This document shows positions 1 to 64,000 of a stretch of DNA of 64,000 bases, one piece after another. Where the stretch lies: positions 2,116 to 66,115 of the forward strand of contig DATNKD010000084.1 in assembly GCA_035603575.1 (NCBI GenBank), given 5' to 3'. A program made the position numbers and the translations under genes. The stretch is from Chthoniobacterales bacterium (GTDB taxonomy: Bacteria; Verrucomicrobiota; Verrucomicrobiia; Chthoniobacterales; UBA10450). Within the stretch, counting starts at the first letter, position 1. Each line of letters starts with the position of its first letter. The notes beneath the pieces were generated by a model. That model was not told the origin of the DNA. It was given only the letters and a program-made list of their open reading frames with translations, and made no database searches.

Positions 1-878
1 AGCCCGAAGATGCGACGACGAACCCGAGTCTGGTTTATGCCGCCACCCAAAAGCAGCAATACACGCATCTGGTTGACGAGGTCTTAGCCGACCGCAAGAA
101 CTCGGGATTGAGCGGCCAGGCGCAAATCGAAGACATCTGCGATCATCTCCTCGTGCAATTTGGCACTGACATTCTTGAAATTGTGCCGGGACGCGTTTCG
201 ACCGAGACCGACGCGCGGTTGTCGTTCGATGTCGAAGGTTCGATCAAGAAAGCGCGGCAACTGATCAAGCTCTACCAGGAACGCAAAATTCCGCGCGAGC
301 GAGTGTTGATCAAGATCGCTTCAACCTGGGAGGGATTGAATGCCGCCGAGCAACTGCAAAAGGAAGGGATCAAATGCAATTTGACGCTGATGTTTTCGCT
401 GCCGCAAGCGGTGCGCGCAGCCGAAGCGAAGGTGCAGTTGATCTCGCCGTTCGTCGGCCGGATTTACGATTGGTATAAGAAAGAGAACAAACGCGATTAC
501 AGCGGCCCGGAAGATCCGGGCGTGCAATCAGTCCAGGAAATTTATTCCTACTACAAAAAGTTCGGTCACAAAACCGAGGTGATGGGAGCGAGCTTCCGTA
601 ACGTCGGACAAATCCGGGAATTGGCCGGTTGCGACGCGCTCACAATCAGCCCCGAGTTAATGAAGGAGCTTGCCGAATCGGAAGCGCCGCTCGAGCGCAA
701 ACTCGATCCCGAAAAAGCGAAGGCCGTGAAGATCGACAAGTTGGAGATGGACGAGAAAAAATTCCGATGGCTGCTGAACGAGAACGCGATGGCGTACGAG
801 AAGACGGGTGAGGGCATCCGCAAATTCGCCGCTGACGTGGTGAAGCTGGAGAAATTCGTCGCCAGCAAACTCAAATAA
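1..878 (+). CDS. tal: Transaldolase (TalB type), 5' end cut by window edge
   Basis: The frame is open from nt 3 ([16 protein letters not shown]...) and runs into listed ORF 108..878. Blocks [34 protein letters not shown] and GASFRN match classical transaldolase B. Confidence 0.9.
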
Positions 879-1082
879 CCGCGGATTGCGCGGATTTAGA
901 CGGATCGGAAAGATCTGGAATCCAGGAATCCCGGAAACGAGAACTGAATTAGGAGAACAGGAACGCAGGAAGGGACCTCAGCAGCGGCATGGTTGCCTGA
1001 TTTTCAGATTAAAATTCCGTTTTCCTGCTTTCCTATCTTCCTGATTCAATCCGAATCCGCGACATCCGCGTAATCCGCGGTT
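877..1082. repeat. About 205 bp imperfect palindromic element filling the tal-trmL spacer
   Basis: Terminal arms AACCGCGGATTGCGCGGAT (877-895) and ATCCGCGTAATCCGCGGTT (1064-1082) are 18/19 complementary. The interior halves (ggaatccaggaa.../...ttcctgctttcct) are also roughly complementary. Confidence 0.7.
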
Positions 1083-1090
1083 GAAATTTT

Positions 1091-1561
1091 GTGTTTAATG
1101 TCGTTTTAGTTGAGCCGGAGATTCCGCCGAATACCGGGAACGTCGGTCGGCTTTGTCTCGCGACGAAATCGACATTGCACCTGGTGAAGCCGCTCGGTTT
1201 TTCGCTGGATGATCGACAACTGAAGCGCGCCGGTCTCGATTACTGGGAAGATGTCGATCTAAAAGTATGGGAGTCGTTGCAATCGACGCTCACCGAAGCG
1301 AAGCGGTCGGACTGCCGCTGTTTCTTCGTAACGACCAAGACAAAGCGAGCTTACTGGGAGGTTCAATTCCAGGCCGGTGATTTTTTGATTTTCGGGCGGG
1401 AAACCAAGGGATTGCCCGAGAGCCTGCTAGCGGCGAACGAGCCCCGGTGCATCACCATTCCAATGGCGGGCACACGGAGTTTGAACCTGGCCACAGCCGT
1501 CGGAATTGTGCTTTTTGAGGCAATCCGACAGCAACACCTCCTGCGAACTGGTGTTGAATAG
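1091..1561 (+). CDS. trmL: tRNA (cytidine/uridine-2'-O-)-methyltransferase TrmL (SpoU family)
   Basis: The N-terminus VVLVEPEIPPNTGNVGRLC, plus KRAGLDYW and SLNLATAVGIVLFEA, closely parallels E. coli TrmL/YibK. GTG start. Confidence 0.85.
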   Translation: MFNVVLVEPEIPPNTGNVGRLCLATKSTLHLVKPLGFSLDDRQLKRAGLDYWEDVDLKVWESLQSTLTEAKRSDCRCFFVTTKTKRAYWEVQFQAGDFLIFGRETKGLPESLLAANEPRCITIPMAGTRSLNLATAVGIVLFEAIRQQHLLRTGVE

Positions 1562-1610
1562 TTAACGGTCTTAAGATGTCTAACTAACCCAGGAGGCAAT
1601 AGAATCTATT

Positions 1611-2528
1611 ATGAGAATCCTTTTAGTTTTAACCTGTTGTTTCGGGCTCGCGTTTTTTGCAGGCGCAGCTCAGCAGGACGATCAAGGTCAGAATCAGGGA
1701 AAGAAAAAGGGCGGCGGCAATGCGCCGGCGCAGCAAGTGACGACGCAACAGACCGGCAAAGTTTATAAAGCCGGTCCAGGCGGTGGTCCTCACCACACGA
1801 ACGTTCAGCAACCATCCACGGTAGGTAATTACAAGGCCACGGGTAAAAACAACAAGAAGTGGCAGGCCGGCGGGAATCCAACGGACGTTTCTGGAAATGT
1901 GTCGGGCGACGCGAACGTGAAGACCAAGCTAGGAAAGAACAAGTTCTCTTCGCAAACAAACGTTTCTGATAACGCGGCCAGTACCAAATTCAACAAGGGC
2001 AAGTTCTCTTCACAGACAAACGTGGGGGGAAACGTCAAATTCCAGAAGAAACACTTCGATCTGTCGAACAATCCGAACCCGAAATACAAGGCGGTGAAGT
2101 TCAACGGCAACTATCAAATTGCTGGGGCCAAAAATTGGAAGGGCTCGAAGTATGTTGTGTTCCAGAACTATCATCCGCAATGGCATGACCAGTATTGGTG
2201 GACGTCACATCACAATCACATCGTCTTCGTCTTCGGCTCGCCTTATTACTGGGACACGGGCTACTGGTATCCTTGTTGGGGATATAATCCGGGCGCAACG
2301 TTCTATTTCGACGGACCGATTTACGCCTCGAATCCAGAATACGATCCCGGCCAAGTTGTAGCGAACGTGCAGTCCGCACTTCAGGAACAGGGGTACTATC
2401 AGGGCGAAATCGACGGCATCCTCGGACCACAAACGCGCGCGGCGCTGGCGGAGTATCAATCCGCACAGGGTCTTGAGGCAACGGGCGCGGTGGACGAGCC
2501 GACGTTGGAAACGCTCGGAATGGTGTAA
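1611..2528 (+). CDS. Secreted protein with C-terminal peptidoglycan-binding (PG_binding_1-like) domain
   Basis: Signal peptide MRILLVLTCCFGLAFFAGAA. Internal KFSSQTNV repeats. C-terminal QGYYQGEIDGILGPQTRAALAEYQ motif. Confidence 0.7.
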   Translation: MRILLVLTCCFGLAFFAGAAQQDDQGQNQGKKKGGGNAPAQQVTTQQTGKVYKAGPGGGPHHTNVQQPSTVGNYKATGKNNKKWQAGGNPTDVSGNVSGDANVKTKLGKNKFSSQTNVSDNAASTKFNKGKFSSQTNVGGNVKFQKKHFDLSNNPNPKYKAVKFNGNYQIAGAKNWKGSKYVVFQNYHPQWHDQYWWTSHHNHIVFVFGSPYYWDTGYWYPCWGYNPGATFYFDGPIYASNPEYDPGQVVANVQSALQEQGYYQGEIDGILGPQTRAALAEYQSAQGLEATGAVDEPTLETLGMV

Positions 2529-2546
2529 AGAAGTTTAGATTCTGAG

Positions 2547-2581
2547 AAATCGCCGCGGAGTTTTCCGCGGCGATTTTTTTT
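2547..2581 (+). terminator. Rho-independent terminator after 1611..2528
   Basis: AAATCGCCGCGG-agtttt-CCGCGGCGATTT forms a 12 bp perfect stem and is followed by a T run. Confidence 0.75.
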
Positions 2582-2614
2582 ACGTAGACTAAGAGGAAGA
2601 AGTAGAGGAAGAAT

Positions 2615-2781
2615 CTTGCACGATGTCGATCTTGGCTCGCTGTCATTCCGAGCGCAAGCGAGGAATCTCCCAATCGAAGCGAAGATCACGCTAATTTAAT
2701 TGTGTGGCGAATCGTGTTTGTGGGAGATCCTTCGCTCCGCTCAGGATGACCCTATTGCCCTTGCACGATGGCGATCTTGGC
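2615..2781. repeat. MITE-like unit: 22 bp direct repeats bracketing an inverted pair of about 30 nt GTCATYCYGAGCG...GGATCTCCCA units
   Basis: Direct repeats are CTTGCACGATGTCGATCTTGGC (2615-2636) and CTTGCACGATGGCGATCTTGGC (2760-2781). Inverted units are GTCATTCCGAGCGCAAGCGAGGAATCTCCCA (2642-2672) and TGGGAGATCCTTCGCTCCGCTCAGGATGAC (2721-2750). Confidence 0.6.
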
Positions 2782-2788
2782 GGAGTAA

Positions 2789-3457
2789 TTGTCCGTGCAG
2801 CCGCAGCTGATCGCCCGCGATTTATTCCAATCTTTCCGGATGGGTTCGCGCCGGATCGAGGTCTTGCGCGGCATCTCGATCGAAGTCGCGCCCGGCGAAA
2901 TCATTTTCATTTGCGGCGCGTCGGGCGCGGGAAAAACAACGCTGCTTTACACGCTGGCTGGGCTGGAGCGACCGGAATCGGGCACGGTGGAATTTGAAGG
3001 GCGCAATCTTTACAACGGTCCGGCAGCTGCCGGAGCGCGCTTTCGCAACAAAAAGATGGGTTTCGTGTTCCAAGGCTACTTTTTGTTGCCGGAACTGACC
3101 GCGCTCGAAAATGTTTCGCTCCCGGGAATGATCGGCCGGACATCGACAGAAAAAGCGGCCGAAGAAAGTCTGGCCGCGGTCGGTTTGGCGGATCGGATGC
3201 AACATTTGCCGGCGGAACTTTCGGGAGGGGAACAGCAACGCGTGGCGATTGCGCGCGCGTTGACGAATGATCCCGATATTATTTTTGCGGATGAGCCTAC
3301 CGGCAATCTCGACTCCGCGACCGGCGAGGCGATTGTCGATCTTTTGTTGAACCTCGCTCGCGAACGCAAGAAAAGTTTGCTGATTGTCACCCATGACACC
3401 GGCCTTGCCACGCGAGGCGACCGTGAGCTGCACATCAAGGATGGCCGGCTCCAATAA
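2789..3457 (+). CDS. ABC transporter ATP-binding protein (LolD/FtsE/MacB-type)
   Basis: Walker A GASGAGKTT, signature LSGGEQQRVAIARAL, Walker B IIFADEPTGNLD. TTG start. Confidence 0.85.
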   Translation: MSVQPQLIARDLFQSFRMGSRRIEVLRGISIEVAPGEIIFICGASGAGKTTLLYTLAGLERPESGTVEFEGRNLYNGPAAAGARFRNKKMGFVFQGYFLLPELTALENVSLPGMIGRTSTEKAAEESLAAVGLADRMQHLPAELSGGEQQRVAIARALTNDPDIIFADEPTGNLDSATGEAIVDLLLNLARERKKSLLIVTHDTGLATRGDRELHIKDGRLQ

Positions 3458-3517
3458 AGCGGTCAGCATTTTGTCCCTTGAATTGCGCGACGAAAGACGG
3501 AGATTTTTCGTGCAATT

Positions 3518-4486
3518 ATGAAAACCACTAATGCTGGCGGGACGGTGATCGACGAACCTAAATCACGCGAAGCGGTAAAACCGGCGGTCGATAAACGCAC
3601 CGCGGCGAAGGTTTCGCAGATTTATGTCGACGGGAAATTTTATGCGGAGGCCGATGCCAAAGTTTCCGTGTTCGATCACGGCCTGCTTTATGGCGATGGA
3701 ATCTTTGAGGGGATCCGTTTTTACAACGGCCGCGTTTTTCGACTGGATGAGCACCTCGAGCGGCTTTGGGATTCGGCCCGCTCCATTTTGTTGGAAATAC
3801 CGATGTCGCAGCGGGCGATGACCGAAGCGCTGCTGGAGACGATTCGGCAAAACGATTTGCGGGAAGGTTACATTCGTCTGCTGGTAACGCGCGGTGTTGG
3901 CAACCTTGGTTTGAATCCGGAGCAGTGCAAAACGCCGAGCGTGATCATCATCACCGCTCAAATCACGCTTTATCCTGAGGCGGTTTATCGAAATGGACTC
4001 AGCGTGGTCACGTGCGCCACGCGCCGGACAAATCCGAGCGCGCTCAATCCGGCGGTCAAATCGCTCAATTATTTGAACAACGTGATGGCGCGGATTGAGG
4101 CCAACCTCGCCAAGGCCGATGAAGCGCTGATGTTAAACGACGAGGGCAATGTGGCGGAATGCACGGCCGACAACGTCTTCATCGTTAAACGCGGCCAAAT
4201 TTTCACGCCGCCGATCACCGCCGGCGCATTGCGCGGGATTACCCGCTCGGTCGTGTTCGAAATCGCCGCCGAGACCGGAATTAAAGTGACCGAAGCTGAC
4301 ATTACGCGTCACGATGTTTTCATTGCGGACGAAGCTTTTCTCACCGGCACGGCCGCGGAGATTATTCCGGTGGTCAAAGCCGACGGCCGTCCGATTGGCA
4401 CAGGCAAACCCGGCCCGATTACGGCGCGGATGATTGCGCGATTCCGGGAAATGACGAGAGAGACCGGGACGCCGATTTATTCGTAA
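3518..4486 (+). CDS. ilvE: Branched-chain amino acid aminotransferase (class IV PLP enzyme)
   Basis: Class IV aminotransferase pattern: FDHGLLYGDGIFEGIR, YIRLLVTRG, NYLNNVMA and FLTGTAAEIIPV. The roughly 35 aa N-terminal extension makes the start uncertain. Confidence 0.85.
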   Translation: MKTTNAGGTVIDEPKSREAVKPAVDKRTAAKVSQIYVDGKFYAEADAKVSVFDHGLLYGDGIFEGIRFYNGRVFRLDEHLERLWDSARSILLEIPMSQRAMTEALLETIRQNDLREGYIRLLVTRGVGNLGLNPEQCKTPSVIIITAQITLYPEAVYRNGLSVVTCATRRTNPSALNPAVKSLNYLNNVMARIEANLAKADEALMLNDEGNVAECTADNVFIVKRGQIFTPPITAGALRGITRSVVFEIAAETGIKVTEADITRHDVFIADEAFLTGTAAEIIPVVKADGRPIGTGKPGPITARMIARFREMTRETGTPIYS

Positions 4487-4565
4487 GATCGACATCGGCG
4501 CGAAAGGTGCTCGATAAATTCGCAGCTTGAATGGTTTAAGCGTGTAACAGGTCTAATGTGTAGAA

Positions 4566-5057
4566 ATGTTGTGCGACGTTTGTAAATGCAATGACGCGAC
4601 CGTCTTCCTGACTCAAATCATTGAGGGGAAGATGCAGAAGGTGAATCTCTGCGACGCGTGCTCGAAAGACAAAGGCGTCCAGGACCCGACTGGTTTTGCG
4701 CTCGCGGATTTGCTCCTCGGCATCGGCGCGGCGGAGGAAATTGAAAAGGGGGGCTCGACCCAGCGCTGCCCGGTTTGCGGTTTTACCCAGGCCGATTTCA
4801 AAAAGACGGGCCGTCTCGGCTGCAGCGCCTGTTACGCGACCTTTACCGAAGCGTTAACCGCACTATTGAAAGCAATGCACAAAGGGACAGCGCATGTCGG
4901 CAAGGTTCCGCAACGGGCGCATCGCGCGGGAGAGTTGAGCGATAAGATGCGCAATTTGAACGAAAGCCTGCAAAAAGCAGTGGCGGAAGAAAATTACGAG
5001 ACGGCCGCGTCGTTGCGCGACCAAATCAAACAACTCGAGAGCGAACTAGCGACTTAG
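4566..5057 (+). CDS. mcsA: McsA-like protein-arginine kinase activator (Cys-rich N-terminus plus UVR motif)
   Basis: CDVCKC...CDAC and CPVCG...CSAC zinc-finger pairs. C-terminal UVR-like EENYETAASLRDQIKQLE. Sits immediately upstream of mcsB. Confidence 0.8.
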   Translation: MLCDVCKCNDATVFLTQIIEGKMQKVNLCDACSKDKGVQDPTGFALADLLLGIGAAEEIEKGGSTQRCPVCGFTQADFKKTGRLGCSACYATFTEALTALLKAMHKGTAHVGKVPQRAHRAGELSDKMRNLNESLQKAVAEENYETAASLRDQIKQLESELAT

Positions 5058-5061
5058 AACC

Positions 5062-6183
5062 GTGAAATTTTCGAATGTCATGTCGAACGCCGGAGAATGG
5101 CTCCGTGGCGAGGGACCGCATCATCAAATCGTAGTCAGCAGCCGGGTGCGGCTCGCGCGTAACTTGCGCGACCGCGCTTTTCCCGGTTGGGCGAAGAAAG
5201 CCGAGCGCACTGCGATTCTTGAGCTGATTAAACCGCACGTAGAAAAACTTCCCGAAATGCAGGATTCATTTTCGGAATTGCTGCAGGACCTTTCCGCGTT
5301 GGAAAAACAGGTGTTGGTCGAGCGCCACCTCATCAGTCGCGAGCACGCGGCCAAAAGCGCCGGCAGCGCAGTGATCATGAATCGCCGGCAAACGCTCAGC
5401 ATCATGATCAACGAGGAAGATCATCTCCGGATGCAATCAATGCGCTCGGGTCTGCAACTGAAACAAGCCTTCAAACTTCTCGATAGGATCGACACCGCGC
5501 TCGAGAACGAGCTCGAATTCGCCTACGACCAGCGCCTTGGTTATCTGACCGCCTGCCCAACGAATGTCGGCACCGGTATGCGCGCGTCCGCGATGCTCCA
5601 TTTGCCCGGTTTGGTCCTGAGCGAGCTGATCAATCAAGTGGTTCAAGCGGTGAGCAAGATCGGTCTGGCCGTGCGCGGTCTTTATGGCGAAGGCACCGAA
5701 GCGATGGGAAATCTTTTCCAAATTTCCAACCAGACCACGCTCGGCGAAAAGGAAGACGAGATTATCGCCCGGCTCACCAAAGTCATCGAGACGATCATCG
5801 AAAAGGAACACGACGCGCGGCAGGTTTTGATTCAAAAGAAATCGAACACGCTTTGGGACCAGATCGGCCGCGCCTATGGCGTTCTAACTTACGCGCATGC
5901 GATGAGCTCGAAAGAGGCGCTCAATTTGTTGTCCATCATCAAGCTCGGCATCGATCTAAACGTCTTTCCGGAAGAGAAGCGGCTGCCAATCGATGAATTG
6001 TTCATGGACACGCAGCCGGCGCATCTCCAAAAAAGTTCGCAGCAAAAACTCAACGCCGAGGAACGCGACCATCTTCGCGCGCAAATTATCCGGGCGCGTT
6101 TGAAAGTGCTCCCCAAACCTGATATCAGTAAGCTGGCGATGGACTCCGGCAACGGCTCGAGTGCGGCGCCATCGGAACAATGA
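5062..6183 (+). CDS. mcsB: Protein arginine kinase McsB (ATP:guanido phosphotransferase)
   Basis: EEDHLRMQ, GYLTACPTNVGTGMRASAMLHLPGL and GLYGEG are guanido-kinase catalytic blocks. Confidence 0.9.
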   Translation: MKFSNVMSNAGEWLRGEGPHHQIVVSSRVRLARNLRDRAFPGWAKKAERTAILELIKPHVEKLPEMQDSFSELLQDLSALEKQVLVERHLISREHAAKSAGSAVIMNRRQTLSIMINEEDHLRMQSMRSGLQLKQAFKLLDRIDTALENELEFAYDQRLGYLTACPTNVGTGMRASAMLHLPGLVLSELINQVVQAVSKIGLAVRGLYGEGTEAMGNLFQISNQTTLGEKEDEIIARLTKVIETIIEKEHDARQVLIQKKSNTLWDQIGRAYGVLTYAHAMSSKEALNLLSIIKLGIDLNVFPEEKRLPIDELFMDTQPAHLQKSSQQKLNAEERDHLRAQIIRARLKVLPKPDISKLAMDSGNGSSAAPSEQ

Positions 6184-8648
6184 ACAATTTTACTCCTCGC
6201 GCCCAACAGGTCTTGCAGCTCGCTCGCAAAGAAGCCGACCGCTTCAATCACAATTATGTCGGCACCGAGCATCTGTTGCTCGGATTGATCAAGCTCGGCC
6301 AGGGCGTCGCGGTCAACGTTCTCCAGAAAATGGGACTCGATCTCGAGACCGTGCGCATGGAAGTCGAGAAGCAAGTCGGCTCCGGTCCGGAAACGAAAAT
6401 TGTCGGCAACATTCCTTACACGCCGCGCGTGAAAAAAGTTTTGGCGCTCGCCGGCAAGGAAGCGAAGGCGCTTAATCATTCCTACGTCGGCACCGAACAC
6501 ATTTTGCTCGGCCTGCTTCGCGAAGGCGAAGGCGTCGCCGCACGGGTCCTCAAGAGCCTGGAGATCGACATCGAACGCACGCGCAACGAGATCTTAAAAG
6601 AACTCGATCCAAATTTCACGCCGTCGGAAGCTGAAGAAGGCGAGCCGACTTCAAAGAAGGATGTCAAAACTCCGGCGCTGCGCGCGTTCGGCCGTGACCT
6701 GACCGAGCTGGCCAAGAAAGGCGAGCTCGATCCCGTCATTGGACGCCGCAACGAAATCGAGCGCGTGATTCAGGTGCTCTGCCGGCGCACGAAAAATAAT
6801 CCGGTGCTGATCGGTGAGGCTGGCGTCGGTAAGACCGCGATCGCGGAAGGTCTCGCACAAGAAATTGCGAGCGGCAATGTGCCCGAGCTCTTGCGCGACA
6901 AGCGCGTGGTCACGCTCGATCTCGCGTTAATGGTCGCGGGCACAAAGTATCGCGGCCAATTCGAAGAGCGCATCAAGGCGGTGATGGACGAAATTCGCCG
7001 TTCCAAAACCGTCATTCTTTTCATTGACGAGTTGCACACGATTGTCGGCGCTGGTTCAGCCGAGGGTGCGATGGACGCGTCGAACATCATTAAGCCGGCG
7101 CTGAGTCGCGGCGAATTGCAATGCGTCGGTGCGACCACAATGAACGAGTATCGCAAATACATCGAGAAGGACGCTGCGCTCGAGCGCCGGTTCCAAACCG
7201 TGAAAGTCGATGCCCCGACCGTTGACGAAGCGATTGAGATTTTGAAAGGACTACGTCCGAAGTACGAAGCGCATCACAAAGCCAAATTGACCGACGAAGC
7301 GCTCGAGACCGCCGTGAAGTTTTCCGAGCGCTATATCACTGGACGTTTTCTGCCTGACAAAGCGATCGACGTCATGGATGAGGCCGGAGCCCGCGCCCGG
7401 ATTAACTCGATGACGCGGCCGCCGGATGTGAAGGAAATCGAGAAGGACATCGAACAAATTCGCCTGCAAAAAGAAGCCGCAATTAAAGCGCAGGATTTCG
7501 AAAAGGCCGCTGCGCTTCGTGACAAGGAAAAGCAGACCAAGGAAAAACTCGATTCCATTTTGCAGAAATGGCGTCAGGAGCGCGAAGAAAAGGAAGTGCT
7601 CGTCACTGCCGACGACATGATGCACATCATTTCGAAAGTGACCGGCGTTCCGCTCCAGCGAATGGAGCAGGCCGAGACCGAGAAGCTCCTCAAAATGGAA
7701 GAGGAGTTGAAAGGCAAAGTGATTGGTCAGGACGAAGCCGTCACCGCGATCTCCAAAGCGTTGCGCCGCAGCCGGGCCGACCTGAAAGATCCGCGGCGGC
7801 CGATCGGTTCGTTCATTTTCCTCGGGCCGACTGGAGTCGGCAAAACGTTTCTCGCCCAGAAGCTCGCCGAATTCATGTTCGGCGACCGCGACGCACTGAT
7901 TCAGATCGACATGTCTGAGTACATGGAAAAATTCACCGCCTCGCGTCTGATTGGATCGCCACCGGGTTACGTGGGCTACGAGGAAGGCGGTCAGCTTTCC
8001 GAAGCGGTCCGGCGCCGGCCGTATTCGGTTGTGCTTTTCGACGAAATCGAGAAAGCGCATCCGGACGTGATGCATCTCCTCCTCCAAATTCTCGAAGAAG
8101 GCAAAATCACCGACTCGTTAGGCCGAAAGATCGATTTTCGGAACACGATCATCATCATGACGTCGAACGTTGGGGCCGAGCTGCTCAAGAAACAGACAAC
8201 GATGGGTTTCGGCGCGCCGCGTGAAGGACACGATTACGATTCGATGCGGGAAAAGATTTTGGAGGAGACCAAGCGCATCTTTAAACCGGAGTTTCTCAAT
8301 CGCCTCGACGAGATCACCGTCTTCCACTCGCTCGAGAAGTCGCATCTCCTTCAGATTGTCGATCTTGAGGTGGAAAAGGTGAAAGTTCGCCTCAAAGCCA
8401 AGGAAGTGGAGATTATTCTCGACAACCTGGCGCACGAGTTCGTGATCGAAAAAGGTTACGATCCGAATTACGGCGCGCGGCCGATGCGGCGGGCGGTGGA
8501 GCGTTTTCTCGAAGATCCGCTCGCGGAAGAAATTCTGCGCGGCAACGTCAAAGCTGGCGCCAAGGTTCAGGTCAGCGCAAAAGATGGAAAACTTGTTTTC
8601 CAAACCGAGGTGACGAAAAAGAAACTGGCGGAGCCGATCGCTGACTAA
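6180..8648 (+). CDS. clpC: ATP-dependent Clp protease ATP-binding subunit ClpC
   Basis: Two Clp_N repeats ([11 protein letters not shown] twice), two AAA+ modules ([17 protein letters not shown]), and a UVR-like linker. Overlaps the mcsB stop. Confidence 0.95.
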
Positions 8649-8678
8649 AACGTCGCGAGCTACCGGTCCGTCGTCTGA

Positions 8679-10481
8679 TTGATGTCGTCCCGGAATTGGT
8701 TGTTTGGACTAATCCTGATCGTTGCGACTACGCTCGCCTATCAGCCGGCCTGGAACGGGCAACCGATCTGGGACGACGAAATCCATATCACAATTCCGGC
8801 ATTGCGTTCGGTGCACGGCTTGGAGCGAATCTGGACCGATCCAGCGGCCGCGCCGCAGTACTATCCGGTCTTACACACACTTTTCTGGGTGGAATACAAA
8901 CTTTGGGATGGCTGGCCGTTGCCTTACCACCTCGCCACTATTCTGGTGCACGCAATCCTTGCTCTGCTCGTCGTTCAAATTCTTCGCAAGCTGGAAGTTC
9001 CCGGAGCCTGGCTGGCCGCGTTTGTCTTTGCGCTCCATCCAGTCCACGTCGAATCGGTAGCATGGCTTTCTGAGATTAAGAACACCCTTTCGGGAGTACT
9101 CGGCGCCGCCGCAATTTTGGCTTACTTGAAGTACGACGAAAATCGACAATTTGCGGCGTACTTTGCAGCGTTCGCCTTTTTCGTTACGGGTCTGATGACC
9201 AAGACCGCGATCGTAACTTTACCGGTCGTGCTGTTGGTCATCTTTTGGTGGAGACGCGGAAAGCTAGCCTGGGTCCGCGATTTGAAACCACTCGTTCCAT
9301 TTTTTGGTGTCGCGCTGCTCGCCGGGGTTATGACCGTTTGGGTCGAGCAAAAGTTTTGTGCCGAGCATGACGAGACGTTTAATTTTTCCCTGATCGACCG
9401 TTGTTTGATTGCGGGCCGGCTGTTTTGGTTTTATCTGGGCAATCTCTTTTGGCCGGCAAATCTCACAATAATTTATCCGCGCTGGAACATCAGTGATACG
9501 TCGTGGTGGCAATACCTTTTCCCTCTCGCAACTTTCGCGCTTTTTGCCGGGCTCTGGATCCTTCGGCGTAAATCGCGCGCCCCTCTCGCTGCCGCGCTCT
9601 GGTTCGTTGTGTTGCTCTTTCCAGTCCTGGGCTTTTTTAATTTATCTTATTTCATGTCCTGTCCGCCGCCGTTCGATCACGCGGCAATATTTAGGGCGGA
9701 TCATTTTCAATATTTGGCCGATATCCCTATCATCGCGCTGGTTTCTGCCGGAGCGGCATGGTTATGGGAGCGGAGCCGAGGCCGGTATCGACTCCTCTTT
9801 GCGCTTTGCTGTTTTGCGCTAGTGGCATTTCTCGCCGGTTCCACCTGGGCCTACAGCCGCAATTATCGTGACAATGAAACTTGTTTTCGTGACGTGCTAT
9901 CGAAAAATCCAAATTCCGCGACCGCGCACAATAATCTCGGCAATGCACTGCTCCGGAAAGGATCGACCGACGAAGCGATCGCTCATTTCGAGAAGACCCT
10001 GGAAATCGAACCGAATTACCAATTTGGACAATACAATCTTGGCGCTGCCCTGGTTCAAAAAGGCGACGTCGACGGCGCGATTCCTCATTTGAAATCGGCA
10101 TTGGCCGCCAATCCGAACCATTCCAAAGCCTACTATAGTTTGGCGACTGCTTTTGCTCAGCGAGGCCAGACGGATCCAGCGATCGAATATTATGAACGCG
10201 CGCTCAAGCTGCAGTCTGATTTTCCCGATGCCCACACCAATCTCGCCAATCTGTTGCTTGAAAAAGGCGAGACCGACGCGGCTCTGGCTCATTACCGAAT
10301 GGCGCTCGAACTTCAGCCAAACAATGCCGGAGCGCATTACAACCTGGCCGTCGGTCTGGTGCGCAAGGGCGAACTGGAACCAGCGATCGCTGAACTCCGG
10401 ATTGCGTTACAGATTGATCCCGCGTATCCGGATGCCGAACCACTCCTTCGCGATCTTCTCGCGCGAAAAACGCAGCCGTAA
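8679..10481 (+). CDS. Polytopic membrane protein (GT-C/PMT-like N-domain) fused to C-terminal TPR repeats
   Basis: About 380 aa of transmembrane helices are followed by repeated TPR units (NNLGNALLRKGSTDEAIAHFEKTLEIEPN and similar). Confidence 0.75.
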   Translation: MMSSRNWLFGLILIVATTLAYQPAWNGQPIWDDEIHITIPALRSVHGLERIWTDPAAAPQYYPVLHTLFWVEYKLWDGWPLPYHLATILVHAILALLVVQILRKLEVPGAWLAAFVFALHPVHVESVAWLSEIKNTLSGVLGAAAILAYLKYDENRQFAAYFAAFAFFVTGLMTKTAIVTLPVVLLVIFWWRRGKLAWVRDLKPLVPFFGVALLAGVMTVWVEQKFCAEHDETFNFSLIDRCLIAGRLFWFYLGNLFWPANLTIIYPRWNISDTSWWQYLFPLATFALFAGLWILRRKSRAPLAAALWFVVLLFPVLGFFNLSYFMSCPPPFDHAAIFRADHFQYLADIPIIALVSAGAAWLWERSRGRYRLLFALCCFALVAFLAGSTWAYSRNYRDNETCFRDVLSKNPNSATAHNNLGNALLRKGSTDEAIAHFEKTLEIEPNYQFGQYNLGAALVQKGDVDGAIPHLKSALAANPNHSKAYYSLATAFAQRGQTDPAIEYYERALKLQSDFPDAHTNLANLLLEKGETDAALAHYRMALELQPNNAGAHYNLAVGLVRKGELEPAIAELRIALQIDPAYPDAEPLLRDLLARKTQP

Positions 10482-10535
10482 TCCTGGCTTCCTCGACACG
10501 AGCTTCCTGCAAACCGCTCGTTCCATACTGCGCAT

Positions 10536-10643
10536 GTCATCCGGAGCGGAGCGAGGGATCTCGCAGTCGGAGCCTCGATCACACAAGGTAGTTAGAGTGG
10601 TCAACGAACTTATGGGAGATCCCTCACATTCGTTCGGGATGAC
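10536..10643. repeat. Inverted pair of GTCATYCYGAGCG...GGATCTC units
   Basis: GTCATCCGGAGCGGAGCGAGGGATCTCGCA (10536-10565) faces TGGGAGATCCCTCACATTCGTTCGGGATGAC (10613-10643). Confidence 0.65.
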
Positions 10644-10655
10644 AGCGAGCCAAAA

Positions 10656-11564
10656 TCAGGCGCGCGGATGCGCTTCGGCGTACGCTTTCTTCAAGCGCTC
10701 GACCGTTACGTGGGTGTAAATTTGCGTGGTCGAAAGACTGGCGTGGCCGAGCAACGCCTGCACGCTGCGCAGGTCCGCGCCACGATCGAGCATGTGGGTG
10801 GCAAAACTGTGGCGAAGCTTGTGCGGACTAATCGAAATCGGGATCGAAGTGTGCCGCAAATAACGTTTCAAGATCAACCAGATCGAGCGCGACGAAATCC
10901 GTTTCCGCGATTTACTAATGAAGAGCGCTCCGGAATGCACGTTCGCGGCGGAGCGATATTTTGAGATCGCTTCCAGCGCGGGCGCGCCAATTGGGCAAAC
11001 GCGCTCTTTCCGGCCTTTGCCAAAAACGCGCACCGACTCGGTGTAAAGATCGACATCTTCCACGTCGAGGGCGGCCAGTTCGCTCAATCGCAATCCGCTG
11101 CTGTAAAAAAGTTCCATGACCGCGACGTCGCGCAGCGGCATCCATTCTGGCGCCGCGCGTTGCTTCGCCACCTGCAACGGCGCGCTCAACAGTTCTTCGA
11201 TTTGTTGGCGGGTCAGGACGAGTGGAAGCTTTCTCTCGACCTTCGGGAGTTGCAATTGCCGCACCGGATCAATTCGAAGTTTCTTTCGGTCGGTCAGGAA
11301 CTTGTAAAACGCGCGCAGCGCTGAGAACTGCAAGCGCACGTAGGAACGCGCCTGGCCGCGCTTCATGATCGCGAAAAGATAATCGCGAAAATCGTCCGCC
11401 GTGCATTTCTTCCACGGCTTTTGGTTTTGCCTGCGGAACGCGCCCAGTGCGTGCCGATAAGCCTTCAGTGTTCGCGGCGACGCGTTTCGTTCGACCGCGA
11501 GATAACGCAAAAACTCTTCCGCGAGATTGTCTTTCTTTGATGCCGCGGTTTGGCCTTTTGTCAT
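10656..11564 (-). CDS. Tyrosine recombinase, XerC/XerD family
   Basis: ELFYSSGLRLSELAAL, HKLRHSFATHML and LLGHASLSTTQIYTHV carry the catalytic R..HxxR..Y set. No flanking att-like or phage genes. Confidence 0.85.
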   Translation of the reverse strand: MTKGQTAASKKDNLAEEFLRYLAVERNASPRTLKAYRHALGAFRRQNQKPWKKCTADDFRDYLFAIMKRGQARSYVRLQFSALRAFYKFLTDRKKLRIDPVRQLQLPKVERKLPLVLTRQQIEELLSAPLQVAKQRAAPEWMPLRDVAVMELFYSSGLRLSELAALDVEDVDLYTESVRVFGKGRKERVCPIGAPALEAISKYRSAANVHSGALFISKSRKRISSRSIWLILKRYLRHTSIPISISPHKLRHSFATHMLDRGADLRSVQALLGHASLSTTQIYTHVTVERLKKAYAEAHPRA

Positions 11565-11636
11565 GTCGACCGAAGTGGAGACATCTCTAAATATTTCTGA
11601 GATATTGACAGATTCCTCAACTTCGCTCGGAGTGAC
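11565..11636. repeat. Inverted pair of degenerate GTCR..CGAAG..GAGA.ATCTC units (hairpin)
   Basis: GTCGACCGAAGTGGAGACATCTC (11565-11587) faces AGATTCCTCAACTTCGCTCGGAGTGAC (11610-11636). Confidence 0.55.
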
Positions 11637-11642
11637 ACCGAC

Positions 11643-12140
11643 TCAAAATTGCGGCTCCGGTTTCTCGATCATGTAGCGGGTCTGACCTGCGTCAGCCCGG
11701 CCGCTCATCTGGGTTCTGAAAATCGCCGGCGGATTGGTTGAGATCACTTCGTAATCCTTCAGGATAAATTCCGGATACACCCGATTGCTCGCCGGCTCGT
11801 AGACTTTGTCGCCGCTAAAGTTGCCGTAAAGCTTGTATTCGTAATTGTTGTCCGAGCCGAATTTTAGCGCGGCACGGTCAGGCGCGAGTTTTTGTTTTTC
11901 ATTCAACATCACGAGCTGCGCCGTGCTCCAGGGCTGGTTCGGTCGCCGGATATATCCCCAAAACTTGAAGTCCGGTTTGAAATATCGCCGCCCGATGTAA
12001 TAATCGCCCGCCGGCTCGGCCGCGATCCGTTGAGCCATGGCGACCTTCGCGTTTTGAATGCCTGTCGGCTCCGTTTGGCAACCGGCCAGAAAAAGAAGCG
12101 CGGTCGCGAAGAAAACCGGTTTTGCTCGCAAGATCGACAT
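11643..12140 (-). CDS. Lipoprotein, unknown function
   Basis: Signal peptide with lipobox MSILRAKPVFFATALLFLAGC. The start codon lies inside a copy of the 10-mer. Confidence 0.6.
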   Translation of the reverse strand: MSILRAKPVFFATALLFLAGCQTEPTGIQNAKVAMAQRIAAEPAGDYYIGRRYFKPDFKFWGYIRRPNQPWSTAQLVMLNEKQKLAPDRAALKFGSDNNYEYKLYGNFSGDKVYEPASNRVYPEFILKDYEVISTNPPAIFRTQMSGRADAGQTRYMIEKPEPQF

Positions 12141-12171
12141 CTTCCAGGATCGACATCTACTCAGCTCTGCG

Positions 12172-12197
12172 ACCCGCGCAATCGCGGGTTTCCTTTT
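12172..12197 (+). promoter_or_regulatory. Terminator-like hairpin in the leader of the mla operon
   Basis: ACCCGCG-caat-CGCGGGT is followed by TTCCTTTT. Tandem GATCGACATCT copies at 12132 and 12149 precede it. Confidence 0.35.
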
Positions 12198-12231
12198 GCA
12201 ACAACGTGTGGTGCTCGTAATTTGAGGCCAG

Positions 12232-12495
12232 ATGCTCGAATTGGAAGTTTACGCTGCAGGTCTTGGCGACCTGGATAAGATTTTGGAGCTCGACCACCAG
12301 CTCGCGGCGATTCCCGGCCTGCGTTATAAGGTCGATCGCAATCACAACCTGGTTTATCTCGAGCTCGATCAACCCACCATCACCTTCCGTGAGATCCGCG
12401 CGATCTTTCGCAAGCTCGCGCTCGATCCGCGTTTCATCGCCGCAATTCCGGCAGAGCTTCGCCCAAAAACAAAAACGCAGCCGCTGGGTGTCTAA
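12232..12495 (+). CDS. Small hypothetical protein (possible ferredoxin-like/HMA-like fold) upstream of mlaE
   Basis: The 87 aa ORF ends 12 nt before mlaE on the same strand. Competing overlapping ORFs look like low-complexity shadows. Confidence 0.4.
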   Translation: MLELEVYAAGLGDLDKILELDHQLAAIPGLRYKVDRNHNLVYLELDQPTITFREIRAIFRKLALDPRFIAAIPAELRPKTKTQPLGV

Positions 12496-12507
12496 ACACG
12501 GCAGCAA

Positions 12508-13305
12508 ATGTTCGCTCGATTTTTCAACGCGCTGGGAGGACCACTCATTCGGTTCGTTCAGTATTTGGGCGAGGTGGTTTTCCTGGCCGCGGACACGTTC
12601 CGTTCGCTTTTTACTCGCCCCTTGCGCTGGAAGTTGTTTCTGAACCAAATTGTGGAGATCGGATTGCTTTCGCAATTAGTGGTCGTAATCACGGGCGGAT
12701 TCACGGGCGCGGTTTTTACCGCTCAGACCTATTTTCAATTTCACAAGATCGGAATGGGCTCGGCCGTCGGCGCGGTCGTGTCGGTCGCGATCCTCCGTGA
12801 GTTGGGACCCGTCTTGACCGCGTTAATGGTGACGGGTCGTGTTGGAGCCGCGATGTCGGCGGAGATCGGGACCATGAAAGTGACCGAGCAAATCGACGCG
12901 TTACGCGCGCTTGCTGTTTATCCGACCGATTATCTGGTCGTGCCGCGTGCACTGGCCATGATGGTGTCGATGCCGCTGCTGGTGGCCGAATGCATCGCCG
13001 TTGGCATCGCGGTCGGCTATTTCGTCGCGATTTTTTTGCTCGAAGTGAATGGCACTTACTACATGGCGAACATGGTGCGTTGGACCCGAAGTCGCGACAT
13101 TATCATGGGTCTCTCCAAAGCGTTTTGCTTCGGCATTCTCATCGTCTTCATCAGTTGCCACAAAGGATTGACCGCGCGTGAAGGCGCGGTCGGTGTCGGC
13201 CGAGCCACAACTGAGGCGGTTGTTAACGCTTCGCTTGCCGTTCTGATCAGCAATTTTTTCCTGACCATGCTGCTCAACATCATTTACCCCGCGGGTTATC
13301 AATGA
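12508..13305 (+). CDS. mlaE: MlaE-family ABC transporter permease
   Basis: Multi-TM protein with the REL(G)PVLTALMVTGRVGAAMSAEIGTMKVTEQIDAL block typical of MlaE/Ttg2B. Confidence 0.85.
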   Translation: MFARFFNALGGPLIRFVQYLGEVVFLAADTFRSLFTRPLRWKLFLNQIVEIGLLSQLVVVITGGFTGAVFTAQTYFQFHKIGMGSAVGAVVSVAILRELGPVLTALMVTGRVGAAMSAEIGTMKVTEQIDALRALAVYPTDYLVVPRALAMMVSMPLLVAECIAVGIAVGYFVAIFLLEVNGTYYMANMVRWTRSRDIIMGLSKAFCFGILIVFISCHKGLTAREGAVGVGRATTEAVVNASLAVLISNFFLTMLLNIIYPAGYQ

Positions 13306-14072
13306 GCGCGCAAGATCGACATAACGGATCGATGATTGCCGTGCATGGGCTGGTGAAAACAATTGGCGCGCAGGAAATTTTGTGCGGCGTCGATCTTAAC
13401 GTCGCGCGCGGTGAGACGCTCGCGATCATTGGTCGCAGCGGCGGCGGCAAAAGCGTTCTACTCAAACATCTGATCGGTTTGATGCGACCGAACGCGGGCG
13501 AAATCTGGATTGAAGGGCAAAACATTATCGACATGAGCGAGCGGAATCTCGCGTCCATTCGCCAAAAGGTCGGCATTCTTTTTCAAGGCAGCGCGCTTTT
13601 CGATTCGATGACGGTGGCGGAAAACATCGCGTTTCCATTGCGCGAAGCGGGTGAGCGCGACCCGAAAGTCTTGCGCAAACGCGTCAGCGAGATGCTCGAA
13701 GTGATGGAGCTACAGGGACAAGAAGAAAAGATGCCGGTGAATTTGAGCGGTGGAATGAAAAAACGCGTCGGCCTCGCGCGCTCGATCATCCGTCAGCCAT
13801 CGTGCATTCTTTATGATGAACCCACATCCGGACTCGATCCGGTCGTTTCCGATTCAATCAACCGCTTGATCCGCCGGTTGCAGCAGCGTCTCGGCGTCAC
13901 CAGCATCGTGGTCACGCATGACATGAAAAACGCGTTCCACGTCGCCGACCGGATCGCGTATCTGCATGAAGGAAAGATTTACTTTCAGGGGACACCGGAA
14001 GAATTACGACAATCTTCCGATCAAATTCTCCAGGATTTCCTAGTTGGACGGTCAGAGCAGCAAAAGTTGTAG
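13302..14072 (+). CDS. mlaF: MlaF-family ABC transporter ATP-binding protein
   Basis: GRSGGGKSV, LSGGMKKRVGLARSI and ILYDEPTSGLDP. Overlaps the mlaE stop. Confidence 0.85.
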   Translation: MSAQDRHNGSMIAVHGLVKTIGAQEILCGVDLNVARGETLAIIGRSGGGKSVLLKHLIGLMRPNAGEIWIEGQNIIDMSERNLASIRQKVGILFQGSALFDSMTVAENIAFPLREAGERDPKVLRKRVSEMLEVMELQGQEEKMPVNLSGGMKKRVGLARSIIRQPSCILYDEPTSGLDPVVSDSINRLIRRLQQRLGVTSIVVTHDMKNAFHVADRIAYLHEGKIYFQGTPEELRQSSDQILQDFLVGRSEQQKL

Positions 14073-14103
14073 AGGCGCTCGCCGCGGCGAGCGCCTGTTT
14101 ATT
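14073..14103 (+). terminator. Rho-independent terminator between mlaF and the MCE gene
   Basis: The perfect 24 nt palindrome AGGCGCTCGCCGCGGCGAGCGCCT is followed by GTTTATT. A second hairpin GGCGTTTG-aca-CAAACGCC lies at 14109-14127. Confidence 0.65.
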
Positions 14104-14162
14104 AGTTCGGCGTTTGACACAAACGCCGCTACAACAATGCTAAGATCGACAATCAACCTTTA

Positions 14163-15032
14163 ATGAACCGACACGAGCGAGGTTTGGAATTTAAGGTCGG
14201 CATCTTTGTTTTTGCCGGCCTGGCCATGTTGGGCGCGCTCGTGGTGCAGTTCGGCAGGCTGGGGGAAGGGTTCAAAACTTACTATGCACTTACTATCCGC
14301 TTCAACGATGCGAGCGGATTGTTGAAAGGCTCCGATGTTTTGCTCGCGGGCGCGCGGATCGGCAAGGTCTCGGGTGGGCCGCGCCTCGTCCGCGAGGGGA
14401 ACGGCGTCGCCGTTCCGCTCAAGATTTATGATTACGTGAAAATTCCTCAGGAAAGCAAATTTACGGTTGGCAGTTCTGGTTTACTTGGGGATCGCTTTGT
14501 CAGTGTCACGATGCCCCCAGGTGTCCCGACAAAATTTGTGCAGCCAAACGCCTATATCAACGGGTCGCGCGAGACCGGCATCGACGATCTCACTCGCGAA
14601 GGCGGTGCGCTGGTCGGTGATCTCCGCGGCGTGGTGCAAAAAATCGACACGACTGTGGCGCGCTTGAACGAGGATGTTCTTTCCAAAGAAACTACCGAGA
14701 ATCTTAAGTCGAGCGTGGCGCACTTGAACGAAGCGACGACCGCCTTTGCCGAATCTTCGAAGAAACTTGGCGGTGTGGTTGACAAAGCCGACTCGGCGAT
14801 GGACTCCACCAAAAAAGCGGCCGACGATTTGCAAAAGGTACTCAGCTCTGCAACACAAGGAAAAGGATTGCTTGCCGCACTGCTCACTAATCAGGAACTG
14901 GCCAACGATCTGCGCGCGCTGGTTGCCAACTTGCGCGCGCACGGCGTCCTGTTTTATCGCGACAGCGCCGCGAAGATCGACAGCAACGCCACGCCGCCGC
15001 CTAAACCGCGCACAAAAACCGGAGGACGCTGA
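14163..15032 (+). CDS. mlaD: MCE/MlaD-family protein
   Basis: N-terminal TM segment, then an MCE domain (LKGSDVLLAGARIGKVSG), then a long helical C-terminus. Confidence 0.8.
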   Translation: MNRHERGLEFKVGIFVFAGLAMLGALVVQFGRLGEGFKTYYALTIRFNDASGLLKGSDVLLAGARIGKVSGGPRLVREGNGVAVPLKIYDYVKIPQESKFTVGSSGLLGDRFVSVTMPPGVPTKFVQPNAYINGSRETGIDDLTREGGALVGDLRGVVQKIDTTVARLNEDVLSKETTENLKSSVAHLNEATTAFAESSKKLGGVVDKADSAMDSTKKAADDLQKVLSSATQGKGLLAALLTNQELANDLRALVANLRAHGVLFYRDSAAKIDSNATPPPKPRTKTGGR

Positions 15033-16069
15033 TGACGCCGCTGCTGACGATCAATCTGTTGCGCGTTTTGTTCGTGACCTTTTGCGCCGTGATTGGTGCA
15101 AATATTTCGACGGCTCTCACCGGAAATCTTTGGTCCGGACTAGTGATCGGAATTGTTCTCGGTTTAGTCGTGGTGCTAATCGATCGCTTGCTCAAAGGCG
15201 TTTCGTTGCGCCTTTTTTCCTCGGCCACATTCGGACTGTTGCTCGGTTTGATCTTCGCCAATCTGCTGATGGCTTCTCAAGTTTTGCGTTATCAATCAGA
15301 AGCGATGCAATGGTCGGTCCGACTCATTGTCTACGCGGTGTTTGGTTATCTCGGCATGATGTTGGCCATACGGAGCAGCCGCGACGAATTCTCACTCATC
15401 ATTCCCTACGTGCGTTTCGCCCGCGAAACAACCCAGCACGAGCCGCTCGTGGTCGATACCAACGTCATCATCGACGGCCGCATCGCTGATCTTTGCGCAA
15501 CTGGATTTCTCAGTCGCTCCCTGATCGTGCCGCGATTTATTTTGGATGAATTGCAACTGCTGGCGGACTCGCACGAGGCGACAAAACGCGAACGAGGCCG
15601 GCGCGGCCTGGAAATTTTGAATCAACTCCAGCGTTCGCGCGAAGTGGAGCTGACGATTCACGACAGTACCGGAGAAGATGTCGATGTTGGAACGGACGCG
15701 CGCTTGGTGCGGATCGCCAAAGTGTTGAAAGCGCGCCTGCTCACGAATGATCACGCGCTCGCGCAGGTCGCGCGGCTACAGCGCGTGGCGGTGCTCAATT
15801 TGGCCGATCTCGCGCGTGCACTTCGGCCGACTGTTGTCTCGGGCGACGAAATCGATCTGCATTTGGTCAAAGAAGGCCGCGAGCCGCATCAAGCCGTTGG
15901 TTATTTGCCGGATGGAACGATGATCGTAGTCAATCATGCGCGCGCGCATGTCGGCAAAACCCGGACTGTGATCGTGTCCGGCGCGCTCCAAACCGCTGCC
16001 GGTCGCCTTATCTTCGCCGAGCTCAAGAACGGCGCCGCGCAGGCGTCGGTTTCGCGCGAACCGGTTTGA
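15032..16069 (+). CDS. PIN/TRAM domain membrane protein (YacL-like)
   Basis: Four N-terminal TM helices, a PIN domain (LVVDTNVIIDGRI), and a C-terminal TRAM-like beta domain. The start overlaps the mlaD stop. Confidence 0.75.
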   Translation: MTPLLTINLLRVLFVTFCAVIGANISTALTGNLWSGLVIGIVLGLVVVLIDRLLKGVSLRLFSSATFGLLLGLIFANLLMASQVLRYQSEAMQWSVRLIVYAVFGYLGMMLAIRSSRDEFSLIIPYVRFARETTQHEPLVVDTNVIIDGRIADLCATGFLSRSLIVPRFILDELQLLADSHEATKRERGRRGLEILNQLQRSREVELTIHDSTGEDVDVGTDARLVRIAKVLKARLLTNDHALAQVARLQRVAVLNLADLARALRPTVVSGDEIDLHLVKEGREPHQAVGYLPDGTMIVVNHARAHVGKTRTVIVSGALQTAAGRLIFAELKNGAAQASVSREPV

Positions 16070-16875
16070 AGGGCTTTCTGAAATCCATTTTGCCCTGCGG
16101 AATTGTCGATCTTGCGAAGAATCGGCGAAAGCTGCGCGACATCGGCCGCCGACTTTCGCCGATGGAATTATTCAAGAGCGATCGCCTCGCGCTTGATGCC
16201 GAACAAAGCGGTCTCTTGCTTTTCGCGCCGGGCCATGCCGGGAAACTCCGGAACGTTGTCGATGTCGGCGCCAACACCGGCCAATGGTCGAGTATGTTGC
16301 TCAATTGCGTCACACCGGAGAAATTAATCATCATCGAGCCGCTGCCGGATGCGTTTGCTGTTTTGCAGAAGAAATTCGCAAACAACCGACGCGTTCAGTT
16401 GCACAATGTCGCGATCGGCGAGCGCGAGAGTTTTGAGACGCTGAAAATTACGCGCGATACAACCGGAGCTTCTCTTCTTCAACCGCGGGACGAAATGCGC
16501 ACAGTCATCGGGAGCAATTGGACGATCACGTCTGAAGTCGAAGTGCCAATGACCAGACTCGACCGCTTACTTGTCGATCTTGCGGAAGTTTCGCTTCTGA
16601 AAATCGACGTCCAAGGTTACGAGAAACCAGTGCTCGCAGGCGCGAAACAAACGCTCGCGAAAACCAAGTTCCTGCTCATTGAGTTGAACTTCATGTCGCA
16701 ATACGACGGCGGTTCCTGGTTCGGCGATGTTCACCAAATCCTGACGCGCGATTTTGGATTCTTCCTCGCCAACGCTTCCCAGCCACAAGTTCTCAACGGC
16801 CGCGCTTCAATGTGCGACGGGCTTTATGTGAATCCGAATCTCGTCCGAGAATGGGTCAAACGCGACTTTGTTTGA
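16066..16875 (+). CDS. FkbM-family methyltransferase
   Basis: VVDVGANTGQWS and LLKIDVQGYE blocks. Overlaps the stop of the PIN/TRAM gene. Confidence 0.7.
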   Translation: MKGFLKSILPCGIVDLAKNRRKLRDIGRRLSPMELFKSDRLALDAEQSGLLLFAPGHAGKLRNVVDVGANTGQWSSMLLNCVTPEKLIIIEPLPDAFAVLQKKFANNRRVQLHNVAIGERESFETLKITRDTTGASLLQPRDEMRTVIGSNWTITSEVEVPMTRLDRLLVDLAEVSLLKIDVQGYEKPVLAGAKQTLAKTKFLLIELNFMSQYDGGSWFGDVHQILTRDFGFFLANASQPQVLNGRASMCDGLYVNPNLVREWVKRDFV

Positions 16876-16890
16876 AACTGTAGCGGCGGT

Positions 16891-17880
16891 CTATGACCGT
16901 CGGTCACGCAAACCGACCGCTGCGCGGACGCGCTCCATGACTTGGTCGGCGATTTCGTTGGCGCGTTTCGCGCCGCGGGCGAGGACGTTGTCGATGTACG
17001 ATTTGTCGCGCAGAATTTCTGCGCGGCGTTCCCGCATCGGGGCAAAATATTCCCACAGTTTTTCGAAGAGTTCCTTTTTGAAATCGCCGTAGCCGGTTCC
17101 GCCTTTTTTGAATCGTTCGCGTATGCTCGCGAGCTCCTCTTTTGATGCAAAAAGCGAGTAGAGCTGGACGATTGTTGATCTTTCCGGATCTTTCGGCGCT
17201 TCCACCGGCGTGGAATCGGTCACGATGCTCATCACTCGTTTCCGGGTTTCTTTCTCATCACCGAAAATGTCGATGTTGTTGCCGTAACTCTTGCTCATTT
17301 TCTGGCCGTCGAGGCCGGGAACGACTTGAGTGTCGGGATTAATGCGCGGCTCCGGCAATTTGAAAATAGGCCGGTCCGGCTCGGACCCAAACGTTTCATT
17401 AATCTTCACCGCCAGATCGCGCGTGATCTCGATGTGTTGCTTTTGATCTTTGCCGACCGGCACAGCGTCGCTGTCGTAAATCAAAATATCTGCCGCCATC
17501 AGGACGGGATAACCGAAGAGCCCAGCTGTTGGCGCGAGTCCGCGCGCGAGTTTGTCTTTATAAGAGTGCGCGCGCTCGAGAAGTCCCATCGGCGCGACGG
17601 TTGATAAAATCCACGCTAGCTCGGTGACCTGCGGCACATCGGATTGTCGAAAAAGCGCACCTTTGTCCGGATCAAGTCCGCACGCGAGAAAGTCGAGTGC
17701 GACGAGGCGTGAATTTTCGCGCAGGGTTTTCGGATCGCGGACGCTCGTGAGCGCGTGATAATCGGCGATAAAATAAAACGTTTGGCCTTCCTTTTGCAGC
17801 TCGATCGCCGGCCGCATCATCCCGAAATAATTTCCGATGTGGAGGACGCCACTGGGTTGAATGCCGGACAAGATGCGCAT
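16891..17880 (-). CDS. trpS: Tryptophan--tRNA ligase
   Basis: GIQPSGVLHIGNYFG (HIGH-type) and KMSKS motifs, at the typical 329 aa length. Confidence 0.95.
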   Translation of the reverse strand: MRILSGIQPSGVLHIGNYFGMMRPAIELQKEGQTFYFIADYHALTSVRDPKTLRENSRLVALDFLACGLDPDKGALFRQSDVPQVTELAWILSTVAPMGLLERAHSYKDKLARGLAPTAGLFGYPVLMAADILIYDSDAVPVGKDQKQHIEITRDLAVKINETFGSEPDRPIFKLPEPRINPDTQVVPGLDGQKMSKSYGNNIDIFGDEKETRKRVMSIVTDSTPVEAPKDPERSTIVQLYSLFASKEELASIRERFKKGGTGYGDFKKELFEKLWEYFAPMRERRAEILRDKSYIDNVLARGAKRANEIADQVMERVRAAVGLRDRRS

Positions 17881-17906
17881 GATGCTTTAGGCTACTGAAA
17901 CAGTAA

Positions 17907-17934
17907 GAGATTTCTCGACTTCGCGCGAAATGAC
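17907..17934. repeat. Single copy of the GTCAT..CG..GAAATCTC unit (reverse orientation)
   Basis: GAGATTTCTCGACTTCGCGCGAAATGAC lies in the trpS/uxs divergent spacer. Confidence 0.5.
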
Positions 17935-17988
17935 AAATGCAATTTGGATTGTTTCTTGCTGAATATTCGGTGATTAGATAATCCGCAA

Positions 17989-18957
17989 ATGGCCGCCCGC
18001 TCCAAACCCGTTTCCGTCGTCACCGGTGGCGCGGGTTTCTTGGGATCGCATTTGACGGATCGCTTGCTGGCGGAAGGTCATCGCGTCATTGCGATCGACA
18101 ATCTCATTACCGGCAATACTGCGAACATCGGCCATCTCGCCGGCAACAAGGATTTCCATTTCATCAAGCACAACGTTTCCAATTTCATTTTCCTGCCGGA
18201 CGAAAAGATCGACTACGTTTTTCATTTCGCGTCTCCGGCCAGCCCGATTGATTATCTGGAATTGCCAATCCCGACTTTGAAAGTGGGCGCGCTCGGGACG
18301 CACAACACGCTCGGACTGGCCAAGGACAAAAAGGCGACGTTCATTCTGGCATCGACATCGGAATGCTACGGCGATCCGCTCGTGCATCCGCAAAAGGAAG
18401 ATTACTGGGGCAACGTTAACCCGATCGGGCCGCGCGGCGTTTATGATGAAGCTAAGCGTTTCGCCGAAGCGATGACGATGGCGTATCACCGCTATCACAA
18501 GGTCGACACCAGGATCGTGCGGATCTTTAACACTTACGGCCCGCGCATGCGTTTGCGCGACGGTCGCGTGGTGCCGGCATTCATCGGCCAGGCGTTAAAC
18601 GGAAAACCGCTTACCGTTTTCGGCGACGGCTCCCAAACGCGCTCGTTCTGTTACGTGGCGGATTTGATCGACGGAATTTTCAAGCTCGCGATGAGCGATT
18701 TTCACGAGCCAGTCAACCTTGGCAATCCGCGGGAGATGACGATTAAACAATTCGCCGAGGAAATCATTCGGATCACCGGTGCAAGATCGACAATCGAATA
18801 TAAGCCGCTCCCGGTGGACGATCCGAAAGTGCGGCAGCCGGACATTTCGCGGGCGAAAAAAGTTCTCGGTTGGGAACCAAAAGTTCAGTTCGAGGAAGGA
18901 ATCAAGAAGACGATTGAATATTTCAGGAATGCGTTAAAGGGTGCTGGCTCGAACTGA
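17989..18957 (+). CDS. UDP-glucuronate decarboxylase (UDP-xylose synthase; SDR epimerase/dehydratase family)
   Basis: [27 protein letters not shown] and [10 protein letters not shown] match UXS-type enzymes. Confidence 0.9.
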
Positions 18958-20404
18958 AACAAAGCCTACCGTGAGTGCCCGATGCTTTCTTGTTTGCGGC
19001 ACTCTCCTTTTGCTGTTTGCGAACGGCGCGAATGGCGCGAGGTATCAGCGTACGCAAGACGGACAAACCCTGGTTTGGAATAATCTGCGTGGAGTCGCTG
19101 AGCAAGCGACGTGGTCGGGCGTCCGGGACTTAAACGGATATGCGACCGGACAAGGTACCCTCACATGGTATCGACTTGGAAATTTCGTCAACAGCTATAC
19201 CGGCAGAATGGTCCACGGAAAGTTTGATGGCCCCGTAATTAGGGAACAGGGTCAAACGAGATTGCAGACCACGTTCGTCAATGGAAATAAAGTCGGCGAC
19301 TGGTCGGAGCCTGGATCAATACGTACTCCAACTCCTCCACCCAAGAAACCATCGACCAAGGCCGATGAGACGCAGCCGGCTGAGGAACCGTTAGTCGAGC
19401 AGCCGTCACCAACGCCGACGCTGTCGCCATTACCAACACTATCGCCATCGGCAACGCGATCGCCGACTTCGACGTCAACCTCAAGACCAAGGCCTACGCC
19501 AACGCCAACATCACCGCCGACCTCAACACCAAGACCGACGCCAACGGCTACACCAACATCGACACCAACGCCGTCGCCAACCTCAACGCCGTCACCAGCG
19601 CCATCGCGGTCACCACCATCAGCAACGCCGACACCATTACGATCCTCGATGCCGTCGCCCGTTGAACAACCAGCCAAGAGAGATTTTCGCTTGGATGAGG
19701 TCGTTGAAGGGCGAGTCCACGAGCCTCTTCAATTAGGCAGTCCGCCTTCCTCAAGTCCCGTTGAAACAGCGCTGCGGCCTGCGCCATCATCGCCAATTGC
19801 GCGGAGCGCATCGCCAGCCGCCAGTCCACTGCGAGTCGATCCGACCCAAAAGCATCGGATGATTGAAGAACTCAGAAAAGAGATAGAATCCGTTCTTGCT
19901 CAAGTGCGCGACGCGACTGGGAATTTCCACGAGATCGATCGGCTCGAAACCGTGCAAAATTTACCAGCGCCAGTCTCAGCCAGCGTCACTATTCTGGCCG
20001 ATCGAGCACGCGATTTTCGCGCGAAGGTGGGGTACGAAGTAGCGGCTTACGAATGCCTGGCCGAAATCGAAGCAGTCGACGCGCTTATTCTGGTCGATGA
20101 AATTACGCGCGACATAGCCGCCAAGGACGCGCCCGCTGCACGTAAGAAATTATCGGGCTTTCTCAAGCGCTATCATGAACCGACTGCTGATAATCAGAAA
20201 CCATTATCGCGTTATCTCACTTCGGCGTTGTCATTGTGCAATCGACTAAGGGACGAGGCCGAGACGCATTTGCAGCAAGCCCAATCACTCGCTTCAGCCG
20301 GAAAGAAAAGCGAAGCACTCCGCGAATATCAGGAAATTTATCGGATCTACCCGAATCCGGTTACTGCGGAAAAGATCCGACAACTCGAAGGCCAACCGCG
20401 CTAA
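18941..20404 (+). CDS. Secreted hypothetical protein with MORN-like N-domain, long Pro/Thr/Ser linker and helical C-domain
   Basis: Signal-like N-terminus, GQGTLTWY...GKFDGP repeats, and about 110 aa of PT-rich low complexity. Confidence 0.6.
19328..19661 (+). repeat. Low-complexity Pro/Thr/Ser-coding microrepeat region
   Basis: Iterated acgcc/aacgcc/accaac units encode [33 protein letters not shown]. Confidence 0.7.
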
Positions 20405-20497
20405 TCTCGAAGCCTCAATCGAAGGAAGATGGTAAATATCAAGGAAATGATCGCATATTCTCGAGAACCGTTGAAAGGTGCGTGACATAAGCCCGAG

Positions 20498-20839
20498 ATG
20501 TACGAACATCGAACCCACCCATTGTTAAGTCGCGCGAAATTCGCGCGCCGCGTCGCTCGTCATATGCTGCTCGCGCTTTTTCTGGTCGGCGTCGCACTAG
20601 GCATTGGCGTGCTCGGATACCATTGCCTTGGTGGTTTGAGCTGGATCGACTCGCTTCTGAATGCGTCCATGATTTTGGGCGGCATGGGCCCGATCGATCC
20701 GCTCCATTCGGATGCTGCCAAGATTTTTGCTTCGTGTTATGCGCTGTTCTCGGGTCTCGCTTTCGTTGGCATCGCAGGGTTGATGATCGCCCCGTTTGCG
20801 CACCGGCTCCTGCACCGCTTTCACATCGAGGCGAAATGA
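20498..20839 (+). CDS. Small 2-TM pore-loop protein (ion-channel-like, degenerate filter)
   Basis: TM1 MLLALFLVGVALGIGVLGY, a pore-helix-like SWIDSLLNASMILGGMGP, and TM2 FSGLAFVGIAGLMIAPF. Confidence 0.5.
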   Translation: MYEHRTHPLLSRAKFARRVARHMLLALFLVGVALGIGVLGYHCLGGLSWIDSLLNASMILGGMGPIDPLHSDAAKIFASCYALFSGLAFVGIAGLMIAPFAHRLLHRFHIEAK

Positions 20840-20929
20840 AACGCCGCAACCATTCGAGGTTTGGGACGTTAAATTTCCACTGTGCAAAATTTTACTGGCA
20901 TTCGCGGCGTTTCGGCTTTGAATTCCCTC

Positions 20930-21469
20930 ATGACTAAGCGCGCGGCCGCTGGATTGGTTTTGTCGCTGGCCATGTGCTTTTCGATTTCCGGGCAGGAAAG
21001 CACTCGTGCTGACGATCTGGACGCGATATTCGCGTTCTATCGGCCGGAGCTTTTGACGAGTGTCGATAGTTCAGATTTGGTTCGCGAACTGCCGATGACC
21101 AAATTCTTGGACGGGCGATTGCCCGGCTCGACGCCTTTGGGACGAATGGGAACGGCGCCGGTCGCGGATTTCCCAATGGCGCTGGTCAGCGCCGCTCCGC
21201 GGCAAAAAACGAAGTCTGCGTCGGCGCCTGCGAAAGATGCAAAGGATAGCAAGGATTATTCGGCGACCGAGACGATGTCGTTACAAAACAATCCACTGGT
21301 GTTCACAGGTGGCGAGGTCGGCTTCATGTACGGTCACTCGTCTGGAAAATTCGGCGGCGACGAATTCCTTAGCTACATCGTCGGCGGCGTCGGCAACGAC
21401 AAGATGCAAATCAACGTCGGCGCATCGTATCAGGAATTTAACGGGCATTTCTCGCGCTCGCGTCCTTGA
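20930..21469 (+). CDS. Secreted hypothetical protein
   Basis: The internal ATG gives signal peptide MTKRAAAGLVLSLAMCFSISGQ. I do not recognise any domain. Confidence 0.55.
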   Translation: MTKRAAAGLVLSLAMCFSISGQESTRADDLDAIFAFYRPELLTSVDSSDLVRELPMTKFLDGRLPGSTPLGRMGTAPVADFPMALVSAAPRQKTKSASAPAKDAKDSKDYSATETMSLQNNPLVFTGGEVGFMYGHSSGKFGGDEFLSYIVGGVGNDKMQINVGASYQEFNGHFSRSRP

Positions 21470-21666
21470 ATCCCGAGCGAACTGAAGATTCGGAGAGTCT
21501 CTTCGAGCTTTCGTCTGGAGCTGCCGCTCCGACGAATTCGTGCGACGCCACTGGCGAATTAATCTGTCCCGTTTGCGGATCAACACTGGTGCGGGAGAAA
21601 TGCAAAGTGATCTGCCGGAGCGAAAAATGCCGTGGCCGCGTGGTGATGAACTGCTCGGAGTTTTAG
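21466..21666 (+). CDS. Small Cys-rich (zinc-ribbon-like) protein
   Basis: CPVCG...CKVIC...C...C pattern in a 66 aa ORF. The TTG start overlaps the upstream stop. Confidence 0.35.
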   Translation: MNPERTEDSESLFELSSGAAAPTNSCDATGELICPVCGSTLVREKCKVICRSEKCRGRVVMNCSEF

Positions 21667-21859
21667 GGGCAAAGAGCGATCGCTCAGTCGCGGATTCTCC
21701 CCGCATACGTCCGGTTCTGTGGGTCGAGGGAGGCTAGCTGATAGGGTAGCTGATAGGGTCTTTCCCTACACTCTGATCGGCCGGAAAACTTATGGCTATT
21801 ATGATTGACATTGGAATTCAATCCTGCCCAAAGTGGGCGCTGGTAGAAAAAGGGAGCTT

Positions 21860-22426
21860 ATGAATAAAAAACTCTTTCTGGTATTGATCGGTATCACTTC
21901 AATTTCTCTCGCGACGCGCGCCGACATTATTCCGACCTTATCGTCTGTCACCGGCTCGAGTCCAAATTTCACCTGGAATTACTCGGCCAACGTGACCGTG
22001 AACGAAAATATCAACACCGGCGACTTTTTCACCATTTACGATTTCGGTTCAATCGCGCCCGGATCCAATACGCAACCAACCGGCTGGACATTTTCACAGT
22101 CGTTGATTGGTCCCACCGCCGCCCTGACTTCGCCGACCGACAATCCGAACATTTTGAACCTGACCTGGACTTATACTGGCACAACGCCGATCACCGGTTC
22201 AGCTGCGTTGGGAATCTTTTCAGTTATGACCGGGACTGACCAGCTCAAGACCGGTCAGTTCACGGCTTCAGCGACGCGCAATAGTGGACCGGACGCTGGG
22301 ACAAAAATCTCCAATATTGGCAGTGTCGCGGTGCCTGTGCCGGAACCGTCCGCAGTGTTTCCGATTCTGAGCCTTTGCGCTGCGATAGGCGTGGATAGAT
22401 TTTTCCGTCATCGTAGAACAGCGTAG
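21860..22426 (+). CDS. PEP-CTERM sorting-domain protein
   Basis: Signal peptide MNKKLFLVLIGITSISLATRA. C-terminal VPVPEPSAVFPILSLCAAIGV..RRHRR motif. AGGGAG lies upstream. Confidence 0.8.
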   Translation: MNKKLFLVLIGITSISLATRADIIPTLSSVTGSSPNFTWNYSANVTVNENINTGDFFTIYDFGSIAPGSNTQPTGWTFSQSLIGPTAALTSPTDNPNILNLTWTYTGTTPITGSAALGIFSVMTGTDQLKTGQFTASATRNSGPDAGTKISNIGSVAVPVPEPSAVFPILSLCAAIGVDRFFRHRRTA

Positions 22427-22482
22427 AAAAATTTTGGCGGAAAGCACGGCGCTCGCTCGGCGACCGCGCAGGAGCTGGAACC

Positions 22483-22872
22483 ATGGACAAAAGGGCGGTC
22501 AATCTCGAAACTGAGGAAACGCCCCTCCTGGTTGAATCGCCCGCGACAACCAAGTTACCTCGGTATCCTTCGCTGCTTAGCGTCCCCTTCGCCGCTGCCA
22601 GGGAATTGCAGGCTAAGGATCGCAGACGACACAAGCGATGGCTGACATTTCTTAAGCTTGAGCTACTCGCTTGCGTTCTTCTCGTTATCCTCCTCGTTCT
22701 GGCGACATCGAAGTCAGTTGCGGATCTCGGTTTGACGTTATCATCTAAAATCGCTGTCGTCCTCGACGCTCTGGCGGTAGCGATTATTCCGATCGTCTTT
22801 TATGGACCGACCCGCGAGAAATATCGATATCGCTCGCATCGATATCGCACTAACTCAACTGCATCTAATTAA
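22483..22872 (+). CDS. Hypothetical membrane protein
   Basis: Two predicted TM helices (LLACVLLVILLVLA, AVVLDALAVAIIPIVFY). No recognisable domain. Confidence 0.35.
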   Translation: MDKRAVNLETEETPLLVESPATTKLPRYPSLLSVPFAAARELQAKDRRRHKRWLTFLKLELLACVLLVILLVLATSKSVADLGLTLSSKIAVVLDALAVAIIPIVFYGPTREKYRYRSHRYRTNSTASN

Positions 22873-22971
22873 GCGCGCGGTGCCATAACGCGGGATTTTC
22901 GTTAGCGTTTCGGCTGGAATCGAGGCAGCGGCTCGGTAGAACGTGCGAGTCGCCGGCTAACCATGGGGTGA

Positions 22972-24492
22972 CTATTGCTCGATCATGTTGCGAAGCCGCT
23001 TGTTCCGTAGAATCAGGTAAGGACCGTATGCTCTCCACAGGTCGAACTCTGCCCGCACGATGTTGTTCGGCTCGTCCGGACCAAATTCCGACGAACGGTT
23101 TGGCTCGACGATGTTATCCCACGCGCGATTAAGAACCAGCCAATCCGCACTCGCTACATCGCGCGTCAGTCGAGAACCGGGCGCATTAGCTGAGCCCGGA
23201 TTCATTTCCAGAAAATACGTGGCCGGACGCAACTGCGGGAAGAGATGATAAATCCAGGTGTCACAATAGATAGTCCGCCGCAAATCAGCCGGACCAACAA
23301 ACAGACTCTGGCCGGGAAATGAAGCGCGTTGTAATTCAGACAGTGCCTGATCCGCGGCTTGCGGCAGACTCGTTTTCGCCAGCGGGAACAAACGCCCGTT
23401 TTGTTTAATAAAAACTCCCTTGTGGTGTGGCCCCAATTTGAGAAGTGCGATTGCACCCAGCGCAACGATACTTGCGACAATTATCTTGACCCGGCGTGAT
23501 AGCGGTTTTGTTACCAGCGAGAAGAGAACCGAAATCGACACCGGCAGGAACGCGAAAGAGACCACAGCGCCATTAGTCACATGTCCGCTGTCGAAGCGCG
23601 AGAGGGAGTAGTGAATCAGTGAAAGTCCCAAAAGCGCTGCGCCCAAGAGCAGTCGACCACGCTCAGGCGCAGGTTCACGCAGCGCGACAAAGCCGGCGGC
23701 GACGTTGACGGCGCTTGCCACCAGATAGAAGCAGAATATCCAAACTACGTCCGCTGTCGCCGTCGATATTGGCAGAGTTGCTCCTGGACCTAACCGAAAA
23801 ACCGGAAGCAGAAATAAATCATCCACAAGCTGCGCCGGTCCGACGACGATCCCGAACCAAAGTAACGGAAGCAATGCAACTACCAGGCCTCCGAGAAATT
23901 TGTGTTTCGCTGCTCGCTCCATTGAGAGGAAAAGTGGCAGAGCCGAAATGGCTAGGGCCGGGCCAAGGTCGCAACGACAAAGCAGCGCGATACCTCCGAA
24001 CAGGCCCGCCGCGAAACAGCGCCAGCCCGACCTCACATTTGCCATCATCCACACGCCACAAAGCGCAAACGCGGTCCCGGCGAACCAGGTATTCGCCCAC
24101 GCCTCACTATGGTCGAGTATTACAACTGCCACGAGAGCGCATGCGGAGGCGACAAATGTTCCCCAGCGTTGCGCCGTTCCGAAGATCGCCAGCAGAATGA
24201 TGAGCCGATAAATCAGCCCAACCGCGCGTTCGACGAAAATGTTCGGTCCGAAAATGCTGTAAGTCGCCGACAAGATGAGAAGGTTTCCCGGGCCGTAGAT
24301 ACTTTCGAAATCTCGATACGGCAGGCGTCCTTTCAAAAGCAGTTCGGGATAAACGAGCGTGATACCTTCATCCTCAGGCTGTCCCGGTGACTGAAACGCA
24401 GGCCACAGAGCGATAACCAGCAGCCCGGCAAGCAGGCAAAAAACAATTATTTTAAAGCCCGCTCTTTTTAGCTCATCAGCCGAACCAGTCAT
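22972..24492 (-). CDS. Polytopic membrane protein (GT-C/ArnT-like candidate) with C-terminal soluble domain
   Basis: About 11 TM helices across 350 aa, followed by a roughly 150 aa hydrophilic tail. Confidence 0.65.
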   Translation of the reverse strand: MTGSADELKRAGFKIIVFCLLAGLLVIALWPAFQSPGQPEDEGITLVYPELLLKGRLPYRDFESIYGPGNLLILSATYSIFGPNIFVERAVGLIYRLIILLAIFGTAQRWGTFVASACALVAVVILDHSEAWANTWFAGTAFALCGVWMMANVRSGWRCFAAGLFGGIALLCRCDLGPALAISALPLFLSMERAAKHKFLGGLVVALLPLLWFGIVVGPAQLVDDLFLLPVFRLGPGATLPISTATADVVWIFCFYLVASAVNVAAGFVALREPAPERGRLLLGAALLGLSLIHYSLSRFDSGHVTNGAVVSFAFLPVSISVLFSLVTKPLSRRVKIIVASIVALGAIALLKLGPHHKGVFIKQNGRLFPLAKTSLPQAADQALSELQRASFPGQSLFVGPADLRRTIYCDTWIYHLFPQLRPATYFLEMNPGSANAPGSRLTRDVASADWLVLNRAWDNIVEPNRSSEFGPDEPNNIVRAEFDLWRAYGPYLILRNKRLRNMIEQ

Positions 24493-24677
24493 GACATCTC
24501 CGACCGGACCAGGATATCAGAAATCGTTCGGGTTTCGGCTGGAATTAAAATCGGCGAAGCGTGGAGTTTTTCGGCTCGCTGTGGAATAGACACCTACTGC
24601 AAGATCGACAAAGCCGCGCACAGACGCGGCAAGTTTCAAATTCCCCCAAGCTCTAAAGAAATTCCAAGTTTTAACTC

Positions 24678-26420
24678 ATGGCCACGTCTGCGCGCATCAT
24701 CAGTTTGAATCTTGGCTCGCAGACGATCGGGCTCGCGGAATTTCAGGCGCAAGCGCAGGGCGGCGTTGTTTTGCAAAACTACCGTTTGCGTGAGGTTTTG
24801 ATCGATCCCGCGGGCGAGGGGATCCGCCGCACGCAAACTTCCGCGACCTTGCGCGAAATGAGGGCCGAACTTCAAATCCGGCACGAAGCGGTCAATTACG
24901 CGGTCTCGGCGCAGTCAGTGTTCGCCCGTTTTGTAAAATTGCCCGCGGTCGAAGAGGAAAAGATCGAACGGATCATCGCCTTTGAAGCGCAACAAAATGT
25001 GCCGTTCCCGATCGACGAAGTTGTTTGGGACTATCAGTTGATTGGCGGAGGCGGCGAGGAGCAAGTCCAGGTCATGCTGGTCGCGATCAAATCGGACTTG
25101 CTCGACGAGATGAACGCCGCGGTCGAAGAAACAGGGCTGCGCACGGCGATTGTCGATGTTGCAACCATGGCGCTCTACAATGCCTTTCGTTACAACTACG
25201 CCGACTTGGGCGGTTGTTCGCTGCTGGTCGACATCGGCGCGCGCACCACCAACCTACTTTTCATCGAGCCGCAAAGAATTTTCTCGCGCAGCATTCCGGT
25301 TGGCGGCAGTTCCATCACGGTCGCAATTGCGAAGGAATTCAATGAGCCATTTGCGACGGCGGAATTTCGCAAGAAACGCGACGGCTTCGTCAGTCTCGGC
25401 GGTGCTTATGCCGAGCCGGCAGACCCCGAAGTCGCCCGCGTTTCCAAACTAATGCGCAGCACGATGACGCGACTTCACGCCGAGGTGATTCGCTCGATCA
25501 GCCATTATCGCGCGCAGCAACAGGGCAACGCGCCGGAGCGTGTTTTTCTTTGTGGCGGAAGCGCGAGCACTCCCTATATGCGCGAATTTTTTCGCGAGAA
25601 ATTGCAAGTGCCGATCGAATTTTTCAATCCTCTCCGCAATGTCACAGTCGCGCACTCGGCGCCGGTCAACGAATTGACGCACTCTGCGCATTTGCTCGGC
25701 GAACTGGTCGGCTTGGCGCTGCGCTCAGTGGGCGCCTGCCCGATGGAGCTGAATCTCCGGCCGGCGATTGTCGTGCGCCGGCAGGAACTGGAAAAGCGGC
25801 GCCCGTTTTTTGCGATCGCCGCTGCCGCCGTCATCCTCGCCTTGCTCGGCTGGGGATTCTACTACACTCGCGCCGCGCAAGTGGCTCGATCCGGCGCCGA
25901 AAAGATCAGAAACATCAATGCGCCGATGCAGGCAGCGGAAGCAAAGATCGAAAAGTTGCGCAAACAGGCAACATCGCTCGACGCGCTCGGGGCGCCGCTT
26001 GCCGCCGCGATCAACGATCGCTTTTTTTGGACAGAAATTCTCGAGGATCTCAACGCGCGACTCCCGAAAGAAGATGTTTGGGTCACAGAACTGATTCCGC
26101 TTACCGGCGGCAAATCGATTGATGTGGATGAGAAACACGCGGCAGAAATTACGCCGGCGACAGCGGCTTCAAGATCGACAGCGAAAGGACAACCGGCGGC
26201 GGCGATCGATGGCATTCTGCTGCGCGGTCTCTATTTGTTTAATCCGAAACAACAGGAAGTCGTGGCCGATTATTTTCGAAATCTTGTCGGCTCACCCTTT
26301 TTAAATGTCGATCCGAACAATCAGGCGCGCGTGATCAAGTCCACCATCCCGAATAACACCGACTGGGCCTTTCCCTATGAATTGCGCCTCGAGCTCCGAA
26401 AACCAGTGAAGCTGCCATGA
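24678..26420 (+). CDS. pilM: Type IV pilus assembly PilM (actin-like ATPase) fused to a PilN-like TM/coiled-coil module
   Basis: N-terminal ISLNLGSQTIGLAEF, VDIGARTTNL and LCGGSASTPY (PilM/FtsA fold). Then LNLRPAIVVRRQ, a TM helix and a coiled coil (PilN-like). Confidence 0.85.
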   Translation: MATSARIISLNLGSQTIGLAEFQAQAQGGVVLQNYRLREVLIDPAGEGIRRTQTSATLREMRAELQIRHEAVNYAVSAQSVFARFVKLPAVEEEKIERIIAFEAQQNVPFPIDEVVWDYQLIGGGGEEQVQVMLVAIKSDLLDEMNAAVEETGLRTAIVDVATMALYNAFRYNYADLGGCSLLVDIGARTTNLLFIEPQRIFSRSIPVGGSSITVAIAKEFNEPFATAEFRKKRDGFVSLGGAYAEPADPEVARVSKLMRSTMTRLHAEVIRSISHYRAQQQGNAPERVFLCGGSASTPYMREFFREKLQVPIEFFNPLRNVTVAHSAPVNELTHSAHLLGELVGLALRSVGACPMELNLRPAIVVRRQELEKRRPFFAIAAAAVILALLGWGFYYTRAAQVARSGAEKIRNINAPMQAAEAKIEKLRKQATSLDALGAPLAAAINDRFFWTEILEDLNARLPKEDVWVTELIPLTGGKSIDVDEKHAAEITPATAASRSTAKGQPAAAIDGILLRGLYLFNPKQQEVVADYFRNLVGSPFLNVDPNNQARVIKSTIPNNTDWAFPYELRLELRKPVKLP

Positions 26421-27301
26421 ACTGGTACCGCGAAAATCGCTGGCTCGGGAATTTTCTGATTGCAGTGTCGGGCGCCGCGCTGATCGCGCTTTGGTTTCTC
26501 TTCCACGCCAGAAGCGGCTTTGCCGAAGCATCCGCGCAATTCAACGAGGCCGCGACCGAGCGCAATCGGCTCGAGCATCTCAATCCTTTTCCGAACGAGG
26601 AGAATTTTCGAAAAACGCAGGCCGCGCTCGATAATTATGGCGCCACGCTCACCAAGTTAAAAGAAGAGCTGAGAGCGCAGGTCCTGCCGGTGGCGCCGAT
26701 CGCGCCGAATGAATTTCAATCGCGCTTGCGCCAGGCAATTGTCAGCACCACCGAAAAAGCGCGGGCCAACCGGGTGAAACTGCCGGAGAATTTTCATCTT
26801 GGCTTCGATGAATTCGCGACCACGCTTCCGGGCAGCGCCGCCGCGGCGGCGTTCCTTGGGCAAGAGCTGGCGCAGGTTGAATTGCTTCTCGGCATTTTGA
26901 TCGACGCCCGAGTCGACGCGATCACGACCCTAAAGCGCGCGACTCTGCCGCCAGAGACGGCGGTAGCGGCAGCGCCCGCGCGCAAACCTCCCGGCCCGGC
27001 CAATGCCGCGCCCGGACCGGTCGAGCGGTCGATTGTCGATCTTACATTCGCGGCTTCGCCGTCGGCGATGCGCAAAGTTGTGAATCAGCTCGCGAGCTCA
27101 GAGCGCCAATTTTTTATTGTTCGCACGTTGTACGTTCGCAACGAGCAATTGAAAGGTCCGTCCCGGGAAGCAACGGGCGCTACCAGCGGGAAAGCCGCTG
27201 AGACAGCGGCGGCTACGGGATCTGGCGCGATAAAATTTATCGTCGGCAACGAACACGTCGAAAATACGGCGAGGATCGAGATGCTCCGTTTCACGTTCTA
27301 A
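26417..27301 (+). CDS. Amuc_1100-family pilus-associated protein (PilO-position)
   Basis: N-terminal TM segment plus blocks that parallel my memory of A. muciniphila Amuc_1100: MNWYRENRW, EFQSRLRQ, LGFDEF...FLGQELAQVELLL, FFIVRTLYVRNEQ, and the C-terminal beta strand IEMLRFTF. Confidence 0.75.
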   Translation: MNWYRENRWLGNFLIAVSGAALIALWFLFHARSGFAEASAQFNEAATERNRLEHLNPFPNEENFRKTQAALDNYGATLTKLKEELRAQVLPVAPIAPNEFQSRLRQAIVSTTEKARANRVKLPENFHLGFDEFATTLPGSAAAAAFLGQELAQVELLLGILIDARVDAITTLKRATLPPETAVAAAPARKPPGPANAAPGPVERSIVDLTFAASPSAMRKVVNQLASSERQFFIVRTLYVRNEQLKGPSREATGATSGKAAETAAATGSGAIKFIVGNEHVENTARIEMLRFTF

Positions 27302-27303
27302 AT

Positions 27304-28245
27304 ATGAACTGGGTCCGCGCTCATTATGAGGCAGTGTGCCTGATTGCGGCTGCGGGGGTGGTCTTTCTTTCTTCGACTTTCATTTGGCGTAACGCATCCA
27401 GCTTTGGCTCGCAACTTGCCGTCATGCCGCCGACGCCCTCGTTAAAAAGCGTGTCGCCGTTGGCGAAGGCGGAAGAGCTTGCCGCCGCCGCCGAAAAATT
27501 ACATCAACCGCCGCAGTGGACGTTCGGCGGTCGCTCCGGACTTTTTGTGCCGGAAAAACATTTCATCGGCGCGAACGGACAACCCGCGACTTTGCAAACG
27601 ACCGAAGTCCATCCCCCCGTGCCGAACGAATGGCTGGAGCAATTCGGATTGCCAATCACCGATGCCGATGTGCTCGATAAGGACCCGGACGGCGACGGTT
27701 TCAACAACCTCGACGAATGGTCAGGGCACACCAATCCGACCGACGTCAATTCGTACCCCGAGTATTACACGAAACTGAAACTCAGATCTGCGACCGAGGA
27801 ACCGTTTCGCCTCGTTTTCTCATCGTGGGTCGGTGACACCTACGCGATCAACGCGATCGACCTGAAACAACCGACGCAATTTTTGAAAGTCGGCGACTCG
27901 ATCAAAGGAACGCGTTTTAAGATCGTGAAATTCCTCGAAAAATATGAGCCGAACAAATACGGGACGAATGTCGATGTTTCGGAGTTAACGCTCGAACAGC
28001 TGGAAACCAAACAGCAGCTCACGCTCATCAAAGAGAAAGTCGCGATGTCGCCGGAATCAGTCGCGACCTTTGTTTACACCTGGGTCAAGCGACAGGAATT
28101 CCAGGTCAGAAAAGATCAGGAATTTTCATTGAAACCGCAGGAGCAGATCAAATATAAACTGGTAGACGTTGGGCCGGCCAAGGCGGTGATCGTGAACTCG
28201 CAACGGGTAGACGAGCCGATCGAAATTGGCCTGCTCAATCCCTAA
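27304..28245 (+). CDS. Pilus-cluster protein in the Amuc_1099 position (N-terminal TM, DxDxDG calcium-binding-like motif)
   Basis: TM segment AVCLIAAAGVVFLSSTFIW and the motif DKDPDGDGFNNLDEW. Assigned by gene order only. Confidence 0.55.
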   Translation: MNWVRAHYEAVCLIAAAGVVFLSSTFIWRNASSFGSQLAVMPPTPSLKSVSPLAKAEELAAAAEKLHQPPQWTFGGRSGLFVPEKHFIGANGQPATLQTTEVHPPVPNEWLEQFGLPITDADVLDKDPDGDGFNNLDEWSGHTNPTDVNSYPEYYTKLKLRSATEEPFRLVFSSWVGDTYAINAIDLKQPTQFLKVGDSIKGTRFKIVKFLEKYEPNKYGTNVDVSELTLEQLETKQQLTLIKEKVAMSPESVATFVYTWVKRQEFQVRKDQEFSLKPQEQIKYKLVDVGPAKAVIVNSQRVDEPIEIGLLNP

Positions 28246-28274
28246 ACTGCAGTAAATGAAACCAAGTTCCCCCC

Positions 28275-30992
28275 ATGAGACCAAACTTTCGCCGTGACCG
28301 GCTCGTTTTCGCCGCTTTATTCCTAGCTTTCCAACTCATTTTCGGTTTTGCGCTTGCGGCGCAAAACGTGAATCGAATTACCAAACACGAAGTGGAACGC
28401 CGACAGGCGGCATTGCCGCGCGGCGTGGCAGCGCTGGCGCGCGCGCAAGCGGCGATGCAGACCAGAAATTACGCAGTGGCGCACGACGAATTTCGAAACG
28501 CGCTGAATCTCTTGCCGGACGCCGTCACGTCGGCGAAAGCGCACGACGAAGCGCTGACCGGGTTCTCTGAGAGCGGCGTGAAAGTGGCCGAGCAAAACAT
28601 CGCCGACGGGAAATTTGCCGAAGCCGAATCAGTTGTGCGCGAAATGGTGGAGGATCGCTACGATCCAAATTGCCGGCCGGCGTTGGAGCTGCTCGCGCAC
28701 TTGCAGCAGCCCGGCTACTTCAACAAAACGATGGGGCCGAAGTTCATCGAAAAAGTTGAGGAAGTAAAAAAGCTGCTGGCCGATGCCGACGGTTATTACA
28801 ACTCCGGGCGTTACGATCTCGCCTTTAAGAAATATGAACAGGTCCTGGCGATCGATCCTTACAACACCGCCGCGCGCCACGGCGAAGAGAAGATCGACAA
28901 CACGAAATACAATTACAATCAGGAGGCTTATAACGAAAGCCGCGCGCGCCAGCTCTGGCAGGTTGAGAAGGGCTGGGAACAACCGGTCAAACGATATGGC
29001 AAGACCGTCGAGCCCATGACCGAAGCGTTTCAGCGCGACATTACTGGGACGGCGAGAATTACTCAGAAGCTAAACACGATCATCATCCCACGAGTCGAGT
29101 TTCGTGACGCCAGCGTTCGCGAAGCGATCGATTTTCTCCGGCAACAAGCCGCCGCCAATGATCCTGCGCGTGACGGTAAGAAAGGTGTCGATATCGTTTT
29201 GCGTCTGGCGCCCCTCGGCCAAATCGCACCGCCGCCGATACCAGTCGAACCTGCGCAACCGGCCGCCGGCGCCCCACCACTAGCCGGGGCTGTTCCGCCG
29301 GAAGGTGCGCCTGCGATCGCGACTCCAGTTCCAGCGCGTCCGATTGTTGCGCCGGCCGTGGTCGCGGCGTCTGCGATCTCGCCCGCTGAAGCGCGGATTA
29401 CAATTACGCTCAATCAAATTCCGCTCGGCGAAGCGTTGCGTTACATCGCCAGCCAGGCCGGACTGAAAGTGAAAGTAGAGCCCTACGCGGTTTCGATCAT
29501 TCCGATCAGCGAGCAAAGCAACGACCTGCTCACAAAAGAATATCGTGTGCCGCCCGGATTCATCAGCACGAGCGTGAATCTCGGAGTGTCAGCGCTAGGG
29601 CAGGGTGCGTACAAAACCGGAGCGGCTGCGCCGGCTGCTGCAGGCGCTGCGACAACCGGCACAGGCGAAGGCACACACGAATCGACTGGCGGACATCAAC
29701 TCGTTAATCGTGAAGGCGCGCGAGAATTTCTCGAAAGTCAGGGTGTCCCGTTTCCGCCTGGAGCAAGCGCGCATTTTCTGCCGCAAAGCAGCCGCTTAAT
29801 CGTCCGCAACACCGCCGACAATCTTGAGTTGGTGGATGCGATTGTGGAACAGGCGAGCGTTGCCGGGCCGAAACAAGTCGAGATCGAAGCGAAATTCATC
29901 GAGATCAATCAAAATAATTTGAAAGAGCTCGGGTTCGATTGGCTGCTCGGCCAGTTCAATATCGGGAACCACAAGCTGTTCGGCGGTGGCGGAACCTCCG
30001 GGCAGATAACCGGACCGGGCGTTCCCGCCAATTCTCCCAATTACCCCTTTGCCCCCCCGGGCGGTGTGCCCGTCGGTGAATTTCCGGTTACCGCCGGCAA
30101 CCGCAGCGGCAACCTGGCCATCAGTGCGAACGCGATTGACGCGCTCTTGTTCCCGACTCTGGGAGCAAGCTCGCTCGCGCCGGGAATTTTTGGATTGTCC
30201 GGCGTCTTCACGGATCCGCAATTTCAGGTCGTCATTCGCGCGCTTAATCAAAAGAAAGGGATCGACCTCCTTTCGGCGCCAAAAATTACGACCAAGAGTG
30301 GCCAGCGCGCCGTGATCGAGATCGTGCGTGAATTCCGTTATCCGACGCAGTTTACTGAGCCCAAAGTTCCGGACATTCAGGGAAGAGGCAGTAGTAGTTC
30401 CACGACCACGACGATTGCCTTGCCAGTAGTCGGACCGTCCACGCCTTCGAATTTCGAGACGCGAAATACCGGCGTCACGTTGGAAGTTGAACCGGTTGTC
30501 GGGCCCGACGGCGTCACCATTGATCTAAACTTGGTGCCGCAGGTCGTTGAATTTGAAGGCTTCATTAACTACGGAAGTCCTATCAGGACTGTAAATCCTG
30601 CGTTGCTCGGATTTTCTCCTACGACGCTTCTTGGAACAACGACCCAGGCAATTACTCTGACGGACAACGTCATTAATCAACCGATCTTCAGCACCCGAAA
30701 AGTGACGACCAGTGTCAGTGTCTGGGACGGCCAAACCGTGGTTCTCGGTGGATTGATGCGCGAAGACGTCCAGAAAGTGGAGGACCGCACGCCATTCCTT
30801 GGCGACATTCCGATGGTGGGCCGCCTGTTCCGCACCAATGTCGATCAACACATCAAACGCAATCTCATCATCTTCGTGACCGCGCGGCTGGTGAATCCAG
30901 CGGGTCAACCGGTTAATCAAGCGGAAGAAGAAGAGGAACAGGAAACGGTGCAGCCGCCGGTTTTGCCGGAGATCCCGGCCTATAAAAAATAG
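28275..30992 (+). CDS. Secretin (type II/III secretion system / PilQ family) with N-terminal TPR region and Ala/Pro-rich linker
   Basis: C-terminal secretin blocks: KQVEIEAKFIEI, VWDGQTVVLGGLMRE, PFLGDIPMVGRLFR and NLIIFVTARLV. Confidence 0.9.
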   Translation: MRPNFRRDRLVFAALFLAFQLIFGFALAAQNVNRITKHEVERRQAALPRGVAALARAQAAMQTRNYAVAHDEFRNALNLLPDAVTSAKAHDEALTGFSESGVKVAEQNIADGKFAEAESVVREMVEDRYDPNCRPALELLAHLQQPGYFNKTMGPKFIEKVEEVKKLLADADGYYNSGRYDLAFKKYEQVLAIDPYNTAARHGEEKIDNTKYNYNQEAYNESRARQLWQVEKGWEQPVKRYGKTVEPMTEAFQRDITGTARITQKLNTIIIPRVEFRDASVREAIDFLRQQAAANDPARDGKKGVDIVLRLAPLGQIAPPPIPVEPAQPAAGAPPLAGAVPPEGAPAIATPVPARPIVAPAVVAASAISPAEARITITLNQIPLGEALRYIASQAGLKVKVEPYAVSIIPISEQSNDLLTKEYRVPPGFISTSVNLGVSALGQGAYKTGAAAPAAAGAATTGTGEGTHESTGGHQLVNREGAREFLESQGVPFPPGASAHFLPQSSRLIVRNTADNLELVDAIVEQASVAGPKQVEIEAKFIEINQNNLKELGFDWLLGQFNIGNHKLFGGGGTSGQITGPGVPANSPNYPFAPPGGVPVGEFPVTAGNRSGNLAISANAIDALLFPTLGASSLAPGIFGLSGVFTDPQFQVVIRALNQKKGIDLLSAPKITTKSGQRAVIEIVREFRYPTQFTEPKVPDIQGRGSSSSTTTTIALPVVGPSTPSNFETRNTGVTLEVEPVVGPDGVTIDLNLVPQVVEFEGFINYGSPIRTVNPALLGFSPTTLLGTTTQAITLTDNVINQPIFSTRKVTTSVSVWDGQTVVLGGLMREDVQKVEDRTPFLGDIPMVGRLFRTNVDQHIKRNLIIFVTARLVNPAGQPVNQAEEEEEQETVQPPVLPEIPAYKK

Positions 30993-31032
30993 TTTTGCTA
31001 ACCGAAGACCAAAGCTTCCGAGATCTCCGAAC

Positions 31033-31053
31033 TCGACTGCTTTAAACGGTCAA
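31033..31053. repeat. Copy A of 21-nt palindromic motif TTGACYGCTTWAARCGGTCRA
   Basis: TCGACTGCTTTAAACGGTCAA overlaps the stop codon of the wHTH gene, between convergent genes. Confidence 0.55.
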
Positions 31054-31457
31054 GTTTTCCGCGGCTTCGAAAATAGATTCCATTTCATCGGACGATCGGC
31101 AGGCAACGCGCGAGCTTTTGTTCGACGGCGGTGCCGCGTTCCACGGTGTCGGTGCAATAGAGAGTAGTCTGTTGGTGGAGCTTGCTCGCTCTTCTCGACA
31201 ATCCGGACGAGGTCCGTGAAAAGCGCGTGATCGCGGTTAGCGCTGTAAAATCGGTGGTAACGGTTTGACCAACTAGTAACAAGGTGAAGCGCGCTGAGCT
31301 TACGAAGCTCATCCTGAACTGTGGAAAGCGTGAGGCCGCTCATTCTCATTAACTCGCGCACATAGCGTTCCTTCTGCGGCAACCCGAAAAGCAAGCGCAA
31401 CATCTCGGCGCGCACGCGCGGGAATAACACTTCCAAAACGGTACATGGTTTTTTCAT
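31050..31457 (-). CDS. Winged helix-turn-helix (ArsR/MarR-like) transcriptional regulator
   Basis: RYVRELMRMSGLTLSTVQDELRKLSALHLV is an HTH plus wing pattern. The C-terminal tail is basic. Confidence 0.65.
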   Translation of the reverse strand: MKKPCTVLEVLFPRVRAEMLRLLFGLPQKERYVRELMRMSGLTLSTVQDELRKLSALHLVTSWSNRYHRFYSANRDHALFTDLVRIVEKSEQAPPTDYSLLHRHRGTRHRRRTKARALPADRPMKWNLFSKPRKT

Positions 31458-31479
31458 GACTGTGAAACGAAGATTAAAC

Positions 31480-31500
31480 TTGACCGCTTAAAGCGGTCAA
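31480..31500. promoter_or_regulatory. Copy B of the palindrome; candidate operator 23 nt upstream of the wHTH start
   Basis: TTGACCGCT-taa-AGCGGTCAA has perfect 9 bp arms and lies in the divergent wHTH/coaE spacer. Confidence 0.4.
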
Positions 31501-31573
31501 GCGCGAGCGACCCGGAACTCCGCGGTAACTTGTTTTCTTCTGTTACAAAAACGGCGGCGTTAGATTGTGGGTG

Positions 31574-32185
31574 ATGCCAGCTATAGGGATCACCGGGGGA
31601 GTTTCCACGGGCAAGAGCACGTTTTGTGAGTGTCTTAAGGAAATTCTTCCCGCCGCCAAATTTTTCGATGCCGATGACGTCGCCCGTCAACTTGTCGATC
31701 TTGAAGAGGTTAAACAGGAGCTGCTCGCCCAGTTCGGGTTCGGCATTTTTTTGCGTAACGGCGACTTGAATCGGGAGGCAGTTCGCACCATAATCTTCCA
31801 GGACGCGGCTAAAAAAAGCGCGCTCGAACAAATTCTCCATCCCCGGATTCGCCGGCAATGGAGCGTTGAAGCGGATAAGCACCGCACATCTCCTGAATTT
31901 TTCTTCGCAGACATTCCACTTCTTTATGAAACCGGTGGTGAAACCTTGTGCGACCGCGTGGTGGTCGTGGCCTGTTCGCCTGAGATCCAGCTCGCCAATC
32001 TCATGCGGCGAATGGAGATCGCGCGCGCGGCGGCCGAAGCCATGATCAAATCGCAAATGCCTCTCGAAGAAAAAATCAAACGGGCCGATCACGTTACCTG
32101 GAACAACGGCGATCGAACTGTGCTCGCAGCCCAGGCGGCGAGTCTGGTGGACCTGTGGCGTCAGGAAAAATGGACAAAAAGTTAA
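31574..32185 (+). CDS. coaE: Dephospho-CoA kinase
   Basis: IGITGGVSTGKST P-loop at the N-terminus and DIPLLYE. The ATG at 31574 is preferred over the TTG at 31565. Confidence 0.85.
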   Translation: MPAIGITGGVSTGKSTFCECLKEILPAAKFFDADDVARQLVDLEEVKQELLAQFGFGIFLRNGDLNREAVRTIIFQDAAKKSALEQILHPRIRRQWSVEADKHRTSPEFFFADIPLLYETGGETLCDRVVVVACSPEIQLANLMRRMEIARAAAEAMIKSQMPLEEKIKRADHVTWNNGDRTVLAAQAASLVDLWRQEKWTKS

Positions 32186-33549
32186 CAGACGAAACCGCAG
32201 AACCTGTGGAGGCAAATGCCAGTCCGGCTCGGACCGTCTCGCCTGCGGATTCGACCGATGCAGCCGAGGCGGCTGCCGTTAAAGTTGCACCGTCGGCACG
32301 GGAGTTGAGCATCAACGAACTCGAGAAGCTCGACGATCTCTTGCCGGTCGCGCGCGATTTCAATTTGCACTTGCATCCGGCGCGTTCGCGCCATCATCAC
32401 ATTCTCGATATTGCGCGGGCTGCGCTTGGCCAGGGCGCGAACGTCACTGCCGAAGGTTTTGTCGATCAGGTTGGCGATTCGTTTGGGTTATTGCGGTATC
32501 CCGAATTGAATTTTCTGCCGGTGCCGGAGGACGTTTACGTACCACGGGCAGCGATGGAGCTTTATCATCTGCGGCCGGGGCAAAAGCTCTCTGGCAAACT
32601 GCGCCTGCCTCGCGATCGCGAAAAAGGCCTCGTGCTGGACGACGTCATCACGATCGAGGGCGAGCCCGCCGAAAAATGGAGTGAGCCGACCGATTTCGAA
32701 AAATTGACGCCGCAGTTTCCGCAGGGGCGGATCATGCTCGAAAATCCGAAGACGAATTCGATCTGCGCGCGGGGAGTCGATCTGCTGGCACCGCTTGGCC
32801 ACGGGCAGCGCGGGTTAATTGTGGCGCCGCCGCGTGTGGGCAAAACGATCTTGCTCAAGGAAATCGCCAAGGCGATTCGGGTAAATCACCCCGAGATTGT
32901 TCTCATTCTTCTCCTCGTAGACGAGCGGCCGGAGGAAGTGACCGATCTCGAGCGCGAGGTCGATTGCCAGATTTATCATTCCAACTTTGACGAGAACGTG
33001 ACCCGACACGTGCAGGTGGCGGAGATGGTGCTCGAGCGGGCGAAGCGTTTGGTCGAAATGAAAAAAGACGTGGTGATTTTGCTCGACAGCCTGACCCGCC
33101 TCTCGCGCGGTTACAACAGTTTGCAGCCGGGCAAAGGACGGATCATGTCGGGCGGCGTCGAAGCAAAGGCGTTGACTAAGCCGAAGAAATTTTTTGGATC
33201 GGCCCGCAATGTCGAAGAAGGCGGTAGCCTCACCATTCTCGCGACTGCGCTCACCGAAACCGGCAGTCGCATGGACGAATTGATTTTCGAGGAATTCAAA
33301 GGCACCGGTAATATGGAGCTGCATCTCGACCGCGCATTGCAGGAGAAGCGGCTTTATCCAGCGATTCATCCGCTGCTTTCGGCGACGCGGCGCGAGGACC
33401 TGCTTTACCACCCGGAAGAATGGGAGCGGGTGCAGCTTTTGCGAAAAGCGATGGCCGCGCTGCCGCCGATCGAAGCGATGGAAAAGTTGATCGACAACCT
33501 GAACGCGACCAAAACCAACGCCGAGCTGCTCCTGAGCGGATTGAAGTGA
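32155..33549 (+). CDS. rho: Transcription termination factor Rho
   Basis: RNA-binding domain [15 protein letters not shown]. ATPase blocks [28 protein letters not shown] and [14 protein letters not shown]. The start could be the ATG at 32170. Confidence 0.95.
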
Positions 33550-34628
33550 TCGCGACTTCCTCGCAGCTTCGCGAGCTGCTTCCACAACTTAAATCAGTCA
33601 ATCGGGTGGCGCTCGATACCGAAGCCGACAGTCTTCACTGTTACCGAGAAAAACTTTGTCTGCTTCAGATCAGCACGCCGGAGCGCGACGTGATTGTCGA
33701 TCCCCTGGCCGATGTCGATCTTGCGCCGTTGCGAGACGCGCTCGCGAATAAGGAAATCGTCCTGCATGGCGCCGATTACGACCTGCGATTGCTCCGGCGG
33801 AATCTGGGGTTCGTGCCGCAAAGAATTTTCGATACCGTGCTTGCCGCGCGCCTGATCGGCATCCACGAATTCAGTCTGGCCGCGCTCGTGCAGCGTTATT
33901 TTCAAATCGAGCTGGCGAAGGGATCGCAAAAAGCGAATTGGGCGCAGCGCCCGCTTCCCACGCGCATGGCCGAGTACGCGGTCAACGACACGCGTTATTT
34001 GTTGCCGTTGGCGGAGCAATTGGAAACCGAATTGAAATCGCGAAATCGAATGGAGTGGTTTCGGCAGTCGTGTCAGCGCGCGCTCGAGCAAGCCGCGATC
34101 GATCGCGAGCGCGATGTCGATGAAGCGTGGCGAATTTCCGGGGCGGGCGCGTTGCGTGGTCGAGCGTCCGCGATCTTGCGCGAATTGTGGAATTGGAGAG
34201 AGAAGGAAGCCGAAGCCGCCGATCGTCCGCCGTTTCACATTTTACAGAACCGCGAGTTGCTGCACTCGGCCGAACGGTTCGCCGCGGGCGAATCTCCCGA
34301 CTACAAACATTTTTCCGACCGCCGCCGCCGCGCTTTTCTGGAAGCAGCCGCTCGCGCGTTGCAATTGCTGGAAAAAGATTGGCCGGTCAGGCCGCGCCGT
34401 TCTGGAACGCGCGCGACTGCTGAAGTTGTAAAGCGAATCGAACAACTTCGCCGCAATCGCGATCACGCCGCAAAAGATTTGCAGATTGACTCTTCCTTGA
34501 TCGCCCCGCGCGCGACCTTGGAAGTAATCGCCGCCGATGAAACACGCGCAAGCGCGCTGCTTGTGTCGTGGCAGCAGAAGCTGCTCGGCATTTCACAAGT
34601 CAGAGGTCGGAGGTCAGAGGTCAGTTGA
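33546..34628 (+). CDS. rnd: Ribonuclease D (DEDDy 3'-5' exonuclease plus HRDC)
   Basis: ALDTEADSL, HGADYDLRLL and YAVNDTRYL exonuclease motifs. The GTG start overlaps the rho stop; the upstream part of the ORF-track entry is discounted. Confidence 0.8.
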   Translation: MIATSSQLRELLPQLKSVNRVALDTEADSLHCYREKLCLLQISTPERDVIVDPLADVDLAPLRDALANKEIVLHGADYDLRLLRRNLGFVPQRIFDTVLAARLIGIHEFSLAALVQRYFQIELAKGSQKANWAQRPLPTRMAEYAVNDTRYLLPLAEQLETELKSRNRMEWFRQSCQRALEQAAIDRERDVDEAWRISGAGALRGRASAILRELWNWREKEAEAADRPPFHILQNRELLHSAERFAAGESPDYKHFSDRRRRAFLEAAARALQLLEKDWPVRPRRSGTRATAEVVKRIEQLRRNRDHAAKDLQIDSSLIAPRATLEVIAADETRASALLVSWQQKLLGISQVRGRRSEVS

Positions 34629-34701
34629 ACACGCGCTATCGGTTCGCTGCATCAGCTTGGTTAGGCCGCCCACGAGCGCAAAGCCTTCTCCACAAGCGGA
34701 G

Positions 34702-35526
34702 TTAGCCCCGCTGGATGTCGAGCGGCAAGACGGTGTCCATGATCGAAGCCCCGCCATCCACGTGGAGGATTTGGCCGGTAATAAAGCTCGCTTCATCCAT
34801 GCACAGTAGCATCGCGGCGTTGCCGACATCTTCCGGGGTGCCCAACCGACCCATTGGGGTCCAGCCGCCCTCGTGCCAGACTCGGATCGCCTCTTGGATC
34901 TCTTGCGGCAAAACGCGCAAGACACCCCCCTCAACCACATTGGGTGGACCGAAAACGCCCCCGGGACTGATGCCATTGACAGTGATCCCTCGTAGCGCTA
35001 GGGCCACAGCGAAGTAGCGAACCAGCGATTCCATCGCTGCCTTGGCGGCACCCATGGCAACCCATGGCTGCCAGCTCCCTGTGCGGCCGCCGGGGCTGTA
35101 AGTAATGGCAAGGATCCTGCCCCCATCGCGCATGAGGCGGGCTGATTCCTGGGCTCCCAGCAGGAACGCCCGGGCCTGGGAGTCGAGCGCCATGTGCCAT
35201 TGTTCAAGCGTGATGTCCAAAGGCCGCCGGTAGAAGCCCGGCAGATCCGGCCGTGCGTTGCTGACGAAGATATCGAGCTTTCCGAATTCGCCTTGAACCT
35301 TGCGAAACATCTCGGTGATCGGTTCTGGACGTGTTACGTCGGCTTGAACGACGAAGCCGTCGGAACCTCGCTTGCGGACTTGGGCAAGCGTGTCATTCGC
35401 AGCGCGCTCGTTTTGGTAGTAGTGAATTGCGATCTTGACGCCGGTCTCCGCCAGTTTCAGCGCAATTCCTCTTCCGATCCCGCGCGAACTCCCAGTGATC
35501 AGTGCGCGCTTTCCATCGAGTGCCAT
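34702..35526 (-). CDS. SDR-family oxidoreductase (FabG/FabL-like)
   Basis: ITGSSRGIGRGIA cofactor motif, the catalytic region around AMGAAKAA, and ISPGGV. Confidence 0.8.
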   Translation of the reverse strand: MALDGKRALITGSSRGIGRGIALKLAETGVKIAIHYYQNERAANDTLAQVRKRGSDGFVVQADVTRPEPITEMFRKVQGEFGKLDIFVSNARPDLPGFYRRPLDITLEQWHMALDSQARAFLLGAQESARLMRDGGRILAITYSPGGRTGSWQPWVAMGAAKAAMESLVRYFAVALALRGITVNGISPGGVFGPPNVVEGGVLRVLPQEIQEAIRVWHEGGWTPMGRLGTPEDVGNAAMLLCMDEASFITGQILHVDGGASIMDTVLPLDIQRG

Positions 35527-35669
35527 ACAAAGCTCTTCCGGTTACGTGATCTAACGACACCAAGATGAAGCCCGACGCTTGGGCGCGCAAGGGACAGGGG
35601 GAATGTTTTCTACTTTTAATTCCTACTTTCCACTTCGTCTTAATCAGAGAGTGCGTACGTGTTTTGGAA

Positions 35670-37298
35670 TCAGTCGACGTATTTTTGCGCGATCGGCATC
35701 CGGCGGCCGAGCCCGAACGCGCGGCTCGTGACTTTTAATCCGGGCGCGGCTTGCTCGCGCTTGTATTCATTGAGATCGACGCGGCGTTGGACCCAGCGGA
35801 CGGTTTTTTCGTCGAACCCGCGCCCGATGATGTCGCGCGCGCTCAAGTTGTCCTCGACGTAGAGCCGCAGAATCTCGTCCAGCTTTTCGTACGGCGGCAG
35901 CGTGTCCTGGTCTTTCTGGTTCGGCTTCAATTCTGCGCTGGGCGGCTTTTCGATTGTCGATCCTGGAATGATCTCTTTTTGCCGATTTATCCAGCGCGCG
36001 AGCTCGTAAATCATTGTCTTCGGCACATCGCTGATCACGGCGAGACCACCGGCCATGTCCCCGTAAATCGTGCAATAACCGACCGAGAGCTCGCTTTTGT
36101 TTCCAGTTGATAAAACCAGATGCCCGAATTTGTTGGAGAGCGCCATCAGCGTCATCGCGCGCAGACGCGGTTGCATGTTCTCCTCGGTCTCGTTTTCCGG
36201 CAGTCCGGAAAAGACTTCCTTAAACTGGCCTTTGAAGACGGCGAACATTTCCGCGATCGGGATGTGCAATAATTTGATCCCGAGATTTTTCGCCAGCTTC
36301 TTCGCATCGTCGATGCTGCCGTGCGACGAATACTGGCTCGGCATTGAAACGCCGACGACGTTTTCCGCGCCGAGCGCGTCAGCGGCGATCACGGCTACGA
36401 CCGCGGAATCAACGCCGCCGCTGAGTCCGAGCACGGCCGATTTGAAATTGCACTTTCGCAGATAATCGCGCAGGCCTAACGAAAGCGCGGGGAAAAGCTG
36501 CTCCGGTGTCGATTCATCCCGAAACTCCACGGCCGTGGTCGAATCGCTATCGACGATCTGTTCGTGTTCGCGAAACGCGGGCAGTTGCGCGATCAAACCG
36601 CCAGACGCATTCACTGCAATGGAATTACCGTCGAAAATGAGCTGATCGTTGCCGCCGACGGCGTTGCAGTAAAAGATGGGGCGCTTGTAAGTTCGCGCGA
36701 GCGTCGCGACCATTTCATAACGGATCGCCGGTTTGTGCAATGTGAACGGTGACGCGCTCAAGTTGAGAATCACGTCGGCGCCTTGTTCGATCAGACTCCG
36801 GGTCGGTTCGCAGTCGTAAAGCGGGCGGGGGAGATAATGTTCGGTCCAAATATCCTCGCAAATGGTGACACCGATTTTTTTCCCGTTCAGGTCGAAAGGC
36901 TCGACGCGGGCCGCCGGTTGAAAATAACGGTCCTCGTCGAAGACGTCGTAAGTTGGCAAAAGCGATTTGTGGGCTTTGCGAATCGGCTCTCCGGGCGCAA
37001 GCAGCGCAGCCGCGTTATGAAATGGGCGGCCACGGCCTTCGTTCCGGTCGACAAAGCCGACCAGCAACGCTGCCTTCCCGATCCGGCGATGAAGTTCCTC
37101 CACAATCTCGAGCGTTTCCGGAACGAAGCGCGACTTGAAGACAAGGTCCTGTGGCGGATACCCGGTGATCGCAAGTTCGGGCGTGACAATGAGTTCAGCG
37201 CCGGCCGCGGCCAATCGTTCGTAAGATTGGACGATTTTCTCGAAATTACCCCGCAAGTCGCCCACGGCGGCATTGAGCTGGGCGAAGCCGACTTTCAT
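35670..37298 (-). CDS. nadE: Glutamine-dependent NAD+ synthetase
   Basis: N-terminal nitrilase/CN-hydrolase domain (VGFAQLN, VTICEDIW) and C-terminal NAD synthase domain (LGLSGGVDSAV). Start taken at MKVGFAQ. Confidence 0.9.
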   Translation of the reverse strand: MKVGFAQLNAAVGDLRGNFEKIVQSYERLAAAGAELIVTPELAITGYPPQDLVFKSRFVPETLEIVEELHRRIGKAALLVGFVDRNEGRGRPFHNAAALLAPGEPIRKAHKSLLPTYDVFDEDRYFQPAARVEPFDLNGKKIGVTICEDIWTEHYLPRPLYDCEPTRSLIEQGADVILNLSASPFTLHKPAIRYEMVATLARTYKRPIFYCNAVGGNDQLIFDGNSIAVNASGGLIAQLPAFREHEQIVDSDSTTAVEFRDESTPEQLFPALSLGLRDYLRKCNFKSAVLGLSGGVDSAVVAVIAADALGAENVVGVSMPSQYSSHGSIDDAKKLAKNLGIKLLHIPIAEMFAVFKGQFKEVFSGLPENETEENMQPRLRAMTLMALSNKFGHLVLSTGNKSELSVGYCTIYGDMAGGLAVISDVPKTMIYELARWINRQKEIIPGSTIEKPPSAELKPNQKDQDTLPPYEKLDEILRLYVEDNLSARDIIGRGFDEKTVRWVQRRVDLNEYKREQAAPGLKVTSRAFGLGRRMPIAQKYVD

Positions 37299-37596
37299 CA
37301 CGCAAATTATGCGCGGGTGAGCCAGCGGCAATCGTCTTTTGTGCTACTTAATCGGATCGAGGACCGCGCGGTGCTTGTAGCCTTTATTCAAGGCGTCGTC
37401 GGCGCCCTCGACGAAAACCCTTGCCCATTCGATGAGGCTGGCGGCAAGGAAACCGGCGAAGGCGCAGATGAGGACTTTCTGGAAGAAGGTCGCGTGCACT
37501 CCTTTTTAACAGCAACGATAGTGCCAGTGGCGAAGCTCTTTATAGATTGCTTCGACAATGTGAGTTCGGCACGGGAGTTGCAGAATTCTCCCTGCC

Positions 37597-37857
37597 ATGG
37601 CTGATCCCGCTAAGCTCAAAGCCGATGAGATGGATCCCGGGAGTTTGTCCCGATTGCTCGAACTGGAGCTGATTCAAAAGCGCGCCACGTGGAAACAAGC
37701 GGCCGAGCGCTACCGTGCGTTTCGCGCCGCCGGCTTCGTTTTCCTCTTCGTCCTAATCGTCGGCTGCCTCATCGGCGGTTACTTTGCCTTCCTTCGCGTG
37801 AGCGAAACACGACAACGTCAGCCAACCGCCGCCACCAGTTCCACTTCGGACCGTTGA
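37597..37857 (+). CDS. Small single-TM hypothetical protein
   Basis: 86 aa with TM segment AAGFVFLFVLIVGCLIGGYFAFL. A 10-mer copy abuts the stop. Confidence 0.4.
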   Translation: MADPAKLKADEMDPGSLSRLLELELIQKRATWKQAAERYRAFRAAGFVFLFVLIVGCLIGGYFAFLRVSETRQRQPTAATSSTSDR

Positions 37858-37881
37858 TGTCGATCTTGCGCGGAGGAATAA

Positions 37882-38754
37882 CTATTCCGCGGCATGCGTA
37901 GCTTCAGGACCGCCGTTGCTCTTTGCTCGAGCCAACTGTGTCCCGGCGTTCCGATCGGCGATGACGAAGGTATTGTTCTCTCCCAGTTTCGACCACGGTC
38001 CGCGCGGCACGTCCTTGAAGTCGACGAACTGCCAATCGGTCACATCAGTTTCATTTAGACTAAGATAATCCCGCACCGCCGGAGAAACATCGAGACCGGC
38101 GCCTTTGTTCAGGTTTGGTTTTGGCCGTTCGTTGCCGAAAACGTATTGCCAATGGTCGGTCCGAAACGGTCCAGCATCTTCCCATTGCGCGTACGCGACT
38201 TTGTTTCCTTTGCGAATTGCGATCCAGCGATCTTTGCAAACCGAAACGCCGGGGCCTTGATACGCGCCCTTGAACCATGGAACGACGCGCGGCGCCTCTG
38301 GTCGATGACCGGTCGCGGCTTTGTCGTTGTAGGGCAGTGCACAATAAAATGGATTCTGCCGCGGCGTGAATTTTACCGGCGTATAATCCTGTCGCCGCGC
38401 CGGATTTGGATCGTCAAAGCCGCCGTAGCTTTTCGACCACTCTTTGTCCCATGAACTGGAGCGGTTCGGCGCCGGATTATTTTCACTCGGCTTTTCACCG
38501 ATCCAGAAAACGGTGGTCACAATCTGGCGCTTCCAGGGATACGGTTCGCTTGGCGAGGGTGGGGCCGATCTCAAATGAGTTGGCGCGAACGCGAGCGATT
38601 CCACACCGACCCGGGATTGGTCCGATTTTTTTTCTGGCTTTTTACTCAACTTCACCTTCGTCGGCTCCGCCTTAGTCACTGCTCCGTGAGCAAAAAGCGA
38701 CGTGACCGACGAGAGCAAAGCTGTCAGCGTGTGTGTGATTTTCCCCGGTTTCAT
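37882..38754 (-). CDS. Secreted hypothetical protein
   Basis: Signal peptide TLTALLSSVTSLFAHGA. Trp-rich conserved-looking core (VFWIGEKPS, YAQWEDAGPF). I cannot name a family with confidence. Confidence 0.6.
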   Translation of the reverse strand: MKPGKITHTLTALLSSVTSLFAHGAVTKAEPTKVKLSKKPEKKSDQSRVGVESLAFAPTHLRSAPPSPSEPYPWKRQIVTTVFWIGEKPSENNPAPNRSSSWDKEWSKSYGGFDDPNPARRQDYTPVKFTPRQNPFYCALPYNDKAATGHRPEAPRVVPWFKGAYQGPGVSVCKDRWIAIRKGNKVAYAQWEDAGPFRTDHWQYVFGNERPKPNLNKGAGLDVSPAVRDYLSLNETDVTDWQFVDFKDVPRGPWSKLGENNTFVIADRNAGTQLARAKSNGGPEATHAAE

Positions 38755-38886
38755 ATGGCCCAGCGGCGCGAATGCGCGGCAAAAATTTAGACGTTAACCC
38801 TCCCTAAGAAATTCGAATGAAGTCGCGTGATCGCGCTTAGTCAAATGAGTTATGTGCGGATAGAGCTTTTGGAGTCTTCTTTAAAT

Positions 38887-38943
38887 CACCTCACCTGCCG
38901 CTACGCGTCGTCCTCTCCCTCCTCGAGGGAGAGGAGTGAGGTG
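38887..38943 (-). terminator. Compound GC-rich hairpin downstream of the glcD-like gene
   Basis: Inner arms TCCTCTCCCT/AGGGAGAGGA and outer arms CACCTCAC/GTGAGGTG. Same family as 57415-57462. Confidence 0.5.
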
Positions 38944-38969
38944 AGGGTTCTGCTCCGCTCCAAGGCGCT

Positions 38970-40343
38970 TTATTCGATAAATTTTCCGGGATTTAGAATC
39001 CCATTTGGATCGAGGATGTCTTTGAGTTTGCGATGAAGATCGCGCACCGGTTCGCTGGTTGCTTCCGGCCACCAGCGTTTTTTCGCCAGACCGATTCCGT
39101 GTTCGCCGGTGATAACACCGCCCCAGGCCAGCACTTGCGCAAATAAATCATCGAGCGCGCGCTCTACTTTTTCGCGCACGCTCGCGTCACGATTGTAACG
39201 GTCCGCCATGATGTTGATGTGAATGTTGCCGTCGCCGGCATGGCCGAAACAGGCGATCGGAAATCCATACTTCGCGTGCAAGCGCTCCGCGAACTCGACA
39301 AGATCGACAATGCGGCTCCGGGGCACGACCACGTCCTGGTTCAATTTCGTCAGCCCGGTCGCGCGGAGCGAATTACTGAATTGCCGTCGCAAGGCCCACA
39401 GCTTCTCGCAATTTTCTTCGCCGGTTGCCATTTCAAGCGCATTTGGCTTGTTGTTCGCGAGTAATTGGCGAATCGCTTCCGCTTCGCTTCGCACGCTTTC
39501 TTTCTGGCCGTCAAGATCGACCAGGAGATGCGCGCTGCCCGGCGGAACAAGGGCTTTGCCCAGGTCTTTGCGCGCGGCTTCGAGCGTAAAACTGTCGGCG
39601 ATCTCGAGCGATGACGGCAAAAAACCTTTCTCGAAAATTTCCTGCACCGCGGCGGCCGCTTGCGAAATGTTAGCGAATGCCGCGGAGAGCGTTGCCCGCG
39701 CCGGCGGAAGCGGCAGCAACCGCAGCGTGATTTCAGTGACGACGCCGAGCATTCCTTCCGATCCAACAAAAAGACCAACCAAGTCGAATCCCGTTTTATT
39801 TTTGTGGACGCGTCCGCCGGTCCGCAGAACCTCCCCGCTTGCGAGGACCACTTCCAAGCCGGTCACATAGTTGCGCGTGACGCCATACTTCAAACAGCGC
39901 GGCCCGCCCGCGTTCGTGGCGATGTTCCCGCCGATGCTGCAATCTTTCATGCTCGCCGGATCCGGCGGATAAAATAACTTTTTTGCGCGCGCGGCCGCCT
40001 TCAGGTCGGACGTGATCGCACCTGGTTCGACAATCGCGATCGCGTCGGCAAAACTGATTTCCTTGATCCGGTTCATTCGCATGAGCGAAAGTGCGATGCC
40101 TTTCTTCGACGGAACGCAGCCACCGACGTAACCGAATCCAGCCCCTCGAGCAGTCACGGGAATTTTTCTCTGCGAAGCAAATCTTAGCAGCTTCGACGCG
40201 TCGGATGTCGATCTTGCGAAGACCACAACTTCCGGCACTTCAGCGGCGAACCATTTATCGCCGCTGTGTGCCGCGAGAGTATCCGGATCGTCGGCGATTG
40301 CGTCGTTGCTTAGCAACTGCCGCAGTTCGTCGCCCAATGACAT
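38970..40343 (-). CDS. FAD-linked oxidase (GlcD / D-lactate dehydrogenase family)
   Basis: FAD-binding PCMH domain (VTARGAGFGYVGG, GGNIATNAGG) and a C-terminal FAD-oxidase domain (GEHGIGLAK). Confidence 0.85.
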   Translation of the reverse strand: MSLGDELRQLLSNDAIADDPDTLAAHSGDKWFAAEVPEVVVFARSTSDASKLLRFASQRKIPVTARGAGFGYVGGCVPSKKGIALSLMRMNRIKEISFADAIAIVEPGAITSDLKAAARAKKLFYPPDPASMKDCSIGGNIATNAGGPRCLKYGVTRNYVTGLEVVLASGEVLRTGGRVHKNKTGFDLVGLFVGSEGMLGVVTEITLRLLPLPPARATLSAAFANISQAAAAVQEIFEKGFLPSSLEIADSFTLEAARKDLGKALVPPGSAHLLVDLDGQKESVRSEAEAIRQLLANNKPNALEMATGEENCEKLWALRRQFSNSLRATGLTKLNQDVVVPRSRIVDLVEFAERLHAKYGFPIACFGHAGDGNIHINIMADRYNRDASVREKVERALDDLFAQVLAWGGVITGEHGIGLAKKRWWPEATSEPVRDLHRKLKDILDPNGILNPGKFIE

Positions 40344-40658
40344 CTAGTTAAGTGGGACGATTCGGTAGTGTCGCGATCGTTCGCTGTGTCGTTTGAGCAG
40401 TCGCCGCGCCTCGGGAGGGATGACCGGTTGCTCATAGTCTTTGCCCGCGAAAATTTTCACGGCATCGAGCGTTTCGAAGCGCAGCAACGTGATAAATTCC
40501 ATCTCATCGTTTCCCGCTTCCCGAACAAATAATTCCGCACCTTTATAGCCGGGAATGCTGCGTTGTGCGATTTCGAGCAAAACTTCTTCGCGCAGGAGCT
40601 TTTCGTATTTCTCCCCGTTTTTGCATGACGTCCAGCCGTGCCAAATCCGCGCGATCAT
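40344..40658 (-). CDS. ABM (antibiotic biosynthesis monooxygenase-like) domain protein
   Basis: MIARIWHGWT...YEKLL...FITLLRFETLDAVKIFAG is typical of the Dabb fold. The start was trimmed to avoid overlapping fabI. Confidence 0.55.
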   Translation of the reverse strand: MIARIWHGWTSCKNGEKYEKLLREEVLLEIAQRSIPGYKGAELFVREAGNDEMEFITLLRFETLDAVKIFAGKDYEQPVIPPEARRLLKRHSERSRHYRIVPLN

Positions 40659-40663
40659 AATTT

Positions 40664-41440
40664 CTACATCCCCATAATTTGGTAGCCGCCGTCCGCGTAG
40701 ATCACCTGGCCGGTGATGGCCGCGGCGTCGTCGCTCGCTAAGAATACGCCGGTCGCACCCAGTTCGGACGGCTCGCAACTGCGCTTCAATGGGGCCCGTT
40801 CCTGGTAATGCTTCAGCATCTGGCTAAATCCGCTGATGCCGCGCGCGGCCAGGGTTTGCACCGGACCGGCCGAAATGCAATTCACCCGAATTTTTTTAGG
40901 GCCTAAATCGTATGCGAGGTAGCGAGTTGATGCCTCCAGGCTGGCTTTTGCCGCGCCCATGACGTTGTAATGCGGCACCACTTTCTTCGAGCCGTAATAA
41001 GTCATGGCCACAATGCTGCCGCCATTGGTCATTAATGGTGCAACTTCACGGGCAAGCGCGACCAGCGAATACGCGCTGATGTCGTGCGCGACCCGAAATG
41101 CTTCGCGCGTCGTGCTTACGAAATCGCCTTCCAGTGATTCTTTCGGCGCGAAGGCGATCGAGTGCAGTAGAAGATCGACATGGTCGGTTTCGCCGCGGAC
41201 TTTTTCGAAGAAACTTTTTATCTCGGCGTCGTTCGACACATCACAAGGGAAGAGCGGCGTTTTTTCTCCAAACGCTGTCGTTAATTCCTCGACATTTTCT
41301 TTCAGCCGTTCGCCTTGATAATTGAAGATCAGACGCGCTCCCGCCGCCGCCCAGGCTTGGGCGATTGCCCAGGCGATACTGCGCTTATTCGCGACACCGA
41401 AGACAACTCCAACCTTTCCTTCCAGCACTGGTTGCGTCAT
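40664..41440 (-). CDS. fabI: Enoyl-ACP reductase (NADH), FabI
   Basis: GVANKRSIAW, MTYYGSKKVVPHYNVMGAAKASLEA and ISAGPVQTLAA. Confidence 0.9.
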   Translation of the reverse strand: MTQPVLEGKVGVVFGVANKRSIAWAIAQAWAAAGARLIFNYQGERLKENVEELTTAFGEKTPLFPCDVSNDAEIKSFFEKVRGETDHVDLLLHSIAFAPKESLEGDFVSTTREAFRVAHDISAYSLVALAREVAPLMTNGGSIVAMTYYGSKKVVPHYNVMGAAKASLEASTRYLAYDLGPKKIRVNCISAGPVQTLAARGISGFSQMLKHYQERAPLKRSCEPSELGATGVFLASDDAAAITGQVIYADGGYQIMGM

Positions 41441-41552
41441 ACAAGATCGACAATATTGCGGCGCTCAGAGAGGGCCGCTACAGAAATCTGCAGGGTCGCC
41501 TCGGCGACTTGCTCTACAACGTATCAATCGCCATGATTTATTCTTCACGCTT

Positions 41553-44372
41553 ATGAGTACTCGATTCGCTTCGATCTTCGGTTTGTTCGTCACCCTTTGC
41601 TCGATTTCGCTCGCCCAGGAAGAATCTCCGCCCGCATCCGCGCCCGCCGCGGCGGGATCGCTGCCGGCCGCATCGCCGGTCAGCACGACACCGCCGTTGT
41701 CGGCTTCAGTGACGCCTGCGCCGTCGTCTGGCGCTCCGCAATTGACTGACGTTCTTTTCAAAAATCTGAAAGCACGTTCGATCGGTCCCGCGGTGATGGG
41801 CGGCCGCGTCTCCGACATTGCGATCGATCCACGCAATCCATTCGTGTTTTACGTCGCGCTCGGACACGGTGGCGTTTTCAAGTCGGGCGACAGTGGCGTT
41901 TCGTTCGACCCAATTTTCGACAAACAGCCCGTGCTTTCGATCGGGGCCATCGCGGTTGCGCCTTCCGATTCGGATGTCATCTGGGTCGGAAGCGGTGAAG
42001 CGAACGACCGGAATTCTTCCGATTGGGGCGACGGCGTTTATCGGACGACTGACGGGGGCGAGCACTGGACGAACGTCGGGCTAAAGGACAGCCGGACGAT
42101 TGCACGGATCGTTGTCGATCCGAAAAATCCAGACGTCGCTTATGTCGCGGCGATGGGACATTTGTGGGCGGACGGTGGCGAGCGCGGCCTCTACAAAACA
42201 ACTGACGGTGGCAAAACGTGGAAGCTCGTTCTGCAGGCCGCCGCGCCGCACAACGCGCGCACCGGCTGTGGCGACGTAATTCTCGATCCAAGTAATCCGC
42301 AAATTGTCTATGCGGCGCTTTACGCGCGGCAGCGCACGCCTTGGAGTTTTACTTCCGGACCGAATGCGACCGCCGGTGAGGATGTCGGCGGAATTTTCAA
42401 GAGCATGGACGGCGGTGCAACCTGGAAAAAATTGAGCGGCGGTTTGCCCGCCCAAACCGGACGCATCGGTCTGGCCGCGAGCGCGAGCAATCCGAAAATT
42501 GTGATGGCGGTCGTGCAAAGTTTTGAAGGCGGTTCGGGGACTCTGAGCGACCTGCGCAGCAAGAGCGGCGGCGTTTTTCGATCGGAAGACAACGGCGAGC
42601 ATTGGACGCGGATGAGCGCGATGGATCCGCGCCCGTTTTACTTCAGCCAGATCCGGATCGATCCGGCGAACGATCAGCGCGTTTATCTGCTCCAGTTTGC
42701 GCTCTTGGTGTCAGATGACGGAGGCAAAAATTTCCGGGAAGATCTTTCCGAAAAAGTTCATGCCGATTGCCACGCGCTGGCGATTCAGCCCGGCACTGTG
42801 CCGGCGCCCAAACCGCCGAAGCCGGAAGACAAAAACAAACCGCCGAAACCGCCGGTGTGTCAGCGTTTGTTGCTGGGGACGGACGGCGGTCTTTACCAAA
42901 GTTTTGCCGGCGGCAAAAATTGGGACCACCTGAGCAAGATTCCGGCCGGAGAGTTTTATCGGATCAGTCTCGACGATTCGAAACTGTACTTCCGCATCGC
43001 GGGCGGGTTGCAGGACAACGAGAACTGGGTCGGGCCGAGCGGCGTGCAGAGCAAAGAGTTGATTCGCAACTCCGATTGGACCGCGCTCGCCGGTGGCGAC
43101 GGTTTTTATGTTCTGTTCGATCCCACCGATCGCGACACGTTTTACGCCGAGAGTCAGGGTGGGGAAGTGCACCGGATCAATTTGCGCAACGGCGAGCTGC
43201 GGCGTTTGCGGCCCGAACCAACGGAAGGTGCGCCGCGTTATCGGTTCCATTGGAATTCGCCAATGGTCATGAGCAAACACAAACCGGGCGTGATTTATCT
43301 CGGTGGCAATTGCGTTTTCAAACTGACCGATCGGATGGAAAAATATTCGGTGATCAGTCCTGATCTGACGCACGACGATCCAAACAAAACGAATGCGGTC
43401 GGGAGCGGCGCCGAAAATTATGGCGTGGTGTTTTCGCTGGCGGAATCGCCCAAGCGCGCAGGCTTGCTCTGGGCCGGGACCGACGACGGTCGACTTTGGA
43501 TCACTGAAAACGACGGCGGCAAATGGACCGAGCTGACCAACAATTTGCCGGAGCCGGCGCGCGGACAATGGGTCGTGCGCATCGAGGCGTCGAATATCGA
43601 TCCAAACGTCGCTTACGTGGCGACCAATGCGTATCGCACCGGCGACGATCGTCCGATGATCTTGCGCACGAGCGATCTCGGCAAAACGTGGCAATCGGTC
43701 GCTGGCGATTTGCCGGCGAGCGCTTCAGTCGAAGTCGTTCGCGAAGATCCGGTCAATCCGAAACTGCTCTACGCTGGGACGCATTTCGGATTGTTCGGGT
43801 CATTCGACCAAGGGGCGCATTGGGTACGGATCGGCGATGTTCCGCCCGTGCGGGTGGACGACATTCAAATTCATCCGCGGACAGCTGATCTCGCCATCGC
43901 GACTCACGGCCGCAGCATCGCGGTTCTCGATGACAGCACGCCGTTTCGTGAATTCACTCAGGAGATCGCCGCGAAACCGGCACATCTATTTAGTGTCCGC
44001 TCGGTCACCGGCGCTTATCTCCAGCCCGGATTTGTGGATGCCAACGGGAAAGGCATTTATCGGGGAAAGAATCCAGACGAAGGCGCGCTCTTTACGGTCT
44101 GGGTACGCGAATTCACCGGCGACGAAATTAAAATTTCAGTCACGAAATCGAGCGGACAACCGGTCGCGACCATCAAAGCACCCGGCACGCCCGGGTTCAC
44201 GCGATTGAATTGGGACCTGCGCCCGACCAAAGATGTCAGCGTCGAATACGGCGGCGACGATCCGAAACGCTTGCTGCCGGCGGGCGATTACAACGCCGAA
44301 CTAACTTTCGGCACGAACAAGGTGAAACAAAGCTTCCACGTCGATCTGGCCGAAGGCATCACGCCGAGGTGA
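41553..44372 (+). CDS. Secreted BNR/Asp-box repeat protein (sortilin/VPS10- or GH74-like beta-propellers)
   Basis: Signal peptide MSTRFASIFGLFVTLCSISLAQ. At least 8 Asp-box motifs (TTDGGEHWT, TTDGGKTWK, SMDGGATWK, SEDNGEHWT, TENDGGKWT, TSDLGKTWQ and others). Confidence 0.8.
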   Translation: MSTRFASIFGLFVTLCSISLAQEESPPASAPAAAGSLPAASPVSTTPPLSASVTPAPSSGAPQLTDVLFKNLKARSIGPAVMGGRVSDIAIDPRNPFVFYVALGHGGVFKSGDSGVSFDPIFDKQPVLSIGAIAVAPSDSDVIWVGSGEANDRNSSDWGDGVYRTTDGGEHWTNVGLKDSRTIARIVVDPKNPDVAYVAAMGHLWADGGERGLYKTTDGGKTWKLVLQAAAPHNARTGCGDVILDPSNPQIVYAALYARQRTPWSFTSGPNATAGEDVGGIFKSMDGGATWKKLSGGLPAQTGRIGLAASASNPKIVMAVVQSFEGGSGTLSDLRSKSGGVFRSEDNGEHWTRMSAMDPRPFYFSQIRIDPANDQRVYLLQFALLVSDDGGKNFREDLSEKVHADCHALAIQPGTVPAPKPPKPEDKNKPPKPPVCQRLLLGTDGGLYQSFAGGKNWDHLSKIPAGEFYRISLDDSKLYFRIAGGLQDNENWVGPSGVQSKELIRNSDWTALAGGDGFYVLFDPTDRDTFYAESQGGEVHRINLRNGELRRLRPEPTEGAPRYRFHWNSPMVMSKHKPGVIYLGGNCVFKLTDRMEKYSVISPDLTHDDPNKTNAVGSGAENYGVVFSLAESPKRAGLLWAGTDDGRLWITENDGGKWTELTNNLPEPARGQWVVRIEASNIDPNVAYVATNAYRTGDDRPMILRTSDLGKTWQSVAGDLPASASVEVVREDPVNPKLLYAGTHFGLFGSFDQGAHWVRIGDVPPVRVDDIQIHPRTADLAIATHGRSIAVLDDSTPFREFTQEIAAKPAHLFSVRSVTGAYLQPGFVDANGKGIYRGKNPDEGALFTVWVREFTGDEIKISVTKSSGQPVATIKAPGTPGFTRLNWDLRPTKDVSVEYGGDDPKRLLPAGDYNAELTFGTNKVKQSFHVDLAEGITPR

Positions 44373-44389
44373 TCTGAACATTTCCGCGT

Positions 44390-44424
44390 TTGAAACTTGA
44401 CTGCTTTAAGCGGTCGAGTTTCAA
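44390..44424. repeat. Copy C of the 21-nt palindrome, extended to a 35-nt hairpin between convergent genes
   Basis: TTGAAAC-TTGACTGCTTTAAGCGGTCGA-GTTTCAA. Confidence 0.55.
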
Positions 44425-44445
44425 GAGCGCGTCGTGGGATTGAAC

Positions 44446-45117
44446 TCAGCAGGCAATCGCGTGTCTTCGGCAAACGCCGGAGAGCATTTCCCAGAGCGCA
44501 TCGAGAACGCGGCGCACGGACGCGCGCACGTTGTCGATGTTGTGATTGTCGATGTACGAGTTGAGCATTTCGCGCTCGGCAGCGGAATGTTCGCGGTCTG
44601 CTTCGATGTGCACCGCGAAATATTCGTAATGCTTCGGATCGTTGAATCCGTAATGCTTTTTCAATCCGTCGATCTTCGATTCACAAATCGCGGGGATCTG
44701 ACTCTCGTAGGCGTAAAGCACGGCCAAACCCTCCGCGGTTGGTTTCTCGCCGCAGACAGATCGAAACGTATCGATCAGATTTTTTGTCTCCGGTTGCTTC
44801 TCGGTCTTCGCAAGATCGACATCTTCCACGCCGAGGCCTTCAGCAAATTGCTTCCAAAGCTCCGGGTGATTCGGCGAGCCGGCTTCCTCATCGATCAAAT
44901 TGGACAGAATTTGTTTCCGGGTCGGTTGATCGTCGCACTTGGCGTGTACCGCCGACAGATAAGTCGGAAACGCCGCGACATGGTGATAGTATTGCCGCGC
45001 ATAATCGGTCAGCGCCTCCTTGCTCAGCTCTCCGCGCGTCCAGGCGAGATAAAACGGATGTTTTAAGAGATGCTTCTCCGCAATGTCATTGTCGATCTTA
45101 TCGAGATGTTGGTTCAT
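44446..45117 (-). CDS. CADD-family (heme-oxygenase-like di-iron) protein; candidate PABA synthase
   Basis: HPFYLAWTRGELSKEAL, YARQYYHHVAAFPTYL, IDEEAG..HPELW and HIEADREH resemble Chlamydia CT610/CADD. Confidence 0.7.
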   Translation of the reverse strand: MNQHLDKIDNDIAEKHLLKHPFYLAWTRGELSKEALTDYARQYYHHVAAFPTYLSAVHAKCDDQPTRKQILSNLIDEEAGSPNHPELWKQFAEGLGVEDVDLAKTEKQPETKNLIDTFRSVCGEKPTAEGLAVLYAYESQIPAICESKIDGLKKHYGFNDPKHYEYFAVHIEADREHSAAEREMLNSYIDNHNIDNVRASVRRVLDALWEMLSGVCRRHAIAC

Positions 45118-45143
45118 AAGCTCTTTTCTACGGAATCATTACA

Positions 45144-45220
45144 GCCACAGATTGACATAGATTTTCGCAGATAAAAGAAACAGAATTCTGATCTGTGTTT
45201 CATCGGTGTTTATCTGTGGC
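45144..45220. repeat. Imperfect palindrome downstream of treS and upstream of the CADD gene
   Basis: Outer arms GCCACAGAT/ATCTGTGGC, with central CAGAATTCTG. Confidence 0.5.
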
Positions 45221-45226
45221 GACTGT

Positions 45227-48200
45227 CTATGCTGATTTCAAAATGTGCTTGATGCCGCGGATGGGGATGATGACCCAGTCGGGACGATTGTTTAGTTCGT
45301 AGCCGATTTCGTAGACGGCTTTGTCGAGGAGGTAGGCTTCGAGAAGAATTTGGAGGTCGTCGGAGTTTTGCGGGACGAACATCGCGCCGGGCGTTGTCTG
45401 CAAATAACTTTGGAGAAAGATGCTGCTCATCTGCCGATACCAGAGATCGGCCCAGCGCTCGAGAAACGGGACGTCTTCGGTGCGCATGGCCGGTTGCCAA
45501 AGCGCACTGTAGGCCGCGTATTGAAACGAGCGCATCATCCCGGCGACGTCGCGTAATGCTGAGCGCTTCAGTTTTCGCTCGCTCAACGGCCGCGCCGGTT
45601 CGCCCTCAAAATCAAGAATGACGAAATCTTTTCCGGTCGAGAGAATTTGTCCGAGATGATAGTCGCCGTGGATCCGAATTTTCGCCGCGTTAGTCTTGCG
45701 ATCGAGCAGACGCTTTTCGCAGGCGAGAATTTCCTTCTCGGTCCCGAGGACTTCTTTGGCTTCATCGCGAAGATTTTCGGGCACGTCGCGCAATTTCTTT
45801 TTCAACGAATCGAAATTGCGGCGCAGAAGAGCGCGCATGCTCTGATAAACGGAACGCTGGGCCATGGCATTGAACGGCTCGGGCGCGAACAGGGGATCGT
45901 CCCGGACCGACGCGAGCGCGAGATGCAATTCGCCGGTGCGTTGCGCGAGCAGTTTCGCTTTCTCGGCATAAACGCCGCCGACCAGGTCCTCAACCAGCGG
46001 TCCGGCCGGCGCGGTTTCATTTTGCAACTCGGCTTTGCGCGCGAGCACGCGTTCATAAAAACGGCCGACGTGATCGAGCGTCATTGTCCAGGCGTCGGCT
46101 TCGCTCGTGATTGCGTCCTGCAACAAGCAAACAACGGTGGGCTGCGTTTTAGCTCGGCGATATTCAATTGCGCCGCCGAACGCGGGCACATTTTCAAATC
46201 GCGCGCGCTCGGTGAGGAACCGCGTGACTTCCACGTCCGGATTCACGCCGTCTTCGAGCTTTCGGTAAAGCTTGAGGAAAAATTTGTCGGCAAAGAGCAT
46301 GGACGAATTGCTCTGCTCCCCGCGGAGCACATTTGAAGGTGGAATGGTCGTGACCGGTCCGATCCGTGGACTCAGTGCGCCGACAAGATTTCCGTTTCGC
46401 CCACTGGCATGTTGTCGATCTAACATGAGCCGGAAAAGCTTTTCGCGAAAATCGGCGTCCCAGACCGCGTCGAACAGAATCGAAGCCTTCTCGTCACCGA
46501 AGCGCGCGATGACAGCGTGGGGCGCGGATTGGACGAGCGCGCTCGCTTTCTCTCCGGAGACAATCTTTACTGGAAGGGCGTAGGTTTCGGTCGGTCCGTC
46601 GAGGTAACTGACTTCGACGAACCAAAATTGTGCGGCGTTGGGCTCGGAAGAAATGGTGGAGCGCTCGAGCACGCGCATCTGCCGCAGTGTGCGAGCTTTT
46701 GCGCCGAACCAACGGCAAGTGGCGATATATTCGGGCAGAATTTCGCCTTCGATGCGCGCACGCTCGCCATCGTCGAGCAACGATTGCAACTCAGGACGCG
46801 CGTTGAGCGTTGGGACCACCCGCTTTTTCTCCAGTCGCCGCCGCTCGCTCTGCGGTTGCAGCGTAAACCAGTAATGCGAATGCGGGCCAAGGGTCAGCAC
46901 GTAGGCGGATTTTTTGATGATTGGAAATGGATTGCGGCTGAACACTTCAATCGGGACACATCCGGAAAAGCGCGACAAATCCAGCTCAACCGATTGCGCG
47001 AAACGGGAAAGATTTACGACAACAAGAATGGTTTCGTTTTCGTAGCGGCGGAGGAAGGCGAGCACCTTTGCGTTATCCGGAAAAAGAAATTCGAGAGTGC
47101 CGCGTGAAAAAGCGCGGAAATTTTTTCGCATCGCGATGACGCGGCGCATCCACCAAAGCAGCGAGGACAGATTCTTTTGCTGATTTTCGACGTTAGTTGC
47201 TTCGTAGTGGTATTCAGGATCGATGATGACTGGCAAATGCAGCTGTTGCGGGTTGGCCAGTGAAAAACCGGCGTTGCGATCTGGGCTCCACTGCATCGGC
47301 GTGCGACAACCGTTGCGATCGCCGAGGTAAATGTTGTCGCCCATTCCGATTTCGTCGCCGTAGTAGATGATGGGCGTGCCGGGCATGGAGAGAAGCATGG
47401 TGTTGAGCAGCTCCATTTTCCGCCGGCTGTTGGTGAGCAACGGCGCGAGGCGGCGGCGAATGCCGAGGTTAATGCGCGCGTGCGGGTCATTGGCATAAAC
47501 TCGCCACATGTAATCGCGCTCCTCGTCGGTCACCATTTCGAGAGTCAGCTCGTCATGATTGCGCAGGAACATCGCCCACTGGCAGTTGTCGGGAATCGGC
47601 GGCGTTTGATCGAGGATGTCGATGATCGGAAACCGATCCTCCATTTGCAGGGCCATAAACATTCGCGGCATGAGCGGGAAATGAAAACTCATATGCGATT
47701 CATCGCCGCTGCCGAAATATGCGGCCGCGTCCTCCGGCCACTGGTTCGCTTCCGCGAGCAACATCCGGCCGGGAAACTTTTGATCGACGTGCGCGCGCAA
47801 CTTTTTCAGGTAGGCGTGCGTTTCGGGTAAATTTTCGCAGCTCGTGCCTTCGCGCTCGTAAAGATAAGGCACGGCGTCGAGCCGCAATCCGTCGACCCCC
47901 ATCGCCAGCCAGAAGTCGCAAACCTTCTCGACCGCTTCGTGCACGACCGGATTGTCGAAGTTCAAATCGGGCTGGTGCGCGTAGAAACGATGCCAGTAAT
48001 AAGCCTTGGCCAGCGGATCCCACGACCAGTTGGAAGTTTCGAAATCTTTGAAGATGATCCGCGCGTCAGAGTATTTTTCCGGCGTATCGCTCCAGACGTA
48101 AAATTCGCGCTCGGGCGAACCGGCACGCGATTTTCTCGATTTTTGGAACCACGGATTCTGATCGGACGTGTGGTTAATGACCAACTCGGTGATGACGCGC

Positions 48201-48481
48201 AGCCCGCGCCTATGTGCGGCGTCGAGGAACGCTCGAAAATCGTCGAGCGTTCCGTAGTTTGGATTGACGTCGTAATAATCGGCGATGTCGTAGCCGTCAT
48301 CGCGCAACGGCGATGGATAAAAGGGCAACAGCCAGATAGCGGTGATGCCGAGCTCCTGGAGATAATCGAGCTTTTGGATCAGGCCGCGGAAATCGCCAAT
48401 GCCGTCGCCATCGCTGTCATGGAAGGTCTTGACGTGCAGCTCGTAAATGACCGCGTCTTTGTACCAAAGCGGATCGGCCAT
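45227..48481 (-). CDS. treS: Trehalose synthase (maltose alpha-D-glucosyltransferase) fused to maltokinase (TreS-Pep2/Mak)
   Basis: N-terminal GH13 blocks (DGDGIGDF, GLRVITELVINHTS, GVDGLRLDAVPYL, FLRNHDELT). The C-terminal roughly 450 aa is kinase-like (IRIHGDYHLGQIL, ILDFEGEP). Start taken at MADPLWYK. Confidence 0.9.
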   Translation of the reverse strand: MADPLWYKDAVIYELHVKTFHDSDGDGIGDFRGLIQKLDYLQELGITAIWLLPFYPSPLRDDGYDIADYYDVNPNYGTLDDFRAFLDAAHRRGLRVITELVINHTSDQNPWFQKSRKSRAGSPEREFYVWSDTPEKYSDARIIFKDFETSNWSWDPLAKAYYWHRFYAHQPDLNFDNPVVHEAVEKVCDFWLAMGVDGLRLDAVPYLYEREGTSCENLPETHAYLKKLRAHVDQKFPGRMLLAEANQWPEDAAAYFGSGDESHMSFHFPLMPRMFMALQMEDRFPIIDILDQTPPIPDNCQWAMFLRNHDELTLEMVTDEERDYMWRVYANDPHARINLGIRRRLAPLLTNSRRKMELLNTMLLSMPGTPIIYYGDEIGMGDNIYLGDRNGCRTPMQWSPDRNAGFSLANPQQLHLPVIIDPEYHYEATNVENQQKNLSSLLWWMRRVIAMRKNFRAFSRGTLEFLFPDNAKVLAFLRRYENETILVVVNLSRFAQSVELDLSRFSGCVPIEVFSRNPFPIIKKSAYVLTLGPHSHYWFTLQPQSERRRLEKKRVVPTLNARPELQSLLDDGERARIEGEILPEYIATCRWFGAKARTLRQMRVLERSTISSEPNAAQFWFVEVSYLDGPTETYALPVKIVSGEKASALVQSAPHAVIARFGDEKASILFDAVWDADFREKLFRLMLDRQHASGRNGNLVGALSPRIGPVTTIPPSNVLRGEQSNSSMLFADKFFLKLYRKLEDGVNPDVEVTRFLTERARFENVPAFGGAIEYRRAKTQPTVVCLLQDAITSEADAWTMTLDHVGRFYERVLARKAELQNETAPAGPLVEDLVGGVYAEKAKLLAQRTGELHLALASVRDDPLFAPEPFNAMAQRSVYQSMRALLRRNFDSLKKKLRDVPENLRDEAKEVLGTEKEILACEKRLLDRKTNAAKIRIHGDYHLGQILSTGKDFVILDFEGEPARPLSERKLKRSALRDVAGMMRSFQYAAYSALWQPAMRTEDVPFLERWADLWYRQMSSIFLQSYLQTTPGAMFVPQNSDDLQILLEAYLLDKAVYEIGYELNNRPDWVIIPIRGIKHILKSA

Positions 48482-48562
48482 TGGTTCTCTAGTGCTCCCC
48501 GGCATGCGTGTAACCTTTGCCGCACAAAGCACGCCGCGCAATGATCCGTTAGCTTCCTCCGC

Positions 48563-48594
48563 AAAAAAGCGGCCACGTTTCCATGGCCGCTTTT
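48563..48594 (-). terminator. Bidirectional-type rho-independent terminator after 48614..49270
   Basis: Stem GCGGCCA/TGGCCGC is flanked by an A6 run and a T4 run. On the minus strand, TTTTTT follows the stem. Confidence 0.6.
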
Positions 48595-48613
48595 AGAATA
48601 AACTAAATCTTGG

Positions 48614-49270
48614 CTATCCCTTAACTTTGGTGATCTGCGATGCAACGCATTGCCATTGTCCGTTGCGCAACATCCAAGTGTCGGTAAAAAGAAAGGTCCG
48701 ATCGAAAGCTTTACGGTCTTTGCCTGTTCCCTTTTCCCGGGCGCGGCCGGTCACAACCACAACATTCGGCCCGAAAGCTTTGACGTTTAGTTTTTCGTTC
48801 TTTGCCGACTTGTACGTGTCCGTGTCTTTCTTGAATTCTGCCAGCATGCTGGATTTGTCCACAAACTTGCCGTGTGAAGATATGCCGACGAAATCAGAGG
48901 CAACGAACCCCTGGACTGTCGAAATGTCGTGGCTGGGAATCGAAGCTTCCCAGTTTTCCTCCATCTCCCTGACACTCATTTTCTTCCCGCTTGGAGCAGC
49001 GGGAGCGGCTGCAGCGGCCGGCTTTGCGGCGGCCGTGGTTGTGGCTTCCTTTTTCGCAGCAGCTGCCGGTGAGGTGGCGGCTTCTGCTTTCTTTACCGCA
49101 ACTGGAGAGGCTGCTTGAGCCGGCTTGGCCACGGGCGTTTCGTCGACTGTGGCCGATGCTTTTTCTTCGGTTGCCGGCGCCGTCGATTCTGCCGGCGATG
49201 CTGATTCTTCCTGAGCAAAAGTCATTGCGGCGAGGAAGGCGGTTGCGAGAAATGAAATGATAATTTTCAT
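48614..49270 (-). CDS. Secreted DUF4440/SnoaL-like (NTF2 fold) protein with Ala-rich linker
   Basis: A signal peptide and an Ala/Pro/Thr-rich region, followed by the ...VVVTGRAREKG...FLFTDTWMLRNGQWQCVASQ pattern. Confidence 0.6.
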   Translation of the reverse strand: MKIIISFLATAFLAAMTFAQEESASPAESTAPATEEKASATVDETPVAKPAQAASPVAVKKAEAATSPAAAAKKEATTTAAAKPAAAAAPAAPSGKKMSVREMEENWEASIPSHDISTVQGFVASDFVGISSHGKFVDKSSMLAEFKKDTDTYKSAKNEKLNVKAFGPNVVVVTGRAREKGTGKDRKAFDRTFLFTDTWMLRNGQWQCVASQITKVKG

Positions 49271-49421
49271 CGGATTATTTTGGTTGGCTTTAGCACGGTG
49301 TAGCGCGACCTGAGTTGAGCGCGAATCGTATTTGGGTAGCTAGGCGGCGGTCAAGGCTTATCGCGATCAGAAGCCCGAGGTTTGAAAACTGTTGGACGCG
49401 GCTGACCGGCCGAACTAAGAC

Positions 49422-50096
49422 TTGAGAATGTCGGCGGTCGATCCAAATCTGCAGGCCGCTCCTGCGTCTGATCCTGACGTGGCGACCTCGGAAAAATCCA
49501 CGACGAGTGCGGTCGAACTTGAGCCGGGCGCGCCGAGCGATGTCGATCTTATGTTGGGCATTCAATCGGGCGACGCGGACGCGCTTTCCCAACTCTATGA
49601 TCGTTACAACGGGATCGTGAAGGCGCTCATTTTGCGCATCATTCACAACGATACCGAGGCGGACGACCTCCTTCAGGAAGTGTTCATGGAAATTTGGAAT
49701 CGGGCGAAGAATTTCTCCGCCGAAAAGGGAAAACCGCTAGGCTGGATGGTGACATTGACCCGGCGGCGAGCGATAGACGCGTTGCGCAAGAAACAGGCTT
49801 ACAACCGGGCCGAAGAACGTCTCCAAGCCGAGCCCCAGCAGCAACCTGTTGCCTGGGTGCGAAATGTCACTGAGATGGAGATTCGAGCCGGAGATACCCG
49901 GGTTTTGATGGCCAAAGTGATCAATTCTCTCCCGGAGGCCCAGCAGCGGGTGATCGAACTTGCATTTTTTCAGGGGATGAGCCAGCGCGAAATCGCTTCT
50001 AATACGAATATACCTTTGGGCACGGTAAAAACCCGGCTCGAATTAGGCTTGAAAAAGATATATGACGGTTTGAAGGAGTTGAAAGATGAGCTTTGA
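49422..50096 (+). CDS. ECF (sigma-70 family group 4) RNA polymerase sigma factor
   Basis: Region 2 (DLLQEVFMEIWNRA) and region 4 (MSQREIASNTNIPLGTVKTRL). The ATG at 49428 is an alternative start. Confidence 0.85.
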   Translation: MRMSAVDPNLQAAPASDPDVATSEKSTTSAVELEPGAPSDVDLMLGIQSGDADALSQLYDRYNGIVKALILRIIHNDTEADDLLQEVFMEIWNRAKNFSAEKGKPLGWMVTLTRRRAIDALRKKQAYNRAEERLQAEPQQQPVAWVRNVTEMEIRAGDTRVLMAKVINSLPEAQQRVIELAFFQGMSQREIASNTNIPLGTVKTRLELGLKKIYDGLKELKDEL

Positions 50097-50349
50097 GGAA
50101 TTCCAGAATCGCGCACGGCTCTACGTGATTGGAGCGTTAGAACCCGAAGAGCTGCAGGACTTTGAGGCTGCGCGCAAGCAATACGGCTCTGCCGCCGAGG
50201 ATTTTATTAATCAGTGCTATGGCTTGCATGAAGCTTTCGCTCTTAGCCTTAAGCCAGCCAGGGCTTCCGGTGCCATCAAGGACAAGTTGATGTCGATGGT
50301 GCGGGGCCGCGGTCGCGGCCAGGGTCAATCGGGCTCTCCCTCGGCCTGA
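50086..50349 (+). CDS. Putative short cytoplasmic anti-sigma factor
   Basis: Overlaps the sigma stop. The N-terminus YVIGALEPEELQDFE resembles the RskA/ChrR-type anti-sigma N-domain. No TM segment. Confidence 0.45.
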   Translation: MSFEEFQNRARLYVIGALEPEELQDFEAARKQYGSAAEDFINQCYGLHEAFALSLKPARASGAIKDKLMSMVRGRGRGQGQSGSPSA

Positions 50350-50831
50350 CCGCCTAACTCCCTCAGGATAAATTCCTGGAGAAATCCGTAGAAATTTATC
50401 TGAAACAATCCGAGGTCCCGGCGCGAACCGATGGGGGACCGATTGTGGTCGTTTAGCTCTTCTTCAGAAAATTTGTATTTGGTAGCGATCACGAGCCGGG
50501 CCTGATTGAGAGTGTTCAACCACGCATCGGCGTGCTCGATCGGAATGTGGAGAGTGCAATTGCTCAACGATTTCTCATTTCCATTCAGTTGCGCGAGATC
50601 GTCGGCCACGGTTTCGCTGGCAGTGCGAAAAAGGCGTCGCAATTCCGGTTCGACGTAACTTTTCCACTCCGCGCGAATTTCCTTTTCCGCCGAAGGCTGA
50701 CTAAATAAACGCGCCTCGGCCGCGGGCGCGCCGTCCGGATTAGCGCTGAGCGGGATTTGTCGCAGCAGCTCAGCCAGAAACGGATCGAGATCGGAAATCT
50801 GCAGGGCGTCGTCTTCGCGGCAAATCTCCAT
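50325..50831 (-). CDS. ClpS-associated hypothetical protein (DUF2017-like)
   Basis: Begins 2 nt after the clpS stop. The HADAWLNTLNQARLVIA block resembles DUF2017 proteins that neighbour clpS in Actinobacteria (from memory). Confidence 0.5.
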   Translation of the reverse strand: MEICREDDALQISDLDPFLAELLRQIPLSANPDGAPAAEARLFSQPSAEKEIRAEWKSYVEPELRRLFRTASETVADDLAQLNGNEKSLSNCTLHIPIEHADAWLNTLNQARLVIATKYKFSEEELNDHNRSPIGSRRDLGLFQINFYGFLQEFILRELGGQAEGEPD

Positions 50832-50832
50832 A

Positions 50833-51162
50833 TCAGTTAATTTTTTCCAGCGTTGCGAGAAGGAGATGACCGTGAAGCTGCTGCACGTAGAACTCAGCGC
50901 GTTCGCGCACACCGCTCCATAAAATCGAGCGGCCTTTGTGATGCACCTCCAGCATGTGACGCTCCGCCTTTTCGCGCGGATAACCGAAGACGCGCTGGAA
51001 CACCATCGTCACATAAGTCATGAGATTAACCGGGTCGTTGTGCACAACGACCTGCCACGGCAGATCGAGTTCTTCTTCACCTCGTGTTTCTTTTTCCCGG
51101 ACCGGTGCTTCCACCGTGGATGTAGATCCCTTTTCGAACTGCACGGCGTTCACCGCGCTCAT
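50833..51162 (-). CDS. clpS: ATP-dependent Clp protease adaptor ClpS
   Basis: WQVVVHNDPVNLMTYVTMVFQRVFGY..EKAERHMLEVHHKGRS core. Confidence 0.9.
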   Translation of the reverse strand: MSAVNAVQFEKGSTSTVEAPVREKETRGEEELDLPWQVVVHNDPVNLMTYVTMVFQRVFGYPREKAERHMLEVHHKGRSILWSGVRERAEFYVQQLHGHLLLATLEKIN

Positions 51163-51192
51163 GAAAAAATGCTATCACACTGTCTCTGCAGT

Positions 51193-51645
51193 TCAAACTG
51201 TGGCGTCGACAAGAATTCGCCCTTGAACGACTTGCATTCTCCGCGCGCTTCTTTCATTTCGATCATCGAAGCCGTGTAAGTGGAGCAAACCGTGGACCAC
51301 GTACAAGCGCAGCTCACGCGCGAGAGCGTTTCCGAACCGTCCGGCATTACGCCGCGCAGTCTCGGCGCTGATGAAAATTTCGCCGTGCTGAAATGTGATC
51401 ACGTCGGTTGGTCCTGATTCGCTCATGAATTGTCGATGCAACGACGCGATCTTCCGATCCGAGACAATCAAAACCGAAATCTCGCGCAGCTGCGCCAGAT
51501 CCGTCTTCTTTTTCCGCGGCACACGAAGACATAGCCCGAGTGCCTTTCGCGCGAACTTCTCAAGATCGACAACGCCCACCGGTACTTTGCGCTGAAGATT
51601 GCGCACGGTGATTTTCGGGACCCCAGCGTCAATCTTAGGTTTCAT
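51193..51645 (-). CDS. ybeY: rRNA maturation endoribonuclease YbeY
   Basis: TDVITF... and the zinc motif HGLLHLHGFDD. Start taken at MKPKID, which overlaps the panE stop. Confidence 0.85.
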   Translation of the reverse strand: MKPKIDAGVPKITVRNLQRKVPVGVVDLEKFARKALGLCLRVPRKKKTDLAQLREISVLIVSDRKIASLHRQFMSESGPTDVITFQHGEIFISAETARRNAGRFGNALARELRLYVVHGLLHLHGFDDRNERSARRMQVVQGRILVDATV

Positions 51646-52568
51646 CGCAACCGCCGTACGTTGTCTAATTGCTTGAGAAGCGCGTAAATCATTTCCGTTC
51701 GCTGCATCTGCCCGCCGGCAGCAACCGCACGGCGCGACGGTTCTCCCCAAATCGGCTCGATCTCCAGTGGGCGACCGGCTTCCCAGTCGAGCAACGTTGA
51801 AGGTTTATATCCGCCCATCGTTTCCGTTCGCTCGATATGTTCACGCCAGGCATCGCTCGCCAATGCGTGGCCGCATTTATTGGCGGCCGCGATCACTTCG
51901 TCCATCAACGCGAGCGTCGCCTGTCGCAAATCTTCATCGCCAACTATCGCAGCAATGTCGATTCCGCCCGCTAAGATCGACAATCCGTTGAACGGAATGT
52001 TCCAGATCAGTTTGCGCCAGCGCTCGAGCGCGAGATCGTCGGTAATGTTGCAAGTCACTCTGCCCCGCGTGAATTCAGCAGCGACTTCGCGCGTCCGCGA
52101 TTGTGAGGCGCGCCCGAATTCGCCCAAAACAATGTGACCGTAGGCGTAACGCTCGATCTCTGTCCTCGATCGTCGATTAAGGGCGATGAAGCAGAGTCCG
52201 CCCAGCACGCGTCCGGCGCCGAACTGTTTCGCCAGAAATTCGTCGTTTCCCAAACCGTTCTGTAACGTTAGCAACATCGTTCGCTCGTCCAGCAGCGGCG
52301 GGACAAGATCGACTAGATCGGAATTTGAAGTCGCCTTGACCGCAACGATCACCAGATCGCACGCGCCAATCTCTTTGGTCGAGTTGTAGCAATTGATTTT
52401 CGCGACCTGGAAATTTTCTCCCTCACCGCGAACGAAGATGCCGTCGCGCCAGAGGTCGCTAAGATCGCCGCGCATCAAAAAGTGCACGTCGCTGCCTGCG
52501 TGGGCGAGTTTTGCGCCGTAGTACGACCCAATCGCTCCCGAACCCACGATTGCAATGCGAAGCCCCAT
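51642..52568 (-). CDS. panE: 2-dehydropantoate 2-reductase
   Basis: IAIVGSGAIGSYYGAKL Rossmann motif, LQNGLGN, and the ApbA C-terminal domain (KPSTLLDWEAGRPLEIE). Confidence 0.85.
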   Translation of the reverse strand: MGLRIAIVGSGAIGSYYGAKLAHAGSDVHFLMRGDLSDLWRDGIFVRGEGENFQVAKINCYNSTKEIGACDLVIVAVKATSNSDLVDLVPPLLDERTMLLTLQNGLGNDEFLAKQFGAGRVLGGLCFIALNRRSRTEIERYAYGHIVLGEFGRASQSRTREVAAEFTRGRVTCNITDDLALERWRKLIWNIPFNGLSILAGGIDIAAIVGDEDLRQATLALMDEVIAAANKCGHALASDAWREHIERTETMGGYKPSTLLDWEAGRPLEIEPIWGEPSRRAVAAGGQMQRTEMIYALLKQLDNVRRLR

Positions 52569-52575
52569 TGAGGTT

Positions 52576-52657
52576 TAACCGCAGAGATCGCCGAGTCCGC
52601 AGAGAAAACATATTTTCAGACATCTGAACTCTGCGAGCTCTGTGTTCTCTGCGGTTA
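52576..52657. repeat. Long imperfect hairpin between ndh and panE
   Basis: Outer arms TAACCGCAGAGA/TCTCTGCGGTTA and inner arms TCCGCAGAG/CTCTGCGAG. Coordinates are accurate to about 1-2 nt. Confidence 0.55.
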
Positions 52658-53938
52658 TCACGTTGGGGGTCTCTGTTCTGATTGGAAATTTCGCGTAATC
52701 AGGCGCGCGCCTTTGTTGAAGCTGAAATAGGCCCAGGCCCACTGGAAAAGAACTGCGAGGCGATTGCGAAACCCGACCAGAAAAATGACGTGGACAAACA
52801 ACCATGCCAGCCACGCTGGGATTCCGCTAAGATGGATCAATTTGAGATCCGCCACGGCTTTGTTGCGGCCTATCGTCGCCATGCTGCCTTTGTCGAAATA
52901 CCAAAATCGTTGCGGCTTTCGGCCGTTGATCATTGCCAGAATGTTGCGCGCCGCGTGACGACCCTGTTGCATCGCAACCGGCGAGACGCCAGGCAACGGC
53001 TGACCGGTTTGATGCGAGAAATTCGCCAGATCGCCGATTACTTGAACCTCCGGATGATCGGGAATGGTCAGATCTTTATTCACGATCACACGACCGACGC
53101 GGTCGATTGGCGCGCCGAGTGAATGGCCGACAAACGAGGCATTATTGCCGGCCGCCCAGATTTTGACGCGACAAGGAATGAATTCGTCGCCGACTTGCAG
53201 ACCTTGCTCCGAGAGATTGGTCGCGTGAATGCCGGTACGCACTTCGACGCCAAGATCGACAAGTTGTTTCATCGCGCTGATCTGTAAATCTTCCGGAAAG
53301 GCGCCGAGCACGTGCGGCTCGCCTTCGACCAGAATCACTCGCGCCTGAGACGGGTCGATGTGGCGGAAATCTTTCGCCAGCGTGTAACGCGCGATTTCGG
53401 CGATCGCGCCCGCCATCTCGACACCAGTCGGCCCGCCGCCAATCACGACAAAAGTCATCGCAGTCTTACGTGCCGCCTCGTCAGAAATTTTTTCGGCGTA
53501 TTCGAATGCAAGCAGGATGCGACGCCGAATTTCCACCGCGTCTTCCAAGCTCTTGAGGCCGGGCGCAAGTCTTTCCCATTCCGGATGGCCAAAATACGAG
53601 TGCCGCGCGCCCGTCGCGACAATAAGATAATCGTAATCAAGCTCGCCATCGACCATCTTCACTTTCTTGGCATTCACGTCGATCGATTCCACTTCAGCGA
53701 GAATCACCTCCATGTTTTCGCATTTGCTCAGAATTGCGCGTACTGGCGCGGCGATATCAGCCGGGGAAAGCGCCGCGGTCGCGACCTGGTAAAGCAGCGG
53801 TTGAAAGAGATGGTAATTCGTCCGGTCGACCACGGTGACTTGGACGGCTTCACAGCAGAGTTTCTTGGCCGCCTCGAGTCCGCCAAACCCGGCGCCTATA
53901 ATCACAACGCGTGGTTTTTGGTTCGACGGCGCTTCCAT
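52658..53938 (-). CDS. ndh: Type II NADH dehydrogenase (NDH-2)
   Basis: VVIIGAGFGG and VVIGGGPTGVEMAG dinucleotide motifs, at the typical 426 aa length. Confidence 0.9.
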   Translation of the reverse strand: MEAPSNQKPRVVIIGAGFGGLEAAKKLCCEAVQVTVVDRTNYHLFQPLLYQVATAALSPADIAAPVRAILSKCENMEVILAEVESIDVNAKKVKMVDGELDYDYLIVATGARHSYFGHPEWERLAPGLKSLEDAVEIRRRILLAFEYAEKISDEAARKTAMTFVVIGGGPTGVEMAGAIAEIARYTLAKDFRHIDPSQARVILVEGEPHVLGAFPEDLQISAMKQLVDLGVEVRTGIHATNLSEQGLQVGDEFIPCRVKIWAAGNNASFVGHSLGAPIDRVGRVIVNKDLTIPDHPEVQVIGDLANFSHQTGQPLPGVSPVAMQQGRHAARNILAMINGRKPQRFWYFDKGSMATIGRNKAVADLKLIHLSGIPAWLAWLFVHVIFLVGFRNRLAVLFQWAWAYFSFNKGARLITRNFQSEQRPPT

Positions 53939-54033
53939 ATGTCACAATGTTCCAGCAAACGCCGAACGCTCAACGTCCAATCCAATCTGAAAGAGGTTGT
54001 CAAAGTAATTGCTGCGTCTATCTTTCGCGCCTC

Positions 54034-54243
54034 ATGCCGAAGCCAATTTCTCGCAGCAAAACGCGCAAAGCGGTCGCGAAACGATTTAAGATCACCGGTC
54101 GCGGCAAAATTTTGCGTTCCCAATCGTCCCGGCGTCATTTGCTCTCGTCCAAAAACGCGAAGCGTAAACGGCATCTCGGCAAAATGGCTCGCGTTGACAA
54201 AACGGATGAAGCGCGAGTCAGAGCCAATCTGCCGTTCGGTTAA
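54034..54243 (+). CDS. rpmI: 50S ribosomal protein L35
   Basis: MPKPISRSKTRKAVAKRFKITGRGKILR...KRKR. This is the internal ATG of listed ORF 53911..54243. Confidence 0.85.
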   Translation: MPKPISRSKTRKAVAKRFKITGRGKILRSQSSRRHLLSSKNAKRKRHLGKMARVDKTDEARVRANLPFG

Positions 54244-54246
54244 GAG

Positions 54247-54444
54247 CTAACGAAACTGCGGCTTCGGCGCCGGACTTTGTTTGCTTTGCGGCTTTGCGGT
54301 CATTTGCCGCATCGCTTCGTACGAATCAGGCGCCGGTTCCGGGCTGTAAAGATCGCGTCGGTTAGCCAGCGTCGTGCAACCCAATTGCGCAGCGACAAAC
54401 AACAGGAGCGCCAGCAGTTTCACGGCGCGATGATAAAACCCCAT
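54247..54444 (-). CDS. Small lipoprotein
   Basis: 65 aa with lipobox LLLFVAAQLGC. A 10-mer copy lies 8 nt upstream of the start. Confidence 0.45.
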   Translation of the reverse strand: MGFYHRAVKLLALLLFVAAQLGCTTLANRRDLYSPEPAPDSYEAMRQMTAKPQSKQSPAPKPQFR

Positions 54445-54581
54445 TGCACGATGTCGATCTTGCGCGGAAGTTTCCTCTCCGTCAGGGGCTATGGATTGAG
54501 GACTGACGAACCCCGCCAGGGCAGGAATGCAGCAACGGTAGTTTGATCCTCCTTGCCGTAGTTCTCTGGCGGACTTCTTCT

Positions 54582-54637
54582 GGTTGAGACGTTGTGCGGT
54601 TGAGACGACGACATCCTCAACTTCTCAACGACTCAAC
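54582..54637. repeat. GGTTGAGAC / CTCAAC mini-repeat hairpin cluster
   Basis: Two direct GGTTGAGAC copies (54582, 54598) face three CTCAAC-containing copies (54614-54637). Confidence 0.5.
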
Positions 54638-54642
54638 TTCGA

Positions 54643-54933
54643 ATGAAATTGCTCAAGACGAAAACGAAACGATTCGCCGACGTTGTGGAAACAGCGGGCA
54701 AGCCGGAAGTTTACACGCTCTGGCAAAAGCCGGCGCAGGATCGACATCTGCAATCGGAAATCAAAAACAATCGCGTGATGACGATTCAGAGAAGCGACGC
54801 CGGGACTGAGTTCGGCATGGTCGGGTTCAAAGAACAGAAAGGCGCGAGCTATCTCATTTTTCCGAAATCGTTGAAGCGCTTGGAGAACAAACGGATCATT
54901 GGGGTAAATTGGGAACTAGTTAAGACCCGATGA
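54643..54933 (+). CDS. Hypothetical protein (96 aa)
   Basis: Clean ORF with mixed composition. I do not recognise any domain. Confidence 0.45.
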   Translation: MKLLKTKTKRFADVVETAGKPEVYTLWQKPAQDRHLQSEIKNNRVMTIQRSDAGTEFGMVGFKEQKGASYLIFPKSLKRLENKRIIGVNWELVKTR

Positions 54934-55005
54934 AGTCCGAGCCGGACTGGCCTTTTCCAGGCTAGCAGCGTCCTACGACAACAATGTGCTAAATTCAGGA
55001 GCGGT

Positions 55006-56124
55006 ATGAATAAGGAGCAGCAACTGCGCTATTCGCGCCACATGATCATGCCGGAGGTGGGAGCGGAGGGGCAACGTCGTTTGAACGCCGCGCGCGTTTT
55101 GTGCATCGGCGCGGGCGGGCTCGGTTCGCCGGCCGCACTTTATCTTGCCGCTGCCGGCATCGGCAAACTTGGTCTGGTCGATTTCGACGATGTCGATCTT
55201 AGCAATTTGCAGCGGCAGATTTTGCACGGCACAAAGGACGTCGGCCGGAAGAAATTGGATTCGGCTCGAGATCGATTGCGGGACGTGAATCCGAACATCG
55301 AGATCGAAACGCACGACTGTCGGTTCACGAGCAAGAATGCGCTCGAAATTGTCTCCTGTTATGACGTCGTGGTAGATGGCTCCGATAATTTTCCCACGCG
55401 TTATTTGTCCAATGACGTCTGCGTTTTTGCGAAAAAGCCGAACGTTTACGGATCGGTCTTTCGGTTCGACGGTCAAACGACTGTTTTCGCGCCGCATCTG
55501 GGCGGACCCTGTTATCGTTGTTTGTTTCCCGAGCCGCCGCCGCCGGGATCGGTTCCAAATTGCGCGCAAGCGGGCGTGCTCGGCGTCCTTCCCGGAATCG
55601 TCGGAACGATTCAGGCGAACGAAGCGATCAAATTAGTTTTGGGCGTCGGTGAGCCACTAGTCGGCCGGCTCCTCTATTTCGACGCGCTCAAAATGAAATT
55701 CCGCGAGTTCAATCTCCGGCGCGATCCGCAATGTCCGGTCTGCGGCGATTCGCCCACTATCACCGAGCCGATAGATTACGATCAATTCTGCGGAGTCGCA
55801 ACGAACGTCCCGACCGTTTCGGTGCGCGAACTAAAACAGAAACTCGACGCGCGCGAGTCGCTTCAGCTTGTCGATGTTCGCGAACCGCTCGAGCACGAGA
55901 TCGCAAACATCGACGGCGCGCAGCTGATTCCGTTGGGCGAATTACCCGATCGGTTGAACGAATTGGACCGCAATCGCCTGACGATTGTGCATTGTCACAG
56001 CGGGATGCGCAGCGCGCAGGCCGTGCGGTTATTGCGCGATGCCGGTTTCCCGAACGTGTTTAATCTCGAAGGCGGAATCGCCAAATGGTCGGACGAAATC
56101 GATTCGGACGTCCCGAAGTATTAG
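55006..56124 (+). CDS. moeB: Molybdopterin-synthase adenylyltransferase MoeB/ThiF with C-terminal rhodanese domain
   Basis: RYSRHMIMPEVG, IGAGGLGSP, CxxC pairs (CYRC, CPVC), and rhodanese IVHCHSGMRS. Confidence 0.85.
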   Translation: MNKEQQLRYSRHMIMPEVGAEGQRRLNAARVLCIGAGGLGSPAALYLAAAGIGKLGLVDFDDVDLSNLQRQILHGTKDVGRKKLDSARDRLRDVNPNIEIETHDCRFTSKNALEIVSCYDVVVDGSDNFPTRYLSNDVCVFAKKPNVYGSVFRFDGQTTVFAPHLGGPCYRCLFPEPPPPGSVPNCAQAGVLGVLPGIVGTIQANEAIKLVLGVGEPLVGRLLYFDALKMKFREFNLRRDPQCPVCGDSPTITEPIDYDQFCGVATNVPTVSVRELKQKLDARESLQLVDVREPLEHEIANIDGAQLIPLGELPDRLNELDRNRLTIVHCHSGMRSAQAVRLLRDAGFPNVFNLEGGIAKWSDEIDSDVPKY

Positions 56125-56687
56125 TTTTGTTTTAAGACCGCAGCTAATTCGTTGGCCGGCGGGACATCGTTCCATTTTTTCAGTAGCTCGCCGTTTCGCC
56201 CGAAAACAAGAACGTGAAAGAGCGTTGCGCTCGGCTGTGACCCAAGTTGCGTCGTCACGACGCCATCGAAATCTGCGACCGCGAAAACATCCTGGCGAGC
56301 ATTTCGCGCGATCTTGAGTTGATCGTAGCGCGATTGAAGGTGGCGGGCTTCGGAATCGAGTCGCCGTCGTATCAGCGAAGTGAAAATCATGCGAACGGGC
56401 TTGCTGTGTTTCGTTTCGAACGCCAAAACAGTGATCATTCGATAAGTTGGATTGCCAAGACAAGAATCCGGAGTGCGATCTCCGACCGCGCGCGCTTTGT
56501 CGATGTTCGACTTGCTGACCAAAACAACAGTCGTGATGTGGCCGTCGGCGGTTGAGAGCGTGTTACCATCGACATCGACGAAGTTGATCCGATAATTTTC
56601 GCCAACGGTCAGCTCAGCGAGGATCGACATCGAAGGAGCGCAGAGCGCTATGATCGCTAAGAAAATTTGCGCTCGACTCAGGTTCAC
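56121..56687 (-). CDS. Secreted hypothetical protein
   Basis: Signal peptide AQIFLAIIALCAPSMSILA. No recognised domain. Confidence 0.5.
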   Translation of the reverse strand: MNLSRAQIFLAIIALCAPSMSILAELTVGENYRINFVDVDGNTLSTADGHITTVVLVSKSNIDKARAVGDRTPDSCLGNPTYRMITVLAFETKHSKPVRMIFTSLIRRRLDSEARHLQSRYDQLKIARNARQDVFAVADFDGVVTTQLGSQPSATLFHVLVFGRNGELLKKWNDVPPANELAAVLKQN

Positions 56688-56711
56688 GATTAGAGACGTT
56701 GATCACGAGAA

Positions 56712-57401
56712 ATGGACGCTGACAACTCTCGCCTCCACCTTTTTGCAGCGTCGCTTTCGATTTTGGTGCTCTTCAGCGCGTGCGATCGGATGGTGACGTC
56801 GCGGAACCCCCGATTGGTCAAAGAAGCGGATTGGAAGGCCGCGCAAGGCGATTATCTCTGGGCGATTAATCTCTACGAAGCCGCGCTCGACGGCACGCCG
56901 CAATCCGCGGAAGTGCATTTTAAGCTCGCCCTGCTTTATGACGACAAAATGAACGACCCGCTGCACGCGCTCCATCATTTCAAACGCTATCTGGTTCTCA
57001 ACCCAAACGGGTCGCACGCGGGTGACGTCAAAGATTTCATGAAACGCGATGAAGTTGCGCTCGGCACCAGTTTGTCCGGCGACTCGGTTGTAACCCGGGC
57101 CGAAGCCGCCCGCTTGCGGAATGAAAATCTAAAGTTGCACAAGGAAATCGACGAAGGAACATCGCGGTCGCGCGCGGCCGTGCAGAAATCGCCATCGCAT
57201 CATGGCGACAAGGAAAAAGCGGAGTTGAAGAAGACCACCTACGTCGTGAAAGAAGGCGACACCCTGGCTTCCATTTCACGCAAGTTTTACAAAACATCGA
57301 AGCGCTGGAAAGAAATCCGCGACGCCAACGAAAAAAAGATCGACGATCCGGACAATTTGAAAGCGGGCCTGACCCTAACGATTCCGTTTAACGACCGATA
57401 A
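56712..57401 (+). CDS. Lipoprotein with TPR-like region and C-terminal LysM domain
   Basis: Lipobox LVLFSAC and LysM motif YVVKEGDTLASISRKFY...NLKAGLTLTIP. Confidence 0.75.
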   Translation: MDADNSRLHLFAASLSILVLFSACDRMVTSRNPRLVKEADWKAAQGDYLWAINLYEAALDGTPQSAEVHFKLALLYDDKMNDPLHALHHFKRYLVLNPNGSHAGDVKDFMKRDEVALGTSLSGDSVVTRAEAARLRNENLKLHKEIDEGTSRSRAAVQKSPSHHGDKEKAELKKTTYVVKEGDTLASISRKFYKTSKRWKEIRDANEKKIDDPDNLKAGLTLTIPFNDR

Positions 57402-57414
57402 AACCGAACCGACT

Positions 57415-57462
57415 CCTCACCCTAACCCTCTCCCCTTCACAAGGGAGAGGAGACAGGTGAGG
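57415..57462 (+). terminator. Compound GC-rich hairpin after the LysM gene (same family as 38887-38943)
   Basis: Outer arms CCTCACC/GGTGAGG and inner arms CCTCTCCCCTT/AAGGGAGAGG. Confidence 0.5.
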
Positions 57463-57487
57463 GGTTGTTATTAAACGTTATAAAAAC

Positions 57488-58405
57488 GTGCCGAGCAGAC
57501 TGATTACTCGAATCGCGCCCGACGTCGGCTGGCTTCCGGTGAGTTTTGCGAATGTTTATTTCATCGGACGTCCGGGCGGCAAATGGGTCCTGATTGACGC
57601 GGGATTGCCGGGATGGGCGGCGGAAGTTTTTTCGGCGGCCGAAGCACGATTCGGCGCCGGTTCGCGGCCGGAAGCAATTGTGTTGACGCATGGCCGCATC
57701 GATCACGCCGGTTCGGCGTTCGCGCTCGCTGAAATGTGGGACGTCTCGATTTACGCGCATCGCCTCGAGATTCCTTTCTTGACCGGCAAATCACCGTATC
57801 CGCCGGCGGATCCAACCGTTGGCGGCGCGCTCGCATTTCTTTCGCGGTTTTTTCCGCGGCTTTCGCGCGATCTGGGCGCGCGGTTGCGTGAGTTGCGAAC
57901 CCACAAGGTCCCAGGCGCACCAAATTGGGCATGGCTATTTACGCCCGGCCATTCTCCGGGTCACGTTTCATTCTTTCGTGATTCGGACCGTGTTCTTTTG
58001 GCTGGCGACGCTTTTGCCACGGTCAACATGGATTCGTGGAGCGGATTACTGACCGGACGGCGCCAGCTCTCGCGCCCACCGACGCCATTCATAATTGATT
58101 GGAAGGCAGCAAGCGTGTCGGTCCGAGAGTTGGCAACTTTGCGACCAAACGTCGTTGGCTGCGGCCATGGTGTTCCAATTTCCGATTCCGATTTAGCGGA
58201 ACGTCTCCAACAGTTCGCGCAACACTTTCGTGCTCCGCGGCGCGGCCGTTATGTGCGGCAACCGGCGAAGACAGACGAAAAAGGAATTGTCGATCTTCCG
58301 CCAGCGCCGTTCGATCCGGTCCCGTTTGCGACTGCGGCGGCGCTGTTCTGTGTCGGGTTCGCGCTCGGTGCGGGTTATCTCGACGAAAAGCGCCGGCGAG
58401 AATGA
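57488..58405 (+). CDS. MBL-fold metallo-hydrolase (variant metal motif)
   Basis: LTHGRIDHAG sits where HxHxDH is expected. Later TPGHSPGH and GCGHG. Confidence 0.75.
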   Translation: MPSRLITRIAPDVGWLPVSFANVYFIGRPGGKWVLIDAGLPGWAAEVFSAAEARFGAGSRPEAIVLTHGRIDHAGSAFALAEMWDVSIYAHRLEIPFLTGKSPYPPADPTVGGALAFLSRFFPRLSRDLGARLRELRTHKVPGAPNWAWLFTPGHSPGHVSFFRDSDRVLLAGDAFATVNMDSWSGLLTGRRQLSRPPTPFIIDWKAASVSVRELATLRPNVVGCGHGVPISDSDLAERLQQFAQHFRAPRRGRYVRQPAKTDEKGIVDLPPAPFDPVPFATAAALFCVGFALGAGYLDEKRRRE

Positions 58406-59224
58406 TTAGAATTTCGCGCCGCTCGGAATGATCGTCGGCTGCGGCGGCGGCTTCGGTGGTCGCGCATTGATACTTTGATCGATGATGTCCTGGCTAGTTG
58501 GATCGATCAGTCCGCCGCTCGGCGGCGAAGTTTGCTGGTCCTCAATGTCAGCCAGAATCAAGTCCAGTTCCGGCAGCGGGTTCTTGAAGCCCTTGACCAA
58601 TTTGCCGTTTAATAATTTCGAGATGTCGACGTTGAGAACTTGCGGGCAATGCGTCGGATGCGGCGGGAACACAACCATCTGTCCCGTGTGCAAATCGCAG
58701 GGATCTCCGGGAATTCCATTAATTTTTAGCCAACCCTTGCCATGAAGAATGATGAATTTATTCCACGCGTTCGAATGCCGTTCGAAAATCGCGGTGAAAC
58801 CGCTCACCGCGCAGGTCGCGACCGCCGTCGTAATTTTAACGGTTCCTGTTTCTTTCGGGGCCGACATTAAAATCGCGCCGCTGCCGAGGTCGTAAGTACG
58901 CGCGGCTCCGCCAAAGCTGAAAACCGTATTCGCGCCGAGCCGGGTGAGCGTTTGGTCGGTAAACGTTAATTCCGCGCGTGAATCGGTACCGGTGCGAACG
59001 GCCGTTCCTTCGTGGACGGTATCGTTCACGGCGGCGGGATGCGCTGCGGTCTGCGCGCCCAGCAGGCGCACATCATGGATGACTTCCGTCACGCGAGCTT
59101 GCTTTTGCTCGGTCGCAGAAAGGAGTGCGGCAATGCCGACAGCAGTGCCGATTAAAGTTATGGCAGCGACAAGGTTTGAATTTGGGAAGTGAGTTTTCAT
59201 CAGAGTGATTATCGATCTTATCAT
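58406..59224 (-). CDS. FecR-domain secreted protein
   Basis: Signal peptide, then ARVTEV..DVRLL...VHEGTAVRTGTDSRAELTFTDQTLTRLGANTVFSF (FecR-like beta sandwich). Confidence 0.7.
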   Translation of the reverse strand: MIRSIITLMKTHFPNSNLVAAITLIGTAVGIAALLSATEQKQARVTEVIHDVRLLGAQTAAHPAAVNDTVHEGTAVRTGTDSRAELTFTDQTLTRLGANTVFSFGGAARTYDLGSGAILMSAPKETGTVKITTAVATCAVSGFTAIFERHSNAWNKFIILHGKGWLKINGIPGDPCDLHTGQMVVFPPHPTHCPQVLNVDISKLLNGKLVKGFKNPLPELDLILADIEDQQTSPPSGGLIDPTSQDIIDQSINARPPKPPPQPTIIPSGAKF

Positions 59225-59763
59225 GGCCCTTGACCCGGGTCACCGAGCGGTGGGGCATTGGCCAATGGTTGCGGATTCTTTGCGCCAACGCTGCCGAAAG
59301 TTCCACTGCTGGCCGGTGCGCCGGTTCCTCCAAAACCGAAATAGTTTGGATTATTCGTGAAAACATCCGCCTGTTGAGCCGAATTGATCGTGACGACGCC
59401 GCCCGCGGCTTTCGGCACGCGCAAGAGCATCGCGCCGCTGGCCAGATCGAGATTGCGGGTTCCTTCGTCGAAACTGAAAATTGTGCTTGCGCTGAGCCGC
59501 GCCAGAACCTGGTCGGCAAAGGTGAGCTCCGTGCGTGAATCCATCCCTGTCTGCACGCTGCTGCCGTCGGGCACTTTATCGTTTACCGATGCGGAGTGCG
59601 GCGCAGTTTGCGCCGCATGCAATTGCACTTCATTGACTATTCGCGTGATGATCGCTCCGTTGGGGTGCGCCGCAATTGTCGATCTTGCCGCCGCAATCAA
59701 CGACAGCAGAACGACGCCCGTCCCCACGAGCCCCGGGCGCGTGCTTTTGATTGCCCTTTTCAT
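59221..59763 (-). CDS. FecR-domain secreted protein (shorter paralogue)
   Basis: ITRIVNEVQL...VPDGSSVQTGMDSRTELTFADQVLARLSASTIFSF parallels the downstream gene. Overlaps its start. Confidence 0.65.
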   Translation of the reverse strand: MKRAIKSTRPGLVGTGVVLLSLIAAARSTIAAHPNGAIITRIVNEVQLHAAQTAPHSASVNDKVPDGSSVQTGMDSRTELTFADQVLARLSASTIFSFDEGTRNLDLASGAMLLRVPKAAGGVVTINSAQQADVFTNNPNYFGFGGTGAPASSGTFGSVGAKNPQPLANAPPLGDPGQGP

Positions 59764-59769
59764 GTTGCC

Positions 59770-60735
59770 CTAAAATTTCGCTTGAAGCGCGACCGCGCCG
59801 CCGACGTTCGCGACGTTGTAATCGAACACGTCCTTGTTCGAATCGCTGTGCGCGAACGAGCTGATCGCGCTGATCGAGCACCAGTTCGTCAGGCGATAGG
59901 TGGCCGTGGCCGAAAGAATCTCGCTCACATCGGTCCGGCCGTTTTGGTGATAATCGCGCGCGACCACGCGCCCGACCGCGTTGATCGTGAACGCGCGGGT
60001 CAGGCTCACCGAGTAACCGACGTAACCTTCGTAGTCATTCCGACGCGGGCTCTGGTGGTCCGCGGCTACACTAATGTTCGCGTCCGCTCCGACCGAAAGC
60101 TGCTGCGCCCGGCTGAACCGGAATGGCAGCTCGGCATTAAAGATCAGCGCGTGATTCGAGAAAAATTCGTCCCCGAGCCGGTCATCAAAAGTCAGACGAT
60201 TAAAATCGTATTCGCCGCGGAGAATGAGATTGTGAAATTGGGGCAGGAAATAACTCAAGCCCGCTTCAACATCAAGGCTTCCGAAATCGAACGCGTGGTT
60301 ATCGCCGTAATAAAAAACTTGCTCCCGGGCACCGATGTTGCCGTAAAGCGTTTTTGTGATCCGCGGCTGGTAGTAAACCGCCGCCATCGGCGCCATGACC
60401 ACGTCGCTCATCTCACCGCGACGCGTCAGCGCGACGTTCGACGTGTAAAATATCGGGCACGCGAGCGACGCCGTGAACGGCTGATACTCGGTCGTCCGCT
60501 TGAGAACTTCCTGCTCTCCAATGTCGGCATCGTTTGGACTCGCCGCAGCATGTCCGTCTTCGACGCCTTCCGGAGTCGGCGACGTTCCGAACGGCGGCTG
60601 GGTCTGGCCCTGAAGCAGTGATGCACGATCGACATCTTGCGAAGTCGGCCCTTGGGCAAAACTTGGCTGCGCCAAGATCGACATTACCGCCGCGCAAACG
60701 AACGCGACTAGAATTTTAAAATGAATTTTTGCCAA
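59770..60735 (-). CDS. Putative outer-membrane beta-barrel protein
   Basis: A TTG start gives signal peptide (M)AKIHFKILVAFVCAAVMSILAQPSFAQG. The body has alternating beta-strand pattern and a C-terminal ...LQAKF. The upstream ORF-track extension was discarded. Confidence 0.55.
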   Translation of the reverse strand: MAKIHFKILVAFVCAAVMSILAQPSFAQGPTSQDVDRASLLQGQTQPPFGTSPTPEGVEDGHAAASPNDADIGEQEVLKRTTEYQPFTASLACPIFYTSNVALTRRGEMSDVVMAPMAAVYYQPRITKTLYGNIGAREQVFYYGDNHAFDFGSLDVEAGLSYFLPQFHNLILRGEYDFNRLTFDDRLGDEFFSNHALIFNAELPFRFSRAQQLSVGADANISVAADHQSPRRNDYEGYVGYSVSLTRAFTINAVGRVVARDYHQNGRTDVSEILSATATYRLTNWCSISAISSFAHSDSNKDVFDYNVANVGGAVALQAKF

Positions 60736-61276
60736 AACGAGCCGCGCCTCTCCGTGCGGCTTCCTGTTTTGCCCGCTCCGATTTCTCCCGTCAAGGAAGT
60801 TATTCACCCGCCCACGGCGCGTCGCAGGATATCCGGCTTCCAATCCAGCGGACTCTTCACCCCGATGCCCGGGCGGCTCAGAACGTGGGTATCCGTGCAA
60901 AAGCTAACGCTCACGCGGTTTTTACGCGCGTGGGTTTCGCGAGGTAGTTTCGCAATTGATTTTTTAATAATTTTCTGCCGCCGCCGCTCTTTAAATATTT
61001 TTCCCGGCCTAACGCATCTGCCTGTTCACGCGACGCGATACAGGCATTGTCTTGCTGAGTGCTTCAGCCCTTTCTGCGCTCGCGATGCTTTCGTTCCCCC
61101 TGGGTGCATCAAGCGGGCTACGACAGGCTGATGCCTACCATCACATATAACTGCGAGTCCATTTTTAGAACTCCTTGGATCGACAATGAGCGAGCCGCAT
61201 CTTAAACCCCGCCAGTACTGGAAGATTTGGTAAAATAAAAAGGTCGAATAGTAAGATAACTAATTTTAGAGCAATT

Positions 61277-61708
61277 ATGAAGAAGATGAATCCTAAGCCG
61301 ACTGGAGAAGAATCAGAGCCCAGACTGCCAACGGATCTTCGCAAAGCCCTCGCGGCTACGCCGATGGCGAAGGCTCAGTGGAGGGATCTCACGCCGATCG
61401 CGCGAAGGGACTTTATTAGTTGGATAGACTCAGCCAAACAACCGGAGACACGTAGACGCCGGATCGAGAAAGCCTGCTCGATGCTTGCGGCTGGAAAGCG
61501 ACGCCCCTGCTGTTATTCGATAGTGTCATTCAATCTTTACACAGCCCTCGCGGCTACCCCGATGGCGAAGGCTCAGTGGAGCGACCTCACGCCGATGGAG
61601 CGAAGGGACTTTATTAGTTGGATGGACTCAGCCAAACAACCGGAGACACATAGACGGCGGATCGAGAAAGCCTGCGTGATGCTTGCGGCCGGAAAGCGAC
61701 GCCCCTGA
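61277..61708 (+). CDS. YdeI/OmdA-family protein with internally duplicated domain
   Basis: Two copies of LAATPMAKAQW.DLTP..RRDFISW.DSAKQPET.RRRIEKAC.MLAAGKRRP. Confidence 0.7.
   Translation: MKKMNPKPTGEESEPRLPTDLRKALAATPMAKAQWRDLTPIARRDFISWIDSAKQPETRRRRIEKACSMLAAGKRRPCCYSIVSFNLYTALAATPMAKAQWSDLTPMERRDFISWMDSAKQPETHRRRIEKACVMLAAGKRRP
61346..61707 (+). repeat. Tandem duplication, two units of about 164 nt with 198-nt period and about 93% identity
   Basis: Unit 1 (61346-61509) against unit 2 (61544-61707) shows 11 mismatches by eye. The unit-1 copy of the stop context ccc-tga reads ccc-tgc. Confidence 0.85.
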
Positions 61709-62099
61709 TCTTTTCGGGATTTTGGATGTGGAAAGGCCATGTCCTTCGACGACTTATTTCGAAAAAGATCGGCCTAACACGACCCTGCAGCGAACCGCCC
61801 ACAAGCTCTGCGATTTACGGTTATGGAAAGTTTGAACCCCAACATTGTGTGTTAAACGCTCACCGCCCGGCGGTCGCTGAGCTTGAACGTTAGGCCGGTA
61901 CATGTGGCAACCAACAGCCACTAAATCGTGCTGTCTGAATGTTTGTTACCAAGCACAGCTTCTCGTTGACCAATTCGTCACTTAATTTCACTACGCTTCA
62001 ACACACGGGCCGCCCACATCCAGCGCTGTCCTTCGCCAACCTCGACATCCTCCAAGATTATCTGCGAAGCGAAGTTAGAAGCGCGACCGAACTCTGCTC

Positions 62100-62789
62100 T
62101 TACGGAAACAGATTGTATCGCACAATGGCGTAGATGGCGTGGAAGCCGTCTTTCCAATTCACTTTCTTGCCTTCGCTGTAAGTGCGGCCGTTGTAGGAAA
62201 TGCCGACCTCGTAGATGCGGCATCGGGCTTTGGCCAGCTTGGCGGTGACTTCCGGTTCAAATCCGAAACGATTTTCGCGAAGATCGAGACTCTTCACCAG
62301 CGGCGCGCGGAACACTTTGTAGCACGTTTCCAAATCGGTGAGGTTTAAGTTCGTAAACATGTTCGAGAGCAGCGTGAGAAATCTGTTGCCGACCATGTGC
62401 CAGAAATAGAGGACGCGATGGGGCCGGCCGCCCATGAACCGGGAACCGAAAACGGCGTCGGCTTTGCCGGAGAAAATCGGCTCGAGCAAAGTCGGATAAT
62501 CGCTCGGGTTATATTCGAGATCGGCGTCCTGGACCAGAATTACGTCGCCGGTGGCAGCGGCGATCCCGGCCCGTAGCGCCGCGCCTTTGCCGCAATTGCG
62601 CGGCTGATAAATAATCTGGTCGGCCATCGACGAAATTTTTTCCTTCAACACCTGTTGCGTTCCATCAGTTGAAGCGTCGTCGACGACGATGATCTCAATG
62701 TTCTCGACCGGCGCGGCGCGGACCGCGCTTACGACCTGCTCGATCGTGCCGCGCTCGTTAAAAACGGGAATGACGACAGAAACCTTCAT
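62100..62789 (-). CDS. Family 2 glycosyltransferase (polyprenol-phosphate mannose/glucose synthase-like)
   Basis: [29 protein letters not shown] and GSRF. Confidence 0.85.
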
Positions 62790-62878
62790 TTTTGGCAGAG
62801 AGACTAGACAGGATTGGCCCGATTTTTACCAGACCCGAAGAAAGAAATCCTGTGAATCCTGTCTAAAACGAATTGAAG

Positions 62879-62951
<73 letters not shown>

Positions 62952-63052
62952 CAGTGCAGTTTTAGATTTTAGATTGCCGATTTCCGATTGCCACAAAAAC
63001 CAGCTCGCTGTCAGAAAAATGATTTCTGAAAAACTGCCAGTCCGGCTCGGAC

Positions 63053-63226
63053 TCAAGCCTGGGTATGGCGCGCGTAATGACGATCGACGCCTTTTGGCAA
63101 CAAACGTTTGCGGCCGCGCTGACGACGACGCGCGAGGGTGGCGCGTCCGCCTTTGGTCCGCATGCGCGCGCGAAAACCGTGCTGGCGCTTGCGCGTTCGT
63201 TTGGATGGCTGATAAGTGCGTTTCAT
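63053..63226 (-). CDS. rpmH: 50S ribosomal protein L34 (with about 11 aa C-terminal extension)
   Basis: Absent from the ORF track because it is under 60 aa. Hand translation: [57 protein letters not shown]. Confidence 0.85.
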
Positions 63227-63314
63227 AAGGCCGAAAAATAACCCCGGCGCGAATTGAGAGCGGTTACATTAGGATGGGGGATGGCATTGTCAATTTAGTC
63301 GGGCGCAAGATGTC

Positions 63315-63338
63315 GATCCATTCGACTTCGCTCAGGAC
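63315..63338. repeat. Single degenerate copy of the GTC.TGAGCGAAG...GGATC unit (reverse orientation)
   Basis: GATCCATTCGACTTCGCTCAGGAC is preceded by GCAAGATGTCGATCC, a near-copy of the 10-mer. Confidence 0.45.
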
Positions 63339-63396
63339 AAGCCTTTCACTCGTGGGTTGCCAGCACGCGTAATTTCTGGAATAAGCAATACAAACG

Positions 63397-63885
63397 GTGA
63401 GCGAGAAAGTCGTCATTGAACCGGCTACCGAGGCTGATTTGGATGAGTTGTCCGAGATGCTCGGCGGTTTGTTCGCTCAGGAGGGCGACTTTCACCCGGA
63501 CAAAGAGAAACAACTGCGCGGTCTGCGTCTGATTTTCGAACAGCCGAGCCGTGGGCGCGTGTTCGTGCTTCGCCGGGATGGCGCGATCGTCGGCATGATC
63601 AATTTGCTTTTTACCATCAGCACGGCGGAGGGCGGCTTCGTGATCTTGTTGGAAGATCTGGTGATTCATAAACAATACCAGGCACACGGTTACGGTTCGA
63701 AGTTGCTCAACCACGCGATCGAGTTCGCGCGCCAGAAAAATTTTCTCCGGATCACGCTGTTGACCGACCGCCCGGAGAACCAGGCCCAGGAATTTTTCCG
63801 GCGTCACGGATTTCACGAATCATCGATGATCCCGATGCGGCTCTTGATCACGCCCGAGCAAGATCAGGCGCAATCGAATTTATAA
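63397..63885 (+). CDS. GNAT-family N-acetyltransferase
   Basis: VIHKQYQAHGYGSKLLNHAIEFAR (acetyl-CoA binding Q/RxxGxG/A) and FFRRHGF. GTG start. Confidence 0.8.
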   Translation: MSEKVVIEPATEADLDELSEMLGGLFAQEGDFHPDKEKQLRGLRLIFEQPSRGRVFVLRRDGAIVGMINLLFTISTAEGGFVILLEDLVIHKQYQAHGYGSKLLNHAIEFARQKNFLRITLLTDRPENQAQEFFRRHGFHESSMIPMRLLITPEQDQAQSNL

Positions 63886-63889
63886 GTCG

Positions 63890-64000
63890 CTAATTGCGTT
63901 TAGTCTGGGTGTTGATCCGGGTATCCAATTGCGGTATGAGCCATTGCTTGAATTCAGCGCGGAACTCCACTTCATCGACCGCTTTGGCGACTTCTTTGGC
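63890..64000 (-). CDS. 3' end of an unidentified gene (partial)
   Basis: The minus-strand frame is open from the window edge to TAG at 63890-63892 (...AKEVAKAVDEVEFRAEFKQWLIPQLDTRINTQTKRN). Confidence 0.35.
   Translation of the reverse strand, partial: AKEVAKAVDEVEFRAEFKQWLIPQLDTRINTQTKRN

Follow-up and report, generated by a model that had tools for sequence, protein, structure and literature searches.

Genes and word copies at the locus

The window, a stretch of 64,000 nucleotides on a contig of a soil Chthoniobacterales MAG, holds 35 exact copies of AAGATCGACA or its reverse complement TGTCGATCTT, 19 on the plus strand and 16 on the minus strand, the first at 729 and the last at 60674–60683. 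Written as AAGATCGACA(A/T), this is a DNA word of 10–11 bases, present about once per 1.8 kb. Gene calls were corrected with Pfam before frames were assigned, placing 28 copies in coding sequence (V-D-L 16, K-I-D 4, R-S-T 4, S-I-L 3, D-R 1); the other seven of the 35 are intergenic or overlap a stop codon, so that 80% lie in genes.

The V-D-L copies are found in genes for an ABC ATPase (3334–3343, −), clpC (8357–8366, −, at a conserved IVDLE peptide), an xerC/D-like recombinase (11046–11055, +), an FkbM methyltransferase (16104–16113, − and 16572–16581, −), an Amuc_1100-like protein (27034–27043, −), coaE (31693–31702, −), rnd (RNase D; 33713–33722, −), a glcD-like FAD oxidase (39300–39309, +), fabI (gene 40664–41440, −; copy 41171–41180, +), a TenA/PqqC-family protein (44812–44821, +), an ECF sigma factor (49541–49550, −), ybeY (gene 51193–51750, −; copy 51562–51571, +), ndh (NDH-2; 53252–53261, +), a moeB/thiF-rhodanese protein (55191–55200, −) and a metallo-beta-lactamase-fold protein (58288–58297, −). 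Several have counterparts in related DNA: the clpC and recombinase copies are kept in the sister species L007, those of ndh and moeB in L212 and that of the metallo-beta-lactamase-fold gene in L302, while the coaE and rnd copies are exact in both L327 and L328.

K-I-D is encoded in tal (transaldolase; 729–738, +), mlaD (14973–14982, +; L329 has a copy too), the Amuc_1098-family secretin gene (28890–28899, +; exact in 3/3 ingroup relatives, where outgroups carry AAAATCAAT/GAT/AAC) and the TenA/PqqC-family gene (45090–45099, −). The R-S-T copies belong to an NAD epimerase gene (18783–18792, +, using the rare AGA codon where outgroups read AAA TCG, K-S), pilM (26171–26180, +), the glcD-like gene (40206–40215, −; exact in L327 and L306) and a FecR-domain gene (59677–59686, −). 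S-I-L is read in panE (51973–51982, +) and a beta-barrel porin-like gene (60674–60683, +), and D-R in an mlaF-like ABC gene (13312–13321, +). The copy at 12130–12139 (+), kept in L007, sits at the start codon of an ORF on the minus strand (11643–12140). Another lies over the stop codon of a class IV aminotransferase gene (copy 4485–4494, +; gene 3518–4486). Intergenic copies adjoin a REP/MITE-like hairpin element (copy 2624–2633, −; element 2628–2750), precede mlaD by 12 nt (14142–14151, +), lie upstream of pilM (24601–24610, +), occupy 37858–37867 (−) and stand 2 nt before the start codon of fabI (41443–41452, +). A small correction concerns the copy at 54452–54461 (−), which is in no protein gene: it is non-coding and precedes the SRP RNA gene (54480–54574) by 19 nt.

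A pilus cluster of Akkermansia type (24678–30992, +) encodes PilM, an Amuc_1100-like protein, an ORF in the Amuc_1099 position and an Amuc_1098-family secretin. The preliminary description had taken this secretin cluster as support for DNA uptake. The cluster is present, but it is the generic Amuc_1098–1102 type and occurs likewise in sister lineages that do not have the word; in supplying the outer-membrane secretin that uptake would need, it lends weak support. Crude probes detected no comEC, dprA, comEA, pilB/pilT or pilin gene in the window or in ~717 kb of lineage DNA, a fraction of a genome, and no ComP-like pilin was identified there. Our literature search found no uptake or transformation data for this lineage or any verrucomicrobium.

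Enrichment, reading frames and specificity

AAGATCGACA/TGTCGATCTT is the top-ranking 10-mer of the window by frequency. Dinucleotide-preserving shuffles of the window return a mean of 0.21 copies and a maximum of 2, an enrichment of ~170-fold, and Markov models of order 1–4 expect 0.2–0.7. Shuffling synonymous codons within each gene, with protein sequence and per-gene codon usage held constant, gives 1.65 ± 1.2 copies (maximum 6) against the 28 seen in genes. Relative to codon shuffles, exact copies are enriched ~17-fold in genes only and 3.8-fold across the whole window; one-mismatch words reach 2.2-fold and two-mismatch words 1.0-fold.

Five of the six frames are used, in addition to intergenic DNA. 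Dominant among them is V-D-L, with the word on the non-coding strand: it makes up 57% of the window's coding copies and, among pooled copies, 38% of all and 40% of those assigned a frame. GTCGATCTT encodes 19 of the 24 V-D-L tripeptides, a spelling expected for 3% of them from codon usage. The word makes specific use of two disfavoured codons, CTT (15% of Leu) and AGA (5% of Arg); GAT, ATC, TCG and GTC are common ones. The proteins carry an imprint: V-D-L occurs 22 times (6.8 expected) and K-I-D 11 times (2.7 expected), an excess of 3–4 times, and the reversed L-D-V 3 times. Published uptake sequences roughly double their encoded tripeptides (PMC2817400).

Exact copies stand against 34 one-mismatch copies in the window, summed over all 30 variants. 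The commonest is AACATCGACA, with 8 copies in the window and 15 in the pooled 148 kb, making the G of GATC the most replaceable of the positions beside the core. The word tolerates changes at its edges but not in its ATCG core; AAGATCGACA contains overlapping GATC and TCGA. Position +1 is A or T in 33/35 copies and position −1 is C in 21/35, and across 322 copies flank information falls to ~0 beyond −3 to +2. The flanks are uninformative past +1 (A/T).

These results bear out most of the preliminary description. Its 35 copies, their 19/16 split and coordinates, the frame tally with 28 coding and 7 other copies, and both flank preferences were reproduced exactly, and the excess over chance stands under the codon-preserving and Markov nulls that it had proposed, here run on the window. 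Its 'at least 22' near-copies holds as a lower bound, but its seven copies of the commonest variant are one too few. It had also placed the constraint on DNA, not on a peptide or mobile element; the codon shuffle, V-D-L spelling, flank information and use of five frames all agree. AAGATCGACA(A/T) is a DNA word, not a gene, peptide motif or mobile-element remnant.

Distribution, turnover and spacing

The enrichment reported for the window extends beyond it. One copy falls on every 1.7–1.8 kb or so of the window, and the same density holds for unbiased loci of five species (148 kb), for unrelated metagenome loci of the lineage (388 kb) and for three relatives with secretins 73–82% identical. Syntenic sister lineages (secretin 63–69% identical) and more distant ones show neither enrichment of the word nor, in the sister lineages, any variant of it. 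The word is restricted to one clade of uncultured soil Verrucomicrobia (soil Chthoniobacterales). A variable segment of 5.8 kb contains 0 copies, a hint, resting on this one gap, that accessory DNA does not carry the word; a 6-kb word-free gap also spans core pilus genes in L327. Among IMG/VR viral contigs we found none rich in the motif.

In sister species at 76–87% nucleotide identity, 11/15 unbiased sites are exact, where background 10-mers are retained at 10–27% (about 20%; binomial P ~1e-5). Losses and gains of copies in this comparison are single-base changes. AAG ATC GAC AAY in the ingroup corresponds to AAA ATC AAT/GAT/AAC in outgroups, and AGA TCG ACA to AAA TCG AAG/ACT. Copies are created singly by point substitutions, which are synonymous, introduce rare codons (CTT, AGA) or make conservative amino-acid changes, and existing copies outlast neighbouring sequence by far.

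Copies avoid one another. Gaps below 250 bp number 2 against 11.3 expected, with 0/5000 simulations as low (P < 0.0002); within the window the minimum gap is 272 bp and there are no close inverted pairs. Spacing is only moderately regular (CV 0.6–0.9). Orientation counts in five loci of 16–64 kb are 19/16, 4/7, 10/12, 6/4 and 3/2, with 47/83 copies in the locally commoner orientation, and the window has no GC-skew switch able to mask a bias. The balance noted earlier extends to each of these loci, an absence of polarity that holds per locus only.

Candidate explanations and known systems

The density, orientation balance and coding-frame tolerance likened at the outset to published USS and DUS do match them (PMC2817400, PMC1939737), even if the pilus cluster adds little. 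Further hallmarks are also present: tripeptide excess, one dominant frame, orthologous conservation with point turnover, over-even spacing and restriction to a single clade. Transfer-biased molecular drive is therefore the best explanation, and we put at about an even chance that AAGATCGACA(A/T) is the clade's genome-wide 'self' word, kept by sequence-biased DNA transfer. In natural transformation, word-bearing fragments would be favoured by the machinery of uptake or by a step right after it, directly or via methylation of the word, so that homologous recombination would more often put word-bearing alleles in place of word-less ones than the other way round. Such a process would be molecular drive, which has been described for Pasteurellaceae (USS) and Neisseriaceae (DUS). 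If one word per fragment suffices, even spacing without clustering would follow. Were DNA uptake confirmed, Proteobacteria would no longer be the only group known to have such a system.

The main rival is an intracellular system like HIP1 (GCGATCGC), which in cyanobacteria reaches comparable density in all frames. Here a clade-specific enzyme (a methyltransferase with linked repair or nicking, or another DNA modification) would recognize the word, and repair or gene conversion would be biased towards it, or the word selected as a modification site, with no uptake specificity. We regard this as possible, though on the unlikely side. HIP1 has similar statistics without demonstrated uptake specificity and shares the GATCG core, alongside the overlapping GATC and TCGA of the word; gain of a single enzyme fits sudden appearance in one clade, and retention with point-mutation turnover fits any sequence-specific drive. 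Against it, the word is asymmetric and HIP1 is not, the G of GATC is more dispensable than the other positions beside the core, and avoidance of close pairs is not predicted. Repair-driven biases such as VSP repair alter the frequency of a word less than about 2-fold, whereas the word is enriched >100-fold. According to a 2024 preprint, HIP1 acts via its methyltransferase, in keeping with this rival, and increases natural transformation when methylated (10.1101/2024.09.10.611283); the two explanations may therefore converge on transfer.

An improbable alternative is that an abundant nucleoid-associated or condensin-loading protein binds the word, selected for regular placement as a chromosome-organizing site. 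Genome-wide distribution, use of both orientations and more even spacing than random would suit it, but the sites of known nucleoid proteins and global regulators are degenerate, and here the exact 10-mer outnumbers all its one-mismatch variants together (35 versus 34). Regularity is moderate only, per-site selection would have to override codon choice and alter amino acids at >1000 sites, and close syntenic relatives of the same genome organization manage without the word. Karlin, as cited in PMC1939737, noted the even spacing of USS and on that ground proposed similar organizing roles for them. A polar signal for recombination or segregation, of the Chi/KOPS type and read by RecBCD/AddAB or FtsK, is close to refuted and, in our estimate, very improbable: the word is indeed an over-represented asymmetric oligomer in core genes, but it has no orientation bias in five loci and no skew switch in the window. 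Chi and KOPS/AIMS are strongly strand-skewed, and Chi and KOPS are 5–8 nt long and few-fold enriched; the word is unskewed, 10–11 nt and ~170-fold enriched. Least credible of all is that codon or peptide bias produced the word incidentally, or that it is the conserved core of a REP/MITE-type mobile element. The predominance of V-D-L, the common codons within the word and the one copy beside a hairpin could suggest it, but we rejected both forms on the codon shuffle (1.65 versus 28), the targeted use of CTT and AGA, the spread over five frames and intergenic DNA, the flat flanks and orthologous sites that differ by single bases without insertions.

Among the closest known systems are the USS of Pasteurellaceae (core AAGTGCGGT). 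They too are asymmetric words of 9–11 nt, in which an inner core intolerant of change lies between weaker flanks, at ~1 copy per 1–2 kb in both orientations and mostly within genes. In H. influenzae 39% fall in one dominant non-coding-strand frame and 40% on the coding strand (PMC2817400), close to the 38–40% found here in pooled copies (57% for the window's coding copies). Enrichment of the encoded tripeptides by at least 2-fold, occurrence across a family-level clade, evolution by point mutation and even spacing, which Karlin noted for USS, complete the likeness (PMC2817400, PMC1939737). The sequence is unrelated, however, the phylum is a different one, the extended AT-rich flanking motif of USS is not seen, and the coding fraction is 80% rather than 65%.

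The DUS of Neisseriaceae (GCCGTCTGAA and dialects), bound by the minor pilin ComP, are likewise asymmetric 10–12-nt words at ~1 per kb, clade-specific, without replication polarity and with a tripeptide imprint on the proteome; their reported under-representation in acquired DNA has only a hint of a parallel here. Unlike the word, DUS lie mostly outside genes (35% in ORFs), often form inverted-pair terminators and have dialects, where the word's sister lineages show no variant. HIP1, another hyper-abundant, lineage-specific short word of long-unknown function, is a perfect palindrome with a cognate methyltransferase. In Campylobacter, transformation recognizes methylation-tagged self DNA through RAATTY and CtsM, a short motif marking self DNA for uptake that would fit the GATC/TCGA core; RAATTY is a common 6-mer, not hyper-abundant, whereas an exact 10–11-mer has accumulated >100-fold here. 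In L328 we noticed a possible flank dialect of the word, which recalls the dialects of DUS (PMC3630211).

Abundance, arrangement and coding context of the word

The 10-mer AAGATCGACA (reverse complement TGTCGATCTT) is the most frequent 10-mer of the 64-kb window, and shortened or extended forms of it lead the 8-, 9-, 11- and 12-mer counts. It occurs in 35 exact copies, 19 on the plus and 16 on the minus strand, at the very coordinates of the preliminary description, whose flank counts (A or T at +1 in 33/35 copies, C at −1 in 21/35) match exactly; the 'at least 22' one-mismatch copies reported there become 34 on recounting. The excess over chance claimed there also stands, all nulls lying far below observation: dinucleotide-preserving shuffles of the window average 0.21 copies (maximum 2), and Markov models of order 1–4 predict 0.2–0.7. 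The strictest null run, permuting synonymous codons per gene with protein sequence and per-gene codon usage fixed, yields 1.65 ± 1.2 copies and never more than 6 in 500 runs, whereas the genes actually contain 28. Five unbiased loci pooled hold 83 copies in 148 kb. A copy number far above composition, at about one per 1–2 kb, is characteristic of the uptake signal sequences (USS) of Pasteurellaceae and the DNA uptake sequences (DUS) of Neisseriaceae, short asymmetric words that number hundreds to thousands per genome, and the word shares this density.

The two orientations are interleaved along the window and, as the preliminary description had it, balanced, now in each of five loci (+/− 19/16, 4/7, 10/12, 6/4 and 3/2). 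A polar signal of the Chi/KOPS type, for which strong polarity had been proposed as the test, is effectively excluded: none of the five loci is strongly polar, with 47 of the 83 copies in the locally commoner orientation. The GC-skew profile has no switch in the window and carries no replichore information. Relative to transcription, pooled copies favour the non-coding-strand orientation (181 versus 128) because the V-D-L frame is preferred. The coding part of the window, 89.5% of its length, contains 80% of the copies.

Word copies keep apart. The two closest in the window are separated by 272 bp (P = 0.005), and spacing overall has a coefficient of variation of 0.75 (P = 0.045); across the 148 kb of unbiased loci only 2 gaps are shorter than 250 bp against 11.3 expected, a value as low as this arising in 0 of 5,000 simulations. 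Close pairs are rare apart from those in two metagenome loci, L226 (17–41) and L286 (793–817), where tandem words lie 15 nt apart (for example AAGATCGACATCGACAAGATCGACATCG); these sit on contigs Ga0070741_10000001 (1.6 Mb) and Ga0070741_10000055, of a lineage with a GC of 0.58. The longest word-free stretch of the window, 18.8–24.6 kb, coincides with a segment that differs in gene content in every relative. This 5.8-kb segment hints only weakly that the word is scarce in variable DNA, since a similar gap spans the core pilus genes of the related locus L327.

Gene calls were corrected with Pfam and Rfam before frames were counted, and the frames originally reported proved exact (V-D-L 16, K-I-D 4, R-S-T 4, S-I-L 3 and D-R 1), as did the 7 non-coding copies, which lie outside coding sequence or on a stop codon. 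Every V-D-L tripeptide in the first gene set (22/22) starts GTCGATCT; in the corrected set 19 of 24 are spelled GTCGATCTT, which codon usage predicts for just 3% because CTT makes up 15% of Leu codons. The R-S-T copies use AGA, 5% of Arg codons. The proteome carries the word's imprint, with V-D-L and K-I-D in excess of composition (22 observed versus 6.8 expected, and 11 versus 2.7), and L-D-V, the reverse of V-D-L, occurring 3 times. Overridden codon choice, one preferred frame and enriched tripeptides are likewise found in USS and DUS (benchmark PMC2817400).

When 322 copies from independent loci are pooled, positions beyond −3 to +2 carry approximately no information. Outside the 10-mer only +1 is strongly constrained, with A or T in 92%, making the word effectively the 11-mer AAGATCGACAW. 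Its central ATCG is almost invariant and positions 1–3 and 8–10 tolerate change, AACATCGACA and AGGATCGACA being the commonest one-mismatch variants. Enrichment over the codon shuffle falls from approximately 17-fold for exact copies (genes only) to 2.2-fold with one mismatch and 1.0-fold with two; shuffling the whole window gives an exact-copy ratio of 3.8, because intergenic copies stay unshuffled in that null. No longer conserved unit surrounds the 322 copies, so the word is not the core of a REP, MITE or BIME element; such units usually form hairpins and are confined to intergenic DNA, whereas genes contain 80% of the word copies. Codon shuffle, V-D-L spelling with its rare codons, flank information and codon alignments exclude codon, peptide or mobile-element explanations, the first three of these agreeing with the earlier view that the constraint is on the DNA word.

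Distribution among lineages and gain of copies

The window forms 64 kb of a 67-kb contig from a metagenome-assembled genome of soil origin that is labelled Chthoniobacterales (Verrucomicrobiota), and several soil metagenomes hold contigs 99.5% identical to it. Its G+C content is 55.5%, near the 54% of Ca. Udaeobacter copiosus (10.1101/053942), and the clade's habitat is also like that of Ca. Udaeobacter.

A metagenome scan for two word copies 425–455 nt apart matched at least 120 loci; 78 of those listed have a GC of 0.50–0.60 (nearly all 0.52–0.59), come mostly from soil and bear additional copies. Among the matches listed are 54 non-redundant loci (388 kb, 323 copies), with a density of about one per 1.7 kb after leaving out the two seeded copies per locus. 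Just a handful of the listed loci overlap the window's region; enrichment is therefore genome-wide, not local, extending to unrelated metagenome loci, whereas confinement to the window would have spoken against the preliminary description. Three scan matches that are protein-domain repeats (L252, L299 and L318) were excluded, as were a few chance matches in unrelated GC classes. In IMG/VR viral contigs, two-copy patterns gave chance or domain-repeat matches alone among the matches listed, and no motif-rich contig.

With secretin gene identity to the window as a ruler of relatedness, enrichment ends at a sharp boundary. The word is the top 10-mer in each of L327 (82% identity, 11 copies), L328 (76%, 22 copies) and L329 (73%, 10 copies), all of about 22.7 kb. 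Despite identical gene order, it is not enriched in the sister lineages L353 (69%, 1 copy in 22.7 kb), L352 (67%, 1 copy in 13 kb) and L351 (63%, 2 copies in 12 kb), and zero copies occur in 7–22 kb of more distant Verrucomicrobia and other phyla (ClpC at most 79% identical). The comparison of density in related genomes that had been suggested thus finds the word enriched in the closer relatives alone. In 79 unrelated or distant loci the most frequent 10-mers number no more than 4–10 per 22 kb, which is what codon bias would produce.

The word-less sisters carry clustered intergenic simple repeats (L353 8954–8968, 15178–15199, 16163–16184 and 20141–20265; L351 4046–4204) built of AATGACGAA or AAATCCCAA units. 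These, not dispersed words, explain the most frequent 8–11-mers of L351 and L353, so no 'dialect' of the word is seen, with the possible exception of the L328 flank. That locus (GCA_041167045.1, JBEEGW010000007.1 75230–97863) has approximately twice the window's word density (22 copies in 22.6 kb). A occupies −2 in 12/22 of its copies (7/35 in the window) and G occupies −4 in 13/22; the difference may represent a flank dialect.

Copies are retained between species. In sister species at 76–87% nucleotide identity, 11 of the 15 window copies not used to find those loci are exact, against 10–27% of background 10-mers in the same alignments (P ~ 1e-5, our own binomial arithmetic). Single-base changes account for losses (AAGACCGACA, AAGGTCGACA and AAGATCGAGA), and copies exclusive to a relative are one-mismatch sites in the window (for example AGGATCGACA and AAGATCGACT). 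Across the boundary, the secretin gene reads AAG ATC GAC AAY (K-I-D-N) in all word-bearing lineages and AAA ATC AAT/GAT/AAC AAY in word-less sisters; the epimerase gene reads xCA AGA TCG ACA (x-R-S-T) in the ingroup and ACA AAA TCG AAG/ACT in outgroups. In ClpC the copy lies on an IVDLE peptide common to relatives and hence needed synonymous changes alone. The substitutions that make the word are synonymous where possible and otherwise conservative amino-acid replacements. From the single-base differences and these codon alignments it follows that copies accumulate by point substitution and are then retained. Occurrence in related species, conservation at orthologous sites, and gain and loss by point mutation are further features that the word has in common with USS and DUS.

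Candidate mechanisms

Uptake sequences of Pasteurellaceae and Neisseriaceae occur approximately once per kb, without orientation bias and largely in ORFs, with significantly even spacing and an enrichment that falls stepwise with mismatch load (PMC1939737); the tripeptides they encode are doubled, one reading frame dominates, and they are scarce in genes without homologues (PMC2817400). The word's density, ORF location, spacing, mismatch grading, tripeptides and dominant frame and, locus by locus, its balanced orientation are among these published properties, bearing out the likeness first drawn from density, orientation and coding tolerance. By its statistics, we class it as a lineage-specific hyper-abundant genomic word of the USS/DUS type with a putative role in uptake.

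Molecular drive is the accepted explanation for the proteobacterial uptake sequences. Applied here, the uptake machinery would favour fragments bearing the word, and recombination would then spread word-bearing alleles; a single word per fragment would be enough, so that clustering would be disfavoured. We regard molecular drive by biased uptake as the likeliest mechanism, at roughly even odds, and infer every step from biased uptake onwards.

An intracellular system akin to the cyanobacterial iterated palindrome HIP1, resting on a methyltransferase, repair or nicking activity peculiar to the clade, is rather unlikely. In its favour, HIP1 has comparable statistics in cyanobacteria and shares the GATCG core with the word. 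HIP1, which has a cognate methyltransferase, is a perfect palindrome, whereas the word is asymmetric, AAGATCGACA differing from TGTCGATCTT; moreover, the G of GATC is its most replaceable position beside the core, and its copies keep clear of close pairing. Methylated HIP1 is reported to raise natural transformation up to 100-fold (2024 preprint, 10.1101/2024.09.10.611283), so the HIP1-like reading and biased uptake may converge on a 'self-DNA tag used in transformation'. Binding by a nucleoid protein or condensin would account for the spacing, but would leave without explanation both the dominance of one exact word and its absence from close syntenic relatives, and we consider it improbable.

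The pilus-like secretin cluster cited in the preliminary description is indeed present, at 24678–30992, encoding PilM, an Amuc_1100 outer-membrane protein homologue (26417–27301), an ORF in the Amuc_1099 position and an Amuc_1098-family secretin with TPR repeats. Its gene order is kept in 6/6 relatives found by secretin homology (L327–L329 and L351–L353), with Amuc_1102 upstream in 5/6. The window's secretin and PilM thus belong to the Akkermansia-type Amuc_1098–1102 cluster; as word-less sister lineages have it too, the cluster lends uptake weak support. In Neisseriaceae the specific receptor is the minor pilin ComP; the window has no pilin gene. Crude probes (consensus sequences and regular expressions, applied to 6,418 ORFs of lineage DNA) matched no comEC, dprA, comEA, pilus ATPase or pilin in the window and about 717 kb of lineage fragments, a minor genome fraction that makes the empty result uninformative, not evidence of absence. 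Judged by eye, large polytopic ORFs considered as ComEC candidates resemble NuoL/M, permease and glycosyltransferase-like proteins.

To our knowledge, sequence-specific DNA uptake is known from just two proteobacterial families. A full-text literature search for the word itself returned primers alone, and in 7.7 million full texts and bioRxiv neither this word nor another verrucomicrobial word resembling an uptake sequence was found described. We tentatively propose, with somewhat less than even confidence, that DNA uptake sequences arose independently a third time, and for the first time outside Proteobacteria, in an uncultured Chthoniobacterales clade that is abundant in soil metagenomes. 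The origin of uptake sequences is debated between molecular drive and selected mate recognition, and an independent case in another phylum would provide a third replicate. The clade would then be naturally transformable with preferential uptake of its own kind's DNA, and such kin-biased transformation would matter for gene flow and species cohesion, and for what becomes of extracellular DNA in soil.

Since the syntenic sisters are word-less, the gene for a receptor or modifying enzyme should stand out as one confined to the ingroup; the sharp phylogenetic boundary combined with conserved synteny is of particular value, as a whole-genome presence/absence contrast could reveal the recognising protein. 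The word is also a cheap marker for binning and tracking the clade in metagenomes and an obvious addition to donor DNA for its genetic manipulation. Should uptake prove not to be responsible, there would still be a 10-mer to explain that has altered both codons and amino acids, on a genome scale at what would amount to more than 1,000 sites.

Other elements of the window

Two copies of an intergenic REP/MITE-like element, each about 125 nt long, lie at 2628–2750 and, in inverted orientation, at 10536–10657. The element has terminal inverted arms (GTCATTCCGAGCG..CGAGGAATCTCCCA and TGGGAGATCC..GCTCAGGATGAC) and folds into a single long hairpin of about −55 to −57 kcal/mol. Related copies lie in other lineage contigs (L326 3561–3671 and L281 9541–9567), and one copy of the 10-mer adjoins the element. 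Nearby, downstream of a PG-binding gene, a GC-rich hairpin preceding a run of T (2549–2580, ATCGCCGCGGAGTTTTCCGCGGCGATTTTTTT) looks like an intrinsic terminator; it has partial look-alikes at 13006 and 41189.

The variable segment that separates pilM from the epimerase gene (18941–24492) differs in content in every relative and holds zero word copies. It encodes a Pro/Thr/Ser-rich repeat protein (repeats 19404–19657), a 506-residue polytopic membrane protein and, judged by eye, a PEP-CTERM-like protein (21833–22426); Pfam matched 0 of the 6 ORFs tested there.

An McsA–McsB–ClpC operon (4566–8648; UVR-domain protein, arginine kinase and ClpC), a type best known from Firmicutes, is syntenic in the lineage. 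The SRP RNA gene (54480–54574, plus strand) is overlapped by a spurious 90-residue ORF, and a tRNA-Lys(CTT) gene lies at 62878–62951 on the minus strand. Within ORF 61277–61708, a 180-nt tandem duplication (61335–61712) is 91% identical with a period of 198.
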